Shown one piece after another: positions 1 through 39,875 of a stretch of DNA of 39,875 nucleotides. Where the stretch lies: assembly GCA_023247575.1 (NCBI GenBank), contig JAHFGE010000004.1, positions 1-39,875 on the forward strand, given 5' to 3'. Numbering within the stretch: the first letter of the stretch is position 1; the number at the start of each line of letters is the position of its first letter. The notes beneath the pieces are model-generated. The model made no database searches. It was not told the DNA's origin and saw nothing but the letters and a program-made list of their open reading frames with translations. The DNA comes from Candidatus Omnitrophota bacterium (GTDB taxonomy: Bacteria > Omnitrophota > Gorgyraeia > Zapsychrales > Fredricksoniimonadaceae). Position numbers and translations under genes: made by a program.

Positions 1-883
1 GGGTATCGTGCGGCAATTCTTCAAATCCTGCCACCGCATCTGTGCTATGAAGATATTCATAAAGTTTGGAGGTGTTCCAATACCGGCGATGGTCCATAAA
101 CCCGTGGGCTCCCATACCTAAACCGATATACTCTCCTCCCTGCCAGTAATTTTTATTATGCCGTGACTGAAAACCATCCTTGGCAAAATTGCTGATCTCA
201 TATTGTTGAAATCCATACTCTTTAAGGATTTCTATCACTTCTTGATAATGCTGTGCTATTTTCTCTTCATCGTCGAGCTTGAGGCCTTGAGCATAAAAGC
301 GGCTTTGGGGTTCGATCGTCAAAGTATATAACGACAGATGCTCGCCGCCTAAAGAGGCCATCGCCGCAACATCCGTATGTAATTCATCTTCTGTTTGGGA
401 AGGAAAGGCGTACATCAAATCCAGATTGATATTATCAAATCCGTTCTCTCTTAATAAGGCATAGGCGGCCTTGGCCTGCGTGGTGCTGTGGCGCCGTCCC
501 AGGGATTTCAAGTAATGATCATTGAGGGACTGAATGCCTAAACTGATCCGATTAACGCCCCATTGTTTGATAGCTTTAGCTTTTTCTTGATCCATGCTTT
601 CAGGATTAACTTCCAATGTAATTTCACATTTGCTGTCTAAAGAAAAATATTTGTTTACTATTTGCATTAATCGCCCGAGCTGTGTGGCCGATAACAGCGA
701 CGGTGTGCCGCCGCCTATATAAACGGTATCCAGATGCGCCCCCTGATAATGTTCGGCCTCCTGCTCCAATCGGTTTAAATAATCATCGGCGTAATGCATT
801 TGCGCCACCGCAATAGGAAACGAACAGAATAAACATTTGTGCGAACAAAAGGGAATATGAATATAAATGGAAGCAGCTTTCAT
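1..883 (-). CDS. hemW: Radical-SAM HemW/HemN-family protein (coproporphyrinogen-III oxidase-like), 3' end cut by window edge
   Basis: Absent from the ORF track because it runs off the window. My translation from the ATG (complement of 881-883) reads MKAASIYIHIPFCSHKCLFCSFPIAV...DTVYIGGGTPS. This has the CxxxCxxC radical-SAM motif and a GGGTPS box. The frame is open down to position 2. Confidence 0.8.
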   Translation of the reverse strand, partial: MKAASIYIHIPFCSHKCLFCSFPIAVAQMHYADDYLNRLEQEAEHYQGAHLDTVYIGGGTPSLLSATQLGRLMQIVNKYFSLDSKCEITLEVNPESMDQEKAKAIKQWGVNRISLGIQSLNDHYLKSLGRRHSTTQAKAAYALLRENGFDNINLDLMYAFPSQTEDELHTDVAAMASLGGEHLSLYTLTIEPQSRFYAQGLKLDDEEKIAQHYQEVIEILKEYGFQQYEISNFAKDGFQSRHNKNYWQGGEYIGLGMGAHGFMDHRRYWNTSKLYEYLHSTDAVAGFEELPHDT

Positions 884-1049
884 AGGATGGTCATAAAAAT
901 TTTTAAAATTTTTTTTGCATAACCTCATGCATATGTTACTATCTTATTAACAAATCAATCCTTAAGAAAGGAGAGAGAAGATGGCAAAGAAAAAAAAGAG
1001 AACAGCCAAAAGGAAATAGGATCTGTTTTCGCTTTTCATTGACATAAAG

Positions 1050-1073
1050 CCCTCTGGATGATCAGAGGGTTTT
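1050..1073. terminator. Hairpin ccctctg-N6-cagaggg followed by TTTT on the + strand, overlapping the tatC stop
   Basis: Read directly: 1050-1056 pairs with 1063-1069, with a T-run at 1070-1073. It lies at the 3' end of the minus-strand tatAC unit. Confidence 0.35.
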
Positions 1074-1772
1074 ATGTTTAGATGTTATCCTCACAAAAAT
1101 AATCCCTACCTCATACAAAATAATCAATGGCACGGCCAATAAAACCTGCGAGACAACATCCGGCGGCGTAACAATAGCGGCCACAATCAAAATAATCATG
1201 ATGGCATGGCGGCGTTTCTGCCGTAAAAATTCAGGCGTAGCAATCCCTATCTTGGCCAGGAAGGCTAAAATCAAAGGTAACTCAAACGTCACTCCAAAAG
1301 CGATCAACATGTTCGCCAAAAATCCCATGTAATGGCTGACCGTAATCATCGGCTGCATAGAGGGGGAAGAAAAACTCATCAGAAACCTGTAGGTCAAAGG
1401 AATACCAACAAAGTAAGAAAAAGCCACACCTAAAAGAAAAAACAACAAAGATAAGGGGCCAAAGAGTGCCACGAATTTTTTCTCATGAGGCCGCAGGGCC
1501 ACGCCCACGAAGACCCACACCTGATACAGTGTCCAGGGAAAGGAAATCAAAAACCCCATGACAGCGGCCAGCGTCATATAGGCACCAAAAGCTTCGGTGG
1601 GTGCAGTATAAATTAAATGTCCGGCAGGTTTGATGATCCATGGCAGAATTCTTCCTACAAAATTATAACAGGCCAGTGTGGCTATGATAAAACCAAGCAG
1701 GATTTTAATCAGCCGTTGGCGCAGTTCATCCACATGGATTAAAAACGATTGAAAGGATGCGGGAAATTTCAC
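1062..1772 (-). CDS. tatC: Twin-arginine translocase subunit TatC
   Basis: 236 aa polytopic membrane protein with the N-terminal HVDELRQRL box typical of TatC. GTG start overlaps the tatA stop (GTGA). Confidence 0.9.
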   Translation of the reverse strand: MKFPASFQSFLIHVDELRQRLIKILLGFIIATLACYNFVGRILPWIIKPAGHLIYTAPTEAFGAYMTLAAVMGFLISFPWTLYQVWVFVGVALRPHEKKFVALFGPLSLLFFLLGVAFSYFVGIPLTYRFLMSFSSPSMQPMITVSHYMGFLANMLIAFGVTFELPLILAFLAKIGIATPEFLRQKRRHAIMIILIVAAIVTPPDVVSQVLLAVPLIILYEVGIIFVRITSKHKTL

Positions 1773-1969
1773 TTCGGGTTCTGGTCAGCCGGTTTTCCGA
1801 CTCCCTGATCTTTTTCAGAGTCGGTTTCTTCCTCAACATCTCGCAGATTCTTTTTGAACTCGCGAATAGCTTTTCCAATAGCCGCTCCTATTTCCGGTAA
1901 TCTCTGAGCGCCAAAAAGCAAAACAAATACAATCAAAATTAAAATCAGTTCGCCTGTACGTCCACCCAT
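1769..1969 (-). CDS. tatA: Twin-arginine translocase subunit TatA/E
   Basis: Internal ATG at 1969 gives MGGRTGELILILIVFVLLFGAQRLPEIGAAIGKAIREFKK, the canonical TatA TM plus amphipathic helix. AAGGAG SD lies 9 nt upstream. The longer track ORF (to 2038) reads through intergenic hairpins. Confidence 0.88.
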   Translation of the reverse strand: MGGRTGELILILIVFVLLFGAQRLPEIGAAIGKAIREFKKNLRDVEEETDSEKDQGVGKPADQNPK

Positions 1970-1989
1970 AACATCACGCTCCTTAATTT

Positions 1990-2099
1990 GTCCCGACGTT
2001 ATGTCGGGACGAATTAATCCCGACCCCGCTTCTTGCATTCTGCAAGAATGCAGCGGGGGAGGGATCTACAATTCTGTTTTATTGTATAAGCTCCTCCCC
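1990..2099. other. Cluster of three stem-loops in the ABC-tatA spacer
   Basis: gtcccgac-gttat-gtcgggac (1990-2010). ccccgct..cttgca-ttc-tgcaag..agcgggg (2024-2058). ggggagg-N30-cctcccc (2056-2099, shares the G-run with the second). Confidence 0.4.
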
Positions 2100-2140
2100 G
2101 CCCCGACAAGGGAAATTTATCTCCCAGCCAAACGAATGAA

Positions 2141-3754
2141 TTACTCAGAAAGACGGATGATGACGCCTTTACGCCTTGCACGGGTATAGGCATGGTCCAG
2201 CAGGCGCAGGGAGATGATTGAATAGAGTAAGGCCAAGGCAAGTCCAGCCAATAAAGGGCATGCAGTATGGGCGCTAAACCCATACGATTGGCGGAAAAAT
2301 TCCAGAAAATGGGTCATCGGTACCAGCAAAGCTAAATTTTGGAAAAACGCAGGCAAGACATTAACCGGATAATAAATCCCGCATAGAATCATAAATAAAT
2401 GCGCAAACATCCAAGCCGTGATCTCCACCTTCTGGCCAAAAGATAGAATCAGAATATTGACCATAATACCTAGAATCAAGGCGCACAAAAAAAGCCCCAG
2501 CAGAAACCAGACCGTAACAAAAAATCCAGGCAAATGAAAACCGAACCCCCACGTGGCGGCAAGGGCCAGCAAGGTAAAAGCAATAAATCCCCGTAAAATT
2601 CCTACCAGCCAAGTACCAAATACCCCCTCAGTTACTCCTACCGGTGCCAGTAAGGTGTGTTTGAGACTTTTAGACCACAACTCGTAAAGCACGGTATAGC
2701 CTACATCCAGCTGAGTGATCTGCAAAATCCCCGCCGCCAATGCTCCCGTCATAATAAAGTTGAGGGTTTGCCCTCCTAAATTAATAAATTTGGCCATCAG
2801 GCCTATGGAAACCAGGCTAATGAGCGGCCAGAAAAACACATCGGTCATCACAAATAAATTGCGAGAGGCAAAAATAAGGCTGCGATAGGTAAAGGCAAAG
2901 CTGCGCTTGAACCAATCAGACAAACTGCTGTCGTCCTTGAATACCTTTCCAGGGCCGGATCCTGTCAAAAGTGGAGATTTAACCGGTTGTCCCTGATTAC
3001 TAACCGTCCCTGCTAATTGAATAAAAACCTGTTCCAGATCGTCGGTATTATGTAAACGTTTTAATTCTTCAATAAACTTAAGTTTAATGATCTGTCCCTT
3101 TTGAATAAAGGCTACTCTCTGGCACAATTCTTCAACTTCAGCCATATTATGGCTGGTCAACAGCACCGTGACTTTACGTTTGTGAAGAATTTCACGGATA
3201 ATCTGGCGAGTTTTTAAAGCCACGTCGGGATCAAGGCCGAGGGTTGGTTCATCTAAAAAAAGAATTTTGGGATCATTGAGCAAAGACTTGGCCAGAGACA
3301 AACGCTGCTTGGTCCCCGAGGAAAGTTCATCAAAACGCTGGCCCGCATAATCTTTGAGGTAAAACAATTCCATCACTTCCTCAACCTTGTGCTGTAAACC
3401 GATCCCCGACAAACCATAGAGCCATGCATAAAATTTTAAATTCTCCTCGACGGTCAGACTGAAGGCATAATTGGGATAGCCCGAGGACATATTGATGAGA
3501 CGGCGGATGGCGGAAAAATTCTCTCTTCTCGATTCGATGCCTCGAATTTCAATCCGGCCGCTGTCAGGCAATAACAGTGTCGAAAGGGTATTTAAAAACG
3601 TGGTCTTGCCGGCTCCATTGGGCCCCAGGATGCCTAAAATTTCCCCTTCTTCAACATCCAAATCGATACCGTCCAAAGCACGGATGATGTTTCCTGATGG
3701 AGAATACGAACGGAAAGTCTTTTTTAAGGCACAGACCTGAATGATGGGGGGCAT
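2141..3754 (-). CDS. ABC-2 type exporter, fused ATP-binding and permease domains
   Basis: N-terminal Walker A GPNGAGKTT, signature LSSGTKQR and Walker B LFLDEPTLGLD. The C-terminal ~260 aa are a multi-TM ABC-2 permease-like region. Confidence 0.85.
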   Translation of the reverse strand: MPPIIQVCALKKTFRSYSPSGNIIRALDGIDLDVEEGEILGILGPNGAGKTTFLNTLSTLLLPDSGRIEIRGIESRRENFSAIRRLINMSSGYPNYAFSLTVEENLKFYAWLYGLSGIGLQHKVEEVMELFYLKDYAGQRFDELSSGTKQRLSLAKSLLNDPKILFLDEPTLGLDPDVALKTRQIIREILHKRKVTVLLTSHNMAEVEELCQRVAFIQKGQIIKLKFIEELKRLHNTDDLEQVFIQLAGTVSNQGQPVKSPLLTGSGPGKVFKDDSSLSDWFKRSFAFTYRSLIFASRNLFVMTDVFFWPLISLVSIGLMAKFINLGGQTLNFIMTGALAAGILQITQLDVGYTVLYELWSKSLKHTLLAPVGVTEGVFGTWLVGILRGFIAFTLLALAATWGFGFHLPGFFVTVWFLLGLFLCALILGIMVNILILSFGQKVEITAWMFAHLFMILCGIYYPVNVLPAFFQNLALLVPMTHFLEFFRQSYGFSAHTACPLLAGLALALLYSIISLRLLDHAYTRARRKGVIIRLSE

Positions 3755-5013
3755 AAAAGGGCAAACATTTTCTTTTTGTAAGCTTCCACGCCTGGCTGAT
3801 CAAAAGGATTGACGCCCAGAAGATAACCGGAGATGGCTACGGCTTTTTCAAAAAAGTAAAACAGGTGGCCTAAATGAAAAACATCCGCCTGGCAAAGGCC
3901 GATGGTCATGTTGGGCACCCCGCCTTCAAAATGGGCAGCAGCGGTAGCTTCATAAGCTTTCTTATTGACGAAATCAAAACTTTTGTCCGCCACATAATTA
4001 AACCCATCCAAATTATCCGCCTCATGGGGAATAAGTACATCATGTTGGGGCTTATCCATGGCAATAAATGTTTCGAAGATATTGCGTTCCCCCTCCTGCA
4101 TTTGCTGTCCCATAGAGTGTAAGTCCGTCGAGAAAATCATGGAAGCAGGAAAAATGCCTTTGCCGTTTTTGCCTTCGCTTTCACCAAAAAGCTGTTTGAG
4201 CCATTCTCCGACATAATGCGCCTGAGGATAAAAGGAAGAAAATACCTCGATCTTTTTGCCCTTACGATAAAGAATGTTACGGATGGCGGCATAGCGATAG
4301 CAGTTATTTTTATTCAAATCGGCTTCTTTGTATTCCTGCTGGCCTTTTTGCGCCCCTTCCACCAACGATTGCACGTCAACCCCGGCCAAAGCCAGAGGAA
4401 CAAGCCCGACGGGGGTTAACACCGAAAAGCGCCCGCCAACATCATCGGGGATGACAAAGGAACGATAACCTCCCTTGTCGGCAATTTGGCGCAGAGCTCC
4501 CTTTTTAGAATCCGTCACACAAATAATACGTTTTGTTAATTCCGAGGGGCCACATTGAGCTTCCAAGAATTTTTTTACCGCTCGAAAAGCAATGGCCGGC
4601 TCCGTGGTCGTCCCGGATTTAGAAATAACAACTACACCTGGCCGTTTACCTTTAAGGGTTTCAAAAAGGTTATACAAATAATCGCTGGAAATGTTGTGAC
4701 CAGCATAATAAACAGGGATTTTAGATGCATGGCCCAAAAATTCCATGGCAGCCCGAATCCCCAAATAGGACCCCCCAATGCCAATGGATACCAGACAATC
4801 ACAATGTTGTTGGATCTGGGCCGCTAAAGACTGTAATTCTTTTAAAAAATTTTTCTGTATTTGGGAAGGCAACTCGAGCCAGCCGATAAATTCCGATCCC
4901 TTGCCTTTTTTCCCATGCAGATCTGCATGGGCCTTGGCAACGGCAGGAGAAATCTTTTTAATATCTTCCTCGTTAACAAAACCTTTCAGGTATTGGGTAT
5001 GAAAAGAAATCAT
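3724..5013 (-). CDS. pgi: Glucose-6-phosphate isomerase
   Basis: 429 aa with the SIS-domain motifs GIGGSYLG and SKSGTTTE and the C-terminal DQPGVEAYKK. Overlaps mnmA by ATGA. Confidence 0.9.
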   Translation of the reverse strand: MISFHTQYLKGFVNEEDIKKISPAVAKAHADLHGKKGKGSEFIGWLELPSQIQKNFLKELQSLAAQIQQHCDCLVSIGIGGSYLGIRAAMEFLGHASKIPVYYAGHNISSDYLYNLFETLKGKRPGVVVISKSGTTTEPAIAFRAVKKFLEAQCGPSELTKRIICVTDSKKGALRQIADKGGYRSFVIPDDVGGRFSVLTPVGLVPLALAGVDVQSLVEGAQKGQQEYKEADLNKNNCYRYAAIRNILYRKGKKIEVFSSFYPQAHYVGEWLKQLFGESEGKNGKGIFPASMIFSTDLHSMGQQMQEGERNIFETFIAMDKPQHDVLIPHEADNLDGFNYVADKSFDFVNKKAYEATAAAHFEGGVPNMTIGLCQADVFHLGHLFYFFEKAVAISGYLLGVNPFDQPGVEAYKKKMFALLCPPSFRSVP

Positions 5014-6101
5014 GGGGATAGACTTTGGTCGATGATTGCTCCGCCTAGCACCACGTCATCTCGATAAAACACCACCGACTGTCCTGGTGTGACGGATTTT
5101 TGAGGCTGAGCAAATTCCAGACGCACATGGGCCTGGTCCAAAACTGTCAACTGAGCTTGCACTTCGGGAGAATTATAACGAATTCTAGCCATGACTTCTA
5201 TGGTTTCTTTGGGAATTTCCATACTGACCCAGTTGGTTTGGCTGGCGATAAGCCCTTTGGAATAAAGTTTATCCAAGCCTGCGATGTACACCGTATTGGT
5301 CTTGGCATCAATACGGTAAACATAAACGGGGTAACCTAAGGCGAGCCCCAGCTTATCACGCTGGCCAACGGTGTAATAAGCAATGCCTTTGTGCTGGCCC
5401 ACCACCCTGTTTTGATCATCCACAAAATTTCCCGGAATCATGGCTTCTTGGCCCACCCGGTCTTCTAGGAATTTCTTGTAGCCTGCAGCCGGTACAAAAC
5501 AGATATCCTGGCTTTCGGGTTTCTCGGCGGTATTTAGCTTATATTTGCGGGCTAGGTCCCGCACCTGAGGTTTAGTCAAACCTCCCAGAGGAAAAAGCAC
5601 CGATGGCAAAGTTTCCTTAGCCATGCTGTAAAGAAAATAGGACTGATCCTTCTGGCTGTCGGTGGCTTTTTTTAGCTCAAATCGATGATTGTTCTGATTG
5701 AATTCGATTCTACCGTAATGGCCGGTGGCAATATAGTCTGCTCCTAAAGATTTCACTTTGCTGTAAAGCGTACCGAACTTCAAATGCTGATTACAGCGCA
5801 CGCAAGGGTTTGGAGTGCGGCCGCTTAAATATTCTTTAGTAAAATCCTCGATGATGTAATCATTAATGTCAGCGGCAAAATTAAACACATAGTGAGGGAT
5901 ATCTAAAATTTCCGCAGCTCGTTTGGCATCGCTAATACCCTCAACCCCACAACAGGATGCACGGCCGTCGTTATGAGTGATATTAAAACACATGGTCACC
6001 CCAACGGTGTTATAGCCAGATTCTTTAATTAAGCCTGCTACCACCGAAGAATCCACTCCGCCGGACATGGCGACGAAAACTGTTCTTTTATTATTATCCA
6101 T
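5010..6101 (-). CDS. mnmA: tRNA 2-thiouridine(34) synthase MnmA
   Basis: PP-loop VAMSGGVDSSV, catalytic NPCVRCN and conserved DQSYFL. Confidence 0.92.
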   Translation of the reverse strand: MDNNKRTVFVAMSGGVDSSVVAGLIKESGYNTVGVTMCFNITHNDGRASCCGVEGISDAKRAAEILDIPHYVFNFAADINDYIIEDFTKEYLSGRTPNPCVRCNQHLKFGTLYSKVKSLGADYIATGHYGRIEFNQNNHRFELKKATDSQKDQSYFLYSMAKETLPSVLFPLGGLTKPQVRDLARKYKLNTAEKPESQDICFVPAAGYKKFLEDRVGQEAMIPGNFVDDQNRVVGQHKGIAYYTVGQRDKLGLALGYPVYVYRIDAKTNTVYIAGLDKLYSKGLIASQTNWVSMEIPKETIEVMARIRYNSPEVQAQLTVLDQAHVRLEFAQPQKSVTPGQSVVFYRDDVVLGGAIIDQSLSP

Positions 6102-7401
6102 AAAAATCCCCGCCCGTAATTTCTTTAATGACCCTATACGTCGACATCAACAGGTATTCCAATTCATCCATCTTAATAACCAACGGTGGCAAAATAACCA
6201 CCACATTCCCTAACGGCCGCAAAATAACCCCATATTGACGCGCTGCCTGACAAACACGCGTCCCCACACGGCCGTCCCAACGTCCTTTTAATTCAATACC
6301 TGCCATAAAACCGCACTGGCGCACTTCTACGACGGAAGGGAGATTATAAAACATCTTTAATTGCTGAGCCAGAAATTTTATTTTAGGGGAGAGCTTCTTT
6401 AAGGTATGCTCTTTTTCAAACACCTCCAGATTGGCCAAGGCTGCCGCACAAGCTAAAGGATTTCCTGTGTAAGTATGTCCGTGAAAAAATGTCTTCTGGT
6501 CTTTATAGTCAAAAACAAAGCCATCATAAATCTTTTGGGTGGTCAGGGTGGCTGCCAACGGCAGATAGCCACCGGTCATCCCTTTGGCCAAGCATAGAAA
6601 GTCAGGGCTGACCGCCTCCTGCTGGCAGGCGAACATTTTTCCTGTGCGGCCAAAGCCAGTGGCGACTTCATCAGCAATCAAAAACACGTCATATTTGGAA
6701 CAGAGTCGACGAAATTCTTTTAACACTCCTTTGGGCCACACCAACATGCCAGCGGCTCCCTGAATCAAGGGCTCAACAACCAACGCCGCCACAGACGGCG
6801 CTTTCTTCTTCAGCAACGTTTCAAAATCATTAACCGCTTGCCAGCCTTGCCCTTTTAAAGCCACCGTCTTAAAAATTAACCCCCGATAGACTTTATGGAA
6901 AAGATCGATGCCCCCGACACTAACAGACCCCAACGTATCACCGTGATAGGAATTTTGTAAATGCACCAAGCTACGCTTATTCTTGTGTCCTGTATTTTGC
7001 CAGTATTGATACGCCATCTTCAAAGCAATTTCCACCGCGGTTGAGCCGTTATCCGAATAGAAAACTTTTTTTAAACCCCTGGGAACAATCTCGATAAGCC
7101 TTTTCGATAATTCCACCGACGCAGTATTCGCTAATCCTAACAAAGTGGAGTGGCTGATTTTGTCGATTTGCCTCTTGATCGCCGCGTCAATCTTTGGATG
7201 GCGATGGCCATGCACATTGACCCATAAAGAGGAAACACCATCGATGTAGCACTTGCCTTCAGTATCGATCAAATAAATACCATCGGCCTTATCAATAATG
7301 AGCGGCTGATTTTGATCCGCCAGCCAATCCTTCATCTGGGTAAAAGGGTGCCAGAGGTAGCGTTTATCCCAGACCTTTAATTGATTTTTAAATTTTGACA
7401 T
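6094..7401 (-). CDS. bioA: Adenosylmethionine-8-amino-7-oxononanoate aminotransferase
   Basis: 435 aa class-III PLP aminotransferase (YHGDT, ADEVATGFGRTG) located in the bio operon. Confidence 0.9.
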   Translation of the reverse strand: MSKFKNQLKVWDKRYLWHPFTQMKDWLADQNQPLIIDKADGIYLIDTEGKCYIDGVSSLWVNVHGHRHPKIDAAIKRQIDKISHSTLLGLANTASVELSKRLIEIVPRGLKKVFYSDNGSTAVEIALKMAYQYWQNTGHKNKRSLVHLQNSYHGDTLGSVSVGGIDLFHKVYRGLIFKTVALKGQGWQAVNDFETLLKKKAPSVAALVVEPLIQGAAGMLVWPKGVLKEFRRLCSKYDVFLIADEVATGFGRTGKMFACQQEAVSPDFLCLAKGMTGGYLPLAATLTTQKIYDGFVFDYKDQKTFFHGHTYTGNPLACAAALANLEVFEKEHTLKKLSPKIKFLAQQLKMFYNLPSVVEVRQCGFMAGIELKGRWDGRVGTRVCQAARQYGVILRPLGNVVVILPPLVIKMDELEYLLMSTYRVIKEITGGDFYG

Positions 7402-8039
7402 TTATTAAATATTTCTTTGGCGGTAAATTTTTTTAAATAGGGGATAATTCCCAAAACATTAACCTTCGATAAACGTCCAATTTCAACAGGATTTGTTTGT
7501 TCCGCGATACCTTTCTTTTTAGGAGTCATGTCGCTAAAAATAATCCCCTTGATTTTAAGTCCGTAGGCTTTAGCCTGGTTAATGGTTAACAGCGTATGGT
7601 TAATGGTCCCTAATCCCAGTCGAGAAACAACAATTACTTCGGCGTTTAATTCACGAATTAAATCGGCATTATAATAGTCCTCGGCCAACGGCACCATCAG
7701 GCCGCCAGCACCCTCGATAAGAATTACATCATGACGATCAGTTAATTGTTTGAAGGCTTCTTTAATTTTTTGAAGGTCAAATTTAATGTTCGAACGCCGC
7801 AGAGCTAAATGAGGTGATAAGGGCTCTGGCGCAAAAATGGGATTGATGAAAGAAATGTCCTCTTGAAGTCCCAACGCTTTCTTAAGAAACTGCGCATCAT
7901 TGCCTGCACATTGCACCGGCTTCATGACCCCGACATTCATGCCCTGCTTTTGCAACAAGAGCCCCAAGATATAGACTGTGATGGTCTTTCCCGCGTTGGT
8001 ATCCGTCGCGGTAATAAATATTGGTTTACGCATGGGCAT
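7377..8039 (-). CDS. bioD: Dethiobiotin synthetase
   Basis: P-loop-like FITATDTNAGKT. I prefer the internal ATG at 8039 (MPMRKPIF...) because the track start at 8075 lies deep inside bioC. Confidence 0.85.
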   Translation of the reverse strand: MPMRKPIFITATDTNAGKTITVYILGLLLQKQGMNVGVMKPVQCAGNDAQFLKKALGLQEDISFINPIFAPEPLSPHLALRRSNIKFDLQKIKEAFKQLTDRHDVILIEGAGGLMVPLAEDYYNADLIRELNAEVIVVSRLGLGTINHTLLTINQAKAYGLKIKGIIFSDMTPKKKGIAEQTNPVEIGRLSKVNVLGIIPYLKKFTAKEIFNKCQNLKIN

Positions 8040-8796
8040 TAATCCAAATAATTTCAAAGGTGATGCGAATGCCATTGTGATAAGGATAATTTTTTAGACA
8101 ATAGGCATTGGCCTTCTCTAAACTGGTGGCTCCTACAAATGCACCATTGGAGAGCACATTAGCGCCGATAGCTTTCAGCCATGTCAAAACCTCCCAGAGG
8201 TCCTTAAACTGAATGTGAATACGTTCATAATCGACGTGGGATTGCCCAAACCCTGCCTGCTTCAGACTTCCTTCGATCTCTTCCATCAAAGGCAAACGGT
8301 TCAGAGGTCCGGCTACACCAACGGCCTGCAAAGAAGCAAACAGTTCTTCACAGGTATAAAACCCAAACAAAGTTGCAGCCAGCACACCTTTTTTGTCTAA
8401 TACTCGATGGACTTCCTGGAAAGCCTGCGATAAATCCAAAACCCATTGATAGGCCAGATTGGAGATGACCACATCCATGCTTTCATCCTTAAAAGGTAAC
8501 CGATGGGCATCGCCACAGATCCAATGGATACCCTCATCTTTTTCTTTGGCCTTAGCCAACATCCCTTCGGAGAAATCCATGCCCGTCACATCGCTTTCAG
8601 GAAAATAAAATTTGGCTTTAGCAGTCAAATAGCCGGTACCGCAACCGACATCGAGAATATGGGTTACCTTGGCCAGGTGTATAATTTTTTGTACCAGTTC
8701 TCGACCGATTTCCCGATGGAGACTGGCTAAAATGTCATATTGGTCAGCAGCCTCAGTAAAGGCTTTGCGGATTTTGTTATTAAGGGTTTGCCACAT
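8026..8796 (-). CDS. bioC: Malonyl-ACP O-methyltransferase
   Basis: SAM-binding motif ILDVGCGTGY, 256 aa, positioned between bioH and bioD. GGAGA SD lies 8 nt upstream. Confidence 0.85.
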   Translation of the reverse strand: MWQTLNNKIRKAFTEAADQYDILASLHREIGRELVQKIIHLAKVTHILDVGCGTGYLTAKAKFYFPESDVTGMDFSEGMLAKAKEKDEGIHWICGDAHRLPFKDESMDVVISNLAYQWVLDLSQAFQEVHRVLDKKGVLAATLFGFYTCEELFASLQAVGVAGPLNRLPLMEEIEGSLKQAGFGQSHVDYERIHIQFKDLWEVLTWLKAIGANVLSNGAFVGATSLEKANAYCLKNYPYHNGIRITFEIIWINAHA

Positions 8797-8809
8797 CGTT
8801 AAATTCTCC

Positions 8810-8838
8810 GTAGAGACGAGGCAATGCCTCGTCTCTAC
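8810..8838. repeat. Perfect 29-nt palindrome gtagagacgaggc-aat-gcctcgtctctac between bioH and bioC
   Basis: Read directly. A 13-bp stem immediately upstream (in the mRNA) of the bioC SD. Confidence 0.9.
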
Positions 8839-8839
8839 A

Positions 8840-9628
8840 TTAATTAATCAAAAAATTCTCCAAGAGATCATTATATTGTTGAGGCTTGGTTAAAAACGGC
8901 AAATGGCCACATCCGTCGATAAAATCCAGACGCGCATGGAGCATATGTTCCTTGAGCCATTCCATCACATCTTTAGGACAAATATAATCCTCGGCGCCGG
9001 TAATAAACTGTACAGGGCAAACAATTGATAAGAGTCGATCACGCAAATCCGTTTTCTCTAAAATATCCAAAAAGGCCTGCAAGGCTTCGCGCCGTGGCAC
9101 TGGCTCATTTTGGCGTAAGCTTTTAAGGTCTTTAAATTTTTTTGACTCCCTTTCCTTCATAGTAAACAGCGAGCGAAAGAAAATATCCAAAATGGAGGCA
9201 TAATCACCATCAAATTGCTCGCTTAAGGTACGAATTTTTTCAATATCAAGCCCTGCCGGGTAAGCGCTGTTTGCCCCGAGCGAAGTCGAGGGGCGGGCGA
9301 ATTTAGGGATCGACCCCACAAAGCTCATGCGATGAATTTGCTCTGGAATCCGACGATAAAGTTCTAAGGCGACTAAGCCCCCCAAAGAACTGGCAACGAT
9401 GTTGATCTGCTGCAAATCCAAAGTTTTTAAAATGTCGTAAAGATCTGTGGCCATTTCAGCAAGAGTTCCCCTTTGCCAAGGGCTTTGCCCGTGCCCAGGC
9501 AAATCGACGGTCAACACCTGATAATCGCTCTCGAAAAAAGCTTTTTGGCCTCGCCACCACTGGCTGCTGCCTGCAAAGCCATGAATAAAAACAAGCGGCT
9601 GGCCTTGACCGGATATTTGATAATACAT
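8840..9628 (-). CDS. bioH: Pimeloyl-ACP methyl ester esterase (alpha/beta hydrolase)
   Basis: 262 aa. HGFAGS oxyanion region, nucleophile elbow ASSLGG, C-terminal GHLPF His, in bio operon context. Confidence 0.8.
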   Translation of the reverse strand: MYYQISGQGQPLVFIHGFAGSSQWWRGQKAFFESDYQVLTVDLPGHGQSPWQRGTLAEMATDLYDILKTLDLQQINIVASSLGGLVALELYRRIPEQIHRMSFVGSIPKFARPSTSLGANSAYPAGLDIEKIRTLSEQFDGDYASILDIFFRSLFTMKERESKKFKDLKSLRQNEPVPRREALQAFLDILEKTDLRDRLLSIVCPVQFITGAEDYICPKDVMEWLKEHMLHARLDFIDGCGHLPFLTKPQQYNDLLENFLIN

Positions 9629-9632
9629 ATTT

Positions 9633-10778
9633 TTATAAACCCTTCATGCAATGTAATAAAAAATCCAAATCCTCCTGAGTATGCGTGGCCATGACGGTGA
9701 CTCGTAGCCTAGCCGTATGCATAGGCACCGTTGGCGGGCGTATGGCCTGCACAAAAATTCCCCGCTCCAGCAATTGTTTGGATATGGCCAAAGCTTTAGA
9801 TGAATCTTTGACCACCACCGGAATAATGGGAGTCGTTGATTGCAAGGTATCGAAACCTAAATTTTTTATTCCTCGACGAAGATGCTGCGCATTGCTTAAA
9901 ACCTTGCGCCGGCGCTCCTTATCCTGCTGGATAATATCCACCGCCTCACAAGCAGCCGCTGCCAATGCCGACGGCATGGCTGTCGTATAGATAAAACTGC
10001 GAGCATGGTTGATGAGATAGTCACAGAGATTCTTTGAACCAGCCACATAAGCCCCAAAACATCCGGCCGCTTTAGAGAGAGTGCCCATTTGAATATCAAT
10101 CTGATTCTGTAAACCCTCCTGTTCTGCCAGGCCGGCGCCATGCTCGCCGAAGATACCAAACGCATGCGCTTCATCGACCATCACCAGGGCTTCATAGCGG
10201 TGGGCTAAATCCGCAATTTCCTTCAATCGTGCTGTGTCCCCATCCATACTAAAAACAGTATCAGTAACAATCAAACGTTTCTTGAAAGTGGCGGAATCTC
10301 GAAGTCCTTGCTCCAAGGCTTGCATATCATGATGAGCGTAGCGTTTTAATTGAGCCCGGCTTAAAAGAATCCCGTCGATAATAGAAGCATGATTTAAGCG
10401 GTCGCTGAAAATAACGTCATCTTTGCCAAATAAAGCGGAAATAATCCCCGTATTAGCCATGTATCCGCTGGAAAAGACCAGGGCGTTTTTTGTTTTTTTC
10501 AACCGAGCTATCTTTTCTTCCAATTTTAAATGCTCGGTCATGGTGCCGCAAACAAGCCTGGAGGATCCTGATCCGAAACCATATTGGGTTATGGCTTTGA
10601 CAGCGGCCGCTTTGATACGTTCATCGTCGGCCAAGCCTAAATAATTGTTGGAACAGAAATTTAAAACCCGTTTCCCATCGAGGATAATTTCCCTAGATTG
10701 AAAGCTTTCTACCTTGCGCAAGAAACGGCGCAGTGATTTGGATTCCAGCTCTTGAAGATCTTGTTCTAAAAAGTTCAT
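9633..10778 (-). CDS. bioF: 8-amino-7-oxononanoate synthase
   Basis: 381 aa class-II PLP enzyme. DEAHAFG and the TLSKA lysine motif. Confidence 0.9.
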   Translation of the reverse strand: MNFLEQDLQELESKSLRRFLRKVESFQSREIILDGKRVLNFCSNNYLGLADDERIKAAAVKAITQYGFGSGSSRLVCGTMTEHLKLEEKIARLKKTKNALVFSSGYMANTGIISALFGKDDVIFSDRLNHASIIDGILLSRAQLKRYAHHDMQALEQGLRDSATFKKRLIVTDTVFSMDGDTARLKEIADLAHRYEALVMVDEAHAFGIFGEHGAGLAEQEGLQNQIDIQMGTLSKAAGCFGAYVAGSKNLCDYLINHARSFIYTTAMPSALAAAACEAVDIIQQDKERRRKVLSNAQHLRRGIKNLGFDTLQSTTPIIPVVVKDSSKALAISKQLLERGIFVQAIRPPTVPMHTARLRVTVMATHTQEDLDFLLHCMKGL

Positions 10779-11740
10779 GATTTATCTCGTAATGTCATGA
10801 CATCGCCAGCCATTTTCTTGACGATGACGCCGCTGGCCTGACGGATTAAAAGTCCCCCGTCATGATCAATGTCCAGGGCCTGGCCTTGTGCATCACCAGT
10901 AGCATCGTGAATGCGAACATGTTTTTTGATGGTGGCGGAATGCTGTCTGCAATAGTCTAAAACCGAATCAAACTGGCCTTTGAGAACTTTGCCGTACCAT
11001 ATTTCCATCGATCTTAAGAAGGCTTGAAAAACTTCGATGCGGTTAATGGTTTTTTTCGTTTCTATTTTCAAAGACGTAGCTGTATCCAAAAGCTGATGGC
11101 TGTTTGTATTCACATTTAAACCTACCCCTATCACGACAAACTTCACCTGGTCTACTTCGGCCCTCAATTCTGTGAGAATACCAGCCACCTTCCTGGAATG
11201 AATTAAAAGATCATTTGGCCATTTAATGACCGACTGTAGGGATGTGGTTTGGCGCATGGCTTCGGCCAAAGCCACAGCTGTCATCAAAGTCAAGGGAGGC
11301 ATTTGAGTGGGCAGCAACTTGGGCCGCAGGATCAACGAACAATAAATACCCTTGCCCCTAGGCGATAGCCAGCTGCGTCCCAGACGACCACGGCCTTTGG
11401 TTTGCCCTTCCGCACAAATGACGGTGCCTTCCGGTGCTCCTTCCATACCTAAACGAAACGCTTCATCCATCGTCGAGGCCAGTGAATCAAAGGAGTATAC
11501 CTTCTGCCCCATAAACTTGGTGGATAAACCGAATTGAATTTCGTGGGCCAGCATTTTGTCAGGGAGCGATTGCAATTTATAACCCAAATGGGGCACCGCC
11601 AGAATGTCATAACCGTCCTGGCGCAACTGATCAATATACTTCCACACAGCGGCGCGGCTGATATGAAGATCATCGCTCATCTCCTCACCGGAAACGTATC
11701 CATCAGCCTGTTTTAAAAATTGGATGATGCGCCCCTGCAT
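10775..11740 (-). CDS. birA: Bifunctional biotin-protein ligase / bio operon repressor
   Basis: N-terminal winged-HTH (GEEMSDDLHISRAAVWKYIDQLR) plus ligase core GQTKGRGRLGRSW. Confidence 0.92.
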   Translation of the reverse strand: MQGRIIQFLKQADGYVSGEEMSDDLHISRAAVWKYIDQLRQDGYDILAVPHLGYKLQSLPDKMLAHEIQFGLSTKFMGQKVYSFDSLASTMDEAFRLGMEGAPEGTVICAEGQTKGRGRLGRSWLSPRGKGIYCSLILRPKLLPTQMPPLTLMTAVALAEAMRQTTSLQSVIKWPNDLLIHSRKVAGILTELRAEVDQVKFVVIGVGLNVNTNSHQLLDTATSLKIETKKTINRIEVFQAFLRSMEIWYGKVLKGQFDSVLDYCRQHSATIKKHVRIHDATGDAQGQALDIDHDGGLLIRQASGVIVKKMAGDVMTLRDKS

Positions 11741-11743
11741 AAG

Positions 11744-13003
11744 TTATTTGACCCCTCTGGAATTTTTTTCGTCAGGGGTCACCCTGCCTCGCACCGAGTG
11801 CTTTGCTAGAGGTGCTCGGCACGAGGTGAGTGAGCCCGAAGGGCGAATCAAATGGTCTCTGCTAGTCTGAATTTGAGGAATCTTCAGTTTCAACTGTTGC
11901 AAGAAATACTCAATATCTTTAGATGTGGTCCATCGGCCTAAGCTGACGCGTAAACTACCCAAAGCTCTTGTATCGGACAATCCAATGGCTTTCAGGACAT
12001 GGGAAGGAGTCAAACTCCCCGACGTGCAGGCCGACCCTTGAGAGACAGCGATACCGGCCATATCCAAAGCTGCTACCAATTCTTCCCCCTTAACATTCTC
12101 AAAAGAAAAATGGATATTGTTGGGTAAACGCTGCTGCCGATGGCCATTGAGTAGGGCTCCATCAATATACTCCAGTACCTCGTGGGTGATACGATCACGT
12201 AACCGGGATTGTTCCCAGCCTTCCTGAATCATAGACTGCTGGCATAATTCCAGGGCCTTGGCTAATCCAACGATAGCTGGCAGGTTTTGCGTTGCTGCCC
12301 GATGACCACGCTCCTGGTCACCACCTAAAAGTAAAGGATCAAGGGCAATTCCCTCTCGCACGTAAAGGGCCCCTGCTCCCAATGGACCGTAAAATTTATG
12401 GGCCGACAAAGACAAAAAATCACAACACATCTGGCCGACATTGACCGGCACATGTCCAACCGTTTGCGCGGCATCTACTAAAAAGTATACGCCTTTGGCA
12501 CGGGCAATGGAACCAATTTGCTCTACGGGTTCAATGACACCAATTTCATTGTTGGCATGATGGACGGCAATCAAGATGGTGTCCAGCCTGATTAAACTTT
12601 CGACCAGCGTTGGATCAATGAGACCGTCGGGGGAAGGCCGAATGAAGCTGACTTCAAATCCTTGGGTACGCAGACGATCAACCGGTTTCAGCACACTGGA
12701 ATGTTCCATCGCAGAGACGATCAGATGGTTGCCTTTATTCTTTAAAGAATGGGCGGTAGAAAAAATAGCGTGATTATTGGACTCCGTGGCGCTAGAAGTA
12801 AAGATAATCTCCGTCGGTTTGGCTCCTAAAAAGGTAGCCACCAGGCTACGGCTGTCTTCAACAGCCTTGCGAGCCCTTTGCCCAATGCTGTGGGGGCTTG
12901 CCGCATTGCCGAAACGTTGCCAAAAGTAAGGTTGCATGGTCTCCAGCACCCGTGGATCGGTAGGTGTACTTGCCGCATAGTCAAGATAAACGGAATTCTT
13001 CAT
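11744..13003 (-). CDS. Cysteine desulfurase (NifS/IscS family) with an atypical ~45-aa C-terminal tail
   Basis: YLDYAASTP N-terminus, PLP lysine SLSAHKFYGP and catalytic loop SQGSACTSG. The tail (11744-11880) is encoded by hairpin-rich sequence. Confidence 0.88.
   Translation of the reverse strand: MKNSVYLDYAASTPTDPRVLETMQPYFWQRFGNAASPHSIGQRARKAVEDSRSLVATFLGAKPTEIIFTSSATESNNHAIFSTAHSLKNKGNHLIVSAMEHSSVLKPVDRLRTQGFEVSFIRPSPDGLIDPTLVESLIRLDTILIAVHHANNEIGVIEPVEQIGSIARAKGVYFLVDAAQTVGHVPVNVGQMCCDFLSLSAHKFYGPLGAGALYVREGIALDPLLLGGDQERGHRAATQNLPAIVGLAKALELCQQSMIQEGWEQSRLRDRITHEVLEYIDGALLNGHRQQRLPNNIHFSFENVKGEELVAALDMAGIAVSQGSACTSGSLTPSHVLKAIGLSDTRALGSLRVSLGRWTTSKDIEYFLQQLKLKIPQIQTSRDHLIRPSGSLTSCRAPLAKHSVRGRVTPDEKNSRGVK
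11750..11844 (-). other. Three consecutive stem-loops at the cysteine desulfurase 3' end, just upstream of birA
   Basis: gacccct/aggggtc (11750-11780). 12-bp stem 11787-11798/11815-11826, whose two + strand mismatches become G-U pairs on the minus-strand RNA. gcccgaagggc (11834-11844), which on the minus-strand RNA is a 3-bp gcc/ggc stem with a CUUCG loop. Confidence 0.5.
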
Positions 13004-13012
13004 AGGACGATT

Positions 13013-13041
13013 ATGATAAATTTTTAAGGAAGGATTGTCAA
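13013..13041 (-). promoter_or_regulatory. Sigma-70-type promoter TTGACA-N17-TATCAT for the desulfurase-birA-bio operon
   Basis: On the minus strand the -35 is at 13041-13036 and the -10 at 13018-13013. The -10 ends only 9 nt before the ATG at 13003 and no SD is present, so the mRNA may be leaderless. Confidence 0.5.
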
Positions 13042-13066
13042 CCGGAATACTTGAAGAGGGTTTACA
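13036..13066. promoter_or_regulatory. BirA operator (bioO): TGTCAACC-N15-GGTTTACA
   Basis: Inverted repeat with one mismatch. It matches the published BirA signal TGTAAACC-N14-16-GGTTTACA and overlaps the -35 hexamer. It sits in front of an operon that includes birA and bioFHCDA. Confidence 0.65.
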
Positions 13067-13120
13067 TTAATAACTGCAAAGATTAATTTGTATTCCCCCA
13101 AGACATGATAAAATTCTTTC

Positions 13121-15046
13121 ATGAACCTGCATCTTATTTTGGGTTATCCTTTATTTGCTCTTGCAGTTTTAGATACCTTTCTGGCCTTTCTCCTTCTAAA
13201 AAATAATCCCCAAAATAAAAATATTAACAAGGCTGTCGCCATAGTGTGTTTTACTATGGCCGCCTACGCTGTCTTCGTTGGTATTATCTATATCCAAGAA
13301 TGGTTGGGGCTTAATTTCGACCTTTTTTACAAGGCTTGTTGGATAGGCTGGATTGCTATTCCTCCTGCTGCTCAATGCGCTTATTATATTAAAGATGACA
13401 AAAGCCATAAGGCATTTGTTATCGGACTCATTCTATATACGTTTTGGCTTATCGTTTATCTTCTTTGTTTTACGACCAATTGGGTGGAAACCGGTGTCAA
13501 CTCATTGATTCCTTTTATCCCACGATATGGGATTTTTGAAAGGCCCATTCGTCTGATAGGAGCTGCAATAATAGTATGGATTTTTTATAAACTTTTCCGA
13601 ACTGGAAAAGAAGTCACTGGAATCAAAAAGATACAGATTAACTATCTTACTCTTGGTCTAACGATATATGGCATAGGTGGTTTCTTACCGTCGGGAATTC
13701 TACAATTATTACCATCAGGAATTCTGCAATTATTTGGAGGGTTCGGGTTTGAGCCAGGCCTAACGGTCTACTATAGCCTCCCCTTTACATTACTCACCTA
13801 TTACGCCATCACCCGTTACCGGTTGTTTGACATTCAAATTATTATTTCCAATTCATTAACCATCCTCATTTTAACCGTTGTCTTGGGAAGCATTAATATC
13901 GCCTTATTCAAACTGCTTGAACCTCCTCTTGGCTCCACATGGGCCATTTTGATCTCCCTGGTTGTTATCATTACGATCTTTCTAAGGACACCCTTACGGC
14001 GGACGGTCCAGGGTGGGATTAACGATATCTTCTTAGGGGATAAATATAATTACCAGTCCATGTTGCGGGAATCTACTCAGGCCATTGTCGCCATCCTTGA
14101 CCAGGATGAATTACTCAATTATTTAGTCCATACCATCCAGCAAGGTTTTAAAATCCATAAAGCCTGTTTATTTTTAAAACATGCGGAAGGCCCTTACTGT
14201 GTTCGTTATCATTGGGGAATGGATAAAACCCCTGTTAATCTCCAATTATCTGAAGACGATATTATTGAATGGTTAAAAAAGACTAAACAGATTTTCATCA
14301 AAGAAGAACAACAGGGCTTACTTTCACAGGAACAATTCCGCCGGCTTTACGGTAAACTTGATGCTATAGAAGCTCATTTAATCCTGCCGCTATTTTTTAA
14401 AGATAACCTCATTGGATTTTTTACCTTCGGCCCTAAAGGTGACGACCATCCTTATGTCCAAAGCGATATCGATATCTTGCAGACTTTGGGGGGACAAGCC
14501 GCCATCGCTATTGAAAATGCCCGTCTTTACAGTGAGGCCATCACGGACAGTCTCACCGGCTTATACCATCACAAATATTTTATGATGCGGCTTCAAGAGG
14601 AAATGGAACGCGCCAAACGTTATCAACGAGGTTTAAGTTTACTGATGCTTGATATCGACCATTTCAAGAGCATTAACGATGTGTGTGGCCATCTGGCAGG
14701 AGATAAGGTGCTCGTGGGGCTTGCTAATCTCATCAAAAAAAACGGCCGCGGTGTAGATGTTGTGGCCAGATACGGTGGCGAAGAATTCGCCGTCATCTTG
14801 CCGGATACTAACCAGGAAGGTGCTTTGACTATGGCCAAGAGGTTAAGAGAACGGGCTGAGAGCACTGCCTTTGATGGCAATCTTAAAATTACCGTCAGTA
14901 TCGGTGTAGCTTCTTTAGAGCCTCCTCTTAAAAAAATAGAGCCAGAAGATTTGGTGGCCGCTGCCGACAAAGCTCTCTATCAAGCCAAAAAGAATGGAAG
15001 AAACCGGATTGAGACGGCCGAAAGTGCCGAGGGTGGGAGTTGCTAG
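13121..15046 (+). CDS. Membrane-anchored GAF-GGDEF diguanylate cyclase
   Basis: About 290 aa of multi-TM N-terminus and a GAF-like middle. The GGDEF domain has an intact RYGGEEF active site and an RGVD I-site 5 residues upstream. Confidence 0.88.
   Translation: MNLHLILGYPLFALAVLDTFLAFLLLKNNPQNKNINKAVAIVCFTMAAYAVFVGIIYIQEWLGLNFDLFYKACWIGWIAIPPAAQCAYYIKDDKSHKAFVIGLILYTFWLIVYLLCFTTNWVETGVNSLIPFIPRYGIFERPIRLIGAAIIVWIFYKLFRTGKEVTGIKKIQINYLTLGLTIYGIGGFLPSGILQLLPSGILQLFGGFGFEPGLTVYYSLPFTLLTYYAITRYRLFDIQIIISNSLTILILTVVLGSINIALFKLLEPPLGSTWAILISLVVIITIFLRTPLRRTVQGGINDIFLGDKYNYQSMLRESTQAIVAILDQDELLNYLVHTIQQGFKIHKACLFLKHAEGPYCVRYHWGMDKTPVNLQLSEDDIIEWLKKTKQIFIKEEQQGLLSQEQFRRLYGKLDAIEAHLILPLFFKDNLIGFFTFGPKGDDHPYVQSDIDILQTLGGQAAIAIENARLYSEAITDSLTGLYHHKYFMMRLQEEMERAKRYQRGLSLLMLDIDHFKSINDVCGHLAGDKVLVGLANLIKKNGRGVDVVARYGGEEFAVILPDTNQEGALTMAKRLRERAESTAFDGNLKITVSIGVASLEPPLKKIEPEDLVAAADKALYQAKKNGRNRIETAESAEGGSC
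13685..13732 (+). repeat. Imperfect 24-bp tandem duplication inside the cyclase TM region (LPSGILQL x2)
   Basis: ttaccgtcgggaattctacaatta / ttaccatcaggaattctgcaatta, read directly. Confidence 0.85.
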
Positions 15047-15061
15047 TCCCGAAGTAAAAAA

Positions 15062-15145
15062 TGCTGGGAGAGGGAATCGAACCCTCACCAGGTTGCCCTG
15101 ACTGGTTTTTGAGACCAGCGCGTATACCAGTTCCGCCATCCCAGC
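15062..15145 (-). tRNA. tRNA-Leu (anticodon CAA), type II with long variable arm
   Basis: Manual cloverleaf. Acceptor GCTGGGA/TCCCAGC, anticodon stem CTGGT/ACCAG with loop CTCAAAA, variable stem CAGG/CCTG, T-arm GAGGG-TTCGATT-CCCTC. CCA is not encoded. Confidence 0.9.
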
Positions 15146-15148
15146 AAC

Positions 15149-15226
15149 TGGTGGAGCTGAGGGGGATTGAACCCCTGACCTCTTCAATGCCATTGAAGCG
15201 CTCTCCCAAAACTGAGCTACAGCCCC
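15149..15226 (-). tRNA. tRNA-Ala (anticodon GGC), CCA encoded
   Basis: Acceptor GGGGCTG/CAGCTCC with the G3:U70 Ala identity pair, anticodon loop ATGGCAT, T-loop TTCAATC, 3' ACCA. Confidence 0.9.
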
Positions 15227-15254
15227 AAACTACAATAAATCTTTTCCAGATAAG

Positions 15255-15280
15255 TTTGGGTGCTTGTCCTGAGCCTGTCG
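15255..15280. repeat. Hairpin element tgtcc-tgagcctgtcgaa-ggaca in the tRNA leader
   Basis: Read directly. It translates as PEPVEGQ in a spurious + strand track ORF. Confidence 0.5.
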
Positions 15281-15307
15281 AAGGACAGCCCCAAATTTAA
15301 GAACGCC

Positions 15308-15336
15308 AATATACCAAACTTTGTCAAAAATTTCAA
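15308..15336 (-). promoter_or_regulatory. Candidate promoter TTGAAA-N17-TATATT for the tRNA-Ala/tRNA-Leu unit
   Basis: The reverse complement of 15301-15340 reads taggTTGAAAtttttgacaaagtttggTATATTggcg, about 75 nt upstream of the tRNA-Ala 5' end. Confidence 0.45.
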
Positions 15337-15380
15337 CCTATGATGTAATAGTTCTTCCTCCCAATCGCAATAACAGTTTT

Positions 15381-16418
15381 CTAATTCTTCTGCAAATGTG
15401 CATGACGCAATTGCCCGCAGGCGGCGCTTACGTCTTTGCCACGGGGTGTACGGATAGTGGCGTGAATACCCGCTTCTTCCAAACGATTTCTAAAGTTTAG
15501 CATTTCTTCCCGTGGAGGGGTTTTATAATCAAATTCTGAGACGGGATTATACGGGATAAGGTTCATCTTGCAGATAATCCCTTTGAACGCTTTTTTTAAG
15601 CTCTGGACGGCATTTTTGGTACAGGTTACGTCTTTGATGAGGATATATTCAAACGTGATTTGACGTTTTGTTAATCGAACATATTCTCTGCACGTTGTAA
15701 TTAACTCATCAAATGGATATTTCTTATTCACTGGCATTAATACATTCCTCGATGGATTATCATACCCGTGCAAGGAAACAGCCAATTCGACCTGCAAACC
15801 CTGTTGGGCCAATTCTTTTATTTTAGGTACGACTCCAACGGTGGAAATCGTCATGTGCCTGGCCCCTATGTTGATACCTTGATCTGAATTGATAATGCGG
15901 ATTGCTTTCATCAAATTAGAAAAGTTGTCAAGAGGCTCCCCGATACCCATAAAAACAATATTAGATAATGGTCGTTGATGCTTTAAAGCTTCTTTTTTGA
16001 TATGCAAGACCTGAGTCACAATCTCGGCACAGGTTAAATGACGTGACCACCCACCAATACCGCTGGCGCAAAATCTACAGCCGAATTTACAGCCTACCTG
16101 GGTGGAAATACAGGCTGTGGTGCGGTTTTGAGTTGGAATAATCACCGACTCTACTTTTTCACGATCACTTAAATCAAAAAGGAACTTTATTGTACCGTCA
16201 CTAGATTGGGCTCTATCCACCACCGTCGGTTGAAAAAATTCAAAATGCTCAGCCAGCCTGAAGCGTAAATCTTTAGAAAGGTCAGTCATATCCTCAAAAG
16301 AGTAAGCGTCTTTCTTATAAATCCATTCGAAGATCTGCTGGGCCCGAAACCCGGGCTCTCCTATGGATTTTAAATAACTTTGCAATTGGTCAAAGGAATA
16401 GTTATGAATATCTTGCAT
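15381..16418 (-). CDS. rlmN: 23S rRNA/tRNA (adenine-C2)-methyltransferase RlmN
   Basis: Radical-SAM CKFGCRFCASG, conserved GMGEP-like MGIGEPLDN and the C-terminal Cys region DVSAACGQL. Confidence 0.9.
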   Translation of the reverse strand: MQDIHNYSFDQLQSYLKSIGEPGFRAQQIFEWIYKKDAYSFEDMTDLSKDLRFRLAEHFEFFQPTVVDRAQSSDGTIKFLFDLSDREKVESVIIPTQNRTTACISTQVGCKFGCRFCASGIGGWSRHLTCAEIVTQVLHIKKEALKHQRPLSNIVFMGIGEPLDNFSNLMKAIRIINSDQGINIGARHMTISTVGVVPKIKELAQQGLQVELAVSLHGYDNPSRNVLMPVNKKYPFDELITTCREYVRLTKRQITFEYILIKDVTCTKNAVQSLKKAFKGIICKMNLIPYNPVSEFDYKTPPREEMLNFRNRLEEAGIHATIRTPRGKDVSAACGQLRHAHLQKN

Positions 16419-16420
16419 AC

Positions 16421-17374
16421 TTATTTCTCGACAAATTTACCGATGTTGCGGTATTTTTTGTAGCGGGCTTGCAGCAGATCAGCTTCGGAAAGGCTAGAAA
16501 AATTTTTAAGTTGCTTTAATAGCGCAGACTTTAAATTAGCCGCCGTCTCTTCAGGATTTCGATGCGCTCCTCCCAACGGTTCACGAACGATTTCATCAAC
16601 AATAGCGAATTTAATTAAATCTTCCCCGTACATTTTGAGGGCTTTGGCAGCCTCTGGAGCTTTGAGCGAACTGCGCCAAAGAATGGAAGCACAACCTTCC
16701 GGTGAAATGACCGAATAGTAGGCATGCTCCAGGATCATCACATAGTCTGCCACACCGATGCCCAGCGCGCCGCCGCTGCCTCCCTCACCGATAATGGCGG
16801 CAATAATAGGAGTTTTCAGAGAAGCCATGTCGCGTAAATTCTCGGCGATCGCCTGCGCCTGGCCGCGCTCTTCGGCCCCAATGCCGGGATAGGCACCAGG
16901 AGTATCAATCAAACAAATGACAGGAGTATGAAACTTTTCTGCCAGTCTCATTAAACGCATCGCTTTACGGTAACCTTCCGGATGGGCGCAGCCAAAGTTG
17001 TGCTGCACATTCTCCTTGGTGTCCCTTCCCTTTTGATGACCAATGATCATCACTTTCCTGCCATCCATCTTAGCAAACCCGCCCACCACAGCAAAATCGT
17101 CGGCAAATAAACGATCCCCATGCAATTCCAAAAACTCATCCGTCATCAATTTAATATAATCAAGTGTATAGGGACGTCGGGGATGGCGGGCAATCTGCAC
17201 CCTCTGCCAGGCCGTCAAATGAGTGTAGATATCCTGCTTTAATTGCTCCAACTTGGTCTGTAGGCGTCCGATCTCTGCCGCCGAAGTTACGCGTTTAGAA
17301 CCCCCCTGGCGCAACTCATTGATCTTTACTTCCAGCTCAACAATTGGTTTTTCGAAGTCTAATTTGGACATCAT
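16421..17374 (-). CDS. accA: Acetyl-CoA carboxylase carboxyltransferase alpha subunit
   Basis: 317 aa with ARHPRRPYTLDYI, DTPGAYPG and GEGGSGGALG. Confidence 0.92.
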   Translation of the reverse strand: MMSKLDFEKPIVELEVKINELRQGGSKRVTSAAEIGRLQTKLEQLKQDIYTHLTAWQRVQIARHPRRPYTLDYIKLMTDEFLELHGDRLFADDFAVVGGFAKMDGRKVMIIGHQKGRDTKENVQHNFGCAHPEGYRKAMRLMRLAEKFHTPVICLIDTPGAYPGIGAEERGQAQAIAENLRDMASLKTPIIAAIIGEGGSGGALGIGVADYVMILEHAYYSVISPEGCASILWRSSLKAPEAAKALKMYGEDLIKFAIVDEIVREPLGGAHRNPEETAANLKSALLKQLKNFSSLSEADLLQARYKKYRNIGKFVEK

Positions 17375-17377
17375 TGA

Positions 17378-18202
17378 TTAATTTTGTATAACGACCTGTG
17401 TCCCGACGGGTAAAAAATCAAAGAGTTCTTCCACATTGGGATTCGTTAAGCGTACACAGCCAGCGGTGTCATACCCGCCAATGGCTTCAGGATGAAGGGT
17501 CCCGTGAATCCCATAATGAGGGTCCTCCTCAAAACCCATCCAACGGGAGCCCAATTCATTCTCCGGGCTTTCCGGTGGAATAGGTGCGCTTCCAGCCTTA
17601 TACCATACGGGGTTGACAATTTTAGTGGCGATTCTAAACATTCCAGCCGGGGTAGAATTATCTTTTCCCGTCGCTACTCGATAAGTTTTAATGACTTCTT
17701 CACCGGATTTGAGAATCAGGATATTTTGCGACTTATTGACCGCCGCTGAAAAAGGAGCATTCCAAATACGAAGTTTCTGCCCCACCCGGATCACGTCACT
17801 TTTTAAACCATTGCTTTTTTGAATAAGCTCTTTGGTCGTATGATATTGTTTGGCCAACTTACCTAGCGAATCTCCTGGTTGTACTTGATACATAACAGTC
17901 TGGGGAGTCTGCTTCGTCGAAAAAATGATCTTTATATTTAAATCGCCCAGCTTATTTTGGATCTCTTCAACTTTCTCATAGTCAGGATGCTCAGAAATAA
18001 TCTGCTGGTAGGCTCTCTTGGCCTTTAACTGTTCTCCCTGAGCCTCATCTTGAGCGGCCTCTTCCAATAATTTTTGTACCGGTAAAGAGCTGGCTGCTGA
18101 AGACAAATCTTTTTTACTAGAGACAAGGTAATGCCTTACCCCTACACCGACGATAGCGATCACAATGATCGCCACTAAAGTCACTATCCAACCTTTTTTC
18201 AT
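17378..18202 (-). CDS. LysM domain / L,D-transpeptidase (YkuD) protein, membrane-anchored
   Basis: N-terminal TM, LysM (GDSLGKLAKQY...VGQKLRI) and a YkuD catalytic HGT...GCVRL. Confidence 0.85.
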   Translation of the reverse strand: MKKGWIVTLVAIIVIAIVGVGVRHYLVSSKKDLSSAASSLPVQKLLEEAAQDEAQGEQLKAKRAYQQIISEHPDYEKVEEIQNKLGDLNIKIIFSTKQTPQTVMYQVQPGDSLGKLAKQYHTTKELIQKSNGLKSDVIRVGQKLRIWNAPFSAAVNKSQNILILKSGEEVIKTYRVATGKDNSTPAGMFRIATKIVNPVWYKAGSAPIPPESPENELGSRWMGFEEDPHYGIHGTLHPEAIGGYDTAGCVRLTNPNVEELFDFLPVGTQVVIQN

Positions 18203-18211
18203 AATGTCCCC

Positions 18212-18667
18212 TCAATATAAAATTAATGTCCAAAAGAGGCCGAATACAAATCCCGCTAAAACCTGAATAGGGGTATGCCCTATCAGTTCCTTGAGCCGTT
18301 GCTCTTCGATTTGCCCTTTCCAATAAAGATCCTCCATCATTTTATTGAGAAGCGTGGCTTGCTGGCCAGTGGCCCGACGCACACCTTGAGCGTCAAACAT
18401 GGTCACCATGGCAAAGGTAGCTGCAATCGCAAAAAGCACTGAATCAAAGCCTTCTTGCAGGCCAACAGTTGTGGCCAAGGCGGTCACCCCCGCCGCATGG
18501 CTAGAAGGCATGCCGCCTGTTCCAATAAACCAGCGGAAGTTAAACCGTTTCTCTTGAAAAAAACCTACAATGACTTTAGCCGTTTGGGCCAAAGCCCACA
18601 CCGTCAAAGTAATTAAAAAAATCCTATTATGCCAGAATTCAGGCAAGAAGAAATGTTTGGGGTGCAT
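18212..18667 (-). CDS. Divergent PAP2 / DUF212 membrane protein
   Basis: 151 aa with the GGMPSSHAA motif characteristic of the acid phosphatase/vanadium haloperoxidase-related family. Confidence 0.75.
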   Translation of the reverse strand: MHPKHFFLPEFWHNRIFLITLTVWALAQTAKVIVGFFQEKRFNFRWFIGTGGMPSSHAAGVTALATTVGLQEGFDSVLFAIAATFAMVTMFDAQGVRRATGQQATLLNKMMEDLYWKGQIEEQRLKELIGHTPIQVLAGFVFGLFWTLILY

Positions 18668-18809
18668 GCTGAATATATTGACGAAAATGATGAAATATGT
18701 TAGCCTTCATTATATATTTGCTTGTCTAAAAAGCAAGTATTGCTTTCTTAATCCCCCTTAAGAAAGCTCTCAATGATCTTCAAACTTCCCCATTTTTAAA
18801 AACTTTCTT

Positions 18810-20336
18810 ATGTTAGCTAAATCAGTCAGTTTTGCCCTGACCGGCTTAGAAGCCTATCCCGTTTTTATCGAAGCCGACTTAAACCCAGGCTTACCTAACT
18901 TTACCATCGTGGGTTTGCCCGACAATGCGGTTAAAGAAAGCCGTGAGCGGGTTCGACTGGCCATTAAAAATAGCGGGTTTTCTTTCCCTGGAGGGCGGAT
19001 TACCATTAATTTGGCTCCAGCCGATATTAAAAAAGAGGGACCGGCTTTTGATGTGGCGATTGCCCTGGCTGTCCTGGCTTGTGATGAACAAATCCCGGTT
19101 GAGGCGCTTTCACCCTATGCGTTTTTAGGGGAACTGGCTTTGGATGGACGCATCCGCCCTGTCAGTGGGGCTTTACCCATTGCTCTAGCTACTGATCCTA
19201 AGTTATTTGCTGGATTAATAGTCCCTTTTGAAAACGGCAAAGAAGCGGCCTTAGCCAATACCGTTAAAATCTACGCAGTCAAGCATCTTAAAGAAATCGT
19301 CAACTTCCTGGCCAATCCTCAAAGCCTGCAGCCAATTCCTGGTGAAGGAGCCTCTATTTTAAATAAAAGCCGACGTTACAGCATCGACTTTGCGGATGTC
19401 AAAGGTCAAAACCATGTCAAACGCGGACTTGAGATTGCGGCCGGCGGCGGACACAACGTCATCTTGATAGGCCCGCCGGGCAGTGGAAAAACCATGCTGG
19501 CCAAACGCTTACCGACGATTTTACCCGATATGACTTTAAACGAAGCGTTAGAAACCACCAAAATCCATTCGGTGATGGGTCTTATGAAAAACTCCCCTGG
19601 CATTGTCACCTGCCGGCCGTTTCGCTCACCTCATCACACGGCCTCGGATATTGCCCTTGTTGGCGGAGGTTCTAACCCGCGGCCGGGTGAGGTCACCATG
19701 GCTCACAACGGTGTCCTGTTTTTAGATGAGCTGGGAGAATTCTCCCGCCATGTCCTGGAGGTCTTACGCCAGCCCATGGAAGACCTTTATGTAACCGTCG
19801 CACGGGCCAACCGGTCTTTATGTTTTCCCTCTTCATTCATGCTGGTCGCTGCCATGAATCCATGCCCGTGCGGGTGGCTGACCAGTACCGTTAAACCCTG
19901 CCAATGCTCATCGCTGGAAGTGCAAAAATATTTAGGAAGGATTTCAGGCCCGCTTTTAGACCGCATCGATATTCATCTACAGGTTCCGGCGCTTAAAAAC
20001 CATGAGCTGTTCAGGCCTTTGTCTGCGGAAAGCTCTGCCGATATTAGAAAACGCACCGTTAAGGCACGGGCCATCCAACAGAGGCGTTTAGCGGGATCTG
20101 CGTATACCAACGCCCAAATGACAGTTAAGCACATTAAAGAATTTTGTCAACTCCATGAGGATACCACAGCGCTGCTTAAAAAAGCCGCTGAGACCTTAGG
20201 CCTTTCTGCCCGGGCGCACGATAAAATCCTGAAAGTGGCAAGAACCATTGCCGACCTGGCGGGAAGTGAAAATATTGAAGGCTCTCATCTGGCCGAGGCC
20301 ATCAGCTATAGGACGTTGGATCGGATCATTCAATAA
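18810..20336 (+). CDS. comM: YifB/ComM Mg-chelatase-like AAA+ ATPase
   Basis: Lon-like N-domain, Walker A GPPGSGKT, FLDELGEF Walker B, 508 aa. Confidence 0.9.
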   Translation: MLAKSVSFALTGLEAYPVFIEADLNPGLPNFTIVGLPDNAVKESRERVRLAIKNSGFSFPGGRITINLAPADIKKEGPAFDVAIALAVLACDEQIPVEALSPYAFLGELALDGRIRPVSGALPIALATDPKLFAGLIVPFENGKEAALANTVKIYAVKHLKEIVNFLANPQSLQPIPGEGASILNKSRRYSIDFADVKGQNHVKRGLEIAAGGGHNVILIGPPGSGKTMLAKRLPTILPDMTLNEALETTKIHSVMGLMKNSPGIVTCRPFRSPHHTASDIALVGGGSNPRPGEVTMAHNGVLFLDELGEFSRHVLEVLRQPMEDLYVTVARANRSLCFPSSFMLVAAMNPCPCGWLTSTVKPCQCSSLEVQKYLGRISGPLLDRIDIHLQVPALKNHELFRPLSAESSADIRKRTVKARAIQQRRLAGSAYTNAQMTVKHIKEFCQLHEDTTALLKKAAETLGLSARAHDKILKVARTIADLAGSENIEGSHLAEAISYRTLDRIIQ

Positions 20337-20343
20337 GTGCTGG

Positions 20344-20369
20344 GGCCATGGTACTATTTGCTCATGGCC
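20344..20369. terminator. Hairpin ggccatg-N12-catggcc between convergent comM and the coiled-coil gene
   Basis: Read directly. It overlaps the last codons of the minus-strand gene. No strong T-tract. Confidence 0.3.
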
Positions 20370-22162
20370 GCTTTCAAATCTCGACGTAAATGTTCTATCT
20401 CTTGCTTTTGATGCTTGTAAGCCCTGGCTTGCTCTTTGCTGGCACGTTCTTTTTTGGTCGAGAGCATTTTCAGACGGGCAATTTCTTTATCTTTAAAATA
20501 TAAATCTTCCATCAGACTTCCGATTTTCTCTTTAGCAACCTCAAATTCTTTTTCCATCTTTTTATCATTAGCAATTTCTTTCGTTAACTCACTCTCATCA
20601 ACGGAAGTTTTCAATTTTTCTTCGGCCACGGTTAATCTTTCCTGCAGCGCAGCCAGTTGTTCGTCCTTGCTTTTTAATTCTGTGTTTCTGGCCACCGAGT
20701 GTTTTTCGAATTCAAAAAAGTAATCTTTAACTTTCTTTAAATCCTTTTCCCGCTGCGCTAAATTTTTCTGGGCCGCCTCTAGATCGCTCTGTAATGCGCT
20801 AATCTCTTCTTTAGAACCAGTATCTATCTTATCTATTTTCTGTTGATAAATATCCAGCATACTGGATAATTGCGCCGACTCTTTCTTCTGTTGCTCAAGT
20901 TGCTTTTGCAAATCGGCAACTTCTTCTGGCGCAGCAGCCTTCTTTTTGAGGTCTTCTATTTGACCCTGCAAAGAGGTGGTTGTTGTTTTAAACTCGACGG
21001 TCTGGGTTTTAGATTGTGCTGTTAGATGATCGATGGTGTCATGCAGCTGTCTGATCTGATTCTCATAATCCGTGAAATCTTCCTGATCGTTTTCTAGCTG
21101 GTAATTTAAAACCGCCACATCTCCTTTGAGTTTGATGAGCTCTATGTCCTCGTTACTTAAGCCGCTGGTGTATCCCTGGGCTTGGGCCGCCGCCAATTTT
21201 CGTTTAAGAACCATGATATTAGCGCGGATACGTTCAAAAGCGCCGTCATCCGTCGCATAAGCCTGCCGTAGATTGGCCAAATCCTGGTGCATGCGGCTGA
21301 TTTCCACATGCGCAAAAGCCAGGTCACTTTTAAGCTGGGCAATCTGGGTATCCTTTTTTATAATTTGAGCCTCCAAATCCGCGATGTGCCGGTCTTTCTG
21401 CAACAGAGCGTTCTCATATTTTTCCAAACTCATTTTTTGATACTTTAAGTTTTCACTGATTCCCTCCCATGGACTGGCTTTGGGTGTGGATCTGCTCTGC
21501 TGCTCGAGGGCTTTCTCATATTTGCGCTGCAGGTTTTGTAGCTCTTCCTTGGTCGCGGCTAACTGTGCTTTGAAGTCTAGAAGCTGCTGGTATTTCTCGA
21601 TCAGCGACCTACTTTTAAAAACTAAAAATTCTTTTTGGTCTTGTAGGCTGGAGGCAAGCTTGGTGGCCGAGGGGCTCTTCATGGCTTGCACATCTTTGGT
21701 CAGTCCTATGACAGGGTCAAAAAGATGCTCAAGTTTATCAATACGGGCTCTTAAGGCACTCGTCCCTTCATTACGAGCTATAAGATTACGGTTACGCTCA
21801 TCGAGTCCTCGACCATAGTTCTCCAGAGCGTCTTTTAACTGCTGTAAATTTTCCAAGCGGCTATAAAAGTCGTTGTCTTTGGAATTTTGGCTTTGCCTGG
21901 CCAGCTGATTTTGTAAATCTACTATCTTTTGTGTCAACTCTGCATTGTGTTCAGCCAGGCTTCTGTCTTCAACCTCTTGATCCCGGTTAGCGCGATCCTG
22001 ATTAAGCACAGTGTTTTTGAGTTGTACCACTTCCTGATTTAATGGAATCACAGGGCTGACAAAAATGGGCGGGGTATTAATTTCTTGAACCGCAAAAACT
22101 CTCAAAGGCAGGCCAAGAAAGACTACTGACACAGAAATAAATAGATGAAAGAATTTTTTCAT
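20354..22162 (-). CDS. Secreted/periplasmic long coiled-coil protein
   Basis: Signal-like MKKFFHLFISVSVVFLGLPLRVFA, then ~570 aa rich in E/K/Q/L heptad-like sequence. No catalytic motif recognised. Confidence 0.7.
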   Translation of the reverse strand: MKKFFHLFISVSVVFLGLPLRVFAVQEINTPPIFVSPVIPLNQEVVQLKNTVLNQDRANRDQEVEDRSLAEHNAELTQKIVDLQNQLARQSQNSKDNDFYSRLENLQQLKDALENYGRGLDERNRNLIARNEGTSALRARIDKLEHLFDPVIGLTKDVQAMKSPSATKLASSLQDQKEFLVFKSRSLIEKYQQLLDFKAQLAATKEELQNLQRKYEKALEQQSRSTPKASPWEGISENLKYQKMSLEKYENALLQKDRHIADLEAQIIKKDTQIAQLKSDLAFAHVEISRMHQDLANLRQAYATDDGAFERIRANIMVLKRKLAAAQAQGYTSGLSNEDIELIKLKGDVAVLNYQLENDQEDFTDYENQIRQLHDTIDHLTAQSKTQTVEFKTTTTSLQGQIEDLKKKAAAPEEVADLQKQLEQQKKESAQLSSMLDIYQQKIDKIDTGSKEEISALQSDLEAAQKNLAQREKDLKKVKDYFFEFEKHSVARNTELKSKDEQLAALQERLTVAEEKLKTSVDESELTKEIANDKKMEKEFEVAKEKIGSLMEDLYFKDKEIARLKMLSTKKERASKEQARAYKHQKQEIEHLRRDLKAAMSK

Positions 22163-22425
22163 TGGGAGGCATCCTCAAGTTGGCGAATTTTCTCGCTTTG
22201 CTGTTGTTGATCTTTCTGACCTTCTTCAATTTGAGCCCGCAGGTCAGCCATTTCTTGTTTAAGCTTATTGATGACATGATCTGTATCTTGAATATCCTGC
22301 TTTAAAGGAGCATCTGAAGGAACCCCCTGATCGGCAGCTGCATAAACCAATCTGCCGCCTAGGAGCCCTACAAAGGAGGCAATTAAAACCACAAAAAGGA
22401 TTATTTTAAATTTTCTCATAACCAT
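22159..22425 (-). CDS. Small membrane-anchored coiled-coil protein
   Basis: 88 aa with an N-terminal TM (IILFVVLIASFVGLLGG) and a charged helical tail. ATGA-coupled to the downstream 602-aa gene. Confidence 0.6.
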   Translation of the reverse strand: MVMRKFKIILFVVLIASFVGLLGGRLVYAAADQGVPSDAPLKQDIQDTDHVINKLKQEMADLRAQIEEGQKDQQQQSEKIRQLEDASQ

Positions 22426-22606
22426 AACTCATTTATTTATAGAGAGTTGTAAGATTTCCTTATAAATGGTCAAAAATCCTTCAAGAACACAATTAAACGA
22501 AAGTATACGTAAGTATAACATCCCATCTACCCAATGTCAAATTGGCGGGGCCTTCGCTGTTTACTAATCTTTTTTCCGTTTAGGTAATTTTTACGAAAGG
22601 ATTTTC

Positions 22607-22954
22607 TTACGACCACCATCTCTCTTTAAACTGCTGCAAACAATGGCCGGATAAATACTGATACAGGTCTTCCTTGTCACGGTCACCGATTCTGCTAAAT
22701 GAGGCGCCGTACACAAACAGTCCCTTGATCTCCCTGATCCAGCAGATGCGGATTTGCACATCGAGGTTTAAGTTCCCTTCCAGCCCTACATTAACTGCCA
22801 GCTCAGGCTCCGATGGAAGTTGCTGCGGTAAAGACATGCGCAAGCCTTTTAAATTCATGTCTTCCAGGCAGCATCCCTCGCACATAGCCTCTTTAAGGGA
22901 AAGTTGCACATTCTTTCCGATATGCCAGCGTGGAATTGCTCGACGTTCCTGCAT
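22607..22954 (-). CDS. Stand-alone PilZ domain protein (c-di-GMP receptor)
   Basis: 115 aa with an RRAIPR (RxxxR) motif near the N-terminus and DMNLKG (DxSxxG-like). Confidence 0.7.
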   Translation of the reverse strand: MQERRAIPRWHIGKNVQLSLKEAMCEGCCLEDMNLKGLRMSLPQQLPSEPELAVNVGLEGNLNLDVQIRICWIREIKGLFVYGASFSRIGDRDKEDLYQYLSGHCLQQFKERWWS

Positions 22955-23030
22955 AGTTCTTCCCTTCCCTCATTACATAATACTCCTTTTGCTGAATCAT
23001 TTCCCCTCCTTTCTAAAGATTTGATCGAAC

Positions 23031-24899
23031 TTACTCTAAAACAACATCATCCAGATAAAATATTCCTCCTTGAGGATTGTCATCTTTTAAAATAAAGAAC
23101 CTGAAACCATGAATGATGGAATGCAAATCTTTCCCTGTTAAATCAATGGTGTATTCTTGCCATTGATTGGTTAATTTAACGGCCTGAATTTTTATATCAT
23201 CGGAATTGGGAGAATCCCCTCCGACCCCAAATTGAGAAATCAATTCCCCTCCCCGTTGACCACGAGCCCAAAAAGTTAAACGCTTAAATCTTCTTACATC
23301 ATAGGCGCCGTCGACGTCTTTCCAATTGCCCACCGGGTTTTGCCAGTAAACCCCTGCCCATCGTTGCTGCCCCCGAGGGGCATACTCAATGGCAATACAT
23401 GAATTGCCGCTATGACAATCCCTTTGATAATCATCATTGAGATGAATATCATGAATGTCTCCTACCCAGCCTGAAGGAAAAAAATGGTTAGAAGGGCTGT
23501 GTTTATCGGAATAAATAAAAAATTTGGATTTGTCTTTGATAAACGGCTTATCGGACCCTATAGTTACGACGGAAATTTCTCCCTGGTGTACATCGCCTTG
23601 ATTCCAACCAACTGCTGCTAGAAGGTATTGCTCCCGGATGTAGCCATTGCCATCAACGGTCAATATAACCCTACCATACTGATCGGTAACTGCCTTGTAG
23701 ATATCTTCTTTCCAATTAATCGGCCAAAATATTCCGATATCCACGGACTGGTTATCCAACCCTCTTATCCAAAAATTAAACTTAACTTTTCCATCGTCAA
23801 CATAATGAGCTGTCACCGTAATATTCTTAACTTCTACTCGATTGTTCTGCTTATTAATAAATGTTCCTACCGTCTGATCAAATTTCGTAAACTCATTTAA
23901 AACTTCACGTGGGTGGCCATACACATCATGCCCATCTCCAAAATGAAGGAAGCCATCCCACTTCCATGGATGATCATCATGAGTAGAGGGATCCGAAGGA
24001 TAATGCCATGTATCTACCCAACTGACGGTACACACCCCTGCAGCCTGTGCCTTAATAGCACTTTCAACGCTTTCTAAATCTCCCTGGGCTTGTTGTTTTT
24101 GGGAATTCCCTCCAAATCCAATATCGTTCAGCCGTCTTTTGGAAACAGAAAATCCTCCAGTCTCACCAATAAATAAAGGCTTGTCTTTGGATATATGTTT
24201 TTTGATCCACTGTAAATATAGATCAAATCCTATAGTTTTATTGATTGCCTCAGGAGTAAATTTAAACGCATTAACTGTGACAACATCCCACAGGGAATGA
24301 TCCATAAAGGCTAGAGGAACCCAACTGTCCATGGAAACCGGTTTATGATCTATGGATTGGATTAAGGATTTTATAGATTTAAAAAACTCTTGAATATTTT
24401 GCTGGCCACTATAAAGAACCGCTTCTGGGGTTGGTTCAGTCACGACCAGGTACATCAAAATATTAGGATAATCTTTTGAGTATTGGACAACTTTTCGGAC
24501 ATAATCTAGGGACAGTTTTACAAGAATGGGGTCAGAGAAATCCCGGTCAGGCGGCAGCCATATCCCTTGAATGACTTTTAAGCCATATTTTTGAGCCAAA
24601 GAAAGCTGGCTGGAGGAAAGAGCATCCCATGTTCGTACCGTATTGAATCCGGCTTTCGCGATACGCTGAAAATCGGCCTCAATAAGTTTGCCGTTGACTT
24701 GATCCAGACCAGGCCATTGCCCAGGACGCCATGGCGCATAACCGATAGCGTTAATAAAAAATGGCTTATCATTTAAAAAGAACTTATCTCCGTGAATTGA
24801 AATTCCATCACGGAATAATGAAACTGGCTGCGACGATGATACGGCCATCGTACATACCCCAAAAAAAAGAATCCCAAGTAAAACACATCGTGCTTTCAT
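23031..24899 (-). CDS. Secreted TIM-barrel glycoside hydrolase (clan GH-A-like) with C-terminal carbohydrate-binding-like domain
   Basis: Signal peptide, GFNTVRTW, a VVTEP acid/base-like box and an IGETGG nucleophile-like box. The C-terminal ~180 aa are beta-rich (WAGVYWQNP...FWARG). The GH family is not assignable by eye. Confidence 0.6.
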   Translation of the reverse strand: MKARCVLLGILFFGVCTMAVSSSQPVSLFRDGISIHGDKFFLNDKPFFINAIGYAPWRPGQWPGLDQVNGKLIEADFQRIAKAGFNTVRTWDALSSSQLSLAQKYGLKVIQGIWLPPDRDFSDPILVKLSLDYVRKVVQYSKDYPNILMYLVVTEPTPEAVLYSGQQNIQEFFKSIKSLIQSIDHKPVSMDSWVPLAFMDHSLWDVVTVNAFKFTPEAINKTIGFDLYLQWIKKHISKDKPLFIGETGGFSVSKRRLNDIGFGGNSQKQQAQGDLESVESAIKAQAAGVCTVSWVDTWHYPSDPSTHDDHPWKWDGFLHFGDGHDVYGHPREVLNEFTKFDQTVGTFINKQNNRVEVKNITVTAHYVDDGKVKFNFWIRGLDNQSVDIGIFWPINWKEDIYKAVTDQYGRVILTVDGNGYIREQYLLAAVGWNQGDVHQGEISVVTIGSDKPFIKDKSKFFIYSDKHSPSNHFFPSGWVGDIHDIHLNDDYQRDCHSGNSCIAIEYAPRGQQRWAGVYWQNPVGNWKDVDGAYDVRRFKRLTFWARGQRGGELISQFGVGGDSPNSDDIKIQAVKLTNQWQEYTIDLTGKDLHSIIHGFRFFILKDDNPQGGIFYLDDVVLE

Positions 24900-24900
24900 A

Positions 24901-25323
24901 TTAATTACCTCTATTCCTAAATAAATTTTGGAACCATTTGGTTGAAGTCAAAGTTAAGCCTCCCATCACCAATATATTCATCAGCAAAAACAAATGCATC
25001 CCTTGTGTCTGCCAAAAATAGTATTTATTCACCCATAAATTAATCAAACAAACACAAGAGATAGCCACAATGATCATATGAGGAATAAAAAATCGTACGT
25101 ATGAAACTACTGCATTATGATCCTTTGGTGTTACAAAATTGGTACGCAGTAACTTGCCTTTGAAAATCGCCTTTATAAATGCGTAAACAACATAAGGACT
25201 TGATGCTATTTCAGCCAATCCACTTCTCCACCAGATACTCTGCTCGCTTGATGGATTAATCAAAAACCGCCCTCCCCACCCAATTAAAATAAAAATTTTA
25301 TTTAGGTAACTCCGAAGTACCAT
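24901..25323 (-). pseudogene. Small 4-TM protein resembling only the C-terminal part of a processive GT2 (cellulose-synthase-like) glycosyltransferase
   Basis: EQSIWWRSGLAEI resembles a degenerate Q(R/Q)xRW box and is followed by a FVTPK motif and TM helices. The catalytic D,D,D part is absent. An in-frame stop at 25396-25398 bounds it upstream. The track start is TTG at 25359 and the ATG is at 25323. Confidence 0.4.
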
Positions 25324-26095
25324 TTCCCTGCGCCTTGACGAGTTTACGGACGGTGTCAAACAAACCTTCCAAGATACGATTCGCTTCCGTTTCGTCTATT
25401 TCAAATTGTTCGATAATTTGTAGGACACTACTGCCATCATACCAGGCTTCAAATATCTTGATGTCGCGGGGCACATGGTAGCCGGCGAGGTCATTGATTA
25501 ATTGTTCGATGCCTCCTTCATAAGGCAACTCGACCTTTTCTCCTCCTTGATCCACTATTTCTTGGTTTTCAGCCACCGCCTCTTCCTCTGGAGAACCTAA
25601 TCCTTCATCCGTATCAATATCTTCTTCCTCGTCTTCTCCGGGGGGAAGATTCGGCTCATATCCTAAGCGCCGATAAGCTTCAGCCGCAGGAATAATATCC
25701 AGCCATGTAAGCTCGTCATCCTTACCCGTTGCCGGACTCTGAAGATTGATCTGGCCGGTCGACCTTAACAATCGGGTCGTTTCAGACTTAAGATGCCTCT
25801 TGAGTGCTTCATGAACAAATTCCCTCAATGTTTTACCTCTTTCTGGTGTATATTGAAGCATTTGGTCGATAACAATCTCGCAACCCGTCGCGCGCAAGTT
25901 ATCCGCCCAATGGCTGTCACTGCTGCGAGAATGCCGACTGACAAACTCTTCGATCATGGGGTAAAACGATAAGACCAAATCCGAAAAGGCTTTGGAGTCA
26001 TGCCGTATCCGCTTCCAGCAATCAAGCTGTTGGGTATCGCTCAACTCTTTGGCTGCGGCCAATTGGCGCCTCCACTGTTCATCCGCCGATGGCAT
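25298..26095 (-). other. Sigma-70-like module (regions 2 and 4) forming the giant ORF C-terminus
   Basis: ADNLRATGCEIVIDQMLQYTPERGKTLREFVHEALKRHL resembles region 2.1-2.4. IFEAWYDGSSVLQIIEQFEIDETEANRILEGLFDTVRKL resembles the region 4 HTH. An in-frame Met lies at 26095. Confidence 0.5.
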
Positions 26096-29000
26096 CTGCG
26101 GTATTTCAGGTTTAACCGTCTCTTTGGCTGGAAAATATTTTTTCATGTCTGTGGTCAACATCATCGGACGGAAAATAACTAAAAGCTCCATTTTATTCTC
26201 TGGACCAGGGATCTTTTTCATTCCATACATAAGCACAACTCTTTCTCTGCTATTTAACGTTGCCGCCCGTAAAAAAACCCAGTCACCTTCGACGTATCCT
26301 TTCGATTCAAGATAACCCGTTGGGAAATATAAAATACGACTTTCAATATTCGCATCCAAACTGATCCCCAAACGAGGGTTGCCGCCGACATCTCTTTTAG
26401 AAAAAAGTTGTACCCTAACTCTCGCCCATTTAGGAGGCATTCGTTTACCTTTTAAGGCTTGCAACACATAATGCATCCGAAGCAAAACTAACTTTGGACC
26501 TTCCTTTGAAGGCAGATAAACCCCAACCGGGGCGTGACGTAAACAAACTTCCTGATCTGGGCTAATCATGGCATAAAAAGCAAGAGCCGTAGGTAAAAGA
26601 CGAAACCGTCGACCTTTTAATAAATAATCGTAAATTTCTTTTCCCCCTCTGATCTGCGGAATATAAAAAGCTGCCCGGCCAAATCTTTTTGTCATTCCCG
26701 GCGTCGCCTCAAAGGGGAAGGGACCATCATCCAGTGTCAGTCCCGACCCTCTTCTGTGATCGCCTTTGAAGATAAATCTCTCTACTTTATGGATGAGAAG
26801 AGGATCAAGTGGAGCTCGAAAATAGGTCCTTTTTGCTTGCGCTGGTGGCAATTGCCCCTGTACTCCATAGGCATGCTCGATCGCTGGGTAAATATCGACG
26901 GCTGGAATTCTTTTCTCTAATTCGAAGGCTGACAACAATTGTGACATATTTTCCGGTTTCATATATGAAAACCGTGGATCAATTGATTTTACTCTATCCC
27001 CCATTTCTTTGAGCGTCTTCCCTTGCCGCAAACGCCTCAACTTCATGAACGGCCCCCAGGACAAACGCTCCCGCGCCTCTAAATAGTTCATTCCTATTAA
27101 AAATCGGGAAGGTTCAATATCGAGAATGGAAGCAATATGTAGGATATCTCCTGGTCTGTATTTGCCATCGCTTTGACTTGCTAAAAGATTACGCCGATAG
27201 TCATAAATATCCTGATAACCTAACAGCCTTGCCATCTCCTGGTCAGAAATACCGCGGTCATTCGCAATCGCCTTTATTCTTGCCCCAAAAGGTATCGATG
27301 CCAGCTGATCTACCAGCTGTAAATCACTAAGCGGCCGCTCATTGAATTCGGCCAACAAGGCTTTGCCTTTGCGTTGTTCCCGGATGTTTACCGCCTCTGG
27401 TAATCCACCGCTGACCATGGCGATATTCATGTCGGGGAGAAAAGTCAGACGGAAAGTTTGTTTGGCGATGAAATCCAATGACCTCTGATCGTGCGGGTTG
27501 TCTGATCCATAACCGCCAACCCGCAAAAATATCGGCACCAGTGAAGACTCTCCGGCCGAATTCCCAGGGCCGAAAATAACCTCGGCCCATGGGTGTGTCA
27601 ATTCAGTTGGAACAACAATGGCATAATCGCCAATCTCTATTTCACGAGATGGGGAAATTGGCATCGCAAGTCTCGTCACCAGGATCTGATATCCTTTCAA
27701 ATAAGCCCAGCCCAAATCTTCTGTCAACCGTTTATGCGAAATTGTTGGAAAAAAGGAATCGATCGTTTGAATTGGTTTATAATCATTATCGACCATACGG
27801 ACGGTAGGGATAAATCCACACTGGCTCTCGCTTCCTTGAGCGCTATTGACTGTAAAATAATAAGGAAAGGCAAACTGATCAAAGGCCAGCGAAACTGTTC
27901 CCTTTTTGAATCGCTCGTCAAAAAAGAAATAAAACGACGAATGGAGTTCGGGTAGGGAAAAAGTTTCCAAAGCAAATAAAATTTCTGAAAGGACCTGATG
28001 GGCATAGGGAACAACGTATCCTTTAACCCAGAATAAACCACTATTTGCAAATCCTTCGATTTTTCTTATTTTAAATACTTTTGCTTTCCCCAAGACCCTA
28101 ATACTTTGGCCCTCCTGATTTGTTTGATAGGCAACCAGTAGATCCTCAGCCCTTTCTTTCCCAAGAAACTGAACACCCTCGATACCACCGCTTTGATCAA
28201 CATGCAATGAATACAGGGCGCCGCGATAACCCGGAAAACGCACATCAAACAAGGGACGGACAGTCAGCCTTTCCATTGAAGGAAGGATTGACTCGATCCG
28301 TTTGCTCTGTATAATCTCTGCCTTACGTAGCCCTTCCATGGTTTCAAAAACGACCGCCGCAATTCGTCCGTCTTTAATCACACTGTTGAGCCTTCGGTTG
28401 ACGTAAATCGACCCACCAAAACCGGAAGCCTCAACAGGAACCCAGAATCCCAAATCCGGGACAAAGCGCCATTCGATCCGGATATCTTTTAGACCACTTT
28501 GATTCGCAGCCCTGACCTTGAGGGCGTTGATGCCCTGCGGCAGTTCCGCAGCGAAGATTCTGTTAGAGAAATCATCATTTAATAAGGGCAAATACCCATC
28601 AATGATCCGATGCCTCCGGCTCCATTGCCCTTCGGATAATTCCTTAAAGGTATCTTCACGGTTTCCTGCCCATCTATCAGCAATATATTGGGCATAGTAG
28701 GAAGACCGCAGATTAAACCTACGGACAAACGCGTCATGGAAAACCACAGGCGAAACCTTTCGTAGAACCGCGTGAATCCGTTTCTTGTCATCACTGCGGC
28801 CAACGGAGTCTAGCGTCTCTAGGATCATCTCTGTCAAATGTCCTGCCGCCTCTTGATTCTCACCAAAACCCTCCTCTTTCCCAGCAATCATCACTTCCCA
28901 TGGCCTTTGGATTTCAAAAATACATTTTACCTCTAGACCCCGAGCCTTAATCTCATCAAGGTTCTCTATCTCCTGTTGGCTTAACATATGCCCCGTACGT

Positions 29001-32000
29001 AATCCCCCGGCGCCAGGTAGATCCCGTGGATCAAAACTTACTAGATCATTGTCATCAAAAGACGAGACCGGAATTCTATCCAGAATAAATCCAGCGTTAA
29101 TCCCTGCTTTGTATATATTTCTTCCCGCTACCCAGGCCTGGGCAACGGCAATTTCTTCTCCCTCATGGTGGATATAGATAGTGTCCCCTTCTTTCCTGGG
29201 GCTCATCTGGCTAAGCTTCTCCCAGAGAAGATCAACCATCTCACCCCGTCCTGTATCGCGCAGTTTTTTGCAGAAACAATTCACGTCGGATACTTGACGT
29301 AAAAATATTCCCAACGGCATCCCAACTGGCCTCCTTGCGGGAACCTTTACAACAGTAGGTACGGTCTGCGCCTTCTGTTTTCTTTTGAGTTCTTCCCTAC
29401 GTCCTTCTTCTCGTAATTTTTCAAATTTTTGTTTTAGTGCTGCATCAATCTCAAGTTCCTTTCCAACCGACCAACATGGACTCGGCTCATTCAACCTCCT
29501 GAAATAATTAATTTCAACGTAAAGACGCCAGCCTACTCTCAAAAGAACGTACCCTCCAGCGACGATTAAGAAAAACATCCTGTAAAAATCAAACATGACA
29601 TAAATGGCAGAGGCGATTACTGGAACCAATGGAGCTCTATTGGTTACCATCTCGACTTTCGTTAGAGGGCGGCTTGTGATATTCGCATTTGTATCAGCCC
29701 TGGCTATGTCGCCAGTCAATAGTATGAACCCGCAGGTTACAAGCGCAAGCGGGACAAGGAACAAAGGCAGTATGCGCCCAGTCCGGCCGGGCTTGCAAAT
29801 CGACGGCTTCCCACAAATCGACGGCTTCCCCTCATTGACAACTTCTAACTGAGGTGCTATAGTTTGATTAACTAAAAAAGAGGATTGCCTTACGGTGCGC
29901 AAAACAAAAAACAGACTCAAAATGAATATTAAAACCCCGAATGGTAAAAGATTTAATGCCGACAAGTGGCTTACGGAACATTTCGAAGAGCTTGTCAATA
30001 AATTTCCCGGCGAATATATAATTGTGGCTAATGGAAAAATATATCGTAAAGGCCCCCCCCGCCAATTGAGAGATAGGGCCTTAAAAGAAAATCCAGGTGC
30101 TGTTATTATGGGGCACCGAGTTCCCCGTCCAAAAGATTTTCTATGCGCGCTCATCGGGCAATAAAGTTCCCTTACAAAGCCTACAGGATGTTTCCCTGTC
30201 CCATAGTTCCTGTTCAATTGCAGGGACCTAAAGGTTGGTTTACTGCTGACGCCTATGTGGATAGCGGGGCTTTTTATTCTGTTTTCTGTATTCAAGATGC
30301 TGAAATGATCGGGCTTGACTACAAGTGCGGTCGACGAAGTAGCATCTGTGTCGGGGACGGAGATTCTATCCCTGTATATTTCCATACCCTCCCTGTAACC
30401 ATAGGAAATATTTCTCTCAACGCTATAATCGGATTCTCCGAAAAACTGAAAGTAGGATTTAATCTCCTCGGCCGCAGAAGCATATTCGAACGATTTGTGG
30501 TGATCTTTGATGACGTCAGACGCCAGATCACCTTTATCCCGCGCCGATGAATTAACTTTCTCTAAAACATCAGCCCTGGCTATGTCACCGGTCAATAGTA
30601 TGAACCCGCAGGTTACAAGCGCAAGCGGGACAAGGAGTAAAGGCAGTATGCGCCCTGAGGACGATTCGACGGGCGCTGGCACAGAGGTAGACGAATTAGG
30701 TGCTGTGTCCCCGGAATTCTGTACTTTTCCCCATTCATCAAAGATAGCAGGCGACACCTCTGCCATCATCGACGGCAAAATTGTGCAGGCCAAGACAACG
30801 AGCAGCACAGGAACCGTCCCTAAATGCGCCAGCCCCGCTGCCCCGCCGTTGGCGGGGGCAAGAAGCGGGGCCAGCGCAATACCAACACCCACCGCTGCCG
30901 CTGCACCTACAAGCGCAGTATTTACTATCCTTGCTGATTTGTAAACTGTACCGTTTGCTTGACGAGAAATGTCTTGAGTTCTCTGGAGGGTTAAATGCCC
31001 CCTCAATGCTTGACCCGCTGCCGTATATGATGTATGCTTTGAAATGAAAAGAGGACTTATAATGCTAAGAGTGAACCCCTTGACCCAGAGAGAAACCAAA
31101 GCGGTTAATGTATACAAAGCACTGTTGCTTAAAGCATTTCCAGGCCGTATCCAAAACTTTTTACTTTTTGGGTCCAAAGCCCGTCGAACGGCTGGTCGCT
31201 GGTCAGATATCGATCTTCTAGTTGTTCTTACAAAAAACGGCCGCAAGGCCCGCAAAGAAATCGCCGCGCTCACCCATGAGCCGATTGCCAAATACGGCGT
31301 TGAACTTTCCCCTGTCGTAGTGACCGCGTCCGAGATGAAGGAATGGTCGCCATTTATCGCCCACATCAAAAAAGAAGCAATTCCCATATGAACAAGAAGC
31401 AAGAATACGTAAACCTGCGCCTGAGACTGGCCAAAGAGAAATTGAAAGTGGCGGAGCTTTTGGCTAAAAGCGGCAGTTACCGCGACTCCATTTCCAGAGC
31501 CTATTATGCGATCTTTTATGCCGCAAAGGCCTTTTTGCTGTTTCACGGGCAGGACCCGACTTCTCACAAAGGTGTCAGCGTTCTTTTTCATAAATTCTGT
31601 GCCACGCACAAGCACCCTGACGCAAGTTTCGCCAAAATGCTTTCTGTTCTTCAAGAAGCACGTCAAGAAGCCGATTACAAAGAAAAAGTACGCCTTACGA
31701 AACGCGACGCCAAAGAAGCCGTCGCCTCTGCGAGAATTTTCCTTAAGGAAATCTACCGTCTCATTCGGGGCCACTAAAAGCCAAAGTTTCGCAATTCCCA
31801 GCGTCCTTACTGCCGTTGAGGCCATGACCTTCATTGTGCCCCACCCAAAGAAATGGCAGCCATCCAAGCCATTGCTTGCGGCGAGAGGCGCGGCGGCGGG
31901 TTGAGTCTTATCGTCACGTAATTTCTTCAAAGACTCCTGGAAATCACACAATACGGCAGCGGTGATTTTGTGCGATCGGCTGGATTCTATTTCCAAAAAT

Positions 32001-35000
32001 TGACTCATCGTGTTCTTGGCGCATTCTTCAACAACGTTACGGTATTCTTGCTTCAACTCAAGCGGGAAAAGAACAGTGATGGTTTTAATAACTGCTGCAT
32101 TAAGCCGACAGGCTGATTCGCCGGGATTTTTTGGTCTTAACATTTCGGCCATGGCCCGGGCAAAAGTTAACTTCCACTCGTTGGGGCACTCAGTCCACAA
32201 ACATTTCAATTGATCCAGAGCTTTCTCTGGTGTAATACGTCCAAACACCTTTTCTCCCCAAATGGCATCCGCTAAGGCAATCATTTGTTCTCCCAAACTG
32301 TTGCGAATATAGTCAGGAATTTGTCCCTCGCCTAAGATGACAGGGGCAGGTCCTTCAACGGCCCTTGCTTGAGGCAATGGCTGGTGCAGGACAGTCGCAT
32401 CGGCTACGGTCAAGGCAGGCATGGGAATTGACGGTGAAGACGCTGGCTTCGATGGAACGGATTTCTGCGGGAGACCAACAACATTGCGACCCATAATGTT
32501 AGAAAGGACGTCTCTTTCCCGGTGCTCAGGGATCAGGCCCGCTTCCCATCTATTTATCTTCCAAGTATACATTCTCAGGAATTGTGTAAAACCTGTGGGA
32601 TCACGGTCCTGCCAATGGCCCAAATATTGTTCACGTTCTTCTGCCGTCTTAAATGAACGAAGCACCGGCACATCAAAGACATCTCCCTCGATTAACAGTT
32701 TTAACGTCACAGTTTCCCATGTCGCGCAAAGCCTCTCTCGAACGAGTTTCAATGTTTTAGGATATTTCCCGGCATCCTGCCACGCCTGGGAAAATGTCAT
32801 TGCTCGCGTTATAATAACTGGGTCCACACCCAGGGCCCGTGCCAGGCAGAAAAGATTGTAAGGCAATGGGGCGCCGGCCTGCCACGCAAACCGCCCTTCA
32901 TTTTTAACGATGCCCCCTTGCTCTCTTTCCATATTAAAGTAACTTGTATATCCTATGTTGGCCTTCTTCAAGAATTCTCTGATGTCTTCATCAGGGCTCA
33001 CCCAAATCCTCAAAAATGCGATACGGTAACCGGTGGGTTTATCCTTAAGATGAACCAAGACTTCTTCCGGGAGAGCCAGTGTGCATGAAATCTCCCCATA
33101 ATGAGCCAGAGGTATAATAACTTTATCTTCCCACTGCACGTATGGTGTTTGCGGATTGATCCGCCCTTTAAATTCCTTAACTTTATCTTTAACTTCCTCA
33201 TAGGCAGCCATTCGTTCTCTATTAAGCCTCCCAATACGTTCCTGCCCGGCGGCTCTTTGGACAATGATGTTGCGGATTGCCTCTTCGTCTTCGAGAGCGG
33301 TTTCACCTGCTTTCCAGGCCTCTGCTTTGTCGGCTGTAAATCCTGATCCTAACAGCGCCTGTACACCTTGCGTCGAGAAACGTATGGAACCATCAAACCA
33401 ATAGGCCAAGAGGGCAGCGAGAATGTCTTTTCCAGGAGTTACCAGCCCCATCATGTTTTCTCGCTGATCATCTTCCATAAACGGATTAAGCCGACGGACG
33501 TCTATGCCGAGCATATGGGCCGCATCGGTTTGATTTCTATTTGCAGCAACAAGCGCCAGGGAATACGCACGCCAATGCAATTCTTCCAAAGACAACGTGG
33601 CCGGGTGCTCTGCTTTCAGAAAAATGCCGAATTGTTCTCCCAGAATTTTCCTTGCCCGTCCTGGATGACGTAATTCGGAATGCTCATGCAAAATAAACGC
33701 CAATGGTGTTAATGTTTTCTGGTACAATCCGCGCTCACTGACACCCAAGCGATCCCTCAATTCCTTTCTCACTCCTGCTCCCATTTCGGTGGCATCCTGT
33801 GACATGGCTGCAATCGTCGACAGAATTCCGATAAGTTCAATAAGTTCAACGAGAGTCGCCTCTTCTTTACCTGCACTTTCTTTTCGCAACCAGCTATAAA
33901 AAGACGGCCATATAAAGCCCGCGGGACCGGATAGGAGTGTTTGAACTTGTGTTGATTCACCTGATTCCTGTAAAAGGCGTACGGCCTGGGTTTGTTTTTT
34001 CTGCGCAGCACGGGTGTCCAAGCCGATGATGTTCTCTAAATAGCATGCCACCAAAGTCAGCGGCTGCGGGCTCCGTTTTTTGAGAACAGTATATTCGCCA
34101 AGGGCATCCAGCAAAAATTTGTGTCTTCGCTCAAGGTCGGTTGAGGCAAAGCCCCTGAGGGCCATGATCAACGTTTGCCACTCGAGGGTCTTTTTGGCTT
34201 CCTCCAGCGGCACATTCTTTTGCCGTTGATCCGATAACCATTTTAAAAAACGCTCCAATAGGGTACCGGTTGTTGGGAGAGGTTTAGGGATGACTTTCAA
34301 AGGAGCTGCTGGCAATTCGACAGTTATTTTTGCATCTAAAGGCGCAACGGCCTTAGTCGTTGGACCAATTGCTGTTGATTGAACTGGCGGGGCCAACGGG
34401 GCCACCCCCACTGCCGCTGGTTTCGTTTCCGTTAAACTTTTGGCCGCTGCTTCCGCCGCCGGTTGATCTTGACTGGCAGATGGCAAGGCTGGTCCAGTAA
34501 CTGGCGTTTCAGCACCAGTCTCAACCGGACCTTTCACAGGGCTACTGGTTATCCGAACCAATGTGGCCACCAGTTTGTCATAATGCAATCTGGCGTTTGA
34601 ACGGACGGAAAGGAACCTTTCTGGTGTTGAAAATTTGTACTGAGAATCAAACGTACCCAAAAGCCGAAAGACCTCCGCCAATTTCCCACGAATAACCTCC
34701 ACGGTAGTAGTGCCTAATTGAAAATTTAGAAAATCAAGTTCTGCATCTACCAGGCTAAGCGATGCCTCAAGAAGCATTCTAGGGCCTTCCTCTAACATAT
34801 CCATGTTACTGGATGCCTCTGTCAACAAATGTCTGACCCTTTCCCTCGCGGCATCGACTATTGTTCTTTCCCTTTGAAGTTCTTCTGCGGCCTGATGAAT
34901 AATCTCTCTGGCTCTGGTAAGATACCGGTTAAACTCGTTAAGATCGAATCTCTCCGGCCTAGATCTTTGTATAGAGGACCACGATGTTGTGCAAAGAAAG

Positions 35001-38000
35001 GCAAAGCCGGCGATGGCCGCAAGGAAAAGCCACGGGGACCCGGCTGCCAATGCCAATACAGCAAGGAAAAACACTACCGGCGAGCGAAGCTTGGTGAGAT
35101 CTATCGCCGGTTTTCCTTTATAGTTCAACTGTCCGTTTCTATTCGGAAGTTTTGCGGTTCTAGCCTTCAGCAATGCGCTCCATAGGCTATGACGGATAAC
35201 TTCAATGGTCAGCCGATGTTTTGCCCTTTGGCGACCGTGCGAGAATACAAGTCGTCCGTCAAGATAAACCTCTGTTTGAGCGCCCGGAGTTTTATAATCG
35301 TTCATGATTCTTCGAAAGAAATTTCTCAACAACCCATTGTAAGAAGCTGCAGGCGGAACAGAAAAATCATAACGGACCAAATCCGGCCGGTCTTTGAGGT
35401 TGTCCAGCACATGCTCCAGACTAGTGACCACACCGCGCGGGTTAAGCCACACTGCCTGCGCCGGCAGGACGGCCGTGAATTCCTGATGACCGCTGCGAAA
35501 TACAGCACGTGCTGTACCCATGATGGTTCGCCGCAGGCAATCCACTAAATCTCCACCGACGAAAAGGCCGGCCACTGGCAACGGCTTCGAGGGCGTAAAA
35601 TGTCCCCATTCGCTCTCGTGTGGCCTTAGTCTGAAACGACGCAGTGCGTCCGGATAAAACCACTGCCCATTGATCAAAATATAGCGGCGCTCGAGTGTGG
35701 GCCAAGCGAGCACTCCTTTATACTCGTCCATGAAGAGCTCATCTGGATGCGTTAGAACAAAAAAGTTTAGGGGTGTGCCCCTTAGCTTGAAATTCGACTG
35801 GACGACGGACGCCGATACTATACCGAGGAGGAAAAAGCCGGCGATGGCGAGAACAACAAGTAATGCAGGGACTATGCCATACGAAACAATCTTGTGGACC
35901 GTTACCCAAACCCGTTTCGAGGCCGCCGAAAGCGACTTCTTAAGGGACTGTTTGAGCATATACCGTCCCGTTTTACCGGGCAGCGCCAAAAGACCACTTG
36001 AGAGAAAACCAGCTTTCGGGAAGAACCGGAAGGCAATGGTAAGAATTTTCTTCGGCAAATATGTCAATACCAAAGCTAAAGCTATCGTTGTCCAGAAAAA
36101 TTCTTCGGTAATCTGCCCAAAAGAAGAACGCAGTTTAGGATGAACCGCTACCCACATCTCTTCAAATTCAAGTGCCTCAACAACCAGATGTCTTGCGAAC
36201 TTCTCGATCTTGCGTGACGGAATGCCGGACATGACTCCAAGACCCCAGATAATGGTCCGTGTCGTCTCAACGTAATGCTGAATACTGACGACCGGTCCCT
36301 TAAAAGGCGGCGGCGCAAGAAAAATGAATCCCTTATGAATGAAACCAGCAAGCCGTATGTTTTGTTCTTCAAGATGATCAAAAAACTTCTTGTCGCCGAC
36401 AATGATGATGTCGTTAGGCTCTATCCTCTCGAGCAAATTCCTATTTATTGGTTGAATTCGAGCCACGTTTTCCTCCATGTCATTCGGAAAATAATAGCGG
36501 ACATTTTCTAGATACCCTGCGCCGATGGGGCCAATTCTTAATGCCTCCTTCACACTATGCACCTGCCACAATGACAGCGATTTACCGTCGAGTGTCCGCC
36601 AGGCAAAGCGTTCTCGCTGAGAGCGATGAAACACCGCCGCCAACCAAGCCAAGCCGACCATGGTAAGGGCGCCGATAATCCACGGCGCCGCGATATGCAC
36701 AGCGGCCATAAGCCCGCCCCAGCCCGGCCCGTCAAAAACTGATCCAATTTTTGACAAGGTCTCGCCAAGACCGAAGGTCATGGCGGACACGTCGGGAAGC
36801 ATGAGGGCGAGGGACCATAGATTAAGGTATTGCAACGACGCGGGGAAAATAGATCCGATACTGCCAGTGATATGAATTCTGGCTTGACGTGATAATCGTT
36901 CTATACTACGATGGCTTTTGTGGAGAATGCCGTCAAACCAATCAACTTTAGCTCGCACGCCAAGGAACAATTTACCTACCGTGGAACAAACGAAAGCGAA
37001 ATAACTTCTGCGATCCGCAATTCGCGGTGGGAAAAGGCGGAACTCGGGCGCATGCAATGCAAGAAAGATCTTACCTACAATAAAGATTGGAACAATAAGT
37101 ACTACGCCACAAAACAAGTAAAGCCAATATTCATTGAGGAAAAAGATAGAATTGCAGTGATTACCGTTTACGTGTATTATTTCTAATAAGGAGGAAACAT
37201 GCGCATTACTTATGACCCAACTGTTGATGCCTTGTATATAAGATTCGAGGAAACTACCGTTACTACCAAGCACCTTTCCGAGGGCATAGCCGCTGACTAC
37301 GCCCCAGACGGCAGCCTTGCCGGCATCGAAATTCTGGACGCGGTAAGACGCTTTGGGGGAGACAAGACAACTCTCAAGAAGGTTACTCTTGAAGAAATAG
37401 GTTTGGCTGCTTAGGAAGACACCGACCAGTACAATCAAGGAAAGAATGTTTGTCAATATCCCTGGCGGGCCATGAAACAACGGGCCGAACCAGCCCGCCA
37501 CGTCGGGAAGCATGAGGGCGAGGGAAATGAAATTAAGACATGCTGTCCACCGAGCCATTGGACTGCTCTGAGCCGGCTCTTGAAGTCCGAACTCTTTAAG
37601 GAGATTCTCTTTATCAAAGGGCTGTTGACCCATACGCGCAAAATACTCGGCATTGTCGATGAAATTTTGTATGTCCTTGAATGGAAATGCCCTAAGTATT
37701 GAAAATCCCTGCGGTGTCAATAAGAGGACCTTAAAAAAGAATTGATACGTTCCCTCAACAGCTGCTTTAACTCCTTCGGCATTGAGACCAAGAATAATAT
37801 ATTTCAATAAATCTGCGGATAAATGAACATAAAAAGCATAGTAATCGGCATATTGAAGAGTCAGGGCTGATTCATGGACATGGCCGCGGCGCTGTTGACT
37901 AATATCTGGAGAATCCAAAGCCTTTTGATAGGCCCCTTCGATAGCTTCGCTTCCTCCCGGAACATAATCGGTCCTTCGGATTATGGCAAATATTTCGGCA

Positions 38001-39799
38001 AAAACCTCTTTTTGGTTCTCGTCACCAATCACGCCACGGATGGCTATTTGAAACTGCTCCTTGATCCCTCCAGCCAGCCTCTTTAAAACAAAATTAAAAT
38101 CTTCATGCGCCCCCTGTCCTTCCATGGGAAGATCAAGAATATAATGCAATTGCAAAATCGTCTGGGTGGCGTCGGCAGGTTTGCCTTTCCCTGGAGGCAG
38201 CTGACGCAAATGAAAATCATGCAGTAAAGCTGCTAAAAAGGCCGTGATCAAATCCCTTTTGGTTTTAATCAATCCGCGCCCGCGGGCTGTCTTTAAATTG
38301 CTCAAGGTCACAACGACATTATGCAGATGGCTATGAAAGAATTGCCACTCTAAGCCCATCTGTTGATACAAAGCGGCAATGATTTCGATAAGCTTTCTTG
38401 CGCTCTCCAGTTCACTGGGATTAAGATGGACGGGTAAACCATTATCGGGACCTAAAAATTTTAGAATCTCGTTGGTAAACTGACGGATGAGCGCCCTGAA
38501 CCGCCCCGCCGGATCTTCCGCAGAAGGAAATGCTGACTCCCATGCCTCACGGTCAAGGGGGCCATAGAGGACATTTACGAGATCCCTTTGGTCGTCTCTG
38601 TTGGCTGCCGGCAGAATAGTACCTCCAATATCACTACCTGCAAGCAGCACCAATCCGCTGATGATTGTCGCTACTAAAAACCCCAGCGCCCCGTGGCCGC
38701 TTAAAACATGCCCCAGCAACCCAACGCCAAAAACCACGAAGATCATCAAGCCAATCATCGGCCACATCCGTCGATTGACAAGGCTTAAGAAAAATGTTAT
38801 ATTTAAACCAAAAGGAATTTCTCTATGACTAAACTTTTGCAGGCTACTTACGAACACGGGCGACTGAAACCATCGTTGCCTCTCAATCTCCCTGAGCACC
38901 AGCGGGTCATTCTGGCGGTTGTGGTCACTGAAGACGACATCCCCGGCCTTCTGACTGCTAAACTGGCTGAAACGGGCAAAAGCTTCGACTTCCTCAACGA
39001 CCCTCGCGAAGACATTTACAATCTTTCTGACGGCAATGAACTCTAGCAAAAAATCTATTGAACGTGGCGATGTTGTGCTTATTCCTTTCCCTTTTACTGA
39101 CCTATCCAGTACCAAAGTACGCCCGGCCGTCATTATTTCCGCCAACCCACAGCAAAATGACCTTGTAGTCGCTTTTATCTCTTCTGTTTTAACCGATAAA
39201 CCCTCCAATAGCGATGTCGTCCTGGCCAGCAATGCTCCCAATTTTTCTGCGACCGGTCTTAAAAAAGATTCTGTTTTTAAAATGAACAAACTCGTCACGA
39301 TATCTTCAGCGCTAATTTTAAAACGGTTAGGCCACGTAGCCACCGCCTTCCAAAACCAATTAGACAATGCTCTTAAAAAAGCATTAAATTTATCATAAAA
39401 TACCTCTGCCATTGTTGCGGTCAAAGGAGCTGTAGGCGCCATGGCCGGGACAGGCGCCATACCGCTACGAACTGCGAACTGTGTACTATAAAGGCGGGCA
39501 CTATGTGGTGAGCTTGTCGAACCATTAAAGGTCCTGTGCATGGCAATGGCATCTTGCAGGGTGCCAGCATTCACCATATTCCATGCCGCTTCACGGATGG
39601 CCTGGCGCTTGTGCTTGGCCCCATACAAATGAAGCCACACAAAGATATGGATGGCCCAACGGCCTATAATCCCATAGGCCCAGCGTAAGATGGGGGTTTC
39701 AATCCCCGGGGCCCATTCCAATAAAATCCTGTCCGCCAAAGGCCGGGTGGAGGCAAACCGACCCAACAACCAGTACGCCATCCTGAAGGGCGGCAACAT
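25298..39799 (-). CDS. Giant 4,833-aa multi-TM, multi-module protein of unknown function
   Basis: 14,502 nt without a stop, in a genome where neighbouring genes use TAA, TAG and TGA. It has several hydrophobic TM clusters and HD-like, XRE-HTH-like and sigma-70-like segments. The first ATG is at 39799. The frame is also open for the last 25 codons to the window edge, which is not statistically informative. Confidence 0.7.
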   Translation of the reverse strand: MLPPFRMAYWLLGRFASTRPLADRILLEWAPGIETPILRWAYGIIGRWAIHIFVWLHLYGAKHKRQAIREAAWNMVNAGTLQDAIAMHRTFNGSTSSPHSARLYSTQFAVRSGMAPVPAMAPTAPLTATMAEVFYDKFNAFLRALSNWFWKAVATWPNRFKISAEDIVTSLFILKTESFLRPVAEKLGALLARTTSLLEGLSVKTEEIKATTRSFCCGLAEIMTAGRTLVLDRSVKGKGISTTSPRSIDFLLEFIAVRKIVNVFARVVEEVEAFARFSQFSSQKAGDVVFSDHNRQNDPLVLREIERQRWFQSPVFVSSLQKFSHREIPFGLNITFFLSLVNRRMWPMIGLMIFVVFGVGLLGHVLSGHGALGFLVATIISGLVLLAGSDIGGTILPAANRDDQRDLVNVLYGPLDREAWESAFPSAEDPAGRFRALIRQFTNEILKFLGPDNGLPVHLNPSELESARKLIEIIAALYQQMGLEWQFFHSHLHNVVVTLSNLKTARGRGLIKTKRDLITAFLAALLHDFHLRQLPPGKGKPADATQTILQLHYILDLPMEGQGAHEDFNFVLKRLAGGIKEQFQIAIRGVIGDENQKEVFAEIFAIIRRTDYVPGGSEAIEGAYQKALDSPDISQQRRGHVHESALTLQYADYYAFYVHLSADLLKYIILGLNAEGVKAAVEGTYQFFFKVLLLTPQGFSILRAFPFKDIQNFIDNAEYFARMGQQPFDKENLLKEFGLQEPAQSSPMARWTACLNFISLALMLPDVAGWFGPLFHGPPGILTNILSLIVLVGVFLSSQTYFFKSNLLESCLVSPKASYRVQNFDAGKAAVWGVVSGYALGKVLGSNGSFLESYIQGINSWVISNAHVSSLLEIIHVNGNHCNSIFFLNEYWLYLFCGVVLIVPIFIVGKIFLALHAPEFRLFPPRIADRRSYFAFVCSTVGKLFLGVRAKVDWFDGILHKSHRSIERLSRQARIHITGSIGSIFPASLQYLNLWSLALMLPDVSAMTFGLGETLSKIGSVFDGPGWGGLMAAVHIAAPWIIGALTMVGLAWLAAVFHRSQRERFAWRTLDGKSLSLWQVHSVKEALRIGPIGAGYLENVRYYFPNDMEENVARIQPINRNLLERIEPNDIIIVGDKKFFDHLEEQNIRLAGFIHKGFIFLAPPPFKGPVVSIQHYVETTRTIIWGLGVMSGIPSRKIEKFARHLVVEALEFEEMWVAVHPKLRSSFGQITEEFFWTTIALALVLTYLPKKILTIAFRFFPKAGFLSSGLLALPGKTGRYMLKQSLKKSLSAASKRVWVTVHKIVSYGIVPALLVVLAIAGFFLLGIVSASVVQSNFKLRGTPLNFFVLTHPDELFMDEYKGVLAWPTLERRYILINGQWFYPDALRRFRLRPHESEWGHFTPSKPLPVAGLFVGGDLVDCLRRTIMGTARAVFRSGHQEFTAVLPAQAVWLNPRGVVTSLEHVLDNLKDRPDLVRYDFSVPPAASYNGLLRNFFRRIMNDYKTPGAQTEVYLDGRLVFSHGRQRAKHRLTIEVIRHSLWSALLKARTAKLPNRNGQLNYKGKPAIDLTKLRSPVVFFLAVLALAAGSPWLFLAAIAGFAFLCTTSWSSIQRSRPERFDLNEFNRYLTRAREIIHQAAEELQRERTIVDAARERVRHLLTEASSNMDMLEEGPRMLLEASLSLVDAELDFLNFQLGTTTVEVIRGKLAEVFRLLGTFDSQYKFSTPERFLSVRSNARLHYDKLVATLVRITSSPVKGPVETGAETPVTGPALPSASQDQPAAEAAAKSLTETKPAAVGVAPLAPPVQSTAIGPTTKAVAPLDAKITVELPAAPLKVIPKPLPTTGTLLERFLKWLSDQRQKNVPLEEAKKTLEWQTLIMALRGFASTDLERRHKFLLDALGEYTVLKKRSPQPLTLVACYLENIIGLDTRAAQKKQTQAVRLLQESGESTQVQTLLSGPAGFIWPSFYSWLRKESAGKEEATLVELIELIGILSTIAAMSQDATEMGAGVRKELRDRLGVSERGLYQKTLTPLAFILHEHSELRHPGRARKILGEQFGIFLKAEHPATLSLEELHWRAYSLALVAANRNQTDAAHMLGIDVRRLNPFMEDDQRENMMGLVTPGKDILAALLAYWFDGSIRFSTQGVQALLGSGFTADKAEAWKAGETALEDEEAIRNIIVQRAAGQERIGRLNRERMAAYEEVKDKVKEFKGRINPQTPYVQWEDKVIIPLAHYGEISCTLALPEEVLVHLKDKPTGYRIAFLRIWVSPDEDIREFLKKANIGYTSYFNMEREQGGIVKNEGRFAWQAGAPLPYNLFCLARALGVDPVIITRAMTFSQAWQDAGKYPKTLKLVRERLCATWETVTLKLLIEGDVFDVPVLRSFKTAEEREQYLGHWQDRDPTGFTQFLRMYTWKINRWEAGLIPEHRERDVLSNIMGRNVVGLPQKSVPSKPASSPSIPMPALTVADATVLHQPLPQARAVEGPAPVILGEGQIPDYIRNSLGEQMIALADAIWGEKVFGRITPEKALDQLKCLWTECPNEWKLTFARAMAEMLRPKNPGESACRLNAAVIKTITVLFPLELKQEYRNVVEECAKNTMSQFLEIESSRSHKITAAVLCDFQESLKKLRDDKTQPAAAPLAASNGLDGCHFFGWGTMKVMASTAVRTLGIAKLWLLVAPNETVDFLKENSRRGDGFFGVAFRKAYFFFVIGFLTCFLKNRKHFGETCVRVLVRGTEFMKKNADTFVRSRVLPVKQQKGLCGIKDRIIGSGNGVAVTAAFSQKLRHFQFLFGQSQAQVYVFLLLVHMGIASFLMWAINGDHSFISDAVTTTGESSTPYLAIGSWVSAAISLRALRPFFVRTTRRSISDQRPAVRRALDPKSKKFWIRPGNALSNSALYTLTALVSLWVKGFTLSIISPLFISKHTSYTAAGQALRGHLTLQRTQDISRQANGTVYKSARIVNTALVGAAAAVGVGIALAPLLAPANGGAAGLAHLGTVPVLLVVLACTILPSMMAEVSPAIFDEWGKVQNSGDTAPNSSTSVPAPVESSSGRILPLLLVPLALVTCGFILLTGDIARADVLEKVNSSARDKGDLASDVIKDHHKSFEYASAAEEIKSYFQFFGESDYSVERNISYGYREGMEIYRDRISVPDTDATSSTALVVKPDHFSILNTENRIKSPAIHIGVSSKPTFRSLQLNRNYGTGKHPVGFVRELYCPMSAHRKSFGRGTRCPIITAPGFSFKALSLNWRGGPLRYIFPLATIIYSPGNLLTSSSKCSVSHLSALNLLPFGVLIFILSLFFVLRTVRQSSFLVNQTIAPQLEVVNEGKPSICGKPSICKPGRTGRILPLFLVPLALVTCGFILLTGDIARADTNANITSRPLTKVEMVTNRAPLVPVIASAIYVMFDFYRMFFLIVAGGYVLLRVGWRLYVEINYFRRLNEPSPCWSVGKELEIDAALKQKFEKLREEGRREELKRKQKAQTVPTVVKVPARRPVGMPLGIFLRQVSDVNCFCKKLRDTGRGEMVDLLWEKLSQMSPRKEGDTIYIHHEGEEIAVAQAWVAGRNIYKAGINAGFILDRIPVSSFDDNDLVSFDPRDLPGAGGLRTGHMLSQQEIENLDEIKARGLEVKCIFEIQRPWEVMIAGKEEGFGENQEAAGHLTEMILETLDSVGRSDDKKRIHAVLRKVSPVVFHDAFVRRFNLRSSYYAQYIADRWAGNREDTFKELSEGQWSRRHRIIDGYLPLLNDDFSNRIFAAELPQGINALKVRAANQSGLKDIRIEWRFVPDLGFWVPVEASGFGGSIYVNRRLNSVIKDGRIAAVVFETMEGLRKAEIIQSKRIESILPSMERLTVRPLFDVRFPGYRGALYSLHVDQSGGIEGVQFLGKERAEDLLVAYQTNQEGQSIRVLGKAKVFKIRKIEGFANSGLFWVKGYVVPYAHQVLSEILFALETFSLPELHSSFYFFFDERFKKGTVSLAFDQFAFPYYFTVNSAQGSESQCGFIPTVRMVDNDYKPIQTIDSFFPTISHKRLTEDLGWAYLKGYQILVTRLAMPISPSREIEIGDYAIVVPTELTHPWAEVIFGPGNSAGESSLVPIFLRVGGYGSDNPHDQRSLDFIAKQTFRLTFLPDMNIAMVSGGLPEAVNIREQRKGKALLAEFNERPLSDLQLVDQLASIPFGARIKAIANDRGISDQEMARLLGYQDIYDYRRNLLASQSDGKYRPGDILHIASILDIEPSRFLIGMNYLEARERLSWGPFMKLRRLRQGKTLKEMGDRVKSIDPRFSYMKPENMSQLLSAFELEKRIPAVDIYPAIEHAYGVQGQLPPAQAKRTYFRAPLDPLLIHKVERFIFKGDHRRGSGLTLDDGPFPFEATPGMTKRFGRAAFYIPQIRGGKEIYDYLLKGRRFRLLPTALAFYAMISPDQEVCLRHAPVGVYLPSKEGPKLVLLRMHYVLQALKGKRMPPKWARVRVQLFSKRDVGGNPRLGISLDANIESRILYFPTGYLESKGYVEGDWVFLRAATLNSRERVVLMYGMKKIPGPENKMELLVIFRPMMLTTDMKKYFPAKETVKPEIPQMPSADEQWRRQLAAAKELSDTQQLDCWKRIRHDSKAFSDLVLSFYPMIEEFVSRHSRSSDSHWADNLRATGCEIVIDQMLQYTPERGKTLREFVHEALKRHLKSETTRLLRSTGQINLQSPATGKDDELTWLDIIPAAEAYRRLGYEPNLPPGEDEEEDIDTDEGLGSPEEEAVAENQEIVDQGGEKVELPYEGGIEQLINDLAGYHVPRDIKIFEAWYDGSSVLQIIEQFEIDETEANRILEGLFDTVRKLVKAQGNGTSELPK
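26880..27290 (-). other. Two XRE-type helix-turn-helix-like segments inside the giant ORF
   Basis: RGISDQEMARLLGYQDIYDYRRNL and RLRQGKTLKEMGDRVKS...SQLLSAFELEKRIP. Confidence 0.4.
29693..29779. repeat. 87-bp direct repeat, copy 1 (flanks module A)
   Basis: 83/87 identical to 30569-30655. On the minus strand it encodes GRILPLFLVPLALVTCGFILLTGDIARAD. Confidence 0.95.
29796..29831. repeat. 18-bp tandem duplication (caaatcgacggcttccc[a/c] x2), encoding GKPSIC x2 in the giant frame
   Basis: Read directly. It abuts the module A -35 hexamer. Confidence 0.9.
29835..29863 (+). promoter_or_regulatory. Promoter TTGACA-N17-TATAGT for module A
   Basis: -35 at 29835-29840 and -10 at 29858-29863. GAGGA SD at 29880-29884, 10 nt before the GTG at 29895. 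Confidence 0.6.
29895..30164 (+). CDS. DUF5678-like small protein (module A, gene 1)
   Basis: WLTEHFEELVNKFPGEYIIVANGKIY follows the DUF5678 pattern. GTG start with SD (alternative ATG at 29922). Antisense to the giant ORF. Confidence 0.5.
   Translation: MRKTKNRLKMNIKTPNGKRFNADKWLTEHFEELVNKFPGEYIIVANGKIYRKGPPRQLRDRALKENPGAVIMGHRVPRPKDFLCALIGQ
30143..30550 (+). CDS. Retropepsin-like (clan AA) aspartyl protease (module A, gene 2)
   Basis: PIVPVQLQGPKGWFTADAYVDSGAFYSV has the DSGA catalytic motif in its usual context. Overlaps gene 1 by 22 nt. Confidence 0.6.
   Translation: MRAHRAIKFPYKAYRMFPCPIVPVQLQGPKGWFTADAYVDSGAFYSVFCIQDAEMIGLDYKCGRRSSICVGDGDSIPVYFHTLPVTIGNISLNAIIGFSEKLKVGFNLLGRRSIFERFVVIFDDVRRQITFIPRR
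30569..30655. repeat. 87-bp direct repeat, copy 2 (flanks module A)
   Basis: Offset from copy 1 is 876 bp (3 x 292). Encodes GRILPLLLVPLALVTCGFILLTGDIARAD. Confidence 0.95.
31010..31038 (+). promoter_or_regulatory. Promoter TTGACC-N17-TATGCT for module C
   Basis: -35 at 31010-31015 and -10 at 31033-31038. GAGGA SD at 31051-31055, 6 nt before the ATG at 31062. Confidence 0.5.
31062..31391 (+). CDS. MNT-type nucleotidyltransferase (antitoxin of HEPN/MNT pair)
   Basis: LLFGSKARRTAGRWSDIDLLVV is the canonical GSxxR...SDxD motif. I prefer the ATG at 31062 (SD, downstream of the promoter) over the track start at 31044. Confidence 0.88.
   Translation: MLRVNPLTQRETKAVNVYKALLLKAFPGRIQNFLLFGSKARRTAGRWSDIDLLVVLTKNGRKARKEIAALTHEPIAKYGVELSPVVVTASEMKEWSPFIAHIKKEAIPI
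31388..31777 (+). CDS. HEPN domain protein (toxin of HEPN/MNT pair)
   Basis: SRAYYAIFYAAKAFLLFHG...TSHKG and RQEADY HEPN motifs. ATGA overlap with the MNT stop. Confidence 0.88.
   Translation: MNKKQEYVNLRLRLAKEKLKVAELLAKSGSYRDSISRAYYAIFYAAKAFLLFHGQDPTSHKGVSVLFHKFCATHKHPDASFAKMLSVLQEARQEADYKEKVRLTKRDAKEAVASARIFLKEIYRLIRGH
34270..34555 (-). other. Pro/Ala/Thr-rich low-complexity linker in the giant ORF
   Basis: SSPVKGPVETGAETPVTGPALPSASQDQPAAEAAAKSLTETKPAAVGVAPLAPPVQ... Confidence 0.7.
36788..36814. repeat. 27-bp exact direct repeat, copy 1 (flanks module B)
   Basis: cacgtcgggaagcatgagggcgaggga, identical to 37499-37525. Encodes SLALMLPDV in the giant frame. Confidence 0.95.
36911..37186 (+). 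CDS. DUF4258-like protein (module B, toxin-like)
   Basis: INFSSHAKEQFTYRGTNESEITSAI ... IAVITVY follows the DUF4258 pattern. Confidence 0.55.
   Translation: MAFVENAVKPINFSSHAKEQFTYRGTNESEITSAIRNSRWEKAELGRMQCKKDLTYNKDWNNKYYATKQVKPIFIEEKDRIAVITVYVYYF
37199..37414 (+). CDS. DUF2283-like protein (module B, antitoxin-like)
   Basis: MRITYDPTVDALYIRF...DGSLAGIEILDA is the typical DUF2283 signature. Strong AAGGAGG SD at 37189-37195. Confidence 0.75.
   Translation: MRITYDPTVDALYIRFEETTVTTKHLSEGIAADYAPDGSLAGIEILDAVRRFGGDKTTLKKVTLEEIGLAA
37499..37525. repeat. 27-bp exact direct repeat, copy 2 (flanks module B)
   Basis: Offset from copy 1 is 711 bp (3 x 237). Weaker similarity continues for ~18 bp. 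Confidence 0.95.
37950..38420 (-). other. HD-phosphohydrolase-like region of the giant ORF
   Basis: HSHLHNV...(~35 aa)...AALLHDFH (HD dyad at 38216-38221) ... IIRRTDY has H..HD..D spacing. Confidence 0.35.
38775..38803 (+). promoter_or_regulatory. Promoter TTGACA-N17-TATATT for module D
   Basis: -35 at 38775-38780 and -10 at 38798-38803. AAGGA SD at 38812-38816, 8 nt before the ATG at 38825. Confidence 0.6.
38825..39046 (+). CDS. DUF104/AF2212-like antitoxin (module D)
   Basis: ATYEHGRLKPSLPLNLPEHQRVILAV matches the antitoxin fold signature. Overlaps the toxin gene by 11 nt. Confidence 0.6.
   Translation: MTKLLQATYEHGRLKPSLPLNLPEHQRVILAVVVTEDDIPGLLTAKLAETGKSFDFLNDPREDIYNLSDGNEL
39036..39398 (+). 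CDS. PemK/MazF-family toxin (module D)
   Basis: ERGDVVLIPFPFTDLSSTKVRPAVIIS is the canonical MazF N-terminal beta-strand signature. 120 aa. Confidence 0.85.
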   Translation: MNSSKKSIERGDVVLIPFPFTDLSSTKVRPAVIISANPQQNDLVVAFISSVLTDKPSNSDVVLASNAPNFSATGLKKDSVFKMNKLVTISSALILKRLGHVATAFQNQLDNALKKALNLS

Positions 39800-39841
39800 G
39801 CCTGCCCCGACCGCAGCGTCGGGGGCGGGCCCTGTAGATTT

Positions 39842-39869
39842 ATTATAGGGCGGCGACTTTGTTACCCAA
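39842..39869 (-). promoter_or_regulatory. Weak candidate promoter TTGGGT-N16-TATAAT upstream of the giant ORF ATG
   Basis: Minus-strand -35 at 39869-39864 and -10 at 39847-39842. Hairpin ccccgac-N6-gtcgggg at 39805-39824 lies between it and the ATG at 39799. Confidence 0.3.
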
Positions 39870-39875
39870 TCGAGC

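Follow-up and report, generated by a model that had tools for sequence, protein, structure and literature searches.

A very long membrane-protein gene of an Omnitrophota-type bacterium and its conserved C-terminal cassette with a terminal sigma-factor-like domain

Here, we analyse a 39,875-bp window, which is an entire contig, and find that a giant open reading frame on its minus strand is a genuine coding frame and represents the 3' portion, ~14.6 kb, of a gene that is longer still, with at least 5,025 codons. As a whole, the gene is best explained as encoding one of the very long, inner-membrane-anchored mosaic proteins characteristic of Omnitrophota, a kind that is already known, and we put the probability of this reading at roughly 0.6. 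Its sole new feature is a conserved C-terminal cassette that ends in a sigma-factor-like domain.

Omnitrophota commonly encode long membrane-anchored proteins, most of them unique in sequence (bioRxiv 10.1101/2023.11.21.568195; 10.64898/2026.06.07.730766), and the original prediction's description of giant genes as rare does not hold in this phylum. The giants reported by West-Roberts et al. in 2023 exceed 30,000 aa, carry SecA DEAD-like, dockerin, C39/S8 peptidase and carbohydrate-binding domains, and have T2SS genes nearby; cleavage of the chain was raised there as an open question (10.1101/2023.11.21.568195). Among Omnitrophota proteins of 10 kAA or more, the catalogue of Nielsen & Lui (2026) reports TM helices or a signal peptide in 94%, TM helices only in 46%, no domain match in 15% and singletons in 80%, with GH2 genes among the flanks (10.64898/2026.06.07.730766).

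Such long and giant genes are recognised, functionally opaque and mostly sequence-unique, and the present locus leaves that picture unchanged while offering three handles on it. A cassette of ~1,190 aa, combining a sigma-70-family fold predicted with confidence and putative XRE-type helix-turn-helix (HTH) motifs, is common to otherwise unrelated giants, and nothing similar is mentioned in either preprint (10.1101/2023.11.21.568195; 10.64898/2026.06.07.730766). A hypervariable long gene stands before conserved GT2-tail, GH2-like and PilZ genes in several lineages, a positional link to c-di-GMP and polysaccharide biology. Finally, the locus offers direct evidence that modules are exchanged, one junction falling precisely on a stop codon. 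If the sigma-like tail does bind RNA polymerase, a part of such a protein would for the first time have a regulatory role that can be tested.

The reading frame and its membrane architecture

25298..39875, minus strand: giant ORF, 5'-incomplete (25 open codons ahead of the ATG at 39799, 4,833 from there on)

From the ATG the giant ORF spans 25298..39799 on the minus strand, encodes 4,833 aa and ends in a TAA stop at 25298-25300. Given the base composition, the chance of 4,833 stop-free codons is ~1e-114; the other two frames of the region hold 256 and 292 stops, and a codon-usage likelihood model trained on 18 other genes preferred frame 0 in all ten 500-aa tiles. The stops of 21 neighbouring genes comprise 14 TAA, 4 TGA and 3 TAG. 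Because all three codons terminate neighbours, stop-codon reassignment is ruled out, just as the original prediction had argued.

That prediction described a single 14.5-kb ORF of 4,833 aa; the uninterrupted frame is real, but its size and start do not stand, as the gene is truncated at the 5' end. All 25 in-frame codons 5' of the ATG are open, up to 39875 at the edge of the contig. In a near-identical twin, ENA contig ERZ27297570 (39,308 bp, offset by ~500 nt), the gene is called at 5,025 aa and flagged as touching the contig end. The frame open to the edge and the longer call in the twin together make 4,833 aa a lower bound with the true 5' end missing; the documented length, at least 4,858 codons here and at least 5,025 in the twin, is below the 10-kAA and 30-kAA cutoffs of the two preprints. 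The giant-gene DNA is 100% identical in a Logan assembly (L081) and the gene order is the same in the ENA assembly, although these three assemblies may come from the same reads, in which case their agreement would not be independent. In mid-gene the GC content climbs to ~0.50, compared with ~0.45 for the contig.

The host is, judged from sequence similarity, an Omnitrophota-type bacterium. The ComM protein encoded on the contig is 74% and 72% identical to ComM of Omnitrophota-type metagenome-assembled genomes (MAGs) with common flanking synteny, and homologues of a glycoside hydrolase (GH)-like neighbour of the giant gene are annotated as Candidatus Omnitrophica/Omnitrophota. The two closest syntenic MAGs (L001, L002) lack the stretch that runs from PilZ to the giant gene.

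Judged from hydropathy and flanking charges only, the giant protein has ~16–20 predicted hydrophobic helices, arranged in seven clusters between four large soluble blocks and including 11 uncharged hydrophobic stretches of 19–56 aa as well as weaker ones.

38633..38767, minus strand: hydrophobic cluster 1 (aa 345-389), 45 uncharged residues that probably form a helical hairpin
37700..38347, minus strand: block formerly called HD-like (aa ~485-700; 'LLHDFH' at aa 525), HD assignment unsupported
37061..37501, minus strand: hydrophobic cluster 2 (aa 767-913)
36626..36730, minus strand: hydrophobic cluster 3 (aa 1024-1058)
35789..36085, minus strand: hydrophobic cluster 4 (aa 1239-1337)
34967..35083, minus strand: hydrophobic cluster 5 (aa 1573-1611)
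34265..34567, minus strand: P/A/T/V-rich low-complexity linker (aa ~1745-1845), within the soluble block aa 1612-2697
33485..33577, minus strand: Fis-type HTH-like motif 'NRNQTDAAHMLGIDVRRL' (aa ~2075-2105; PF02954, E 0.069, below cutoff)
30587..31708, minus strand: hydrophobic cluster 6 (aa 2698-3071), ~6 predicted helices
29525..29980, minus strand: hydrophobic cluster 7 (aa 3274-3425), preceding a K/R-rich segment

The seven clusters bear out the several hydrophobic clusters seen originally, and the P/A-rich linker is equally evident, with 17 P and 19 A among the 106 residues of aa 1740-1845. The HD-like region found no such backing: tiled searches gave no Pfam match at E<=10, phmmer gave no PDB match at E<=10, and a word-indexed search with aa 400-770 returned no homologue at E<=1.

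For aa 1-3643 no relative was found in domain libraries, by word-indexed search or in local comparisons. The whole protein matched nothing in Pfam, NCBIfam or PADLOC, nothing in the PDB by sequence and nothing in the word-indexed homologue search. The silence of the last is weak evidence for an orphan: the same search also missed a 42%-identical relative that exhaustive HMMER recovered, probably because products of giant genes cut by contig ends are not indexed. With the single protein as query, pattern scans of contigs from genomes and JGI metagenomes found nothing, nor did tblastn against 80 ComM-anchored loci, and the protein lacks similarity to the long proteins at the equivalent position in two other loci (L084, L085). 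Searches of Pfam and NCBIfam with the whole sequence and with tiles revealed no SecA-like, dockerin, C39/S8 peptidase or CAZyme domain in the part of the protein contained in the contig. A phage or defence origin was rejected, as the sole PHROG match is a generic XRE regulator and PADLOC was empty.

The gene also carries direct repeats at the DNA level.

30569..30655, minus strand: 87-nt direct repeat, copy 1, encoding the signal-peptide-like segment GRILPLLLVPLALVTCGFILLTGDIARAD
29693..29779, minus strand: 87-nt direct repeat, copy 2, 876 nt (292 codons) downstream of copy 1

The two copies are 95% identical, and the segment they encode ends in 'ARA|D' and heads successive ~290-aa units, which are not diverged duplicates of one another (z ~0). 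Two further DNA repeat pairs in the gene likewise lie on hydrophobic segments.

A conserved C-terminal cassette

Residues 3644-4828 (~1,190 aa) constitute a conserved, portable cassette of three modules, M1, M2 and M3, for which an exhaustive HMMER search recovered 18 relatives.

27410..28870, minus strand: M1, conserved domain (aa ~3644-4130), modelled by AlphaFold2 (AF2) as a helical bundle at the N-terminus and a body rich in beta structure
26750..27337, minus strand: M2a, helical block with two predicted XRE-type HTH motifs (aa ~4155-4350)
26165..26719, minus strand: M2b, conserved small beta domain (aa ~4361-4545)
25763..26086, minus strand: M3, sigma-2-like helical domain (aa ~4572-4679)
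25514..25762, minus strand: acidic linker, predicted to be disordered by AF2 (aa ~4680-4762)
25325..25513, minus strand: M3, sigma-4-like HTH domain (aa ~4763-4825), ending 8 aa before the stop

The evidence supports M3 as a putative divergent sigma-70-family domain. Its profile matched RpoS in the PDB at E 0.0023, with regions 2 to 4 in collinear order. Its two AF2 domains are predicted with pLDDT ~80–90, and the top ~45 Foldseek matches in the PDB are all sigma-70-family factors, with probability 1.0, E-values down to 1e-5 and alignments of 250–330 columns. The order of a sigma-2 and then a sigma-4 fold is canonical in the AF2 model, the Foldseek alignments and the PDB profile alignment. The sigma-like C-terminus first noticed in the bare sequence thus gains a profile match (E ~0.002) and a structural one. 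Neither Sigma70_r2 nor Sigma70_r4 matched the C-terminal tile at E<=10 in Pfam or NCBIfam. In the HMMER alignment, the aromatic region-2.3 stretch of RpoS, 'FSTYATWWIRQ', falls on 'LREFVHEALKR' or its profile equivalent in M3, and this replacement of the region-2.3 aromatics (YATWW) makes canonical promoter melting doubtful.

M2 carries putative XRE-type HTH motifs, in line with the HTH-like segments of the original prediction. Residues 4170-4313 matched phrog_8, 'transcriptional regulator', at E 4.5e-5, the M2 profile gave weak PDB matches to the XRE-type proteins 434 repressor, C.AhdI and HipB (E 0.5–1.8), and the M2a block is all-helical in the AF2 model; Pfam HTH_3 did not match the M2 HTHs. 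A tiled Pfam search of the giant protein, on ten 600-aa tiles, yielded only sub-threshold noise.

M1 is predicted with good confidence (pLDDT 80.9, pTM 0.76) to be rich in beta-hairpins, with a faint Rhs/MORN-like resemblance in 3Di. No PDB or BFVD Foldseek match had a TM-score above 0.13–0.17 over the domain, and the M1 profile found no match in the PDB. Homologues of M1 also occur as separate proteins of 570–940 aa with classical N-terminal signal peptides. Profiles of M1, M2 and M3 detected no extra diverged copies in this or other giants.

The portability of the cassette is clearest in L088 (contig ERZ795055 NODE-178; fragments P0056 and P0061), an ORF longer than 7,851 aa, in a frame open for 7,851 codons. 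It is 43% identical to the giant protein and collinear with it over aa 3654-4827, and unrelated to it outside the cassette, with a GC content of 53% against ~45% here. The L088 ORF bears methyltransferase, GNAT, NUDIX, TPR, PPDK and PALP domains; the cassette is internal there, followed by more than 3,300 aa with NUDIX, TPR, PPDK and PALP, whereas it is C-terminal in our protein. In both, a predicted TM helix and a K/R-rich segment precede the cassette, and K/R-rich flanks after the pre-cassette helix are also found in a third protein, P0062. In another relative, L086, an in-frame stop separates the cassette from its upstream part. The combination of sigma-like and HTH modules is so far undescribed; the words sigma, HTH, transcription and PilZ do not occur in the text of the 2026 preprint (10.64898/2026.06.07.730766).

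Downstream genes and competing explanations

24901..25359, minus strand: GT2-tail remnant, a 140/152-aa membrane ORF in another frame, overlapping the 3' end of the giant gene
23031..24899, minus strand: GH2-TIM-like protein, 622 aa, with a predicted N-terminal signal peptide, starting 1 nt after the remnant ORF
22607..22954, minus strand: PilZ-domain protein, 115 aa (PF07238, 31.4 bits against a 22.5-bit cutoff)

These genes bear out the neighbours reported initially, namely a GT2 remnant, a glycosidase-like gene and PilZ. Homology identifies the 152-aa ORF as what is left of a GT2 synthase's C-terminal TM tail: it is 45% identical (E 1.6e-34) to aa 3175-3300 of a long protein in L085, where the tail region follows an intact GT2 domain (aa 2943-3146) in the same chain. 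Here the tail is a separate ORF, its homology starts at 25299, within the stop codon of the giant gene, and no frame of the window shows a trace of the GT2 catalytic part beyond this 126-aa tail. The GH2-TIM-like gene scores 19.5 bits against a 21-bit cutoff, and its homologues match PF02836; GT2-GH fusions exist as well (P0053-55). In L084 and L085, unrelated long proteins precede a GH-like/PilZ cassette, and two PilZ genes follow the M1-bearing giant P0062. The recurrence in other Omnitrophota of GT2-tail, GH2-like and PilZ genes after unrelated long genes indicates a conserved slot occupied by a hypervariable long gene. The contig also encodes a GAF-GGDEF protein. No T2SS or pilus genes occur in the 39.9-kb window, which covers 25 kb on the downstream side of the giant gene, and no protease or site-2 protease gene lies near it.

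Within the reading of a long inner-membrane-anchored mosaic protein, the cassette may have a regulatory role. The K/R-rich flanks after the last helix would place it in the cytoplasm, where it could act as a membrane-tethered regulator that binds DNA or RNA polymerase and is held at the membrane by the giant protein. The sigma-like part might be freed by proteolysis, like pro-sigma-K and sigma factors controlled by anti-sigmas. The state of a giant envelope protein would then be coupled to transcription, plausibly of the adjacent polysaccharide and c-di-GMP genes. We regard this regulatory step as possible but doubtful, and the signal peptides on the shorter M1 homologues conflict with a cytoplasmic cassette, as they indicate that M1 can be extracytoplasmic. 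A bolder version, which we consider distinctly unlikely, would make the cassette a new trans-envelope signalling device on one polypeptide: sigma and DNA-binding domains made as the cytoplasmic tail or an inner block of a giant multi-pass envelope protein would be freed or activated by processing, so that assembly, damage or contact with prey or host reprogrammes transcription, and the short near-identical repeats on hydrophobic segments would provide sites of recombination for shuffling cassettes between the giants of the GH/PilZ slot.

The gene could instead be a fused operon, in which formerly separate membrane or secreted genes were concatenated as their stops were lost, the product is cut up or internally started, the hydrophobic segments are relics of signal peptides or anchors, and the chain itself has no function. 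The 95%-identical 87-nt repeats, which place a signal-peptide-like 'ARA|D' segment at the head of successive ~290-aa units, would fit such an origin, as would the two other repeat pairs on hydrophobic segments, the stand-alone M1 proteins with signal peptides, the cassette split off by a stop in L086, the GT2 tail that is fused in L085 and separate here, and the question of cleavage raised by West-Roberts et al. Yet the units between the repeats are unrelated (z ~0), no peptidase domain was detected, internal ribosome-binding or processing sites are without evidence, more than 4,858 codons have stayed open under selection, and L088 likewise carries the cassette inside a single frame; we judge a polyprotein to be unlikely. 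An envelope or predation effector is less credible still. Such a protein would lie mostly outside the cytoplasmic membrane and help the cell to attach to prey or a host, or to handle polysaccharides, jointly with the secreted GH2-like enzyme, with the HTH and sigma folds co-opted structurally. It would suit an Omnitrophota host, a signal-peptide-bearing GH2-like neighbour of the sort reported beside giants, a beta-hairpin-rich M1 with faint Rhs/MORN-like 3Di character, and exported stand-alone M1 forms. However, the protein has no adhesin, dockerin, lectin, CAZyme or SecA-like domain and the 39.9 kb no T2SS or pilus genes, the M1 Foldseek TM-scores are 0.12 or less, and the K/R-rich flanks before the cassette here, in L088 and in P0062 point to the cytoplasm, outside which a complete sigma-2 plus sigma-4 fold beside XRE HTHs is hard to explain.

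That the gene is a chimeric assembly, or a non-functional remnant lacking stops by chance, is very improbable. The failure to find a homologue of aa 1-3643, the absence of the PilZ-to-giant region from L001 and L002, and the GC content of up to ~0.50 in mid-gene would fit an artefact, but they stand against an open frame with P ~1e-114 and a frame-0 codon-usage signal in every tile, the same sequence or gene structure in the Logan and ENA assemblies, 43% conservation of the C-terminal 1,190 aa with L088, and a spacing of hydrophobic helices like that of known long proteins of the phylum.

Comparison with known systems

As a long inner-membrane-anchored mosaic protein, the giant recalls the 'TM-only', Pfam-dark and singleton classes catalogued by Nielsen & Lui, with which it shares the phylum, a single huge ORF, many spread TM helices with no signal peptide seen, no Pfam match, no full-length relative and a GH2-like flanking gene. 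Two proteins with the same cassette (L088 and P0072) belong to their 'multi-enzyme' class. Catalogue members measure at least 10 kAA, whereas the gene here, with its 5' end missing, has at least 5,025 codons; its TM density is higher, at about one helix per 250–300 aa, and it has no secretion or pilus genes nearby. The Archaeovorin/dockerin giants of West-Roberts et al. (2023) likewise have an Omnitrophota host, numerous TM regions and large unannotated stretches. Their SecA DEAD-like, dockerin, C39/S8 and carbohydrate-binding domains and T2SS genes have no counterpart found here.

The downstream genes, whose link to the giant gene is positional only, resemble another class of system. Operons for c-di-GMP-controlled exopolysaccharide synthases of the BcsA/BcsZ and PgaCD type combine a processive GT2, a glycosidase and PilZ. 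The present locus recalls them in its GT2 tail from the C-terminal TM region, its secreted GH2-TIM-like protein and its PilZ gene. It differs in lacking the catalytic domain of the GT2 and in encoding PilZ as a small protein of its own, not as part of a synthase.

For the cassette itself, the Foldseek sigma matches to M3 include PDB 8vjl_B and 1or7_A. Membrane-held or sequestered sigma-70 factors are known from pro-sigma-K/SpoIVFB, sigma-E/RseA and ECF sigmas with fused TM extensions; they are small with a short pro-sequence, or carry the sigma part N-terminally and the TM part C-terminally. In our protein, by contrast, the sigma-like domain is C-terminal to more than 4,500 aa and ~16–20 predicted helices, its region-2.3 aromatics are not kept, and no partner protease or anti-sigma was found. 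What it shares with them is a predicted sigma-2/sigma-4 fold held physically at the membrane, a likeness that suggests control by release.

The giant reading frame and its architecture

The giant gene runs on the minus strand (25298..39799) from an ATG to a TAA stop and, in the ORF listing, encodes 4,833 aa. From base composition, the chance of a stop-free run of 4,833 codons is ~1e-114, and the remaining two frames over this length are interrupted by 256 and 292 stops. Trained on 18 other sizeable window genes, a codon-usage model preferred frame 0 in 10/10 500-aa tiles, so the entire length looks like host coding sequence. These results uphold the uninterrupted frame of the original prediction, which had also argued against stop-codon reassignment; recoding is excluded, as 21 neighbouring genes terminate with TAA (14), TGA (4) and TAG (3).

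The predicted size of 4,833 aa, by contrast, is a lower bound. Upstream of the ATG, 25 in-frame codons reach the window end at 39875 with 0 stops, the window is a complete contig of 39,875 bp, and in the near-identical ENA contig ERZ27297570 (39,308 bp, shifted by ~500 nt, gene order identical) the gene call is 5,025 aa long and bears the flag given to genes touching a contig end. The giant gene is therefore 5'-incomplete. The Logan contig L081 holds its last 662 codons at 100% identity and adds no variation; it may share its reads of origin with the window. We conclude that the gene is genuine but truncated, and that it belongs to an already known kind.

Hydropathy analysis of the protein found 11 uncharged hydrophobic stretches of 19-56 aa plus weaker ones, five of the 11 with room for two helices. 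We estimate ~16-20 helices in total, and the several hydrophobic clusters originally proposed number seven:

Hydrophobic clusters: aa 345-389, 767-913, 1024-1058, 1239-1337, 1573-1611, 2698-3071, 3274-3425
Soluble blocks between and after them: aa 400-766, 1612-2697, 3072-3273, 3426-4833

Pfam, NCBIfam and PADLOC gave no match on the entire protein, and Pfam on ten overlapping 600-aa tiles gave sub-threshold noise only (a Fis-type HTH near aa 2088 scored E 0.069). A PDB sequence search with the protein was empty. The sole PHROGs match was phrog_8 'transcriptional regulator' at aa 4170-4313 (E 4.5e-5). The P/A-rich linker of the original prediction is confirmed: of 106 residues, 17 are P and 19 are A. 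Its HD-like region is not supported: the string 'LLHDFH' is present, with no profile, PDB or homologue match.

Three pairs of direct DNA repeats lie within the gene at a spacing of 711-876 nt, each encoding hydrophobic segments or helices:

29693-29779 and 30569-30655: 87 nt, 95% identity
36788-36826 and 37499-37537: 39 nt, 87% identity
34976-35017 and 35807-35848: 42 nt, 71% identity

The 240-290-aa units between these repeats show no similarity to one another. Speculatively, the pairs could be recombination points; they may also reflect gene conversion. Shortly upstream of the second signal-peptide-like segment, GKPSIC-GKPSIC is encoded by a perfect 18-nt tandem repeat (29796-29830, 1.9 copies).

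Relatives of the C-terminal cassette

A word-indexed homologue search with the whole protein and single-protein pattern scans returned nothing. Exhaustive HMMER on aa 3634-4833 recovered 18 relatives, all free of Pfam domains in the parts shared with the window protein; mapping them onto it resolved three modules:

M1: aa ~3644-4130
M2: aa ~4130-4570
M3: aa ~4570-4828

M1 also occurs in two complete multi-TM giants, P0062 (5,153 aa) and the phosphoglucomutase- and PALP-domain protein P0072 (4,655 aa), and in stand-alone proteins of 570-940 aa with classical N-terminal signal peptides (P0063, P0064, P0066, P0069, P0070 and P0071), for example MKIKKQINHIIIFLLAQTFLFGQCVWA followed by GQ.

An alignment-based scan of metagenome contigs found L088, a locus from a 77-kb contig (ERZ795055 NODE-178) in which a single frame (2-23554, +) is open over the entire 23,555 nt, 7,851 codons, and off both ends. 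This is a much larger multi-enzyme giant gene. In its product, aa 3324-4519 form a complete M1-M2-M3 that shares 43% identity with the window protein; the remainder carries methyltransferase, GNAT, NUDIX, TPR, PPDK/PEP-utilizer and PALP domains and shows no similarity to window aa 1-3643. P0056 and P0061 are fragments of the same protein. In L086, a Logan contig of low GC (38%), positions 1314-4811 match window aa 3671-4822 in one HSP and one frame across an in-frame TGA (~1449-1451), and the gene caller split this cassette homologue into 482-aa and 1,101-aa products. As the alignment is continuous across the TGA, the 1,101-aa product (P0058) is the tail of a longer interrupted ORF and only apparently stand-alone. 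The TGA may reflect a nonsense mutation or an error in sequencing, or may be read as sense in that organism.

The word-indexed search missed a relative that is 42% identical over 940 aa and that exhaustive HMMER recovered. The indexed set apparently lacks giant-gene products that are truncated at contig ends, which makes a 'no homologue' result from this search unreliable for long genes. Window aa 1-3643 had no relative in the word-indexed search, pattern scans or library searches; because of the missed relative, the word-indexed silence on this part is weak evidence.

Folds, location and possible function of the cassette

A six-sequence profile of M3 found RpoS as its best matches in the PDB (E 0.0023), collinear from region 2.2 through 4.2. 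An AlphaFold2 model of aa 4125-4833 built from eight sequences averaged a pLDDT of 71, its individual domains lying at ~80-90:

aa ~4160-4345: helical block
aa ~4361-4543: beta domain
aa ~4572-4679: helical domain, then a disordered acidic linker
aa ~4763-4825: final helical domain

With Foldseek, the top ~45 PDB matches were all sigma-70-family factors (probability 1.0, E down to 1e-5), including sigma-32, sigma-S, SigA, SigB, SigH, sigma-E, WhiG and pro-sigma-K. Together with the profile match and the model, this makes the predicted sigma-70-family fold of M3 a sound assignment, in agreement with the sigma-like C-terminus proposed earlier. Curated sigma models gave no match to M3, and the region-2.3 aromatic residues are not conserved in the RpoS alignment; M3 is thus sigma-like by predicted fold, and its membership of the functional family is putative.

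The N-terminal half of M2 weakly resembles XRE-type HTHs in profile comparison (434 repressor, C.AhdI and HipB, E 0.5-1.8), which agrees with the phrog_8 match and is in line with the HTH-like segments of the original prediction. The M1 model is confident (pLDDT 80.9, pTM 0.76) and combines a helical bundle with a beta-rich body; it had no structural match in PDB or BFVD (TM-scores ~0.1), and its profile search of the PDB was empty.

A K/R-rich segment follows the last helix before the cassette in the window protein, L088/P0056 and P0062. Under the positive-inside rule, such flanks suggest that the cassette lies in the cytoplasm, in keeping with DNA-binding folds. The stand-alone M1 proteins, whose signal peptides imply export of M1 there, point the opposite way; for the giants, a cytoplasmic site is favoured by the flanking charges together with the HTH and sigma folds attached to M1. 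Our best mechanistic reading is that a giant envelope protein would carry the cassette as a sigma/HTH regulatory tail tethered to the membrane. Drawn from fold, charge flanks and context, it is tentative, and we give it about one chance in four. Its main rival holds that the chain is a fused operon that is processed into parts.

Genomic setting and comparison with published giants

Elsewhere the contig carries ordinary chromosomal genes: tatC, an ABC transporter, pgi and mnmA; a GAF-GGDEF cyclase gene; rlmN, accA, a LysM-YkuD transpeptidase, DUF212 and comM; and

6094-11740: biotin cluster of bioA, bioD, a methyltransferase, an alpha/beta hydrolase and bioF, then birA
15061-15226: adjacent tRNA-Leu(CAA) and tRNA-Ala(GGC), downstream of the GAF-GGDEF gene

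ComM is 74% identical to that of a Candidatus Omnitrophota MAG (L001) and 72% to that of a second PVC-type MAG (L002). Synteny with both extends from the biotin genes through a coiled-coil protein; neither has a counterpart of the PilZ-to-giant-gene region. Homologues of the coiled-coil protein, which is secreted and 602 aa long in the window (20354-22162, -), occupy the corresponding position in L001, L002 and L084 and are longer (990-1,413 aa); a preceding 88-aa ORF (22159-22425, -) with a signal-anchor and coiled coil overlaps the start of the window gene by 4 nt.

Three genes follow the giant gene on the same strand:

24901-25359 (-): membrane ORF, 140/152 aa, overlapping the giant gene's end
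GH2-TIM-like protein, 622 aa, signal peptide, starting one nt after the membrane ORF
PilZ protein, 76 nt after the GH2-TIM-like gene; the pair spans 22607-24899

Homologues of the 622-aa protein match it over its full length at 41-51% identity, and several are annotated as Candidatus Omnitrophica; the GH2-TIM-like (~630 aa) and PilZ pair recurs in several Omnitrophota (L083, L084, L085 and L089 versus the window). The pair lies at a contig edge in L083. Directly upstream of it, L084 encodes a long protein (at least 2,821 aa) bearing PPDK domains and L085 a 3,314-aa protein with CoaE, LOG, HEAT and a C-terminal GT2 domain; neither is related to the other or to the window protein. Two PilZ genes and a sugar ABC importer likewise come after the giant gene of P0062. 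MutS lies nearby in both L084 and L090, and L084 also holds a homologue of the window coiled-coil protein. GT2-GH fusion proteins exist as well (P0053-P0055).

In the L085 protein, the TM tail that follows the GT2 domain (aa 3175-3300) matches the window 152-aa ORF at 45% identity (E 1.6e-34). By this similarity, 24901-25359 is the surviving C-terminal TM tail of a GT2 synthase that is intact in L085 and has lost its catalytic domain here. The homology starts at 25299, at the giant gene's stop codon (25298-25300) and in a different frame; the window retains nothing else of the GT2 gene, and L088 similarity stops 5 aa before that stop codon. This combination looks like the product of a recombination or deletion that joined the cassette end to a truncated GT2 gene.

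The original prediction called giant genes rare; two preprints already describe the kind in Omnitrophota. Apart from this claim, the HD call and the stated size, its structural reading was largely right. West-Roberts et al. 2023 (bioRxiv 10.1101/2023.11.21.568195) report Omnitrophota giants > 30 kAA with many TM regions, SecA-like, dockerin and peptidase domains and T2SS genes nearby, and raise their cleavage as a question. In the catalogue of proteins >= 10 kAA of Nielsen & Lui 2026 (bioRxiv 10.64898/2026.06.07.730766), TM helices or a signal peptide occur in 94%, the TM-only class makes up 46%, 15% lack a domain match in any database, 80% are singletons at 30% identity, and GH2 genes are the commonest catalytic flanks. 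The words sigma, helix-turn-helix and transcription are absent from both preprints, and PilZ is not mentioned in the 2026 one, so neither the M1-M2-M3 cassette nor the PilZ link seems to have been described there. The window gene differs from the published giants in its documented length, below the 10-kAA and 30-kAA thresholds, and in lacking their signature domains, whereas it resembles them in host, membrane anchoring, Pfam darkness, uniqueness and a GH2-like flank.

Follow-up and report, generated by a model that had tools for sequence, protein, structure and literature searches.

Results

A giant minus-strand ORF spans the 3' part of the contig

The window analysed here, a stretch of 39,875 nucleotides that makes up the entire contig JAHFGE010000004.1 of a Candidatus Omnitrophota assembly (GCA_023247575.1), contains the 3' portion (14.6 kb) of a giant gene. 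The ORF (25298..39875, minus strand), cut on its 5' side by the contig end, has a length of 4,859 codons or more. The segment 25298..39799(-) appears in the ORF list as a product of 4833 aa with zero internal stops, and the frame stays open up to base 39874, where the contig ends. Since the frame is still open at that point, the gene must be 5'-truncated and longer than 14.5 kb. The preliminary description, which gave the ORF as 14.5 kb, was thus right about its continuity and understated its complete length. Over the same span, the other five frames hold 167-292 stops each, compared with none in the giant frame. ENA contig ERZ27297570 carries exactly the same proteins in the same gene order, and there the giant gene was called at 5025 aa.

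The giant ORF gave no Pfam match, no PDB match and no homologue among 5.8 billion proteins. A crude hydropathy scan picked out ~18 hydrophobic TM-like segments. With at least 4,859 codons and these ~18 segments, the ORF shares an uninterrupted multi-kilocodon frame and TM segments with Omnitrophota giant genes, and the giant gene is membrane-anchored and fast-evolving. Codon LLR values of the giant frame, calculated independently of stops, ranged from +0.03 to +0.125 outside the nested modules described below and from -0.02 to -0.10 over them. Within the modules the frames of the nested genes outscored the giant frame, and everywhere else the giant frame scored best. Compared with the host genes (0.16), the codon signal of the giant frame is weak. 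When its best-scoring segment was modelled with AF2 from the single sequence, the result was uninformative (pLDDT 47).

Downstream of the giant ORF on the same strand are the ORF p152 (24901-25359) and the GH-like ORF p622 (23031-24899). Both are separate genes in the window. In two MAG contigs from Omnitrophota (L002 and L003), by contrast, the giant ORF includes their homologues as fused parts. The p622 homologues are 45-50% identical, occur in contigs titled Candidatus Omnitrophica or Omnitrophota and share synteny; two of them are fused into stop-free ORFs as long as their contigs.

Four two-gene modules lie antisense within the giant ORF

Eight plus-strand ORFs, arranged as four modules, lie wholly within the giant ORF, which has no stop across any of them, just as the preliminary description had reported. 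It had also assigned all eight to recognizable families. Searches with Pfam bore this out for five genes (MNT, HEPN, DUF2283, AF2212-like and PemK/MazF), which scored above the curated cut-off, and left three sub-threshold (DUF5678, Asp_protease_2 and DUF4258). As controls, ten further ORFs from within the giant region were searched, with no significant Pfam match (best E 0.11).

Module A begins with a DUF5678-like gene (A1, 29895..30164, 89 aa, GTG start; Pfam E = 0.0065, below cut-off), for which the antisense frame shared with the giant ORF contains 0 stops and the other two contain 2 and 9. It is followed by a retropepsin-like gene with a DSGA motif (A2, 30143..30550, 135 aa; Asp_protease_2 E = 0.007, below cut-off). 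A2 belongs to a large conserved family, its homologues forming 697 clusters at 50% identity, 120 of them at E <= 1e-10 and all of these ~130 aa long. A promoter-like site (29835..29863, plus strand) reads TTGACA-17-TATAGT with an upstream TG and matches the consensus at 11/12 positions, and an AAGAGGA SD precedes the GTG at 29895. No PDB match was found for module A.

Module C consists of an MNT nucleotidyltransferase gene (C1, 31062..31391; NTP_transf_2 E = 3e-7, above cut-off) with a GS...DID motif, the GS...DxD signature being present as GSKARRTAGRWSDIDLLVV, and a HEPN gene of the HEPN-T type (C2, 31388..31777; PF05168, E = 9e-22, above cut-off). The MNT start at 31062, the ATGA junction that couples the two genes and the SD sites are all in place, as previously noted. 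Upstream lies a promoter-like site (31010..31038, plus strand; TTGACC-17-TATGCT, 9/12 matches). C1 resembles MntA at E = 4e-5, with a score of 23 bits for NF047752, below the equivalog cut-off of 60. C2 lacks the canonical R-x4-6-H RNase motif and has RQEADY (R-x4-Y) in its place, its homologues having R[LN][DN]ADY; toxin activity of this HEPN protein is uncertain as a result. A conserved histidine in an SHKG motif lies upstream of the R-x4-Y, and this histidine matches the AF0298-like HEPN-T variant described in PMC3710099. In gene order, an MNT with GS...DxD followed by a HEPN, module C would fit a HEPN-MNT system (HepT/MntA, type VII).

Module B pairs a DUF4258-like gene (B1, 36911..37186, 91 aa; E = 0.008) with a DUF2283 gene (B2, 37199..37414, 71 aa; E = 1e-15, above cut-off) that is preceded by a strong AAGGAGG SD. 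The match of B1 covers profile positions 1-70 of 71, i.e. it is full-length and sub-threshold (16.9 bits against a cut-off of 25). No PDB relative of module B was found by sequence. Only weak promoter candidates lie upstream of it. Of the four modules that the heading of the preliminary description called promoter-equipped, A and D (11/12 matches each) and C have promoter-like sites, and B lacks a good match.

Module D contains a gene for a putative AF2212-like antitoxin (D1, 38825..39046, 73 aa; PF01954, E = 1.4e-5, above cut-off) and a PemK/MazF toxin gene (D2, 39036..39398, 120 aa; PF02452, E = 8e-14, profile positions 1-108 of 109), the start of which overlaps the end of D1 by 11 nt. Its promoter-like site (38775..38803, plus strand) reads TTGACA-17-TATATT with an upstream TG, and an AAAGGA SD precedes the ATG at 38825. 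With a PemK/MazF toxin, a coupled upstream partner and a predicted promoter of its own, module D has the make-up expected of a MazEF/PemIK type II toxin-antitoxin (TA) system. We know of no established toxin activity for the families of modules A and B, and both are only TA-like.

In-frame direct repeats flank modules A and B

Module A is flanked by direct repeats of 87 nt (29693..29779 and 30569..30655) that are 95% identical and spaced 876 nt (3 x 292) apart; in the giant frame the left copy encodes GRILPLFLVPLALVTCGFILLTGDIARAD. Module B is flanked by 39-nt repeats (36788..36826 and 37499..37537) that are 87% identical and spaced 711 nt (3 x 237) apart, the left copy encoding LNLWSLALMLPDV. 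The repeats around A differ from those around B, and no flanking repeats were found at C and D. We rejected the possibility that the modules are integron gene cassettes. The module A repeat showed no attC-like fold (z = -0.35), no attC palindrome was seen, none of the neighbouring genes between positions ~3.1 kb and 25 kb had an integrase or recombinase Pfam on record, and the repeats are unlike at A and B and missing at C and D.

Codons that would place stops in the host frame are avoided

The number of antisense stops expected in the giant frame was estimated by resampling synonymous codons with host usage in each of the eight genes. About 23 stops were expected and 0 were observed. The probability of finding no stop in a single gene, P(0), ranged from 0.0016 to 0.27, and the product over the eight genes was ~4e-14. 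In genes whose codons are aligned with those of the giant frame, TTA, CTA and TCA were absent from the leucine and serine codons of A2 (0/15), C2 (0/23) and D1 (0/16, P(0) = 0.0024), and the likewise aligned B1 has no antisense stop. D2 contains 10 such codons, which are harmless because its codons are offset from those of the giant frame.

We pooled 24 TA genes from the window and five other loci (L003, L014, L018, L022 and L030). TTA, CTA and TCA made up 0/216 of the leucine and serine codons in aligned genes and 59/182 in their out-of-phase partners (Fisher P = 2e-23), the division into aligned and shifted genes being partly circular for L014 and L022. Every gene of this set has exactly one open antisense frame. 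As far as codon choice can show it, these results show that the frame transparency of the TA cassettes is held by selection on synonymous sites.

The same arrangement recurs at other loci

A 20-kb locus from Hainich groundwater (L030) contains at least 6,530 stop-free codons in a multi-enzyme ORF with Bac_transf, HATPase_c, Response_reg, Radical_SAM and other domains. Nested antisense in it are four cassettes within 10.1 kb, namely MNT-HEPN twice, HicBA and BrnTA. A motif of 15-17 nt, cCGCCGCCTCGCCGgTg, encoding the peptide AASP[V/M/I], occurs there in 26 copies, all on one strand and in one codon phase. Copies of it flank each of the TA cassettes and stand between the enzyme units, and the stand-alone cassette of L022 is flanked by the motif as well. 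In the Omnitrophota MAG contig L003 (34% GC), which is open over its full length, a PIN/VapB15-like pair is nested that has a promoter of its own, and two short contigs (L018 and L019) are open from end to end around an MNT-HEPN cassette whose HEPN is 81% identical. All nested cassettes (10/10) are antisense to their host ORF, and two bridge cases share this orientation.

These bridge cases are cassettes that lie between separate ORFs. At L014-L017, which come from four samples, the open antisense frame of the cassette (9225-10062) forms an ORF of its own, ~275 codons long. The two large ORFs on either side of it are both in one other frame, and there is a 27-nt overlap with the start of the downstream one (1149 aa). 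At L022-L029 the open antisense frame has 352 codons and lies between a 992-aa gene and PilZ. In L022 it runs 150-180 nt past the TA genes and neither overlaps nor adjoins its neighbours, from which it is separated by gaps of ~57 and 70 nt. For the preliminary expectation that homologous modules would also sit inside one long ORF, the outcome was therefore divided: L003, L018/L019 and L030 agree with it, and the L014 and L022 cassettes depart from it, although their antisense frame is still open. The fact that these cassettes stay open without a continuous in-phase host ORF indicates that a continuous polypeptide is not indispensable, and the purpose of the open frame could be intrinsic to the cassette. 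At the level of open frames and gene families, the comparison shows that frame-transparent cassettes recur in other giant ORFs and with other TA families.

The MNT-HEPN lineage allowed conservation to be followed over a range of divergence. Homologues of the C2 HEPN reach 81% identity, and the MNT genes at L014, L018, L020 and L022 share 47-60% identity with C1. In all relatives examined, down to 54% identity, the same antisense frame is open and the promoter is kept. The positions of the -35 element, extended -10 element and SD are conserved in five homologous cassettes, and the flanks are not. Identity was highest at the second codon position (0.75-0.87), lower at the first (0.59-0.83) and far lower at the third (0.31-0.55), a pattern that points to purifying selection on the TA proteins. 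The antisense translation is 0.28-0.50 identical, compared with 0.55-0.81 for HEPN. Judged from these alignments, frame transparency is shown to be old within the MNT-HEPN cassette lineage. Both vertical co-divergence with a fast-evolving host gene and horizontal mobility fit the history of the cassettes.

Selection thus appears to act on both strands, as purifying selection on the TA frames and as stop avoidance in the giant frame (~4e-14; Fisher 2e-23). Together with the recurrence and the conserved signals, this supports the earlier proposal that the modules are autonomous antisense TA or TA-like units with both strands constrained.

Discussion

We consider it probable that the modules are frame-transparent TA cassettes carried inside translated giant genes. 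Four kinds of cassette (DUF5678-like/retropepsin-like, MNT-HEPN, DUF4258-like/DUF2283 and AF2212-like/MazF) would have integrated antisense, with an insert length divisible by three in A and B, the inserts that direct repeats delimit. The complementary strand being stop-free in the host frame, ribosomes on the giant mRNA would read through the insert and add ~210-260 residues of largely hydrophobic filler, while the cassette would be transcribed the opposite way from its own sigma-70-type promoter. Such cassettes may be selfish or defence elements harboured in giant genes as very large, insertion-tolerant targets. They would persist by leaving the host gene translatable, which at a minimum means that ribosomes stay on the mRNA and the downstream part is expressed. 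Entry may have occurred by recombination that left the in-frame direct repeats around A and B. Among the three hypotheses of the preliminary description, the one in which the giant ORF is an insert-tolerant mosaic fits best, given these repeats and their spacings. The L030 motif, which brackets TA cassettes and separates enzyme units, further suggests a broader reading that we put forward tentatively. Omnitrophota giant ORFs might in part be cassette arrays in one frame, in which gene-sized units are swapped at short in-frame junctions, enzymes in sense and TA or defence units in antisense, with a dedicated frame-transparent TA class, its complementary strand evolved to be stop-free, moving among these ORFs and residing in them.

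What selection preserves might be continuous translation across the insert and not continuity of the polypeptide. By keeping ribosomes on the giant or operon mRNA, an open frame would then protect it from Rho-type polarity, from decay and from pairing with the TA transcript, downstream parts would still be expressed, and in-frame fusion (window) and a separate coupled bridge ORF (L014, L022) would be two routes to the same end. We regard this as possible, with the odds somewhat against it. The ~275-codon ORF of L014-L017 with its 27-nt overlap, the 352-codon frame between the 992-aa gene and PilZ in L022-L029, and the poor conservation of the antisense translation all agree with it, as does the fusion of p152 and p622 in L002 and L003 but not in the window, which implies that fusion and fission are tolerated. 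Bridge ORFs could be no more than relics of an earlier in-frame state, however, and the gaps around the L022 ORF do not suggest coupling. If the open frame instead encoded a product of the cassette itself, e.g. a membrane peptide that becomes fused with the giant ORF when in phase, then its maintenance in all MNT-HEPN relatives examined, stand-alone copies included, its extension beyond the TA genes in L022 and its TM-like hydrophobic stretches would all follow. The low identity of the antisense translation relative to HEPN makes such a third gene improbable, as do antisense first positions (the third positions of the TA genes) that are near saturation. Hydrophobic antisense peptides are in any case expected from K/E-rich sense genes, and the stop-free property is common to six or more unrelated TA families.

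The two remaining proposals of the preliminary description concern addiction and antisense regulation. By analogy with TA cassettes in integrons and genomic islands, they might act as addiction modules, with post-segregational killing penalizing deletions in a long, costly and recombination-prone gene. Stabilization by TA modules is well known for integron arrays and genomic islands of other systems, and the modules are intact, promoter-equipped and spread along the giant ORFs (four in 9.7 kb in the window, and four in 10.1 kb of the 20-kb locus in L030). We nevertheless judge this unlikely: the direct repeats at A and B would permit clean loss of a cassette, cassettes also occur between ordinary genes (L022), and a selfish explanation requires no host benefit. 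Alternatively, TA promoters derepressed under stress could throttle the giant gene by convergent transcription. Near-consensus promoters do oppose transcription of the giant gene and are conserved among cassettes, and the antisense orientation is uniform. Yet the bias in orientation is explained equally well by the in-frame stop that a sense insert would bring, and by the fact that synonymous changes alone can clear a codon-aligned antisense frame of stops. Moreover, regulation would not need intact TA proteins, which are nonetheless under purifying selection; we hold this account to be quite improbable. That the arrangement is an artefact (a mis-assembly, shadow ORFs of the giant gene or a chance open frame) might be suspected from the orphan status and weak codon signal of the giant ORF, and from gene callers never reporting both strands together. 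We consider it extremely improbable in view of the 4,859 stop-free codons against 167-292 stops in other frames, the same giant-gene call in ERZ27297570, the significant families and homologues (up to 81%) of the small ORFs but not of the control ORFs, and the recurrence of the pattern in unrelated assemblies.

We regard pic/setBA as the nearest precedent for the frame-transparent cassettes. In Shigella flexneri 2a and EAEC, the set1B-set1A (ShET1) operon, two genes that share a promoter, is contained wholly in the large autotransporter gene pic (she) on the opposite strand, and both strands are protein-coding (PMC3626585). There, a single lineage has one such operon nested in a gene of 4 kb. 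Here, cassettes from mobile TA families number four per giant ORF and occur in several genomes, and a lineage-wide, frame-specific codon avoidance keeps the host frame open. The likeness to sedentary chromosomal integrons (Vibrio superintegrons) lies in small TA modules with their own promoters, often inverted relative to their neighbours in a long array that they may stabilize (for background see bioRxiv 10.1101/2023.11.21.568050). Unlike those, the array here would be translated as one continuous frame, so that cassettes must be stop-free in antisense. Compared with MazEF, HepT-MntA (type VII), VapBC, HicAB and BrnTA, the cassettes have the same domains, gene order, overlapping junctions, promoter and SD. 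What is unusual is their location inside an antisense ORF and, for HEPN, R-x4-Y in place of R-x4-6-H.

Omnitrophota giant genes have been described as multi-kilocodon, TM-rich and mostly unique in sequence (bioRxiv 10.64898/2026.06.07.730766; 10.1101/2023.11.21.568195), and 15% of the giant ORFs have no Pfam match (West-Roberts et al. 2023; Nielsen and Lui 2026 preprints). The L030 ORF matches their 'multi-enzyme' class. A term search of these two preprints found no mention of opposite-strand nested genes. Neither did the literature searched yield an earlier description of TA cassettes nested antisense in giant genes, in line with the preliminary description, whose author knew of none; the arrangement appears to be undescribed.

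The cassettes provide a large natural set of antisense overlaps, ~600-800 nt long, in which both partners can be identified and the constraint on the second strand can be measured directly as frame-specific loss of TTA, CTA and TCA. Overlapping-gene theory thereby gains a clean natural system where contested single cases stood before. RNA splicing and protein splicing are the known ways for an insert to spare its host gene, and opposite-strand read-through would give selfish or defence cassettes a third means of residing in a gene without killing it. Inteins and self-splicing introns are likewise selfish inserts that do not destroy the host reading frame. The resemblance is one of analogy only and not of homology, as here no RNA or protein is spliced and the opposite-strand filler would be translated through.

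The arrangement also hides gene content, since gene callers give the giant ORF in some cases and the nested genes in others but never the two together, and a gene-position index had no gene on record for the products tested (HEPN, MazF and the giant protein). With one strand missed, TA and defence repertoires and giant-gene structure in Omnitrophota are probably mis-annotated systematically. If true, the cassette-array reading would add both a new type of mobile element and a new route by which giant genes are built. The fusion and fission of p152 and p622, the bridge ORFs and the L030 junction motif bear on the origin of genes of 10^4-10^5 codons, and also on whether such giant genes are translated as single polypeptides.

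Coding content of the giant ORF and its nested modules

The giant ORF was located on the minus strand (25298..39799 as listed, 4833 aa), and over this interval its frame contained only the terminal stop, against 167-292 stops in each of the other five frames. Since the frame was still open at base 39874 and the window is the complete 39,875-bp contig, the gene is 5'-truncated. ENA contig ERZ27297570 (39,308 bp) carried identical proteins in the same order, and the giant gene was called there at 5025 aa. The whole giant protein matched nothing in 5.8 billion proteins, Pfam or PDB, which is consistent with the documented class of Omnitrophota giant ORFs. These are TM-rich and mostly sequence-unique, and 15% are without a Pfam match (10.64898/2026.06.07.730766; 10.1101/2023.11.21.568195). 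The giant parts of three comparison loci (L013, L002 and L003) had no detectable similarity to the window giant ORF. A single-sequence AF2 model of the giant-ORF residues encoded by 37568-38632 was uninformative (pLDDT 47).

All eight plus-strand ORFs claimed in the preliminary description were found at the positions it gave, in modules A (29895-30550), C (31062-31777), B (36911-37414) and D (38825-39398), situated amid TM-like segments of the giant protein. It had also assigned each ORF to a recognizable family. Pfam search supported this above the curated cut-off for the MNT and HEPN genes of module C (C1, NTP_transf_2, E 3e-7; C2, E 9e-22), the DUF2283 gene of module B (B2, 1e-15), and the AF2212-like (PF01954) and PemK/MazF genes of module D (D1, 1.4e-5; D2, 8e-14). 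The matches of A1 to DUF5678 (0.0065), A2 to Asp_protease_2 (0.007) and B1 to DUF4258 (0.008) fell below it. A2 is nevertheless a real conserved gene, since it has the D-S-G-A motif and 697 homologous clusters of ~130-aa proteins. As a control, ten other ORFs of the region were searched, and their best Pfam match was not significant (E 0.11). Other plus-strand ORFs inside the giant gene were considered as decayed cassettes, a reading that we rejected as they were without Pfam support. NCBIfam added little for the window genes, PDB sequence searches with A2 and B1 gave no match, and scans of viral contigs with the HEPN, MazF and protease-like proteins found nothing.

Three 11/12 promoter-like matches were present on the plus strand, two of which had an extended -10 and lay directly upstream of module A (29835-29863) and module D (38775-38803). 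Module C was preceded on the same strand by TTGACC-17-TATGCT, and upstream of module B there were weak candidates only. The Shine-Dalgarno (SD) sequences, the ATGA overlap of MNT and HEPN and the 11-nt overlap in module D were as originally described. The window HEPN (31388-31777) was without the canonical histidine of the R-x4-6-H motif, reading RQEADY in the window and R[LN][DN]ADY in relatives. A conserved SHKG histidine lay upstream in the window HEPN and its homologues, resembling the AF0298-type HEPN-T variant (PMC3710099). Judged from these residues, window-type HEPN may lack RNase activity or exert it through a different site.

The codon-usage LLR per codon is independent of stops and shows which strand has the primary coding constraint. 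Host genes scored 0.16 +/- 0.05 (leave-one-out). The giant frame scored 0.03 to 0.125 in three long stretches outside the modules and ~0 in two short pieces, and over the modules it dropped to -0.02 to -0.10, where the toxin-antitoxin (TA) frames of modules C, B and D scored 0.055 to 0.16.

Stop avoidance opposite the TA genes

We calculated the number of giant-frame stops expected opposite the eight genes from a null model in which the synonymous codons of the eight proteins were re-drawn at the frequencies seen in 19 neighbouring genes. The model predicted 1.1-5.7 stops per gene and ~23 over all eight, with P(0) of 0.0016-0.27 per gene and a product of ~4e-14. Five genes (A2, C2, B1, B2, D1) were codon-aligned with the giant frame, and in such genes an antisense stop corresponds to a sense codon TTA, CTA or TCA. 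None of these codons occurred in any of the five, although TTA is the host's commonest Leu codon, whereas the three out-of-phase genes A1, C1 and D2 used them 2, 4 and 10 times, respectively. In the pooled set of 24 TA genes (six loci), TTA/CTA/TCA accounted for 0 of 216 Leu and Ser codons in aligned genes versus 59 of 182 in out-of-phase genes (Fisher P = 2e-23, with some circularity for L014 and L022).

Recurrence in other giant frames

L002 and L003 (34% GC), from two Omnitrophota MAGs, each consisted of one stop-free frame end to end, of 2398 and 2556 codons, respectively. Antisense within the L003 frame was a PIN toxin (PIN_3 4e-18; TIGR00305 1e-20) with a VapB15-like antitoxin (4e-9), preceded by TTGACT-17-TATATT and an SD sequence. 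Although TTA accounts for 47% of the Leu codons in that genome, the codon-aligned antitoxin had zero TTA/CTA/TCA codons (P(0) = 0.0006); the out-of-phase PIN gene had eight. Homologues of the window HEPN reached 81% identity. The closest was carried by L018 and L019, whose opposite strands were stop-free over their full lengths (1335 and 944 nt) and whose flanks were unrelated to the window.

L030 is a 20.4-kb section of a contig from Hainich groundwater, 63.6 kb long and with 40% GC (ENA ERZ1292639, Hain_H51_02um_R3_113, record 36006-56398). One minus frame was open there for at least 6,530 codons and encoded Bac_transf (7e-44), Ribul_P_3_epim, HATPase_c, Response_reg, Methyltransf_11, Radical_SAM, GNAT and PHP domains. 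Within it the plus strand carried two MNT-HEPN pairs, HicB-HicA and BrnT-BrnA, and opposite each TA gene the host frame contained 0 stops, against 3-12 in the remaining antisense frames. Inside the same giant frame were also a 75-aa TM-like protein with an adjoining called 35-aa gene (L030:2927-3273, +) and a called 137-aa ORF (L030:17769-18182, +); the source records gave no Pfam match for the 35-aa and 137-aa genes.

All nested cassettes (10/10) were antisense to the host ORF. This orientation would follow because a sense insert would bring its own stop, and because a codon-aligned antisense frame can lose its stops by synonymous changes alone.

Age of the stop-free complement

No homologues of modules A, B or D were found in any of the comparison loci by tblastn, so the lineage test was confined to module C. 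We compared five MNT-HEPN lineages (window, L018, L014, L020/L030 and L022) with HEPN identities of 55-81%. Nucleotide identity was 0.75-0.87 at codon position 2, 0.59-0.83 at position 1 and 0.31-0.55 at position 3, a pattern indicating that the TA proteins are under purifying selection and that synonymous sites are near saturation. Despite this near-saturation, HEPN had acquired zero TTA, CTA or TCA codons in all five lineages. The antisense translations were only 28-50% identical, indicating that the frame is constrained for openness and not for a conserved protein. Upstream of MNT the -35 (TTGAC[TC]), extended -10 (TGnTATAnT) and SD were conserved, while the surrounding sequence was not. 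This comparison shows that selection has long kept the complement of the MNT-HEPN cassette lineage free of stops.

Cassettes between separate ORFs and interpretation

Nesting within one ORF, as first described, held for the window. Homologous cassettes at L014 and L022 instead lay between separate ORFs, with the antisense frame still open. In L014-L017, from four samples, the cassette (L014:9225-10088) was found between two minus-strand ORFs of 2156 and 1149 aa in a common frame, and all 24 stops of that frame fell within the cassette. The open antisense frame (9225-10062) was in another phase and formed a separate ORF of ~275 codons, with a 27-nt overlap onto the beginning of the next ORF downstream. 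It looks as if an insertion out of phase had broken up a giant gene, leaving three closely packed ORFs. In L022-L029 the cassette (L022:598-1653) lay between a 992-aa gene, itself following a 6046-aa gene, and PilZ genes, and had a 352-codon open antisense frame. Since these loci are not fused in phase, a single polypeptide is not obligatory, and the fact that translatability across the cassette was kept in every case suggests that selection acts on ribosome coverage and coupling across the cassette. Alternatively, the L014 and L022 copies recently left an in-frame site.

We consider it likely that the modules are genuine TA or TA-like cassettes, autonomously transcribed, antisense inside translated giant genes; expression of either strand we infer from sequence. 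Such cassettes would be tolerated, and are probably also specialized, because the complementary strand is stop-free in the host phase. Candidate roles for the host are none at all, stabilization of the giant gene, abortive-infection defence and antisense regulation.

Nested antisense coding is already known, the nearest precedent being pic/she with the set1B-set1A operon nested antisense (PMC3626585). Chromosomal integrons, with TA cassettes carrying their own promoters, are the nearest functional analogy, and inteins and introns the nearest conceptual one. Antisense nesting in giant ORFs was described nowhere in a full-text literature search that took in the two Omnitrophota giant-gene preprints as well as the HEPN survey, and we found no description of TA cassettes so nested. 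The combination of nested genes and giant ORF is an annotation blind spot, both for the window modules and at L020/L030. Exact-product look-ups of the window HEPN, MazF and giant protein found none on record as a called gene product. On the Hainich contig of L020/L030, the TA genes were called but the giant ORF, which spans at least 6,500 codons, was not.

Repeats and junction motifs

Module A was flanked by an 87-nt direct repeat (29693-29779 and 30569-30655; 95% identical, spacing 876 = 3 x 292) and module B by a 39-nt direct repeat (36788-36826 and 37499-37537; spacing 711 = 3 x 237). Both pairs scored far above shuffles; around modules C and D no flanking repeats above shuffle level were found. 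In the giant frame the module A repeat reads GRILPL[LF]LVPLALVTCGFILLTGDIARAD, a hydrophobic peptide that ends A-R-A|D, an AxA-type motif, and its product looks like a signal-peptide-like or TM/anchor segment. Two identical segments resembling an anchor or a cleavage site would thus enclose the filler opposite module A. From the module B repeat the giant frame reads LN[LF][WI]SLALMLPDV, also hydrophobic. We rejected an integron attC site, as the module A repeat does not fold like one, and found no boundary motif shared by all four modules of the window. In the giant region, scans for Rfam families, tRNAs and tandem repeats returned nothing except a perfect 18-nt tandem duplication at 29796-29830 (CAAATCGACGGCTTCCCA x 1.9; giant-frame product GKPSICGKPSIC), placed exactly between the left repeat and the promoter of module A.

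In L030 (800-20393) a 15-17-nt motif, cCGCCGCCTCGCCGgTg on the giant-ORF strand (peptide AASP[V/M/I]), occurred 26 times, on one strand and in one codon phase throughout, with spacings of 78-2325 nt, each divisible by 3. Its codons are GC-rich and rare in this genome of 40% GC, so it is the nucleotide sequence that is conserved. The motif brackets every nested TA cassette and separates the sense enzyme units, for example where HATPase_c ends at AAASPV or where TASPL precedes the start of the receiver domain. The same motif at L022:694 and 1522 brackets the stand-alone cassette. It was absent from the window, where the '[AS]SP' peptide motif was not enriched (4 observed vs 2.4 +/- 1.4). Possible functions of the motif are in-frame recombination or attachment, or processing. 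A cassette array, as it suggests, would be categorically new if true, and is not established.

Neighbouring genes

In the window (23031-25359, minus strand) p152 and p622, downstream of the giant ORF, were separate ORFs. Between the giant ORF and p152, which are in different frames, there was an overlap of 62 nt, and 1 nt separated the p152 stop from the p622 start. The GH-like p622, the next gene downstream, had 45-50% identical homologues in contigs labelled Candidatus Omnitrophica/Omnitrophota. Homologues of p152/p622 were embedded in the stop-free frames of L002 (3543-5975) and L003 (2475-4889), and p622 was a stand-alone gene in other relatives. Separation in the window and embedding in L002 and L003 indicate that the giant gene fuses with and splits from its neighbours. 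A 602-aa coiled-coil protein and a PilZ gene were also found downstream. Window positions 1-22200 held ordinary housekeeping genes. The window has a biotin cluster (BioA-, BioD- and BioC-like methyltransferase, hydrolase, BioF-like, BirA), and further genes encode PGI, MnmA, RlmN, AccA, a YkuD transpeptidase, a ComM-like Mg-chelatase and a GGDEF protein. tRNA-Leu(CAA) and tRNA-Ala(GGC) lie at 15061-15226.

Follow-up and report, generated by a model that had tools for sequence, protein, structure and literature searches.

Long antisense overlaps between true bacterial protein-coding genes are rare and usually disputed. The locus described here raises the question of how genes on opposite strands can share DNA without one interrupting the other. 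The window (the whole stretch of DNA that was analyzed, 39,875 nucleotides from a Candidatus Omnitrophota bacterium) contains a giant minus-strand ORF at 25298..39799 that encodes 4,833 amino acids counted from the first ATG. Eight intact plus-strand genes in four operons lie antisense within this frame, and ~2.5 kb of the ORF is their reverse complement. We consider it likely that these operons are toxin-antitoxin (TA) cassettes lodged antisense in a translated giant gene and selected for frame continuity only.

Omnitrophota is a phylum known for giant genes, defined as single ORFs of ≥20 kb or ≥7,000 amino acids (West-Roberts et al. 2023, bioRxiv 10.1101/2023.11.21.568195). [quoted passage not shown] 2023) and a 39,678-residue protein has been detected by proteomics (Kizina et al. 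2022). The visible ORF here, at 14.5 kb and 4,833 residues, is a lower bound relative to this threshold: translation may begin upstream of the ATG at 39799, as the giant frame has not closed where the window ends and its 5′ end possibly lies beyond that point. Giant-frame codons occupy minus-strand coordinates congruent to 2, 0, 1 modulo 3, and no stop interrupts them from 25301 to the edge at 39874 (~14.5 kb), compared to ~5–30 stops per kb in the other five frames. Codon scores computed with stops ignored are +7.4, +2.9, and +12.6 per 100 codons in the native giant segments and +8.5 in a host gene. The native C-terminal 1200 residues (25301..28900, minus strand) belong to a family that is conserved in Omnitrophota and carries no Pfam domain. 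A full HMMER search with this segment returns 18 homologs, the best at 42% identity over ~940 residues (E = 2e-235), and its relatives include Omnitrophota proteins of 5,153 and 4,655 residues. Judged from sequence, the giant frame outside the modules is real coding sequence.

The giant sequence is nearly unique and mosaic. Pfam searches with the whole protein and with ten pieces of it give no significant match, and a word-indexed homolog search with the whole protein gives none. Parts of the translation look HD-like, XRE-like, or sigma-like by eye, an impression that the Pfam searches do not support. Exact look-ups of the giant, MazF, and HEPN proteins find no identical record, no close relative of the giant gene (neither an empty site nor a close ortholog) appears among genome or metagenome contigs, and Rfam and tRNA scans of the giant region return nothing. 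A Kyte-Doolittle scan marks 18 hydrophobic, transmembrane-like segments. For the giant protein and the nested proteins alike, the nearest homologs come from Omnitrophota; the comM product in the window best matches a Candidatus Omnitrophota MAG (74% identity), and the upstream gene order is conserved. The ORF thus resembles described Omnitrophota giants in its stop-free frame of at least 14.5 kb, its many transmembrane-like segments, its mosaic character, and its homology to the 5,153- and 4,655-residue proteins. It differs from them in lacking any Pfam domain, at least one of which is present in 85% of catalogued long proteins (Nielsen & Lui 2026, bioRxiv 10.64898/2026.06.07.730766), and in the portion that reads, in reverse complement, as intact TA genes.

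If the ORF were a dead relic, or several adjacent genes and not one translated unit, it could look similar in part: a homolog of the C-terminal ~1100 residues is a standalone 1101-residue gene in related locus L158, and Omnitrophota giants have been described as mosaics of many ordinary enzyme domains (bioRxiv 10.64898/2026.06.07.730766). Either would be expected to show ~5–30 stops per kb, however, and none are found in 14.5 kb here or in up to 20.4 kb elsewhere, which makes this explanation highly improbable.

The nested genes occupy two registers relative to the giant frame, one codon-aligned (register 0) and one shifted by a single base (register 1). Module 1 begins with a predicted sigma-70-like promoter (29835..29863, plus strand; TTGACA, 17 nt, TG-TATAGT; 11/12 matches), followed by the Shine-Dalgarno sequence AAGAGGA and a GTG start at 29895. 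Its first gene (29895..30164, plus strand, register 1) encodes a DUF5678-like small protein with a weak Pfam match, the putative antitoxin partner, for which related loci yield 55 tblastn matches and four nested homologs match DUF5678 in Pfam. The second (30143..30550, plus strand, register 0) encodes a retropepsin-like aspartyl protease with a DSGA motif and has 90 homologs with identities of up to 77%. Module 2 is preceded by a promoter-like site (31010..31038, plus strand; TTGACC, 17 nt, TATGCT; 9/12 matches), then AAAAGAGGA and ATG 31062. This Shine-Dalgarno-like sequence makes 31062 the likely start of the MNT-type nucleotidyltransferase gene (31062..31391, plus strand, register 1), rather than position 31044 given in the ORF list. 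The encoded protein carries a GSx10DxD motif (GSKARRTAGRWSDID) and matches NTP_transf_2 (3.3e-7); a weak MntA_antitoxin match to this protein is all that NCBIfam adds. It overlaps by 4 nt (31388–31391) with the gene for a HEPN-domain protein (31388..31777, plus strand, register 0; Pfam HEPN 8.6e-22), which displays RQEADY at the expected C-terminal position, an Rx4Y rather than an Rx4-6H arrangement, and no canonical RNase motif by eye. The gene arrangement and the GSx10DxD motif are those of a HEPN-MNT (type VII) system, to which module 2 would belong.

Module 3 pairs a DUF4258-like toxin-type gene (36911..37186, plus strand, register 0; weak Pfam match), whose homologs in loci L082, L100, and L117 are 55–60% identical, with a DUF2283 antitoxin-type gene (37199..37414, plus strand, register 0; Pfam 1.2e-15), whose homolog nested in L117 is 81% identical. 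Module 4 has a second predicted sigma-70-like promoter (38775..38803, plus strand; TTGACA, 17 nt, TG-TATATT; 11/12 matches) followed by AAAAGGAA and ATG 38825. An AF2212-like antitoxin-type gene (38825..39046, plus strand, register 0; Pfam 1.4e-5) overlaps by 11 nt with a PemK/MazF toxin gene (39036..39398, plus strand, register 1; PF02452, 8.3e-14), for which 240 homologs were found. A PemK/MazF domain with a small overlapping upstream gene is the layout of type II MazEF/PemIK systems, and module 4 is predicted to be one. Of three promoter-like sites in the region that score 11/12, two are immediately 5′ of modules 1 and 4, and the nested starts have Shine-Dalgarno sites ahead of them. Pfam finds nothing in ten other plus-strand ORFs within the giant ORF, and tblastn searches of all 66 plus-strand open stretches against related loci matched the known modules only, revealing no further nested genes.

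Pfam matches, homologs, predicted promoters, and Shine-Dalgarno sites support the view that the nested genes are real and look autonomous. The converse, that they are spurious or decaying ORFs and that the giant gene alone is functional, can appeal to the weak Pfam scores of three of the eight. We judge it very unlikely, since no ORF is truncated and their start-stop overlaps are those usual in TA operons, the HEPN, DUF2283, PemK, and nucleotidyltransferase matches are strong, the protease and the MNT retain catalytic-type motifs (DSGA and GSx10DxD), promoters and Shine-Dalgarno sites are of canonical form, and homologs at 45–81% identity are all intact in >20 nested loci.

The initial annotation of this DNA held that the nested genes avoid TTA, CTA, and TCA wherever these would create a giant-frame stop, and the counts agree. 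The starts at 30143, 31388, 36911, 37199, and 38825 are congruent to 2 modulo 3, and their genes are codon-aligned with the giant frame as proposed; those at 29895, 31062, and 39036 are congruent to 0 and fall in the other register. None of the 70 Leu and Ser codons in the five aligned genes (43 Leu, 27 Ser) is TTA, CTA, or TCA. The HEPN gene was the annotation's example: it has 14 Leu and 9 Ser codons, and the three triplets are absent; the retropepsin-like gene likewise lacks them, and none of the 13 Leu codons of the AF2212-like gene is TTA or CTA. The three out-of-register genes use such codons 16 times in 55 (34 Leu, 21 Ser; eight TTA, five CTA, and three TCA). The DUF5678-like gene contains TTA and CTA, and the MazF gene contains TTA six times, CTA twice, and TCA twice, yet creates no giant-frame stop. 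The claim that these genes avoid T|TA, C|TA, and T|CA junctions holds. Because out-of-register genes in the same operons use these codons, the avoidance is frame-specific and does not reflect a foreign codon bias.

Could the long antisense frame instead be a "shadow ORF" that arises by chance opposite genes free of TTA, CTA, and TCA, as occurs in GC-rich genomes? Among antisense frames, the codon-aligned one generally has the fewest stops, and 13 of 43 non-nested homologs (five of them Omnitrophota-type), mostly from GC-rich or Omnitrophota genomes, lack these codons. The host, however, has a GC content of 41–51%, and TTA is its commonest Leu codon (28% of Leu) in the 7,331 codons of 19 host genes from the window. 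The circumstance that would have undercut the initial annotation, near-zero host use of the three triplets, does not apply: they make up 4.2% of all host codons, and the first 30 codons of comM include TTA four times and TCA once, as that annotation had reported. We then resampled synonymous codons at host frequencies with amino-acid sequences fixed and intergenic parts not counted, the shuffle that the annotation had suggested. The probabilities that the giant frame stays open over the eight genes are 0.051, 0.024, 0.100, 0.0023 (HEPN), 0.27, 0.042, 0.005 (AF2212-like), and 0.009, with a product of ~1.5e-13. The giant frame is also open across the out-of-register genes, the promoters, and 10 kb of non-TA sequence in which all three plus-strand frames are stop-rich. 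The openness of both frames over the overlap far exceeds chance.

At least 26 independent loci in Omnitrophota share the arrangement. For the retropepsin-like gene, a homolog is enclosed by an antisense frame that stays open for 4.6–20.4 kb in 22 of 28 Omnitrophota-type loci (those labelled Omnitrophota or "uncultured Planctomycetales") and in 0 of 45 loci from other phyla, where the open antisense frame never exceeds 1.7 kb. All 22 nested homologs are codon-aligned, a single register throughout. Across 18 loci, the aligned retropepsin-like gene has no TTA, CTA, or TCA among 331 Leu and Ser codons, whereas its operon partner has 62 in 150 and the giant frames have 2372 in 8793. Homologs that do not lie in such long frames, the comparison group proposed by the initial annotation, come mostly from other phyla and use these codons at 101 of 785 positions. 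Stop counts, host usage, resampling, and the 18-locus codon contrast refute the codon-bias explanation, to which we assign a negligible probability. Together, the statistics, the evidence for real genes, and the recurrence support the annotation's broader proposal that the giant frame is under selection and that both strands are probably functional.

Other nested families show the same pattern. MazF homologs are nested in 4 of 5 Omnitrophota-type loci and in 0 of 25 others, in the register seen in the window, and L100 and L117 each harbor a nested DUF4258/DUF2283 module, again in the window's registers. Pfam matches among other nested plus-strand ORFs in related loci (DUF433, DUF5615, PIN, HicA, CopG, and DUF5647) are all TA-type, the sole non-TA-type match being a marginal SKA2 (6.2e-5). 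Nested and non-nested homologs interleave by similarity: the nearest relative of the window's copy is the non-nested L083 (68%), and that of the L097 copy comes from a Clostridia MAG (75%). As a negative control, two giants that were not selected for TA content (L239 and L240) contain 42 antisense ORFs with no Pfam match. The nested TA arrangement is thus common but not universal, given that L239 and L240 carry no Pfam-positive nested genes.

The choice of registers follows a simple cost. The window contains five genes in the aligned register, three one base off, and none two bases off. Placed in register 1, the aligned proteins would carry 2, 3, 2, 1, and 0 unavoidable [FYHNDC]-Tyr conflicts. 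The register-1 proteins have no conflicts there; moved to register 2, they would meet 1, 1, and 3 Phe-[IMTNK] conflicts that cannot be avoided. Codons preceding Tyr in the register-1 genes all end in A, including those of the DUF5678-like gene and the rare ATA, and MazF contains no Tyr. An open frame would be cheapest to maintain if the longer member of each pair took the codon-aligned antisense register, where the only forbidden triplets are sense TTA, CTA, and TCA, each with a synonymous alternative. The overlapping partner would then fall one base off and need to avoid only T|TA, C|TA, and T|CA junctions, while the third register would forbid common dipeptides and remain unused.

Selection on the giant frame inside the modules appears to act on openness only, because the giant-frame codon score there is negative and four-fold degenerate sites are near saturation (identity 0.33–0.36 among nested and 0.25–0.28 among non-nested homologs). 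We have dropped the idea of a conserved antisense-encoded peptide, as four-fold-site identity is only marginally raised. In the model we favor, the minus-strand ORF at 25298–39799 would be a real, translated giant gene in which at least four autonomous TA-type operons became lodged antisense. Any giant-frame stop would cut the giant protein short and uncouple its translation, and only frame-preserving cassettes would persist, either stop-free on arrival or purged later. Ribosomes on the giant mRNA would read through each cassette, which would add a spacer of ~210–260 residues whose sequence itself is not conserved, and the TA genes would be transcribed convergently from their own promoters. 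From sequence statistics and comparison we infer that the cassettes are translated, that the TA genes are expressed and active, and how the cassettes insert.

The same openness might serve the mRNA and not the protein. A stop would uncouple ribosomes and expose the transcript to Rho-type polarity or decay with loss of downstream sequence, and the cassette peptide would be irrelevant or proteolysed. The negative codon score and the near-saturated four-fold sites, with only openness conserved, fit this explanation, and possible cleavage of giant proteins into smaller products has been raised (West-Roberts et al., bioRxiv 10.1101/2023.11.21.568195). It is inseparable from our main model by sequence, as both need translation through the cassettes, but three of the four codons that differ between copies of an 87-nt repeat at the borders of module 1 are synonymous in the giant frame, which hints at protein-level constraint there. 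We regard the mRNA-level explanation as unlikely.

This 87-nt direct repeat flanks module 1 (left copy 29693..29779; right copy 30569..30655) and encodes the transmembrane-like peptide GRILPLFLVPLALVTCGFILLTGDIARAD in the giant frame. The right copy is 95% identical to the left, and the spacing of 876 nt is in frame. A 39-nt direct repeat (left copy 36788..36826, giant-frame peptide LNLWSLALMLPDV; right copy 37499..37537, 87% identical to the left) flanks module 3 at an in-frame spacing of 711 nt. Modules 1 and 3 thus have flanking direct repeats of the kind expected of the target-site duplications of a transposon-like cassette; no flanking repeats were detected at modules 2 and 4. Direct repeats of 31–210 nt also flank modules in L097, L099, L100, L102, L104, and L120. 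Across the nested loci, the spacing of repeat pairs is a multiple of three in seven of nine cases, and the two out-of-frame pairs lie in other loci. Repeat sequences differ between loci, and we therefore rejected the possibility that they form a shared att-like site; the giant flanks of different loci are unrelated, and the modules are homologous. Pfam identifies no transposase or integrase among the nested ORFs, and no inverted repeats bracket any module.

A more far-reaching possibility is that the cassettes are specialized for antisense life inside giant ORFs, spreading between unrelated giants in a fixed register that leaves the host frame uninterrupted, and that they also serve the host gene, either as addiction modules that penalize deletion of a giant that is costly and prone to recombination or as stress-responsive antisense promoters that brake its transcription by convergent collision. 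In genomic islands and chromosomal superintegrons, TA cassettes are known to have a stabilizing effect. Giant ORFs gather several unrelated TA-type families (four modules in this one, five to six adjacent genes in L081), strong predicted outward-facing promoters are embedded in the giant frame, and one MAG holds three diverged copies, each on a separate giant-ORF contig. Such accumulation would be equally expected, however, if giants just present the largest target that tolerates insertion in a small genome, and two giants have no nested TA genes. We consider a service role possible but doubtful; if cassettes are specialized in this way, giant proteins would routinely contain translated reverse complements of other genes.

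The arrangement shares features with several known systems. Codon-aligned antisense ORFs of GC-rich genomes are long, the aligned register is preferred, and stops are avoided by excluding TTA, CTA, and TCA. Antisense overlaps reported in bacteria generally involve novel ORFs that are short, restricted to a lineage, and located within old genes, and whether they code for protein is often contested. Like these "shadow" or overprinted genes, the frames described here share DNA on opposite strands with a preference for the aligned register. Here, however, the embedded genes belong to old, widespread Pfam families and are fully nested (up to 135 residues), the evidence spans >25 loci with a same-operon internal control, and the enclosing frame appears to be selected for openness only. 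As in superintegrons and genomic islands, unrelated TA operons with their own predicted promoters gather in a large, variable, and probably costly unit. Unlike superintegron cassettes, those described here have no attC-like shared repeats and no integrase, their repeats are locus-specific, and they sit in a coding frame that they must not interrupt; a stabilizing role for them is hypothetical. Rickettsia palindromic elements and inteins are likewise inserts translated within a host protein with the reading frame preserved, and the 876- and 711-nt spacings here are similarly in frame. The inserts described here differ in carrying complete opposite-strand genes, in being 0.7–0.9 kb and not palindromic, in lacking conserved splicing motifs in the giant frame, and in having target duplications of variable length (31–210 nt). 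Neither West-Roberts et al. 2023 nor Nielsen & Lui 2026 mentions opposite-strand genes, antisense overlap, or TA modules in giant ORFs, and we found no earlier account of a long antisense overlap between TA genes and a giant ORF; the overlap is well supported and apparently undescribed.

These observations have practical consequences for the annotation of giant genes. Gene callers either split the giant ORF at the cassettes or omit the TA genes; in GenBank, the L081 giant gene is split at its TA array even though the frame continues. A giant "protein" can include stretches translated from the reverse complement of other genes, and such segments affect domain catalogues, "dark matter" estimates, and structure predictions of giant proteins. 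Many independent loci, a same-operon control, and a quantitative register-cost rule that predicts the arrangements together provide a test bed for how two frames share DNA. For the Omnitrophota, the locus raises the questions of why these frames stay open, how much arbitrary sequence giant proteins can accommodate, and whether TA modules stabilize or regulate the giant genes that contain them.

The giant ORF runs on the minus strand from position 39799 down to 25298 as a single ORF of 4,833 amino acids. A six-frame count of stop triplets finds none in this frame over 14.5 kb and roughly 5–30 per kb in each of the remaining five. The frame is not yet closed at the window edge (39874), and the gene may extend beyond it. 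Pfam searches with the giant protein, both entire and as ten pieces, returned no match. By a codon score that ignores stops, the native segments, which lie outside the nested modules, reach +7.4, +2.9, and +12.6 per 100 codons, with +8.5 for a host gene. With the C-terminal 1200 residues as query, full HMMER retrieved 18 relatives, including Omnitrophota proteins of 5,153 and 4,655 amino acids; the top relative is a partial Omnitrophota protein with 42% identity over ~940 residues (E = 2e-235). A dead giant gene is excluded by the stop-free frame, the native codon scores, and these conserved C-terminal relatives. West-Roberts et al. 2023 (bioRxiv 10.1101/2023.11.21.568195) credit Seymour et al. 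2023 with the finding that giant ORFs of Omnitrophota are carried on a single mRNA, and Kizina et al. 2022 with the proteomic detection of a 39,678-aa protein. The closest match to the host ComM comes from a Candidatus Omnitrophota MAG (74%), with four upstream genes in the same order. The sole Rfam/ARAGORN matches in the window are tRNA-Leu(CAA) and tRNA-Ala(GGC) at 15061–15226 on the minus strand.

A homolog of the C-terminal 1100 residues occurs as a standalone 1101-aa gene on one metagenome contig (L158, 1512–4817; L-numbers denote loci fetched from other genomes for comparison), where a stop-terminated gene on the same strand precedes it. The giant ORF may partly have arisen via fusion of neighboring genes, and the standalone homolog is consistent with the published description of Omnitrophota giants as mosaics (Nielsen & Lui 2026, bioRxiv 10.64898/2026.06.07.730766). 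Between 34300 and 36100, the giant-frame codon score is low or negative without a convincing plus-strand gene or Pfam match. Within it lie a linker rich in Pro and Ala and a weakly matching direct repeat with in-frame spacing (34976–35017 and 35807–35848; 71% identity, spacing 831); the stretch may represent a decayed cassette or foreign segment. The 3′ end of the giant ORF shares 62 nt with a 152-aa ORF that starts with TTG (24901–25359). L001, an 11.8-kb contig, has a 151-aa TTG-start ORF in the equivalent place, and its ORF list (150 aa or more) contains no giant ORF upstream of that gene.

Eight plus-strand ORFs lie antisense within the giant ORF as four two-gene operons whose Pfam families are of toxin-antitoxin (TA) type. 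Module 1 pairs a DUF5678-like gene (29895–30164) with a retropepsin-like aspartyl protease (30143–30550), both weak Pfam matches. Module 2 encodes an MNT nucleotidyltransferase (31062–31391; 3.3e-7) carrying a GSx10DxD motif (GSKARRTAGRWSDID) and a HEPN protein (31388–31777; 8.6e-22). Module 3 combines a DUF4258-like gene (36911–37186; weak match) with DUF2283 (37199–37414; 1.2e-15), and module 4 an AF2212-like gene (38825–39046; 1.4e-5) with PemK/MazF (39036–39398; 8.3e-14). The retropepsin-like protein has 90 database homologs of at most 77% identity with an invariant D-S/T-G-A type core, and MazF has 240 homologs at E ≤ 1e-10. The 14.9-kb region holds three sigma-70-like sites with 11 of 12 positions matched, and two of them sit directly upstream of modules 1 (29835–29863) and 4 (38775–38803); sites preceding modules 2 and 3 match 9 of 12. 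Shine-Dalgarno sequences of the AAGAGGA type precede the starts at 29895, 31062, and 38825. The homologs, motifs, and promoter-like and Shine-Dalgarno sites exclude spurious nested ORFs, and from sequence both strands look like real genes. The left 87-nt repeat is separated from the −35 box of module 1 by a stretch containing an 18-nt tandem duplication (two copies of CAAATCGACGGCTTCCC separated by one base; 29796–29830), which reads as GKPSICGKPSIC in the giant frame and could be a candidate operator for the module's own regulator.

The initial annotation claimed that these genes are locked in register with the giant frame and avoid TTA, CTA, and TCA. Its coordinates and registers are correct: five genes start at positions ≡ 2 mod 3, which aligns their codons with giant codons (register 0), and three at positions ≡ 0. 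None of the 43 Leu and 27 Ser codons in the aligned genes is TTA, CTA, or TCA; in the three non-aligned genes, these triplets account for 16 of 55 (34 Leu and 21 Ser). Avoidance is thus specific to the frame in which these codons are giant-frame stops, which rules out a general codon preference of foreign DNA. Nor is host usage near zero: across 19 ordinary window genes (7,331 codons), TTA supplies 28% of Leu and the three codons together 4.2% of all codons, and the first 30 codons of comM hold four TTA and one TCA, as the annotation had counted. When synonymous codons were resampled at host frequencies with each nested protein sequence kept constant, the probability that the giant frame stays open ranged from 0.27 to 0.0023 per gene, with a product of ~1.5e-13. 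An open antisense frame is therefore not common in simulation, in agreement with the earlier judgment that chance was unlikely. Host codon use, this joint probability, and the frame-specific avoidance together exclude chance or codon bias.

The distribution of registers matches a ranking by cost. In register 0, a giant-frame stop arises if and only if the nested gene uses TTA, CTA, or TCA; each of these can be swapped for a synonym, which confines the cost to synonymous choice. In register 1, one base off, the forbidden triplets span codon junctions (T|TA, C|TA, and T|CA); most are avoidable synonymously, but dipeptides such as Asp-Tyr are not encodable. Register 2 cannot encode Phe followed by Ile, Met, Thr, Asn, or Lys. 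The window holds five genes in register 0, three in register 1, and none in register 2. Moved to register 1, the aligned proteins would incur 2, 3, 2, 1, and 0 conflicts that cannot be avoided. The three proteins now in register 1 are free of such conflicts there, and a shift to register 2 would give them 1, 1, and 3. As proposed, the register-1 genes avoid stop-forming junctions: Tyr is always preceded by an A-ending codon, among them the rare ATA, no T-ending codon precedes CAN, and MazF of module 4 lacks Tyr altogether.

We next aligned retropepsin-like homologs, took 73 loci from representative genomes, and measured the stop-free antisense stretch across each gene. This stretch spans 4.6–20.4 kb in 22 of 28 loci assigned to Omnitrophota or "uncultured Planctomycetales", and in most of the 22 it runs from one end of the fetched DNA to the other. 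The 45 loci from other phyla have either no such stretch or one no longer than 1.7 kb. All nested homologs are codon-aligned with their own giant frame. Across 18 loci, TTA, CTA, and TCA make up 0 of 331 Leu and Ser codons in the aligned gene, 62 of 150 (41%) in its out-of-register operon partner, and 2372 of 8793 (27%) in the surrounding giant frames. Homologs outside long antisense frames use them at 101 of 785 (13%; 43 loci, mostly other phyla). MazF, a second and unrelated family, replicates this result: the antisense frame is open over 9.5–20.3 kb in four of five Omnitrophota-type loci, all four with the same one-base shift as in the window, and none of 25 loci from other phyla has a long antisense frame. 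L100 and L117 likewise carry a nested DUF4258/DUF2283 pair, in which both genes keep the aligned register seen in the window. Among 140 plus-strand ORFs nested in the 22 giant loci, Pfam matched 13 families, among them aspartyl protease families, DUF433, DUF5615, DUF5678, PIN, HicA, CopG antitoxin, and DUF5647; all are of TA type except a marginal SKA2 (6.2e-5). None of 42 control antisense ORFs, from two giants picked without regard to TA content, had a Pfam match, indicating that the arrangement is frequent and not universal.

Several individual loci add detail. In L081 (GCA_018814545.1, JAHIZL010000153.1; 1–12974), the GenBank giant gene (5,025 aa) stops at 9595, and a plus-strand array of retropepsin-like, DUF5647, HicA, and PIN genes is annotated at 9708–12581. 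The minus frame is open over the entire 12,974 bp, so public giant-protein lengths may be underestimates at TA arrays. L104 and L159 lie on one contig (JBDRIY010000058.1, 117,748 bp; 103778–117748 and 18687–39028) as two wholly stop-free antisense stretches ~65 kb apart, with a nested retropepsin-like and a nested MazF gene, respectively, and may belong to one ~100-kb ORF with several nested cassettes. The MAG JAHJHM01 ("Modern_marine_planktonic.mb.3") carries three copies of the retropepsin-like module at 47–56% identity on three contigs (L086, L103, and L106), all within long antisense open frames; their divergence indicates that the family has long resided in the giant genes of that lineage. 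In a non-giant context (L082, 9458–11729), a DUF5678-like/retropepsin-like pair adjoins a DUF4258/DUF2283 pair, matching two of the window's module types. Its retropepsin-like gene lacks TTA, CTA, and TCA and lies within an antisense open stretch of 1.7 kb, and the arrangement may derive from what was once a giant ORF.

Direct repeats flank module 1 (87 nt, 95% identity, spacing 876 nt) and module 3 (39 nt, 87% identity, spacing 711 nt), both spacings being multiples of 3. Repeats of 31–210 nt also bracket the module in L097, L099, L100, L102, L104, and L120. Because the repeat sequences vary between loci, they represent duplicated target sequence, and a shared attachment site is ruled out. 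No flanking repeats were found at modules 2 and 4, and no recombinase or terminal inverted repeats at any window module. When giant-frame translations are compared between loci, homology is almost confined to the modules, which places the same cassette in giant genes that are unrelated to one another. By similarity, nested and non-nested homologs are intermixed. In L102 (9334–11513), an inner 61-nt pair (9557–9616 and 10502–10561) brackets the retropepsin-like module, and an outer 210-nt pair (9334–9542 and 11305–11513) surrounds it and further sequence. Both spacings are in frame, and the nesting suggests successive insertion-duplication events at one site.

Within the modules the giant-frame peptide does not look conserved: the codon score falls below zero in all four (−9.7, −9.3, −9.3, and −1.8), resembling a non-coding frame, and identity at four-fold degenerate sites is 0.33–0.36 among nested homologs versus 0.25–0.28 among non-nested ones. 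The selection on the giant frame proposed in the initial annotation would act on frame continuity. At the cassette borders, the two copies of the 87-nt duplicated transmembrane-like segment differ in four codons, three of them synonymously in the giant frame, which hints slightly at constraint on the protein.

The Omnitrophota giant-gene preprints (West-Roberts et al. 2023; Nielsen & Lui 2026) mention no antisense or nested genes and no TA modules within ORFs, and further literature searches found nothing on the topic. Antisense gene overlap and giant genes are already known kinds; the comparative support for the present case, drawn from sequence, is unusually strong. The model with the best support is a translated giant gene that harbors TA cassettes in antisense, with selection maintaining the continuity of the long frame. 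Continuity may be needed for the giant protein itself or for unbroken ribosome traffic along a very long mRNA, and the cassettes may be passengers carried by a large target that tolerates insertions, or may help to stabilize or regulate the giant gene.

Follow-up and report, generated by a model that had tools for sequence, protein, structure and literature searches.

Rickettsia palindromic elements are noncoding palindromes of approximately 100 to 150 bp that lie in frame within open reading frames (ORFs) and are translated as an extra peptide. Campbell-type or att-site integration of prophages and integrative elements duplicates part of the target gene and leaves direct repeats of tens of base pairs, and toxin-antitoxin (TA) cassettes occur in chromosomal integron arrays. 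Coding on the strand opposite to a host gene, with a preference for the in-register antisense frame, is known from the embedded antisense genes of P. aeruginosa (PMC8850804) and from the pop/ompA case of E. coli (PMC7103648), in both of which the embedded ORF is young and overprinted. The giant genes of the Archaeovorin type in Omnitrophota (West-Roberts et al., bioRxiv 10.1101/2023.11.21.568195; bioRxiv 10.64898/2026.06.07.730766) are uninterrupted multikilobase ORFs with helices between soluble blocks, and they encode a divergent SecA-DEAD helicase domain. In a text search of these two papers, antisense, opposite-strand, and stop-codon are not mentioned, TA genes appear only as flanking genes or cargo, and "embedded" occurs only in unrelated contexts; "nested" is likewise absent from bioRxiv 10.64898/2026.06.07.730766.

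Here, we analyzed a stretch of 39,875 nucleotides (nt), referred to as the window, from Candidatus Omnitrophota (assembly GCA_023247575.1, contig JAHFGE010000004.1, positions 1 to 39,875), in which a two-gene cassette, Module A, runs antisense to a giant ORF between two copies of an 87-nt direct repeat. The features of this locus are as follows.

25298 to 39874, minus strand: giant ORF hosting the nested cassettes, spanning at least 4,858 codons and reaching the window edge without a stop

29693 to 29779, no strand assigned: repeat copy on the C-terminal side of the giant protein (GRILPLFLVPLALVTCGFILLTGDIARAD), from repeat comparison, edge check, and hydropathy

29780 to 30568, plus strand: presumed inserted cassette of 789 nt, antisense to the giant ORF, delimited by the sharp repeat edges, the lack of giant-frame stops, and a switch in codon usage

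29796 to 29830, no strand assigned: perfect 18-bp tandem duplication (CAAATCGACGGCTTCCC twice), read in the giant frame as GKPSIC GKPSIC, an in-frame indel

29835 to 29863, plus strand: predicted promoter of the cassette, TTGACA-17-TATAGT, which agrees with the consensus at 11 of 12 positions and has an extended −10 TG

29895 to 30164, plus strand: cassette gene 1, a small DUF5678-like gene (weak Pfam DUF5678 match, E value of 0.0065, and homologous partner genes)

30143 to 30550, plus strand: retropepsin-like aspartic protease gene, 135 amino acids, full length, with the D-S-G-A active-site motif

30569 to 30655, no strand assigned: repeat copy on the N-terminal side of the giant protein (GRILPLLLVPLALVTCGFILLTGDIARAD), from repeat comparison, edge check, and hydropathy

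Like the published giant genes, the host ORF comes from an Omnitrophota genome, stays free of stops for at least 4,858 codons, and has hydrophobic helices between soluble blocks; hydropathy analysis located 20 hydrophobic segments, clustered at the cassette sites. It differs from Archaeovorin-type genes in that a Pfam search of the part within the window revealed no SecA-DEAD domain, which could lie beyond the window edge, where the ORF continues. The C-terminal block shares 41% identity over 900 amino acids with a section of a second Omnitrophota giant ORF, which is at least 22.7 kb long and includes TPR, PPDK_N, NUDIX, GNAT, and methyltransferase domains. In that relative (L008), the frame is open over 22.7 kb, and a linker and just one hydrophobic helix lie ahead of the block, where no antisense cassette is present.

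The comparison with the other systems is equally two-sided. As in Rickettsia palindromic elements, mobile DNA would be tolerated within coding sequence as the frame stays open, but here the element is a promoter-bearing two-gene operon of approximately 800 bp on the opposite strand, flanked by an 87-bp duplication. Campbell-type or att-site integration likewise places direct repeats of common origin on both sides of an insert, leaves the gene intact, and would allow precise excision by recombination between the repeats; in contrast, our locus has no integrase, an insert of only 789 nt, no core-site structure, and different repeats for each cassette. TA arrays in integrons resemble the window in their small, co-oriented, closely spaced cassettes with promoters of their own, and one related genome (L003) also has related repeats between them. 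The window differs in having neither an attC-like fold nor IntI, in the differing sequences of its repeats, and in the position of the array inside a translated-looking ORF on the opposite strand. Finally, whereas the embedded ORFs in the overprinting cases are young, the embedded genes of the window are old and widespread and have a promoter of their own, so that the reading of the host frame would be the new one and the overlap would have arisen by insertion.

The giant ORF could in principle be spurious, with the repeats lying in ordinary intergenic DNA, or the repeat could stem from faulty assembly. The source is a metagenome assembly, and neither a Pfam and NCBIfam search with the window part of the giant protein nor a search of the whole giant protein against a word index of 5.8 billion proteins gave a match. 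However, the giant frame contains no internal stop, while the five alternative frames have about 3.5 to 6 per 100 codons; codon usage scores positive over nearly its whole length and matches that of the neighboring genes; and homologs of the C-terminal block reach an E value of 7 × 10−220. The four differences between the two repeat copies follow a codon-aware pattern, the sequence enclosed by the copies is unique, and the same architecture recurs in independently assembled metagenome-assembled genomes (MAGs) from four other projects. An assembly artifact is thus unlikely, and to this whole explanation, spurious ORF included, we give hardly any credence. In the annotation of the source contig (ENA ERZ27297570), the giant gene is called, and the MazF toxin described below, the one cassette gene that we looked up, is not on record. 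Because bacterial annotation assumes one gene per locus, gene callers lose one of the two, the giant ORF or the nested operons.

Recomputation of the repeat bore out what an earlier note on this DNA had described: the copies at 29693 to 29779 and 30569 to 30655 are identical at 83 of 87 positions (95%), start 876 nt (3 × 292) apart, and encode the same transmembrane-like peptide. The mismatches lie at offsets 19, 22, 69, and 70, leaving a longest identical run of 46 nt. In the giant frame, both copies read GRILPL[F/L]LVPLALVTCGFILLTGDIARAD, the same hydrophobic helix, with a Kyte-Doolittle score of 2.6 over 19 residues; of the four differences, three fall at third codon positions and are synonymous, and the fourth exchanges Phe for Leu. 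The next-best direct repeats in the 14.9-kb ORF region measure only 39 to 42 nt, and typical chance repeat families there have 22 to 28 nt at 70 to 80% identity, so the 87-nt pair lies far beyond chance. DNA folding of both strands of both copies gave no significant structure (z scores of −0.8 to +0.7), and no microhomology was seen at the boundaries between cassette and repeat.

Similarity ends abruptly on either side of the 87 nt, and the copies directly adjoin the cassette, one on each side. These edges bear on the idea that a transmembrane segment of the giant protein was duplicated beforehand and that the cassette landed later between the copies. Giant Omnitrophota proteins have many hydrophobic helices (bioRxiv 10.1101/2023.11.21.568195), and those of the window concentrate at the cassette sites, as such a history would have it. 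Nevertheless, on either inner side the 95% DNA identity runs right up to the cassette and no further, leaving no host sequence in between, and self-comparison of the giant protein (BLAST with chunked queries) yielded no other comparable internal repeat, which makes this order of events very improbable.

Between the copies, we found all the elements that the earlier note had listed, namely, the 18-bp tandem duplication, the consensus promoter, and the DUF5678/retropepsin gene pair. The promoter is followed by a GAGGA ribosome-binding site at about 29881 to 29885, and the two genes overlap by 22 nt; small overlapping genes with their own promoter and ribosome-binding site are the layout of a type II TA system. 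A PADLOC search gave no match for the Module A proteins, their Pfam matches were below the cutoff, and a literature search retrieved no paper tying retropepsin-like proteins to TA systems. A tblastn search of plasmids with the protease also gave no match.

The protease of the cassette has 90 homologs, the best of them 77% identical. Residues D40, G42, and A43 are invariant in the protease alignment, and clear homologs of the DUF5678-like protein are encoded by the partner genes in L003, L004, L007, and L009. The nearest DNA relatives, L007 and L009, are free-standing operons with 76% nucleotide identity, and their match is limited to positions 29940 to 30538, with the promoter and the repeat outside it. 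Relative to L007, the mismatch rates at plus-strand codon positions 1, 2, and 3 are 0.19, 0.11, and 0.54, respectively, a pattern that shows purifying selection on the plus-strand protein. The codon-usage signal moves to the plus frames across 29780 to 30568. The 90 homologs show the segment between the repeats to be foreign to the giant gene. In all five cassette relatives, which are free-standing or differently placed (L003, L004, L005, L007, and L009), homology is confined to the two genes. Since the free-standing relatives have only these coding regions in common, the 87-nt repeat is most simply taken as host sequence, and we infer that it is host derived.

The giant frame has no stop across Module A or across three other antisense TA-like cassettes in the same ORF, which are listed below.

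31044 to 31777, plus strand: MNT nucleotidyltransferase and HEPN pair, antisense to the giant ORF (Pfam NTP_transf_2, 3 × 10−7; HEPN, 9 × 10−22; PADLOC PDC-S09 and PDC-M05), without giant-frame stops

36788 to 37537, plus strand: DUF4258-like/DUF2283 cassette with genes at 36911 to 37186 and 37199 to 37414 (Pfam DUF2283, 1 × 10−15; DUF4258, weak), a pair of an uncharacterized family that we take to be TA-like

38825 to 39398, plus strand: AF2212-like antitoxin and PemK/MazF toxin cassette, from family matches, without giant-frame stops; its predicted promoter (TTGACA-17-TATATT) lies at 38775 to 38803

Among the neighboring cassettes, MazF and HEPN/MNT belong to recognized toxin or antitoxin families. 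Given the protein sequences and host codon usage, the chance that a gene has no antisense stop ranges from 0.0009 to 0.26 per gene, and the product over eight genes is about 3 × 10−14. In L007 and L009, the equivalent frame has three and five stops, respectively, at sense TTA, CTA, and TCA codons, whereas the window has CTC, CTG, TTG, ATG, GCA, and CCA at these positions. The Leu and Ser codons that read as antisense stops are absent from the window copy, mostly through synonymous replacements. The embedded genes are thus recoded in a way that purges antisense stops. Of 17 embedded genes, 10 have the in-register antisense frame as the one that stays open, and in just one is that frame the richest in stops. 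On the side of the giant frame, the signs of possible constraint are this avoidance of stops and, in the repeat, three synonymous changes to one nonsynonymous change. The lack of stops suggests that the giant ORF may be translated through the cassette. Neither the openness of the giant frame across four cassettes nor the recoding of the embedded genes had been noticed in the earlier note.

The in-frame spacing of the repeats follows of necessity from the wider finding that the giant ORF stays open through Module A and at least three other antisense cassettes. The DUF4258-like/DUF2283 cassette is also flanked by an in-frame direct repeat, in this case of 39 nt (36788 to 36826 and 37499 to 37537), with a spacing of 711 nt (3 × 237) and a core identical at 27 of 27 positions; its second copy is followed by 1.2 kb of strongly coding host sequence with no cassette. 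The repeat pairs of the window all differ from one another in sequence. A third candidate pair (34976 to 35017 and 35807 to 35848), with 71% identity and a 15-nt core, was too weak to count.

Two other Omnitrophota MAGs contain nested antisense cassettes in fully open giant frames. In L002, a PIN cassette lies within a frame open over 7,670 nt at 34% GC. In L003, a homologous cassette and HicAB and PIN cassettes all run antisense to a frame that stays open for 10,974 nt; the in-frame repeats there measure 123, 50, and 39 nt, and the joint probability of having no antisense stops is about 1 × 10−12. Copies of a single 170- to 300-nt leader, with promoter and ribosome-binding site, precede each of three consecutive cassettes in L003. 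Because these intercassette repeats include the cassette promoters, the repeats belong to the cassettes, there at least. The 87-nt sequence might by analogy be a boundary or leader element borne by the cassette, either of the integron type or as the junction of an array of Module A and MNT-HEPN, rather than a host duplication; indeed, the copy at 30569 to 30655 lies 389 nt upstream of the co-oriented MNT-HEPN cassette. We nevertheless consider this unlikely. The five cassette relatives named above have nothing in common outside the two genes, the promoter is not inside the 87-nt repeat, no attC-like fold was found, and the repeat pairs of the window differ in sequence. Moreover, the second 39-nt copy precedes a coding host block and not a cassette, and the helix that the 87-nt repeat encodes in the giant frame appears to be under purifying selection.

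Collectively, we think it probable that an insertion duplicated its target in the host gene and survived because it was in frame and nearly stop free, the remaining stops being removed later. A free-standing two-gene operon with its own sigma-70 promoter would have inserted backwards into the giant ORF, and the insertion would have duplicated a short host piece coding for a membrane helix, so that the cassette and one repeat copy added 789 + 87 = 876 nt, or 292 codons. The insert would have been retained since the giant frame kept its phase and met hardly any stops. Its orientation agrees with this proposal, as the protease gene lies in the in-register antisense frame, naturally the most stop-poor alternative, and residual antisense stops would have been removed afterwards, mainly by synonymous Leu/Ser changes. 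The giant protein would thereby gain a loop of approximately 260 residues, the antisense reading of the cassette, between two helix copies. By hydropathy, Module A adds two helices and raises the count from one to three.

The duplication most likely arose, we infer, by fill-in of a long staggered break or by single-crossover (Campbell-type) integration. As the earlier note had argued, 87 bp exceeds what a transposase leaves as a target-site duplication; the insert, whose gene content is the DUF5678-like and retropepsin-like genes only, has no inverted repeats at its ends and no transposase; with duplications of 87 and 39 bp against an expected 2 to 15 bp, a transposase was rejected as the maker. 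An integron integrase was rejected as well, given the lack of an attC-like fold, the differing repeat pairs, and the lack of IntI. No integrase or recombinase was found in the source-contig annotation or among the scanned window ORFs, a scan that covered all but some small ORFs. Rfam and tRNA scans of the ORF region were empty, so this is not a tRNA-linked integration site.

The earlier note had suggested an insertion by duplication or recombination or else a cassette that is reversible, the giant protein existing with and without the insert. The foreign nature of the insert supports the former part; the latter found no support. If the repeats were sites at which the module is excised and reintegrated, giving a mixed population, deletion between the copies would indeed be exact and, because 876 is 3 × 292, in frame, as had been noted. 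At 46 nt, the identical run would suffice for homologous recombination, and a circle carrying one repeat copy could reenter the empty site. However, the four fixed differences, three of them synonymous, make frequent recombination or gene conversion less plausible, folding gave the repeat no significant secondary structure that could serve as a recombination-site fold, and the ORF scan revealed no recombinase. Furthermore, the repeats of the other cassettes are different, shorter, and more decayed, and loss of the module would be counterselected if the pair is an addiction module. The search for an empty site in related genomes, proposed in the earlier note and run on contig and protein collections, retrieved none. 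The exact 46-nt core had no match in genome or metagenome contig collections, a degenerate back-translation of the repeat peptide had none in metagenome contigs, and the reconstructed empty-site peptide had none in the index of 5.8 billion proteins. One candidate empty-site ortholog, P0095, was rejected since its alignment begins only just after the repeat. Reversible, phase-variable behavior therefore appears quite unlikely; RecA-type deletion between the copies is possible, but not as a programmed switch. As neither an empty-site allele nor an ortholog of the exact junction was found in the collections searched, the polarity of the proposed insertion is deduced from the arrangement rather than observed.

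A broader reading, which we offer tentatively and at somewhat less than an even chance, is that giant Omnitrophota genes are landing sites for complete, antisense, promoter-bearing, TA-like operons that become recoded at Leu and Ser codons and so leave the giant frame uninterrupted, with both strands expressed, one giving the cassette proteins and the other a tolerated loop in the giant protein. Duplications of host helices, such as the 87-bp one here, may be retained because they restore membrane topology, and the cassettes may shield parts of the giant gene against deletion. Should the giant frame truly be translated through the antisense operons, the locus would be a natural case of long two-strand coding that arose by insertion and not by overprinting, and it would leave a measurable signature in the form of Leu/Ser codon recoding. 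This is also relevant to the question of how giant genes, which reach about 100 kb, withstand the steady arrival of mobile DNA, since the only insertions to last would be those that are in frame, stop free, and placed in the in-register antisense frame. The locus suggests that TA cassettes, head-on promoters, and duplicated membrane helices take part in the evolution of these little-understood giant proteins.

The giant open reading frame (ORF) extends on the minus strand from position 25298 to the window edge and comprises at least 4,858 codons. Its frame contained no internal stops, compared with approximately 3.5 to 6 stops per 100 codons in the other five frames. After training on 17 ordinary genes within the first 25 kb, a codon-usage score was positive over nearly the whole ORF, falling only at plus-strand genes. 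The giant ORF in the window yielded no Pfam or NCBIfam match and no match in a word-indexed protein search. Its C-terminal 900 residues shared 41% identity with part of another Omnitrophota MAG, and the neighboring 622-aa protein matched two Omnitrophota MAGs at 50% identity; the source organism is a Candidatus Omnitrophota bacterium. The giant genes of the source contig and of L003 are both recorded with exactly 5025 product residues, probably a display cap, and this figure did not serve as a length. In four relative loci from other genomes, one frame was open across the entire fetched locus, as follows.

L001: open over 7.2 kb (1-7198), GC 34%
L002: open over 7.7 kb (1-7670), GC 34%
L008: open over 22.7 kb, GC 53%
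L010: open over 5.5 kb, GC 56%

The L008 frame encodes TPR, PPDK_N, NUDIX, GNAT, and methyltransferase domains, the mix described in a report on Archaeovorin-type giant genes (bioRxiv 10.1101/2023.11.21.568195). Because the 622-aa gene (23031-24899) is separate in the window and its homolog sits inside the whole-contig open frame in L001 and L002, the end of the giant ORF appears to be a place where genes fuse and split from one lineage to another. A 152-aa ORF with no family match (24901-25359; 140 aa in the annotation of the source contig) overlaps the giant ORF by approximately 60 nt at its 3′ end.

Within the giant frame, two 87-nt direct repeats (29693-29779 and 30569-30655) share 83 of 87 positions, and their starts are separated by 876 nt, which bears out the repeat pair claimed in the earlier note. 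When 340 nt around each copy were aligned pairwise, similarity started and stopped abruptly at these coordinates; the copies differ at offsets 19, 22, 69, and 70, and the longest identical run is 46 nt. The pair is unmatched in the 14.9-kb ORF region, where the next direct repeats measure 39 and 42 nt and the remaining ones 22 to 28 nt at 70 to 80% identity. Both copies encode the peptide GRILPL[F/L]LVPLALVTCGFILLTGDIARAD, a strongly hydrophobic helix with a Kyte-Doolittle score of 2.6. Three of the four differences are synonymous third-position changes, the fourth being a conservative Phe/Leu replacement, and since only about one in four changes is expected to be synonymous under neutrality (P of ~0.05 for three of four), this offers weak evidence that both copies may be constrained as a peptide.

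The insert between the copies (29780-30568), termed Module A, holds all the elements that had been placed there from the sequence.

29796-29830: perfect 18-bp tandem duplication
29835-29863: promoter TTGACA-17-TATAGT with an extended TG
29895-30164, plus strand: DUF5678-like gene (weak family match), overlapping the next gene
30143-30550, plus strand: retropepsin-like gene encoding a 135-aa product

The 135-aa product is full length, keeps the invariant D-S-G-A motif, and has 90 homologs of the same length with up to 77% identity, many of which carry the retropepsin-type Pfam families PF13975 or PF13650. The DUF5678-like gene has a clear homolog in the partner gene of every related locus. The nearest DNA relatives of Module A, L007 and L009 (76% identity), are both free-standing operons in ordinary contexts. 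In the protease gene, the window and L007 mismatch at rates of 0.19, 0.11, and 0.54 for the first, second, and third plus-strand codon positions, and because mismatches pile up at the third position, the plus-strand protein is the reading under purifying selection. Homology to L007 and L009 is confined to the two coding regions (29940-30538), leaving out the promoter, the 18-bp duplication, and the 87-nt repeat, so the cassette is mobile as a two-gene unit. Collectively, what lies between the repeats is a genuine operon of foreign origin, and in none of the relatives examined does the 87-nt repeat travel with it; the earlier proposal of an insertion was thereby supported.

Besides Module A, the giant ORF harbors at least three more plus-strand cassettes of the toxin-antitoxin type.

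31044-31777, plus strand: MNT and HEPN genes, promoter-like site at 31010-31038
36911-37414, plus strand: DUF4258-like and DUF2283 genes, promoter-like site at 36884-36912
38825-39398, plus strand: AF2212-like and MazF genes, promoter-like site at 38775-38803

None of these three interrupts the giant frame. Between Module A and the MNT-HEPN pair, a short stretch encoding Ala/Gly-rich helix (30600-31000) has a GC content of ~55%, compared with ~45 to 49% in neighboring windows. A near-consensus promoter-like site, TTGACT-16-TATAAT (28288-28315, plus strand), falls within a host block of strong coding signal, and no plus-strand gene is recognizable downstream. Two mutually adjacent minus-strand genes, for tRNA-Leu(CAA) and tRNA-Ala(GGC) (15061-15226), are ordinary and unrelated to the nested cassettes.

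When synonymous codons were resampled under host codon usage with each embedded protein kept unchanged, the chance of zero antisense stops in the required frame was 0.0009 to 0.26 per embedded gene in the window, and the product over eight window genes was ~3 × 10−14. Module A shows how this came about: the equivalent frame contains three stops in L007 and five in L009, at the sense codons TTA, CTA, and TCA, where the window has CTC, CTG, TTG, ATG, GCA, or CCA, mostly synonymous Leu swaps. At L003, an Omnitrophica locus (GCA_018814545.1), a Module A homolog and DUF5647, HicAB, and PIN genes all lie antisense to a frame open for 10,974 nt (joint no-stop probability of ~1 × 10−12), and L002 carries a PIN cassette inside its open frame. 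Of 17 embedded genes, 10 had the in-register frame as their open antisense frame and only one had the most stop-rich frame open; the orientation was antisense in every cassette seen. Taken together, the zero-stop odds, the frame bias, and the antisense-only orientation point to a sieve in which insertions persist only if their length is a multiple of three and they lie in the naturally stop-poor, in-register antisense frame; stops left in the host frame would then be removed after insertion. The in-frame spacing of the 87-nt repeats is part of this wider pattern.

The DUF4258/DUF2283 cassette is itself bracketed by a 39-nt in-frame repeat (36788-36826 and 37499-37537; core 27/27, spacing 711 = 3 × 237) encoding a partly hydrophobic peptide, and so repeats the architecture of Module A in a second, older case. 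A third pair, of 42 nt and 71% identity, was too weak to count. At L003, nested repeats of 123, 50, and 39 nt, all in frame, lie between cassettes; they are formed by copies of one leader, at 79 to 90% identity (8936-9139, 9742-9914, and 10619-10924), each of which precedes one of three successive antisense cassettes: HicAB, PIN, and a further gene. Because this shared leader includes each cassette's promoter (TTGACA..TATACT) and ribosome-binding site, the L003 repeats are at least in part cassette sequence, which keeps alive the view that the 87-nt repeat is likewise a cassette boundary element. Against this view, besides its absence from the Module A relatives, the 87-nt repeat excludes the Module A promoter, the repeat pairs of the window differ in sequence, and what comes after the second copy of the 39-nt pair is not another cassette but 1.2 kb of host sequence with a strong coding signal.

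As to the mechanism of insertion, the Module A insert has no terminal inverted repeats, transposase, or integrase; its junctions (29779/29780 and 30568/30569) show no microhomology; the 87-nt repeat shows no attC-like fold (z-scores of −0.8 to +0.7); and Rfam and tRNA scans found nothing in the region of the repeats. Identification as a transposon or an integron was thus rejected. A duplication of 39 to 87 bp is compatible both with fill-in of a widely staggered break and with single-crossover integration of a circle carrying a homologous segment. The earlier note had also suggested a reversible cassette, and deletion between the copies would indeed be exact and in frame. Such a programmed switch nevertheless found no support, given the four fixed differences between the copies, the lack of a recombinase among the ORFs scanned, and the failure to retrieve an empty site from genome and metagenome contig collections or a protein index. 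In L008, a Ser/Pro-rich linker and one hydrophobic helix stand ahead of the homologous host block, and the vicinity holds no antisense gene; this is the architecture that would be expected of an unoccupied junction, at a locus too distant to be a true empty site. P0095, the protein relative at L010, was discarded as an empty-site ortholog, its alignment beginning just after the repeat. Read antisense, the Lys-rich 5′ end of the DUF5678-like gene gives a hydrophobic helix, LNLLPFGVLIFILSLFFVL; the 19-mer encoded at 29900-29956 is strongly hydrophobic (Kyte-Doolittle score of 2.57). Insertion plus the duplicated helix would thus add two predicted helices, from one to three, and such an even gain would keep the topology of the 1,490 downstream residues; speculatively, this could be why the duplication was retained.

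The closest functional analogies are in-frame selfish insertions such as the Rickettsia palindromic elements, att-type integrations, which duplicate part of a target gene, and the toxin-antitoxin cassettes of integron arrays. Known bacterial antisense overlapping genes are young ORFs overprinted onto old genes (PMC8850804, PMC7103648). In the window, the polarity is reversed: old genes are embedded, and it is the host-frame reading that is new. Term searches of two papers on Omnitrophota giant genes returned no mention of antisense or opposite-strand genes or of stop codons, and toxin-antitoxin genes figure there solely in a flanking or cargo role (bioRxiv 10.1101/2023.11.21.568195; 10.64898/2026.06.07.730766). 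Module A is best described as a promoter-bearing operon nested antisense in a giant ORF, recoded so that the host frame stays open and bracketed by what appears to be a long duplicated piece of the host's coding sequence. The significance of the finding lies mainly in the wider pattern of nested cassettes, which is apparently undescribed.

Follow-up and report, generated by a model that had tools for sequence, protein, structure and literature searches.

In this work, the question was how an exact 27-bp direct repeat comes to stand, in frame, on both sides of two small genes that lie antisense inside a giant open reading frame (ORF). The window, by which we mean the whole stretch of 39,875 nucleotides from a Candidatus Omnitrophota bacterium analysed here, holds these two genes, designated module B, within a minus-strand ORF of more than 14 kb. 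We hypothesize that toxin-antitoxin cassettes entered giant genes in antisense orientation, duplicating the target as they did so, and that selection keeps the host frame translatable across them; this explanation is probably correct. The parts of the locus are:

25298..39799, minus strand: giant host ORF, 4,833 codons from the first ATG
36788..36826: left repeat copy (C-terminal side in the giant frame), exact over 36788-36814, encoding LNLWSLALMLPDV
36815..37498, 684 nt: inter-repeat segment, in the giant frame aa 768-995, the antisense translation of the cassette
36867..36912, plus strand: two overlapping weak sigma-70-like promoter candidates upstream of the toxin ATG, 9/12 matches each
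36911..37186, plus strand: toxin gene, DUF4258-like (BECR fold, RelE/ParE superfamily), 91 aa
37187..37198, plus strand: toxin-antitoxin spacer of 12 nt, with the Shine-Dalgarno sequence AAGGAGG before the antitoxin ATG
37199..37414, plus strand: antitoxin gene, DUF2283 (PF10049), 71 aa, in the same frame as the toxin
37463..37500, plus strand: 8-bp stem tggcgggc/gcccgcca after the DUF2283 stop
37499..37537: right repeat copy (N-terminal side in the giant frame), exact over 37499-37525, encoding LNFISLALMLPDV

The host frame has no internal stop codon, and the remaining five frames over the same interval contain 167-292 stops each. It is still open at the window end, so its length is at least 4,833 codons, and its codon-usage score is above zero outside the modules. 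In a collinear second assembly (ENA contig ERZ27297570), the giant gene was called as 5,025 aa and is ended by the contig edge. The host taxon is supported by the MnmA protein of the window, which shares 70-81% identity with proteins that carry the name Candidatus Omnitrophica at NCBI. The whole giant product has no Pfam domain at E<=0.1, and neither a SecA DEAD-helicase nor a C39/S8 peptidase domain was matched, with the N-terminus lying beyond the window. Residues 452-737 have homologues within other predicted proteins of 2,800-7,500 aa. A word-indexed search with the whole product gave no orthologues, the C-terminal 1,433 aa had no match in GTDB genomes, aa 401-754 had none in JGI metagenomes, and look-up of the exact product returned no record. 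In an exhaustive profile-free search with aa 330-1330, the matches were confined to the antisense-module stretch and to domain-level relatives of aa 452-737, and the region just downstream of the repeat had none. In the collections searched, no empty-site allele, that is, a giant gene without the cassette, was found.

Such a product could be read as a series of independent minus-strand genes interspersed with plus-strand modules, in which the frame is open from another cause and the repeat is unrelated to the host protein. The lack of a Pfam domain and of a full-length homologue for the 4,833-aa product fits this reading, and so does the hydrophobic, signal-peptide-like segment that comes after each module. 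However, it is very improbable, because a frame free of stops over 4,833 codons (and over at least 5,025 in the second assembly), like the 20-kb frames elsewhere, would be impossible without selection on it. Moreover, separate genes would each close with a stop codon, and a frame-specific avoidance of codons, as reported below, is sensible only if the giant frame is read.

The antitoxin of module B matches DUF2283 (PF10049) with 57.8 bits (E=1.2e-15, cut-off 23). The match of the 91-aa toxin to DUF4258 (PF14076) is weak (E=0.008, 16.9 bits, under the 25-bit cut-off); the toxin has 19 clear homologues at 49-69% identity, and 16 of the 20 members of the toxin-family alignment match PF14076 (best E=3.6e-6). 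DUF4258 is a BECR-fold toxin family with its activity listed as unknown (PMC11980606). The same toxin-DUF2283 pair is also present in L001, L003 and dozens more loci; the ordinary pairs are intergenic, and the pairing is conserved across many phyla. An exact look-up of the antitoxin gave no record since nested genes are not called, and NCBIfam provided no useful names for the nested ORFs. Within 36815..37498, the coding score is about zero in the giant frame and positive in the plus frame. The toxin and antitoxin genes run antisense to the giant frame in register with its codons, and TTA, CTA and TCA are absent from both; the giant frame is thus open across module B. The antisense translation of this segment matches stretches in the giant predicted proteins P0020, P0023, P0024, P0048, P0054, P0082 and P0086, and includes peptides unique to it, e.g., those spanning SLALMLPDVAGWFGPLFHGPPGILTNILSLIVLVGVF and NLWSLALMLPDVSAMTFGLGE.

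The toxin gene is without a Shine-Dalgarno sequence. The sequence-only reading had found no properly spaced promoter, and our scan agrees with it in that there are only two weak candidates, GTGATA-18-GATAAT at 36867-36896 and TTGACG-17-TACGAT at 36884-36912. Two such sites were found versus 1.2 expected from shuffles, so their number is not above chance. The same reading had pointed to the stem after the DUF2283 stop; the stem is present, but its significance was not borne out, and it was rejected as a terminator with folding no better than that of shuffles (z=+1.29) and no T-run after the stem.

The 27-mer itself, CACGTCGGGAAGCATGAGGGCGAGGGA, has exactly two occurrences in the window (36788-36814 and 37499-37525), even with up to three mismatches allowed, and its chance expectation was 0 in 100 shuffles. 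The copies are spaced by 711 = 3 x 237 nt, and both encode L-N-x-x-SLALMLPDV in the giant frame (giant aa 755-767 and 992-1004). The exact in-frame repeat claimed earlier for module B was therefore verified in both coordinates, spacing and reading. The weaker similarity claimed beyond the 27-mer was seen as well and extends the repeat to 39 nt at 87% identity (36788-36826 and 37499-37537). On the other hand, the suggestion that SLALMLPDV-type segments are a repeated unit acting as a hotspot does not hold in this window. The motif is not periodic, occurring only twice in the 4,833-aa giant protein, both times as a flank of module B, and a k-mer scan found no long internal peptide repeats in the protein besides those flanking modules.

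Module B is one of five modules in the giant ORF, the other four being:

29693..30655: module A, with plus-strand ORFs at 29895..30164 and 30143..30550
31044..31777, plus strand: nested MNT (NTP_transf_2) and HEPN pair, antisense in the giant frame
34976..35848: third bracketed stretch, with plus-strand ORFs of no family match
38825..39398, plus strand: nested AF2212-like and PemK/MazF pair, antisense in the giant frame

About one quarter of the giant ORF is antisense toxin-antitoxin cassette, and within every module it is the plus frame, not the giant frame, that carries the coding signal. A direct repeat of 87 nt at 95% identity (4 mismatches, spacing 876 = 3x292) flanks module A (29895-30550) on both sides, and a 42-nt repeat of 71% identity (15 nt exact, spacing 831 = 3x277) flanks the stretch at 34976-35848. 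No bracketing repeat was detected at the MNT/HEPN or the AF2212/PemK pair, i.e., at two of the five window modules. The proposal that module B repeats the architecture of module A as a recurrent pattern is thus upheld by two more bracketed stretches in the window and by 12 of 13 nested copies elsewhere. Homologous antisense stretches exist for two of the other modules: that of module A lies within the giant ORF of L093, and that of MNT/HEPN shares its open frame with a DUF4258 module in L081. The giant protein has 20 strongly hydrophobic 19-residue windows (Kyte-Doolittle), all of them within or adjoining modules.

An exact 27-mer is near the k-mer sizes used by assemblers, so the repeat and the nested module could be an assembly artefact, for instance a chimeric join across a shared k-mer. 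This is extremely improbable, because the imperfect similarity continues past the exact 27 nt and the longer repeat of module A contains mismatches. In addition, the nested architecture is found in at least 19 independent contigs from differing projects and assemblers, and an artefact would not yield frame-specific codon avoidance.

By comparing module carriers across genomes, the antisense frame of the toxin was found to be open over 2.7-20 kb in 13 GTDB genomes, in most cases as far as the retrieved sequence reached on both sides. These are all of the Omnitrophota MAGs carrying the module (8/8) and five genomes labelled Planctomycetia/Planctomycetales. Module carriers in other phyla had no such long open antisense frame. 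The frame is also open across six whole metagenome contigs, and in public gene calls the antisense translation sits within proteins of 2,000-6,800 aa; P0023 represents the entire L084, and P0024 matches L092. The host ORFs are mutually unrelated outside the module, and the DNA homology between modules ends at the two ORFs. Among 140 other antisense ORFs in these giant ORFs, Pfam matches at E<=1e-5 were solely to PIN, HicA/HicB, DUF433/DUF5615, CopG antitoxin and UPF0150. In many nested copies, a hydrophobic stretch directly precedes the antisense antitoxin on its N-terminal side. In the literature searched by term, no account was found of toxin-antitoxin modules nested or lying antisense within giant genes.

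Exact bracketing repeats of at least 12 nt were present at 12 of the 13 nested modules, compared with 6.3% of 1,515 control positions, which were random positions within the same giant ORFs; for repeats of at least 17 nt, the corresponding values were 10 of 13 and 3.0%. The spacing of the best bracketing repeat was a multiple of three in all ten loci measured. The bracketing sequence is host coding sequence and is distinct in every genome. The duplications measure 10-30 aa at the peptide level and 12-87 bp in DNA, with about 420 bp in L090, and are variable from site to site. We infer insertion with target duplication from this anatomy, since neither an empty site nor an orthologue of the giant protein was found, and the repeat around module B would then be a target duplication made at insertion.

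The brackets could also have been there before the cassettes, as paralogous repeat or linker units between which cassettes land or are shifted by homologous or unequal recombination; such host repeats would be recombination hotspots, the alternative raised in the sequence-only reading. Multi-copy linker repeats (SSSPVE) do coincide with the brackets in some other genomes: the 18-21-nt TCCACCGGCGAGCTGGAG has 4, 4 and 2 copies in contigs L018, L038 and L081, respectively, and also bounds segments that are not toxin-antitoxin, always at spacings that are multiples of three. L085 has at least three copies of its 67-nt unit, ASSPA and RSEVR/RSEMR motifs flank modules in differing giant proteins, and in L090 the module is bracketed by paralogous flanks of about 140 aa. 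Furthermore, the position of the module with a 150-aa flank, relative to the homologous host region, differs between L090 and L104. For multi-copy linker brackets, insertion between existing repeats fits as well as duplication at insertion. As a general explanation it is nevertheless unlikely. Each bracket of the window has exactly two copies, and the 4,833 aa contain no other long peptide repeat. Comparable repeats occur at only 3-6% of random positions in the same giant ORFs, so insertion between them would need an extreme preference for rare sites. Lastly, the repeat sequences are unrelated from genome to genome.

In 14 nested modules, both genes contain zero TTA, CTA and TCA codons, the complements of stops. 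In the host ORFs at the same loci, TTA and CTA together make up 13-57% of Leu codons and TCA 6-25% of Ser codons. The probability of zero such codons ranges from 1e-4 to 0.13 per locus, and the summed log10 is -33 with the loci treated as independent despite their shared ancestry. Of the antisense frames of the module, the two not aligned with the host contain 12-22 stops, and the median in the codon-aligned antisense frame of 49 ordinary homologous modules is 5. Toxin and antitoxin share one frame in 11 of these 49 ordinary modules versus all 18 nested or module-open copies. In L084 and L104 the toxin is a pseudogene, and the giant frame is nonetheless open for 20 kb and 10.7 kb, respectively, which argues for selection on the host frame and not on the toxin-antitoxin genes. 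Third-position identity at 4-fold sites is 0.32-0.35 among nested copies against 0.27-0.28 expected. Synonymous divergence is thus near saturation, meaning that the open frame has long been kept by selection. The giant frame is presumably translated across the cassette, to judge solely from its lack of stops, and the selective force may be the avoidance of truncation and polarity of the giant gene.

It might be argued that the antisense translation has a function of its own in the giant protein and is under selection there, for example as a membrane-embedded hairpin or a spacer, i.e., true dual coding. The location of all 20 hydrophobic windows in or beside modules and a synonymous identity of nested copies slightly over expectation (0.35 vs. 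0.27) would fit. Stand-alone copies on the low-GC contigs L001, L009, L014, L060 and L127, in which the antisense frame is open over the module length only, point the same way. We regard this as quite improbable, because with synonymous sites so close to saturation the antisense peptide is barely constrained beyond the avoidance of stops. Identity is about 60-70% between the sense proteins and drops to 30-45% between the corresponding antisense peptides, and unrelated toxin-antitoxin families fill the same kind of position.

According to the preferred explanation, insertion with target duplication, module B would be a type II toxin-antitoxin cassette inserted antisense into an Omnitrophota giant gene. 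The insertion would have duplicated about 27-39 bp of host coding sequence, leaving an in-frame direct repeat on both flanks, and the added length of 711 nt would be divisible by three. The cassette would be transparent to the host, having both genes in one frame, codon-aligned with the host and without the stop-complement codons TTA, CTA and TCA. Ribosomes on the giant mRNA would then read through it without termination, adding about 237 residues of largely unconstrained peptide. As for its role, the cassette may be a selfish element in a tolerated niche, or an addiction module killing cells that have lost parts of the deletion-prone giant gene, an option modelled on the role proposed for toxin-antitoxin cassettes in chromosomal integron arrays. 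More tentatively, and with some doubt, we propose a distinct class of cassettes in Omnitrophota, and possibly related lineages, adapted to giant genes by being antisense, codon-aligned and purged of stop complements, with a long duplication that makes precise in-frame excision possible. Several unrelated families would have converged on this form, and the density of cassettes would reflect the policing of deletion-prone genes by the killing of deletion mutants.

Three kinds of known elements were considered and rejected. A transposon, insertion sequence or MITE does not fit, as there are no terminal inverted repeats at the insert ends and no transposase, the insert holding only the two toxin-antitoxin genes, and the duplications of 12-87 nt, of a different length at every site, are much longer and more variable than the fixed 2-15 bp of such elements. 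An integron gene cassette does not fit either. Homology between modules ends at the ORFs, the module flanks are unrelated and show no conserved cassette ends or attC-like sites, and no integrase was found among the window ORFs scanned. A self-splicing element (group I/II intron or intein) was rejected because no Rfam family reached the gathering score in 25000-39875 and the giant product had no intein/Hint match in Pfam.

Rickettsia palindromic elements and other MITEs are inserted in frame in ORFs and are short, palindromic and non-coding. Module B resembles them as mobile DNA in an ORF that leaves the frame intact and is presumably translated as a tolerated extra peptide. It differs in its 0.7-kb size, two functional-looking genes on the opposite strand, long variable duplications and the absence of inverted repeats. 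Superintegrons carry toxin-antitoxin cassettes with their own promoters, whose proposed role is the killing of cells that lose parts of the array. The giant ORF shares with them several unrelated toxin-antitoxin families scattered along one long deletion-prone array, but it has no integrase, attC-like site or shared flank sequence, and its array is a single reading frame. With ordinary DUF4258/DUF2283 type II modules of the RelE/ParE superfamily, module B shares two small co-directional genes 12 nt apart and a strong Shine-Dalgarno sequence for the antitoxin. Ordinary members are intergenic, with each antisense frame interrupted by several stops, whereas the nested clade lies inside an opposite-strand giant ORF, in one frame and with no codon that would stop the host.

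The giant genes of Omnitrophota have been described as multi-kilobase stop-free ORFs with many hydrophobic segments and long domain-free stretches (West-Roberts et al., 10.1101/2023.11.21.568195; 10.64898/2026.06.07.730766), with examples of more than 30,000 aa (10.1101/2023.11.21.568195). Most of the full-length giants were reported with divergent SecA DEAD-helicase and/or C39/S8 peptidase domains. The window ORF is like them in taxon, stop-free length, hydrophobic segments and domain-free stretches, although at about 15 kb it is small and no SecA-like or peptidase domain was detected in it. A search of these two papers by term gave no mention of antisense or nested genes in giant ORFs.

Gene callers report the giant ORF only, and whole sets of Omnitrophota toxin-antitoxin genes are therefore missing from annotation. 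Some of the giant-protein sequence under analysis, with apparent transmembrane segments in it, is other genes read in reverse. Under the more tentative proposal of a distinct cassette class, the "unannotated, transmembrane-rich" portions of giant proteins already published would in part be antisense toxin-antitoxin DNA. The giant-gene papers left open whether these enormous frames are really read end to end, and the evidence from codon avoidance that they would be is indirect but strong. Duplications that are long, variable and in frame suggest a mode of insertion or recombination matching no known type of element. Selfish or stabilising modules would here share a locus with a host gene in a novel manner that needs no splicing, and the arrangement gives a testable idea of how bacteria keep genes of 15-250 kb intact. 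Moreover, it would provide a natural case of one DNA strand constraining the other, in which zero stop-complement codons persist through near-saturating synonymous divergence. The slight excess of synonymous identity in nested copies leaves room for a weak constraint on the antisense peptide.

In the window, the DUF4258-like toxin and DUF2283 antitoxin genes of module B lie on the plus strand, antisense within a giant minus-strand ORF. The best-supported account is that such toxin-antitoxin cassettes would have been inserted antisense into giant genes, that the insertion probably duplicated host coding sequence, and that the cassettes were kept in a form through which the giant frame may be translated.

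Giant host ORF and the antisense stretches within it
25298..39799, minus strand: giant host ORF, 4,833 codons, 0 internal stops
29895-30550 (29693-30655 including brackets), plus strand: module A, an antisense two-gene module with weak DUF5678 and Asp-protease matches; bracketing repeat 87 nt at 95% identity, spacing 876
31044-31777, plus strand: MNT and HEPN; no bracketing repeat detected
34976-35848, plus strand: ORFs without family match; bracketing repeat 42 nt at 71% identity, spacing 831
36911-37414, plus strand: module B, DUF4258-like and DUF2283; bracketing repeat 27 nt exact, 39 nt at 87%, spacing 711
36911..37186, plus strand: DUF4258-like toxin gene of module B, 91 aa, weak DUF4258 match
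37199..37414, plus strand: DUF2283 antitoxin gene of module B, 71 aa, DUF2283 match E=1e-15
38825-39398, plus strand: AF2212-like and PemK/MazF; no bracketing repeat detected

The other five frames of 25298..39799 contain 167-292 stops each, and the giant frame runs without a stop from its first ATG to the window end (39799-39875). Another assembly, ENA ERZ27297570, is a 39,308-nt contig collinear with positions 1068 to ~40375 in window coordinates. This contig ends within the giant gene, which is called there at 5,025 residues; the frame therefore continues without a stop for at least 500 nt past the window end. Thus, the true start lies outside the window and the gene exceeds 15 kb. That the repeat and the nested module are an artefact of assembly is hardly credible. 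No Pfam domain was found in the whole giant product at E≤0.1, and no full-length relative in the sequence collections searched; its aa 452-737 resemble stretches within other predicted proteins of 2,800-7,500 aa. By eye, aa ~4150-4833 (25298-27400) would hold two XRE-type helix-turn-helix segments, followed by sigma-70-like regions 2 and 4. The remaining window is ordinary bacterial chromosome (TatC, biotin genes, AccA, RlmN, MnmA). The MnmA encoded there shares 70-81% identity with proteins named Candidatus Omnitrophica, which places the organism in Omnitrophota, a phylum known for giant genes (10.1101/2023.11.21.568195). The host ORF is a member of a known giant-gene class, as module B is of a known toxin-antitoxin family.

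When codon usage was scored with the window's housekeeping genes as training set, the giant frame scored positive throughout, save for five stretches in which plus-strand frames dominate. A chain of separate genes instead of one translated ORF is very improbable. Four of the five stretches hold recognisable toxin-antitoxin pairs, and the antisense modules together with the bracketed stretch lacking a family match occupy about a quarter of the giant ORF. No toxin-antitoxin family was matched among the ORFs scanned in 25 kb of housekeeping sequence from the window.

The repeat around module B was reproduced as the sequence-only reading had described it: the exact 27-mer CACGTCGGGAAGCATGAGGGCGAGGGA occurs at 36788-36814 and 37499-37525, the copies are offset by 711 nt (3 x 237), and both are read as L-N-x-x-SLALMLPDV in the giant frame. 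The similarity extends to 39 nt with 87% identity, and no third copy of the 27-mer exists in the window with up to three mismatches allowed, none being expected by chance. The claim that module A has the same architecture also holds, with in-frame direct repeats around an antisense two-gene module in both cases (spacings 876 and 711). In the giant frame, a tandem GKPSIC-GKPSIC duplication (~29810-29845, giant aa 3324-3335) is found immediately N-terminal of the left-hand repeat copy of module A. The module B toxin has 19 clear homologues, and PF14076 is matched by 16 of the 20 members of the family alignment. AAGGAGG precedes the antitoxin gene, and sequence inspection found no Shine-Dalgarno sequence at the toxin gene. 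As reported earlier, module B has no convincing promoter: the two promoter-like sites just upstream of the toxin ATG do not exceed chance expectation. The stem at 37463-37500 is present, although shuffled sequence folds at least as well and a T-run is lacking.

Toxin homologues in ordinary genomes are paired with DUF2283 in a normal stand-alone module. The openness of the toxin's codon-aligned antisense frame was measured in 80 metagenome and 80 GTDB loci, and in most of them this frame meets a stop after a few hundred bases at most. The supposed recurrence was nevertheless borne out, since the frame is open for 2.7-20 kb in 13 GTDB loci, in general as far as the fetched DNA reaches in both directions, and over the entire contig in six metagenome contigs. 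The 13 loci comprise all eight MAGs labelled Omnitrophota and five labelled Planctomycetia/Planctomycetales; no long-open antisense frame was found in other phyla among the GTDB loci fetched. Moreover, 140 further ORFs antisense within the giant ORFs of 12 loci were scanned against Pfam (E≤1e-5), and the only families were PIN, HicA/HicB, DUF433/DUF5615, CopG antitoxin and UPF0150, all of them toxin-antitoxin. Contig L081 has modules of both DUF4258 and HEPN/MNT type within one open frame, and locus L093 has a homologue of module A.

Bracketing likewise recurs in the nested loci, where the module lies antisense inside a long open host frame. Of 13 modules, 12 are flanked by exact repeats of 12 nt or more and 10 by repeats of 17 nt or more; among 1,515 mock positions taken from the same host ORFs, the figures are 6.3% and 3.0%. 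The best exact flanking repeat is 12-67 nt long, its spacing is a multiple of three in all ten nested loci checked, and its sequence differs from genome to genome; peptide-level duplications are often longer (10-30 aa, and ~140 aa in locus L090). Homology between modules is confined to the two ORFs (≤76% nucleotide identity), and the module B insert contains no recombinase. The host ORFs outside the modules are mutually unrelated, so the cassettes have moved between different giant genes. Pre-existing host repeats might instead have served as hotspots, with the brackets not made at insertion, and the earlier reading had raised SLALMLPDV-type segments as such a unit. This idea fails in the window, where each bracketing peptide occurs exactly twice and the giant protein has no other long internal peptide repeat, which argues for target duplication at insertion. 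It gains ground in some other contigs: the brackets in L018, L038 and L081 are copies of a multi-copy in-frame linker, TCCACCGGCGAGCTGGAG, and the bracketing unit of L085 is present in at least three copies. Recombination between pre-existing repeats is thus a live alternative at some sites; overall, we consider hotspots rather unlikely.

In these three groundwater contigs, TCCACCGGCGAGCTGGAG (SSSPVE) is an 18-21-nt DNA motif dividing the long open frame in-frame (L018: 203-220, 593-610, 1274-1291; L038: 26-45, 671-690, 1079-1098, 1709-1728; L081: 818-838, 1331-1351), with spacings that are always multiples of 3. It borders antisense toxin-antitoxin modules and, judging from the translation, a putative sense-oriented GNAT-like segment. 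The related peptide motifs ASSPA and RSEVR/RSEMR lie beside modules in the predicted giant proteins P0020, P0048 and P0086. The homologous giant ORFs of L090 (host aa 613-1090) and L104 (host aa 3113-3432) are 67% identical over ~750 aa, and this shared region has the module with a ~150-aa flank on one side in L090 and on the other in L104. The L090 module sits between paralogous flanks of ~140 aa. This arrangement suggests that larger module-containing segments were duplicated or moved within giant genes.

In the reading that we prefer, inserted cassettes would be kept open on the host strand. The codon starts of toxin, antitoxin and giant frame are all congruent to 2 mod 3, so the host frame is the codon-for-codon reverse complement of both module B genes, and it stays open when these avoid TTA, CTA and TCA. 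Module B genes contain none of the three, which make up 4.2% of all codons in the window housekeeping genes; the other two antisense frames of module B have 12 and 15 stops. The same codons are absent from both genes of 14 nested modules, while the surrounding host ORFs encode 13-57% of their leucines with TTA or CTA and 6-25% of their serines with TCA. The probability of such absence is 1e-4 to 0.13 per nested locus (summed log10 = -33). In the 49 ordinary homologous modules the median number of antisense stops is five, and toxin and antitoxin share one frame in 11 of them compared with 18 of 18 nested or module-open copies. Between nested copies, identity at third positions of four-fold codons is 0.32-0.35 versus 0.27-0.28 expected, nearly randomised; it follows that the copies diverged long ago and that the absence of stops is maintained, not inherited. 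The nested toxin has one in-frame stop in L084 (9915-10190) and two in L104 (487-750), with the antitoxin apparently intact, and the giant frame is open for 20 kb and 10.7 kb despite the broken toxin, so selection acts on the host frame and not only on the toxin-antitoxin genes. The near-random four-fold sites also leave the antisense peptide at most weakly constrained. That this peptide is itself functional is improbable; the hint in its favour is the placement of the hydrophobic segments of the giant protein, every one of which is in or beside a module. Its strongly hydrophobic 19-residue windows (20 of 20 in or directly beside antisense modules) fall at giant aa 348-388, 774-803, 895-913, 1030-1048, 1239-1257, 1309-1327, 1568-1596, 1981-1999, 2698-3069 and 3282-3412, and hardly any occur in the long stretches that separate modules. 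Reverse reading of toxin-antitoxin cassettes or their flanks may have produced some of the 'transmembrane regions' reported for giant proteins.

The combination of antisense nesting, a common frame, purged stop-complement codons, long variable in-frame flanking duplications and phylum-wide recurrence looks new. Term searches found no description of such an architecture in the Omnitrophota giant-gene papers (10.1101/2023.11.21.568195; 10.64898/2026.06.07.730766) or in the wider literature searched. The architecture comes closest to in-frame selfish insertions, such as Rickettsia palindromic elements, and to the toxin-antitoxin cassettes of superintegrons. The defining features of three known element types are lacking: the module B insert has no terminal inverted repeats, unlike a transposon; inter-module homology ends at the two ORFs, unlike that of integron cassettes; and no Rfam family was found that would indicate a self-splicing element. 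The cassettes could be selfish occupants of a tolerant niche or, by analogy, addiction modules guarding a long deletion-prone gene. Toxin-antitoxin cassettes of chromosomal integrons have been proposed as addiction modules protecting the long deletion-prone array. Low-GC copies of the module in L001 (9986-10525), L009/L012, L014, L060 and L127 lie outside any long ORF, with both genes in one frame and the antisense frame open exactly over the module (~530-640 nt). These copies may have left the nested state recently or be what remains of it.
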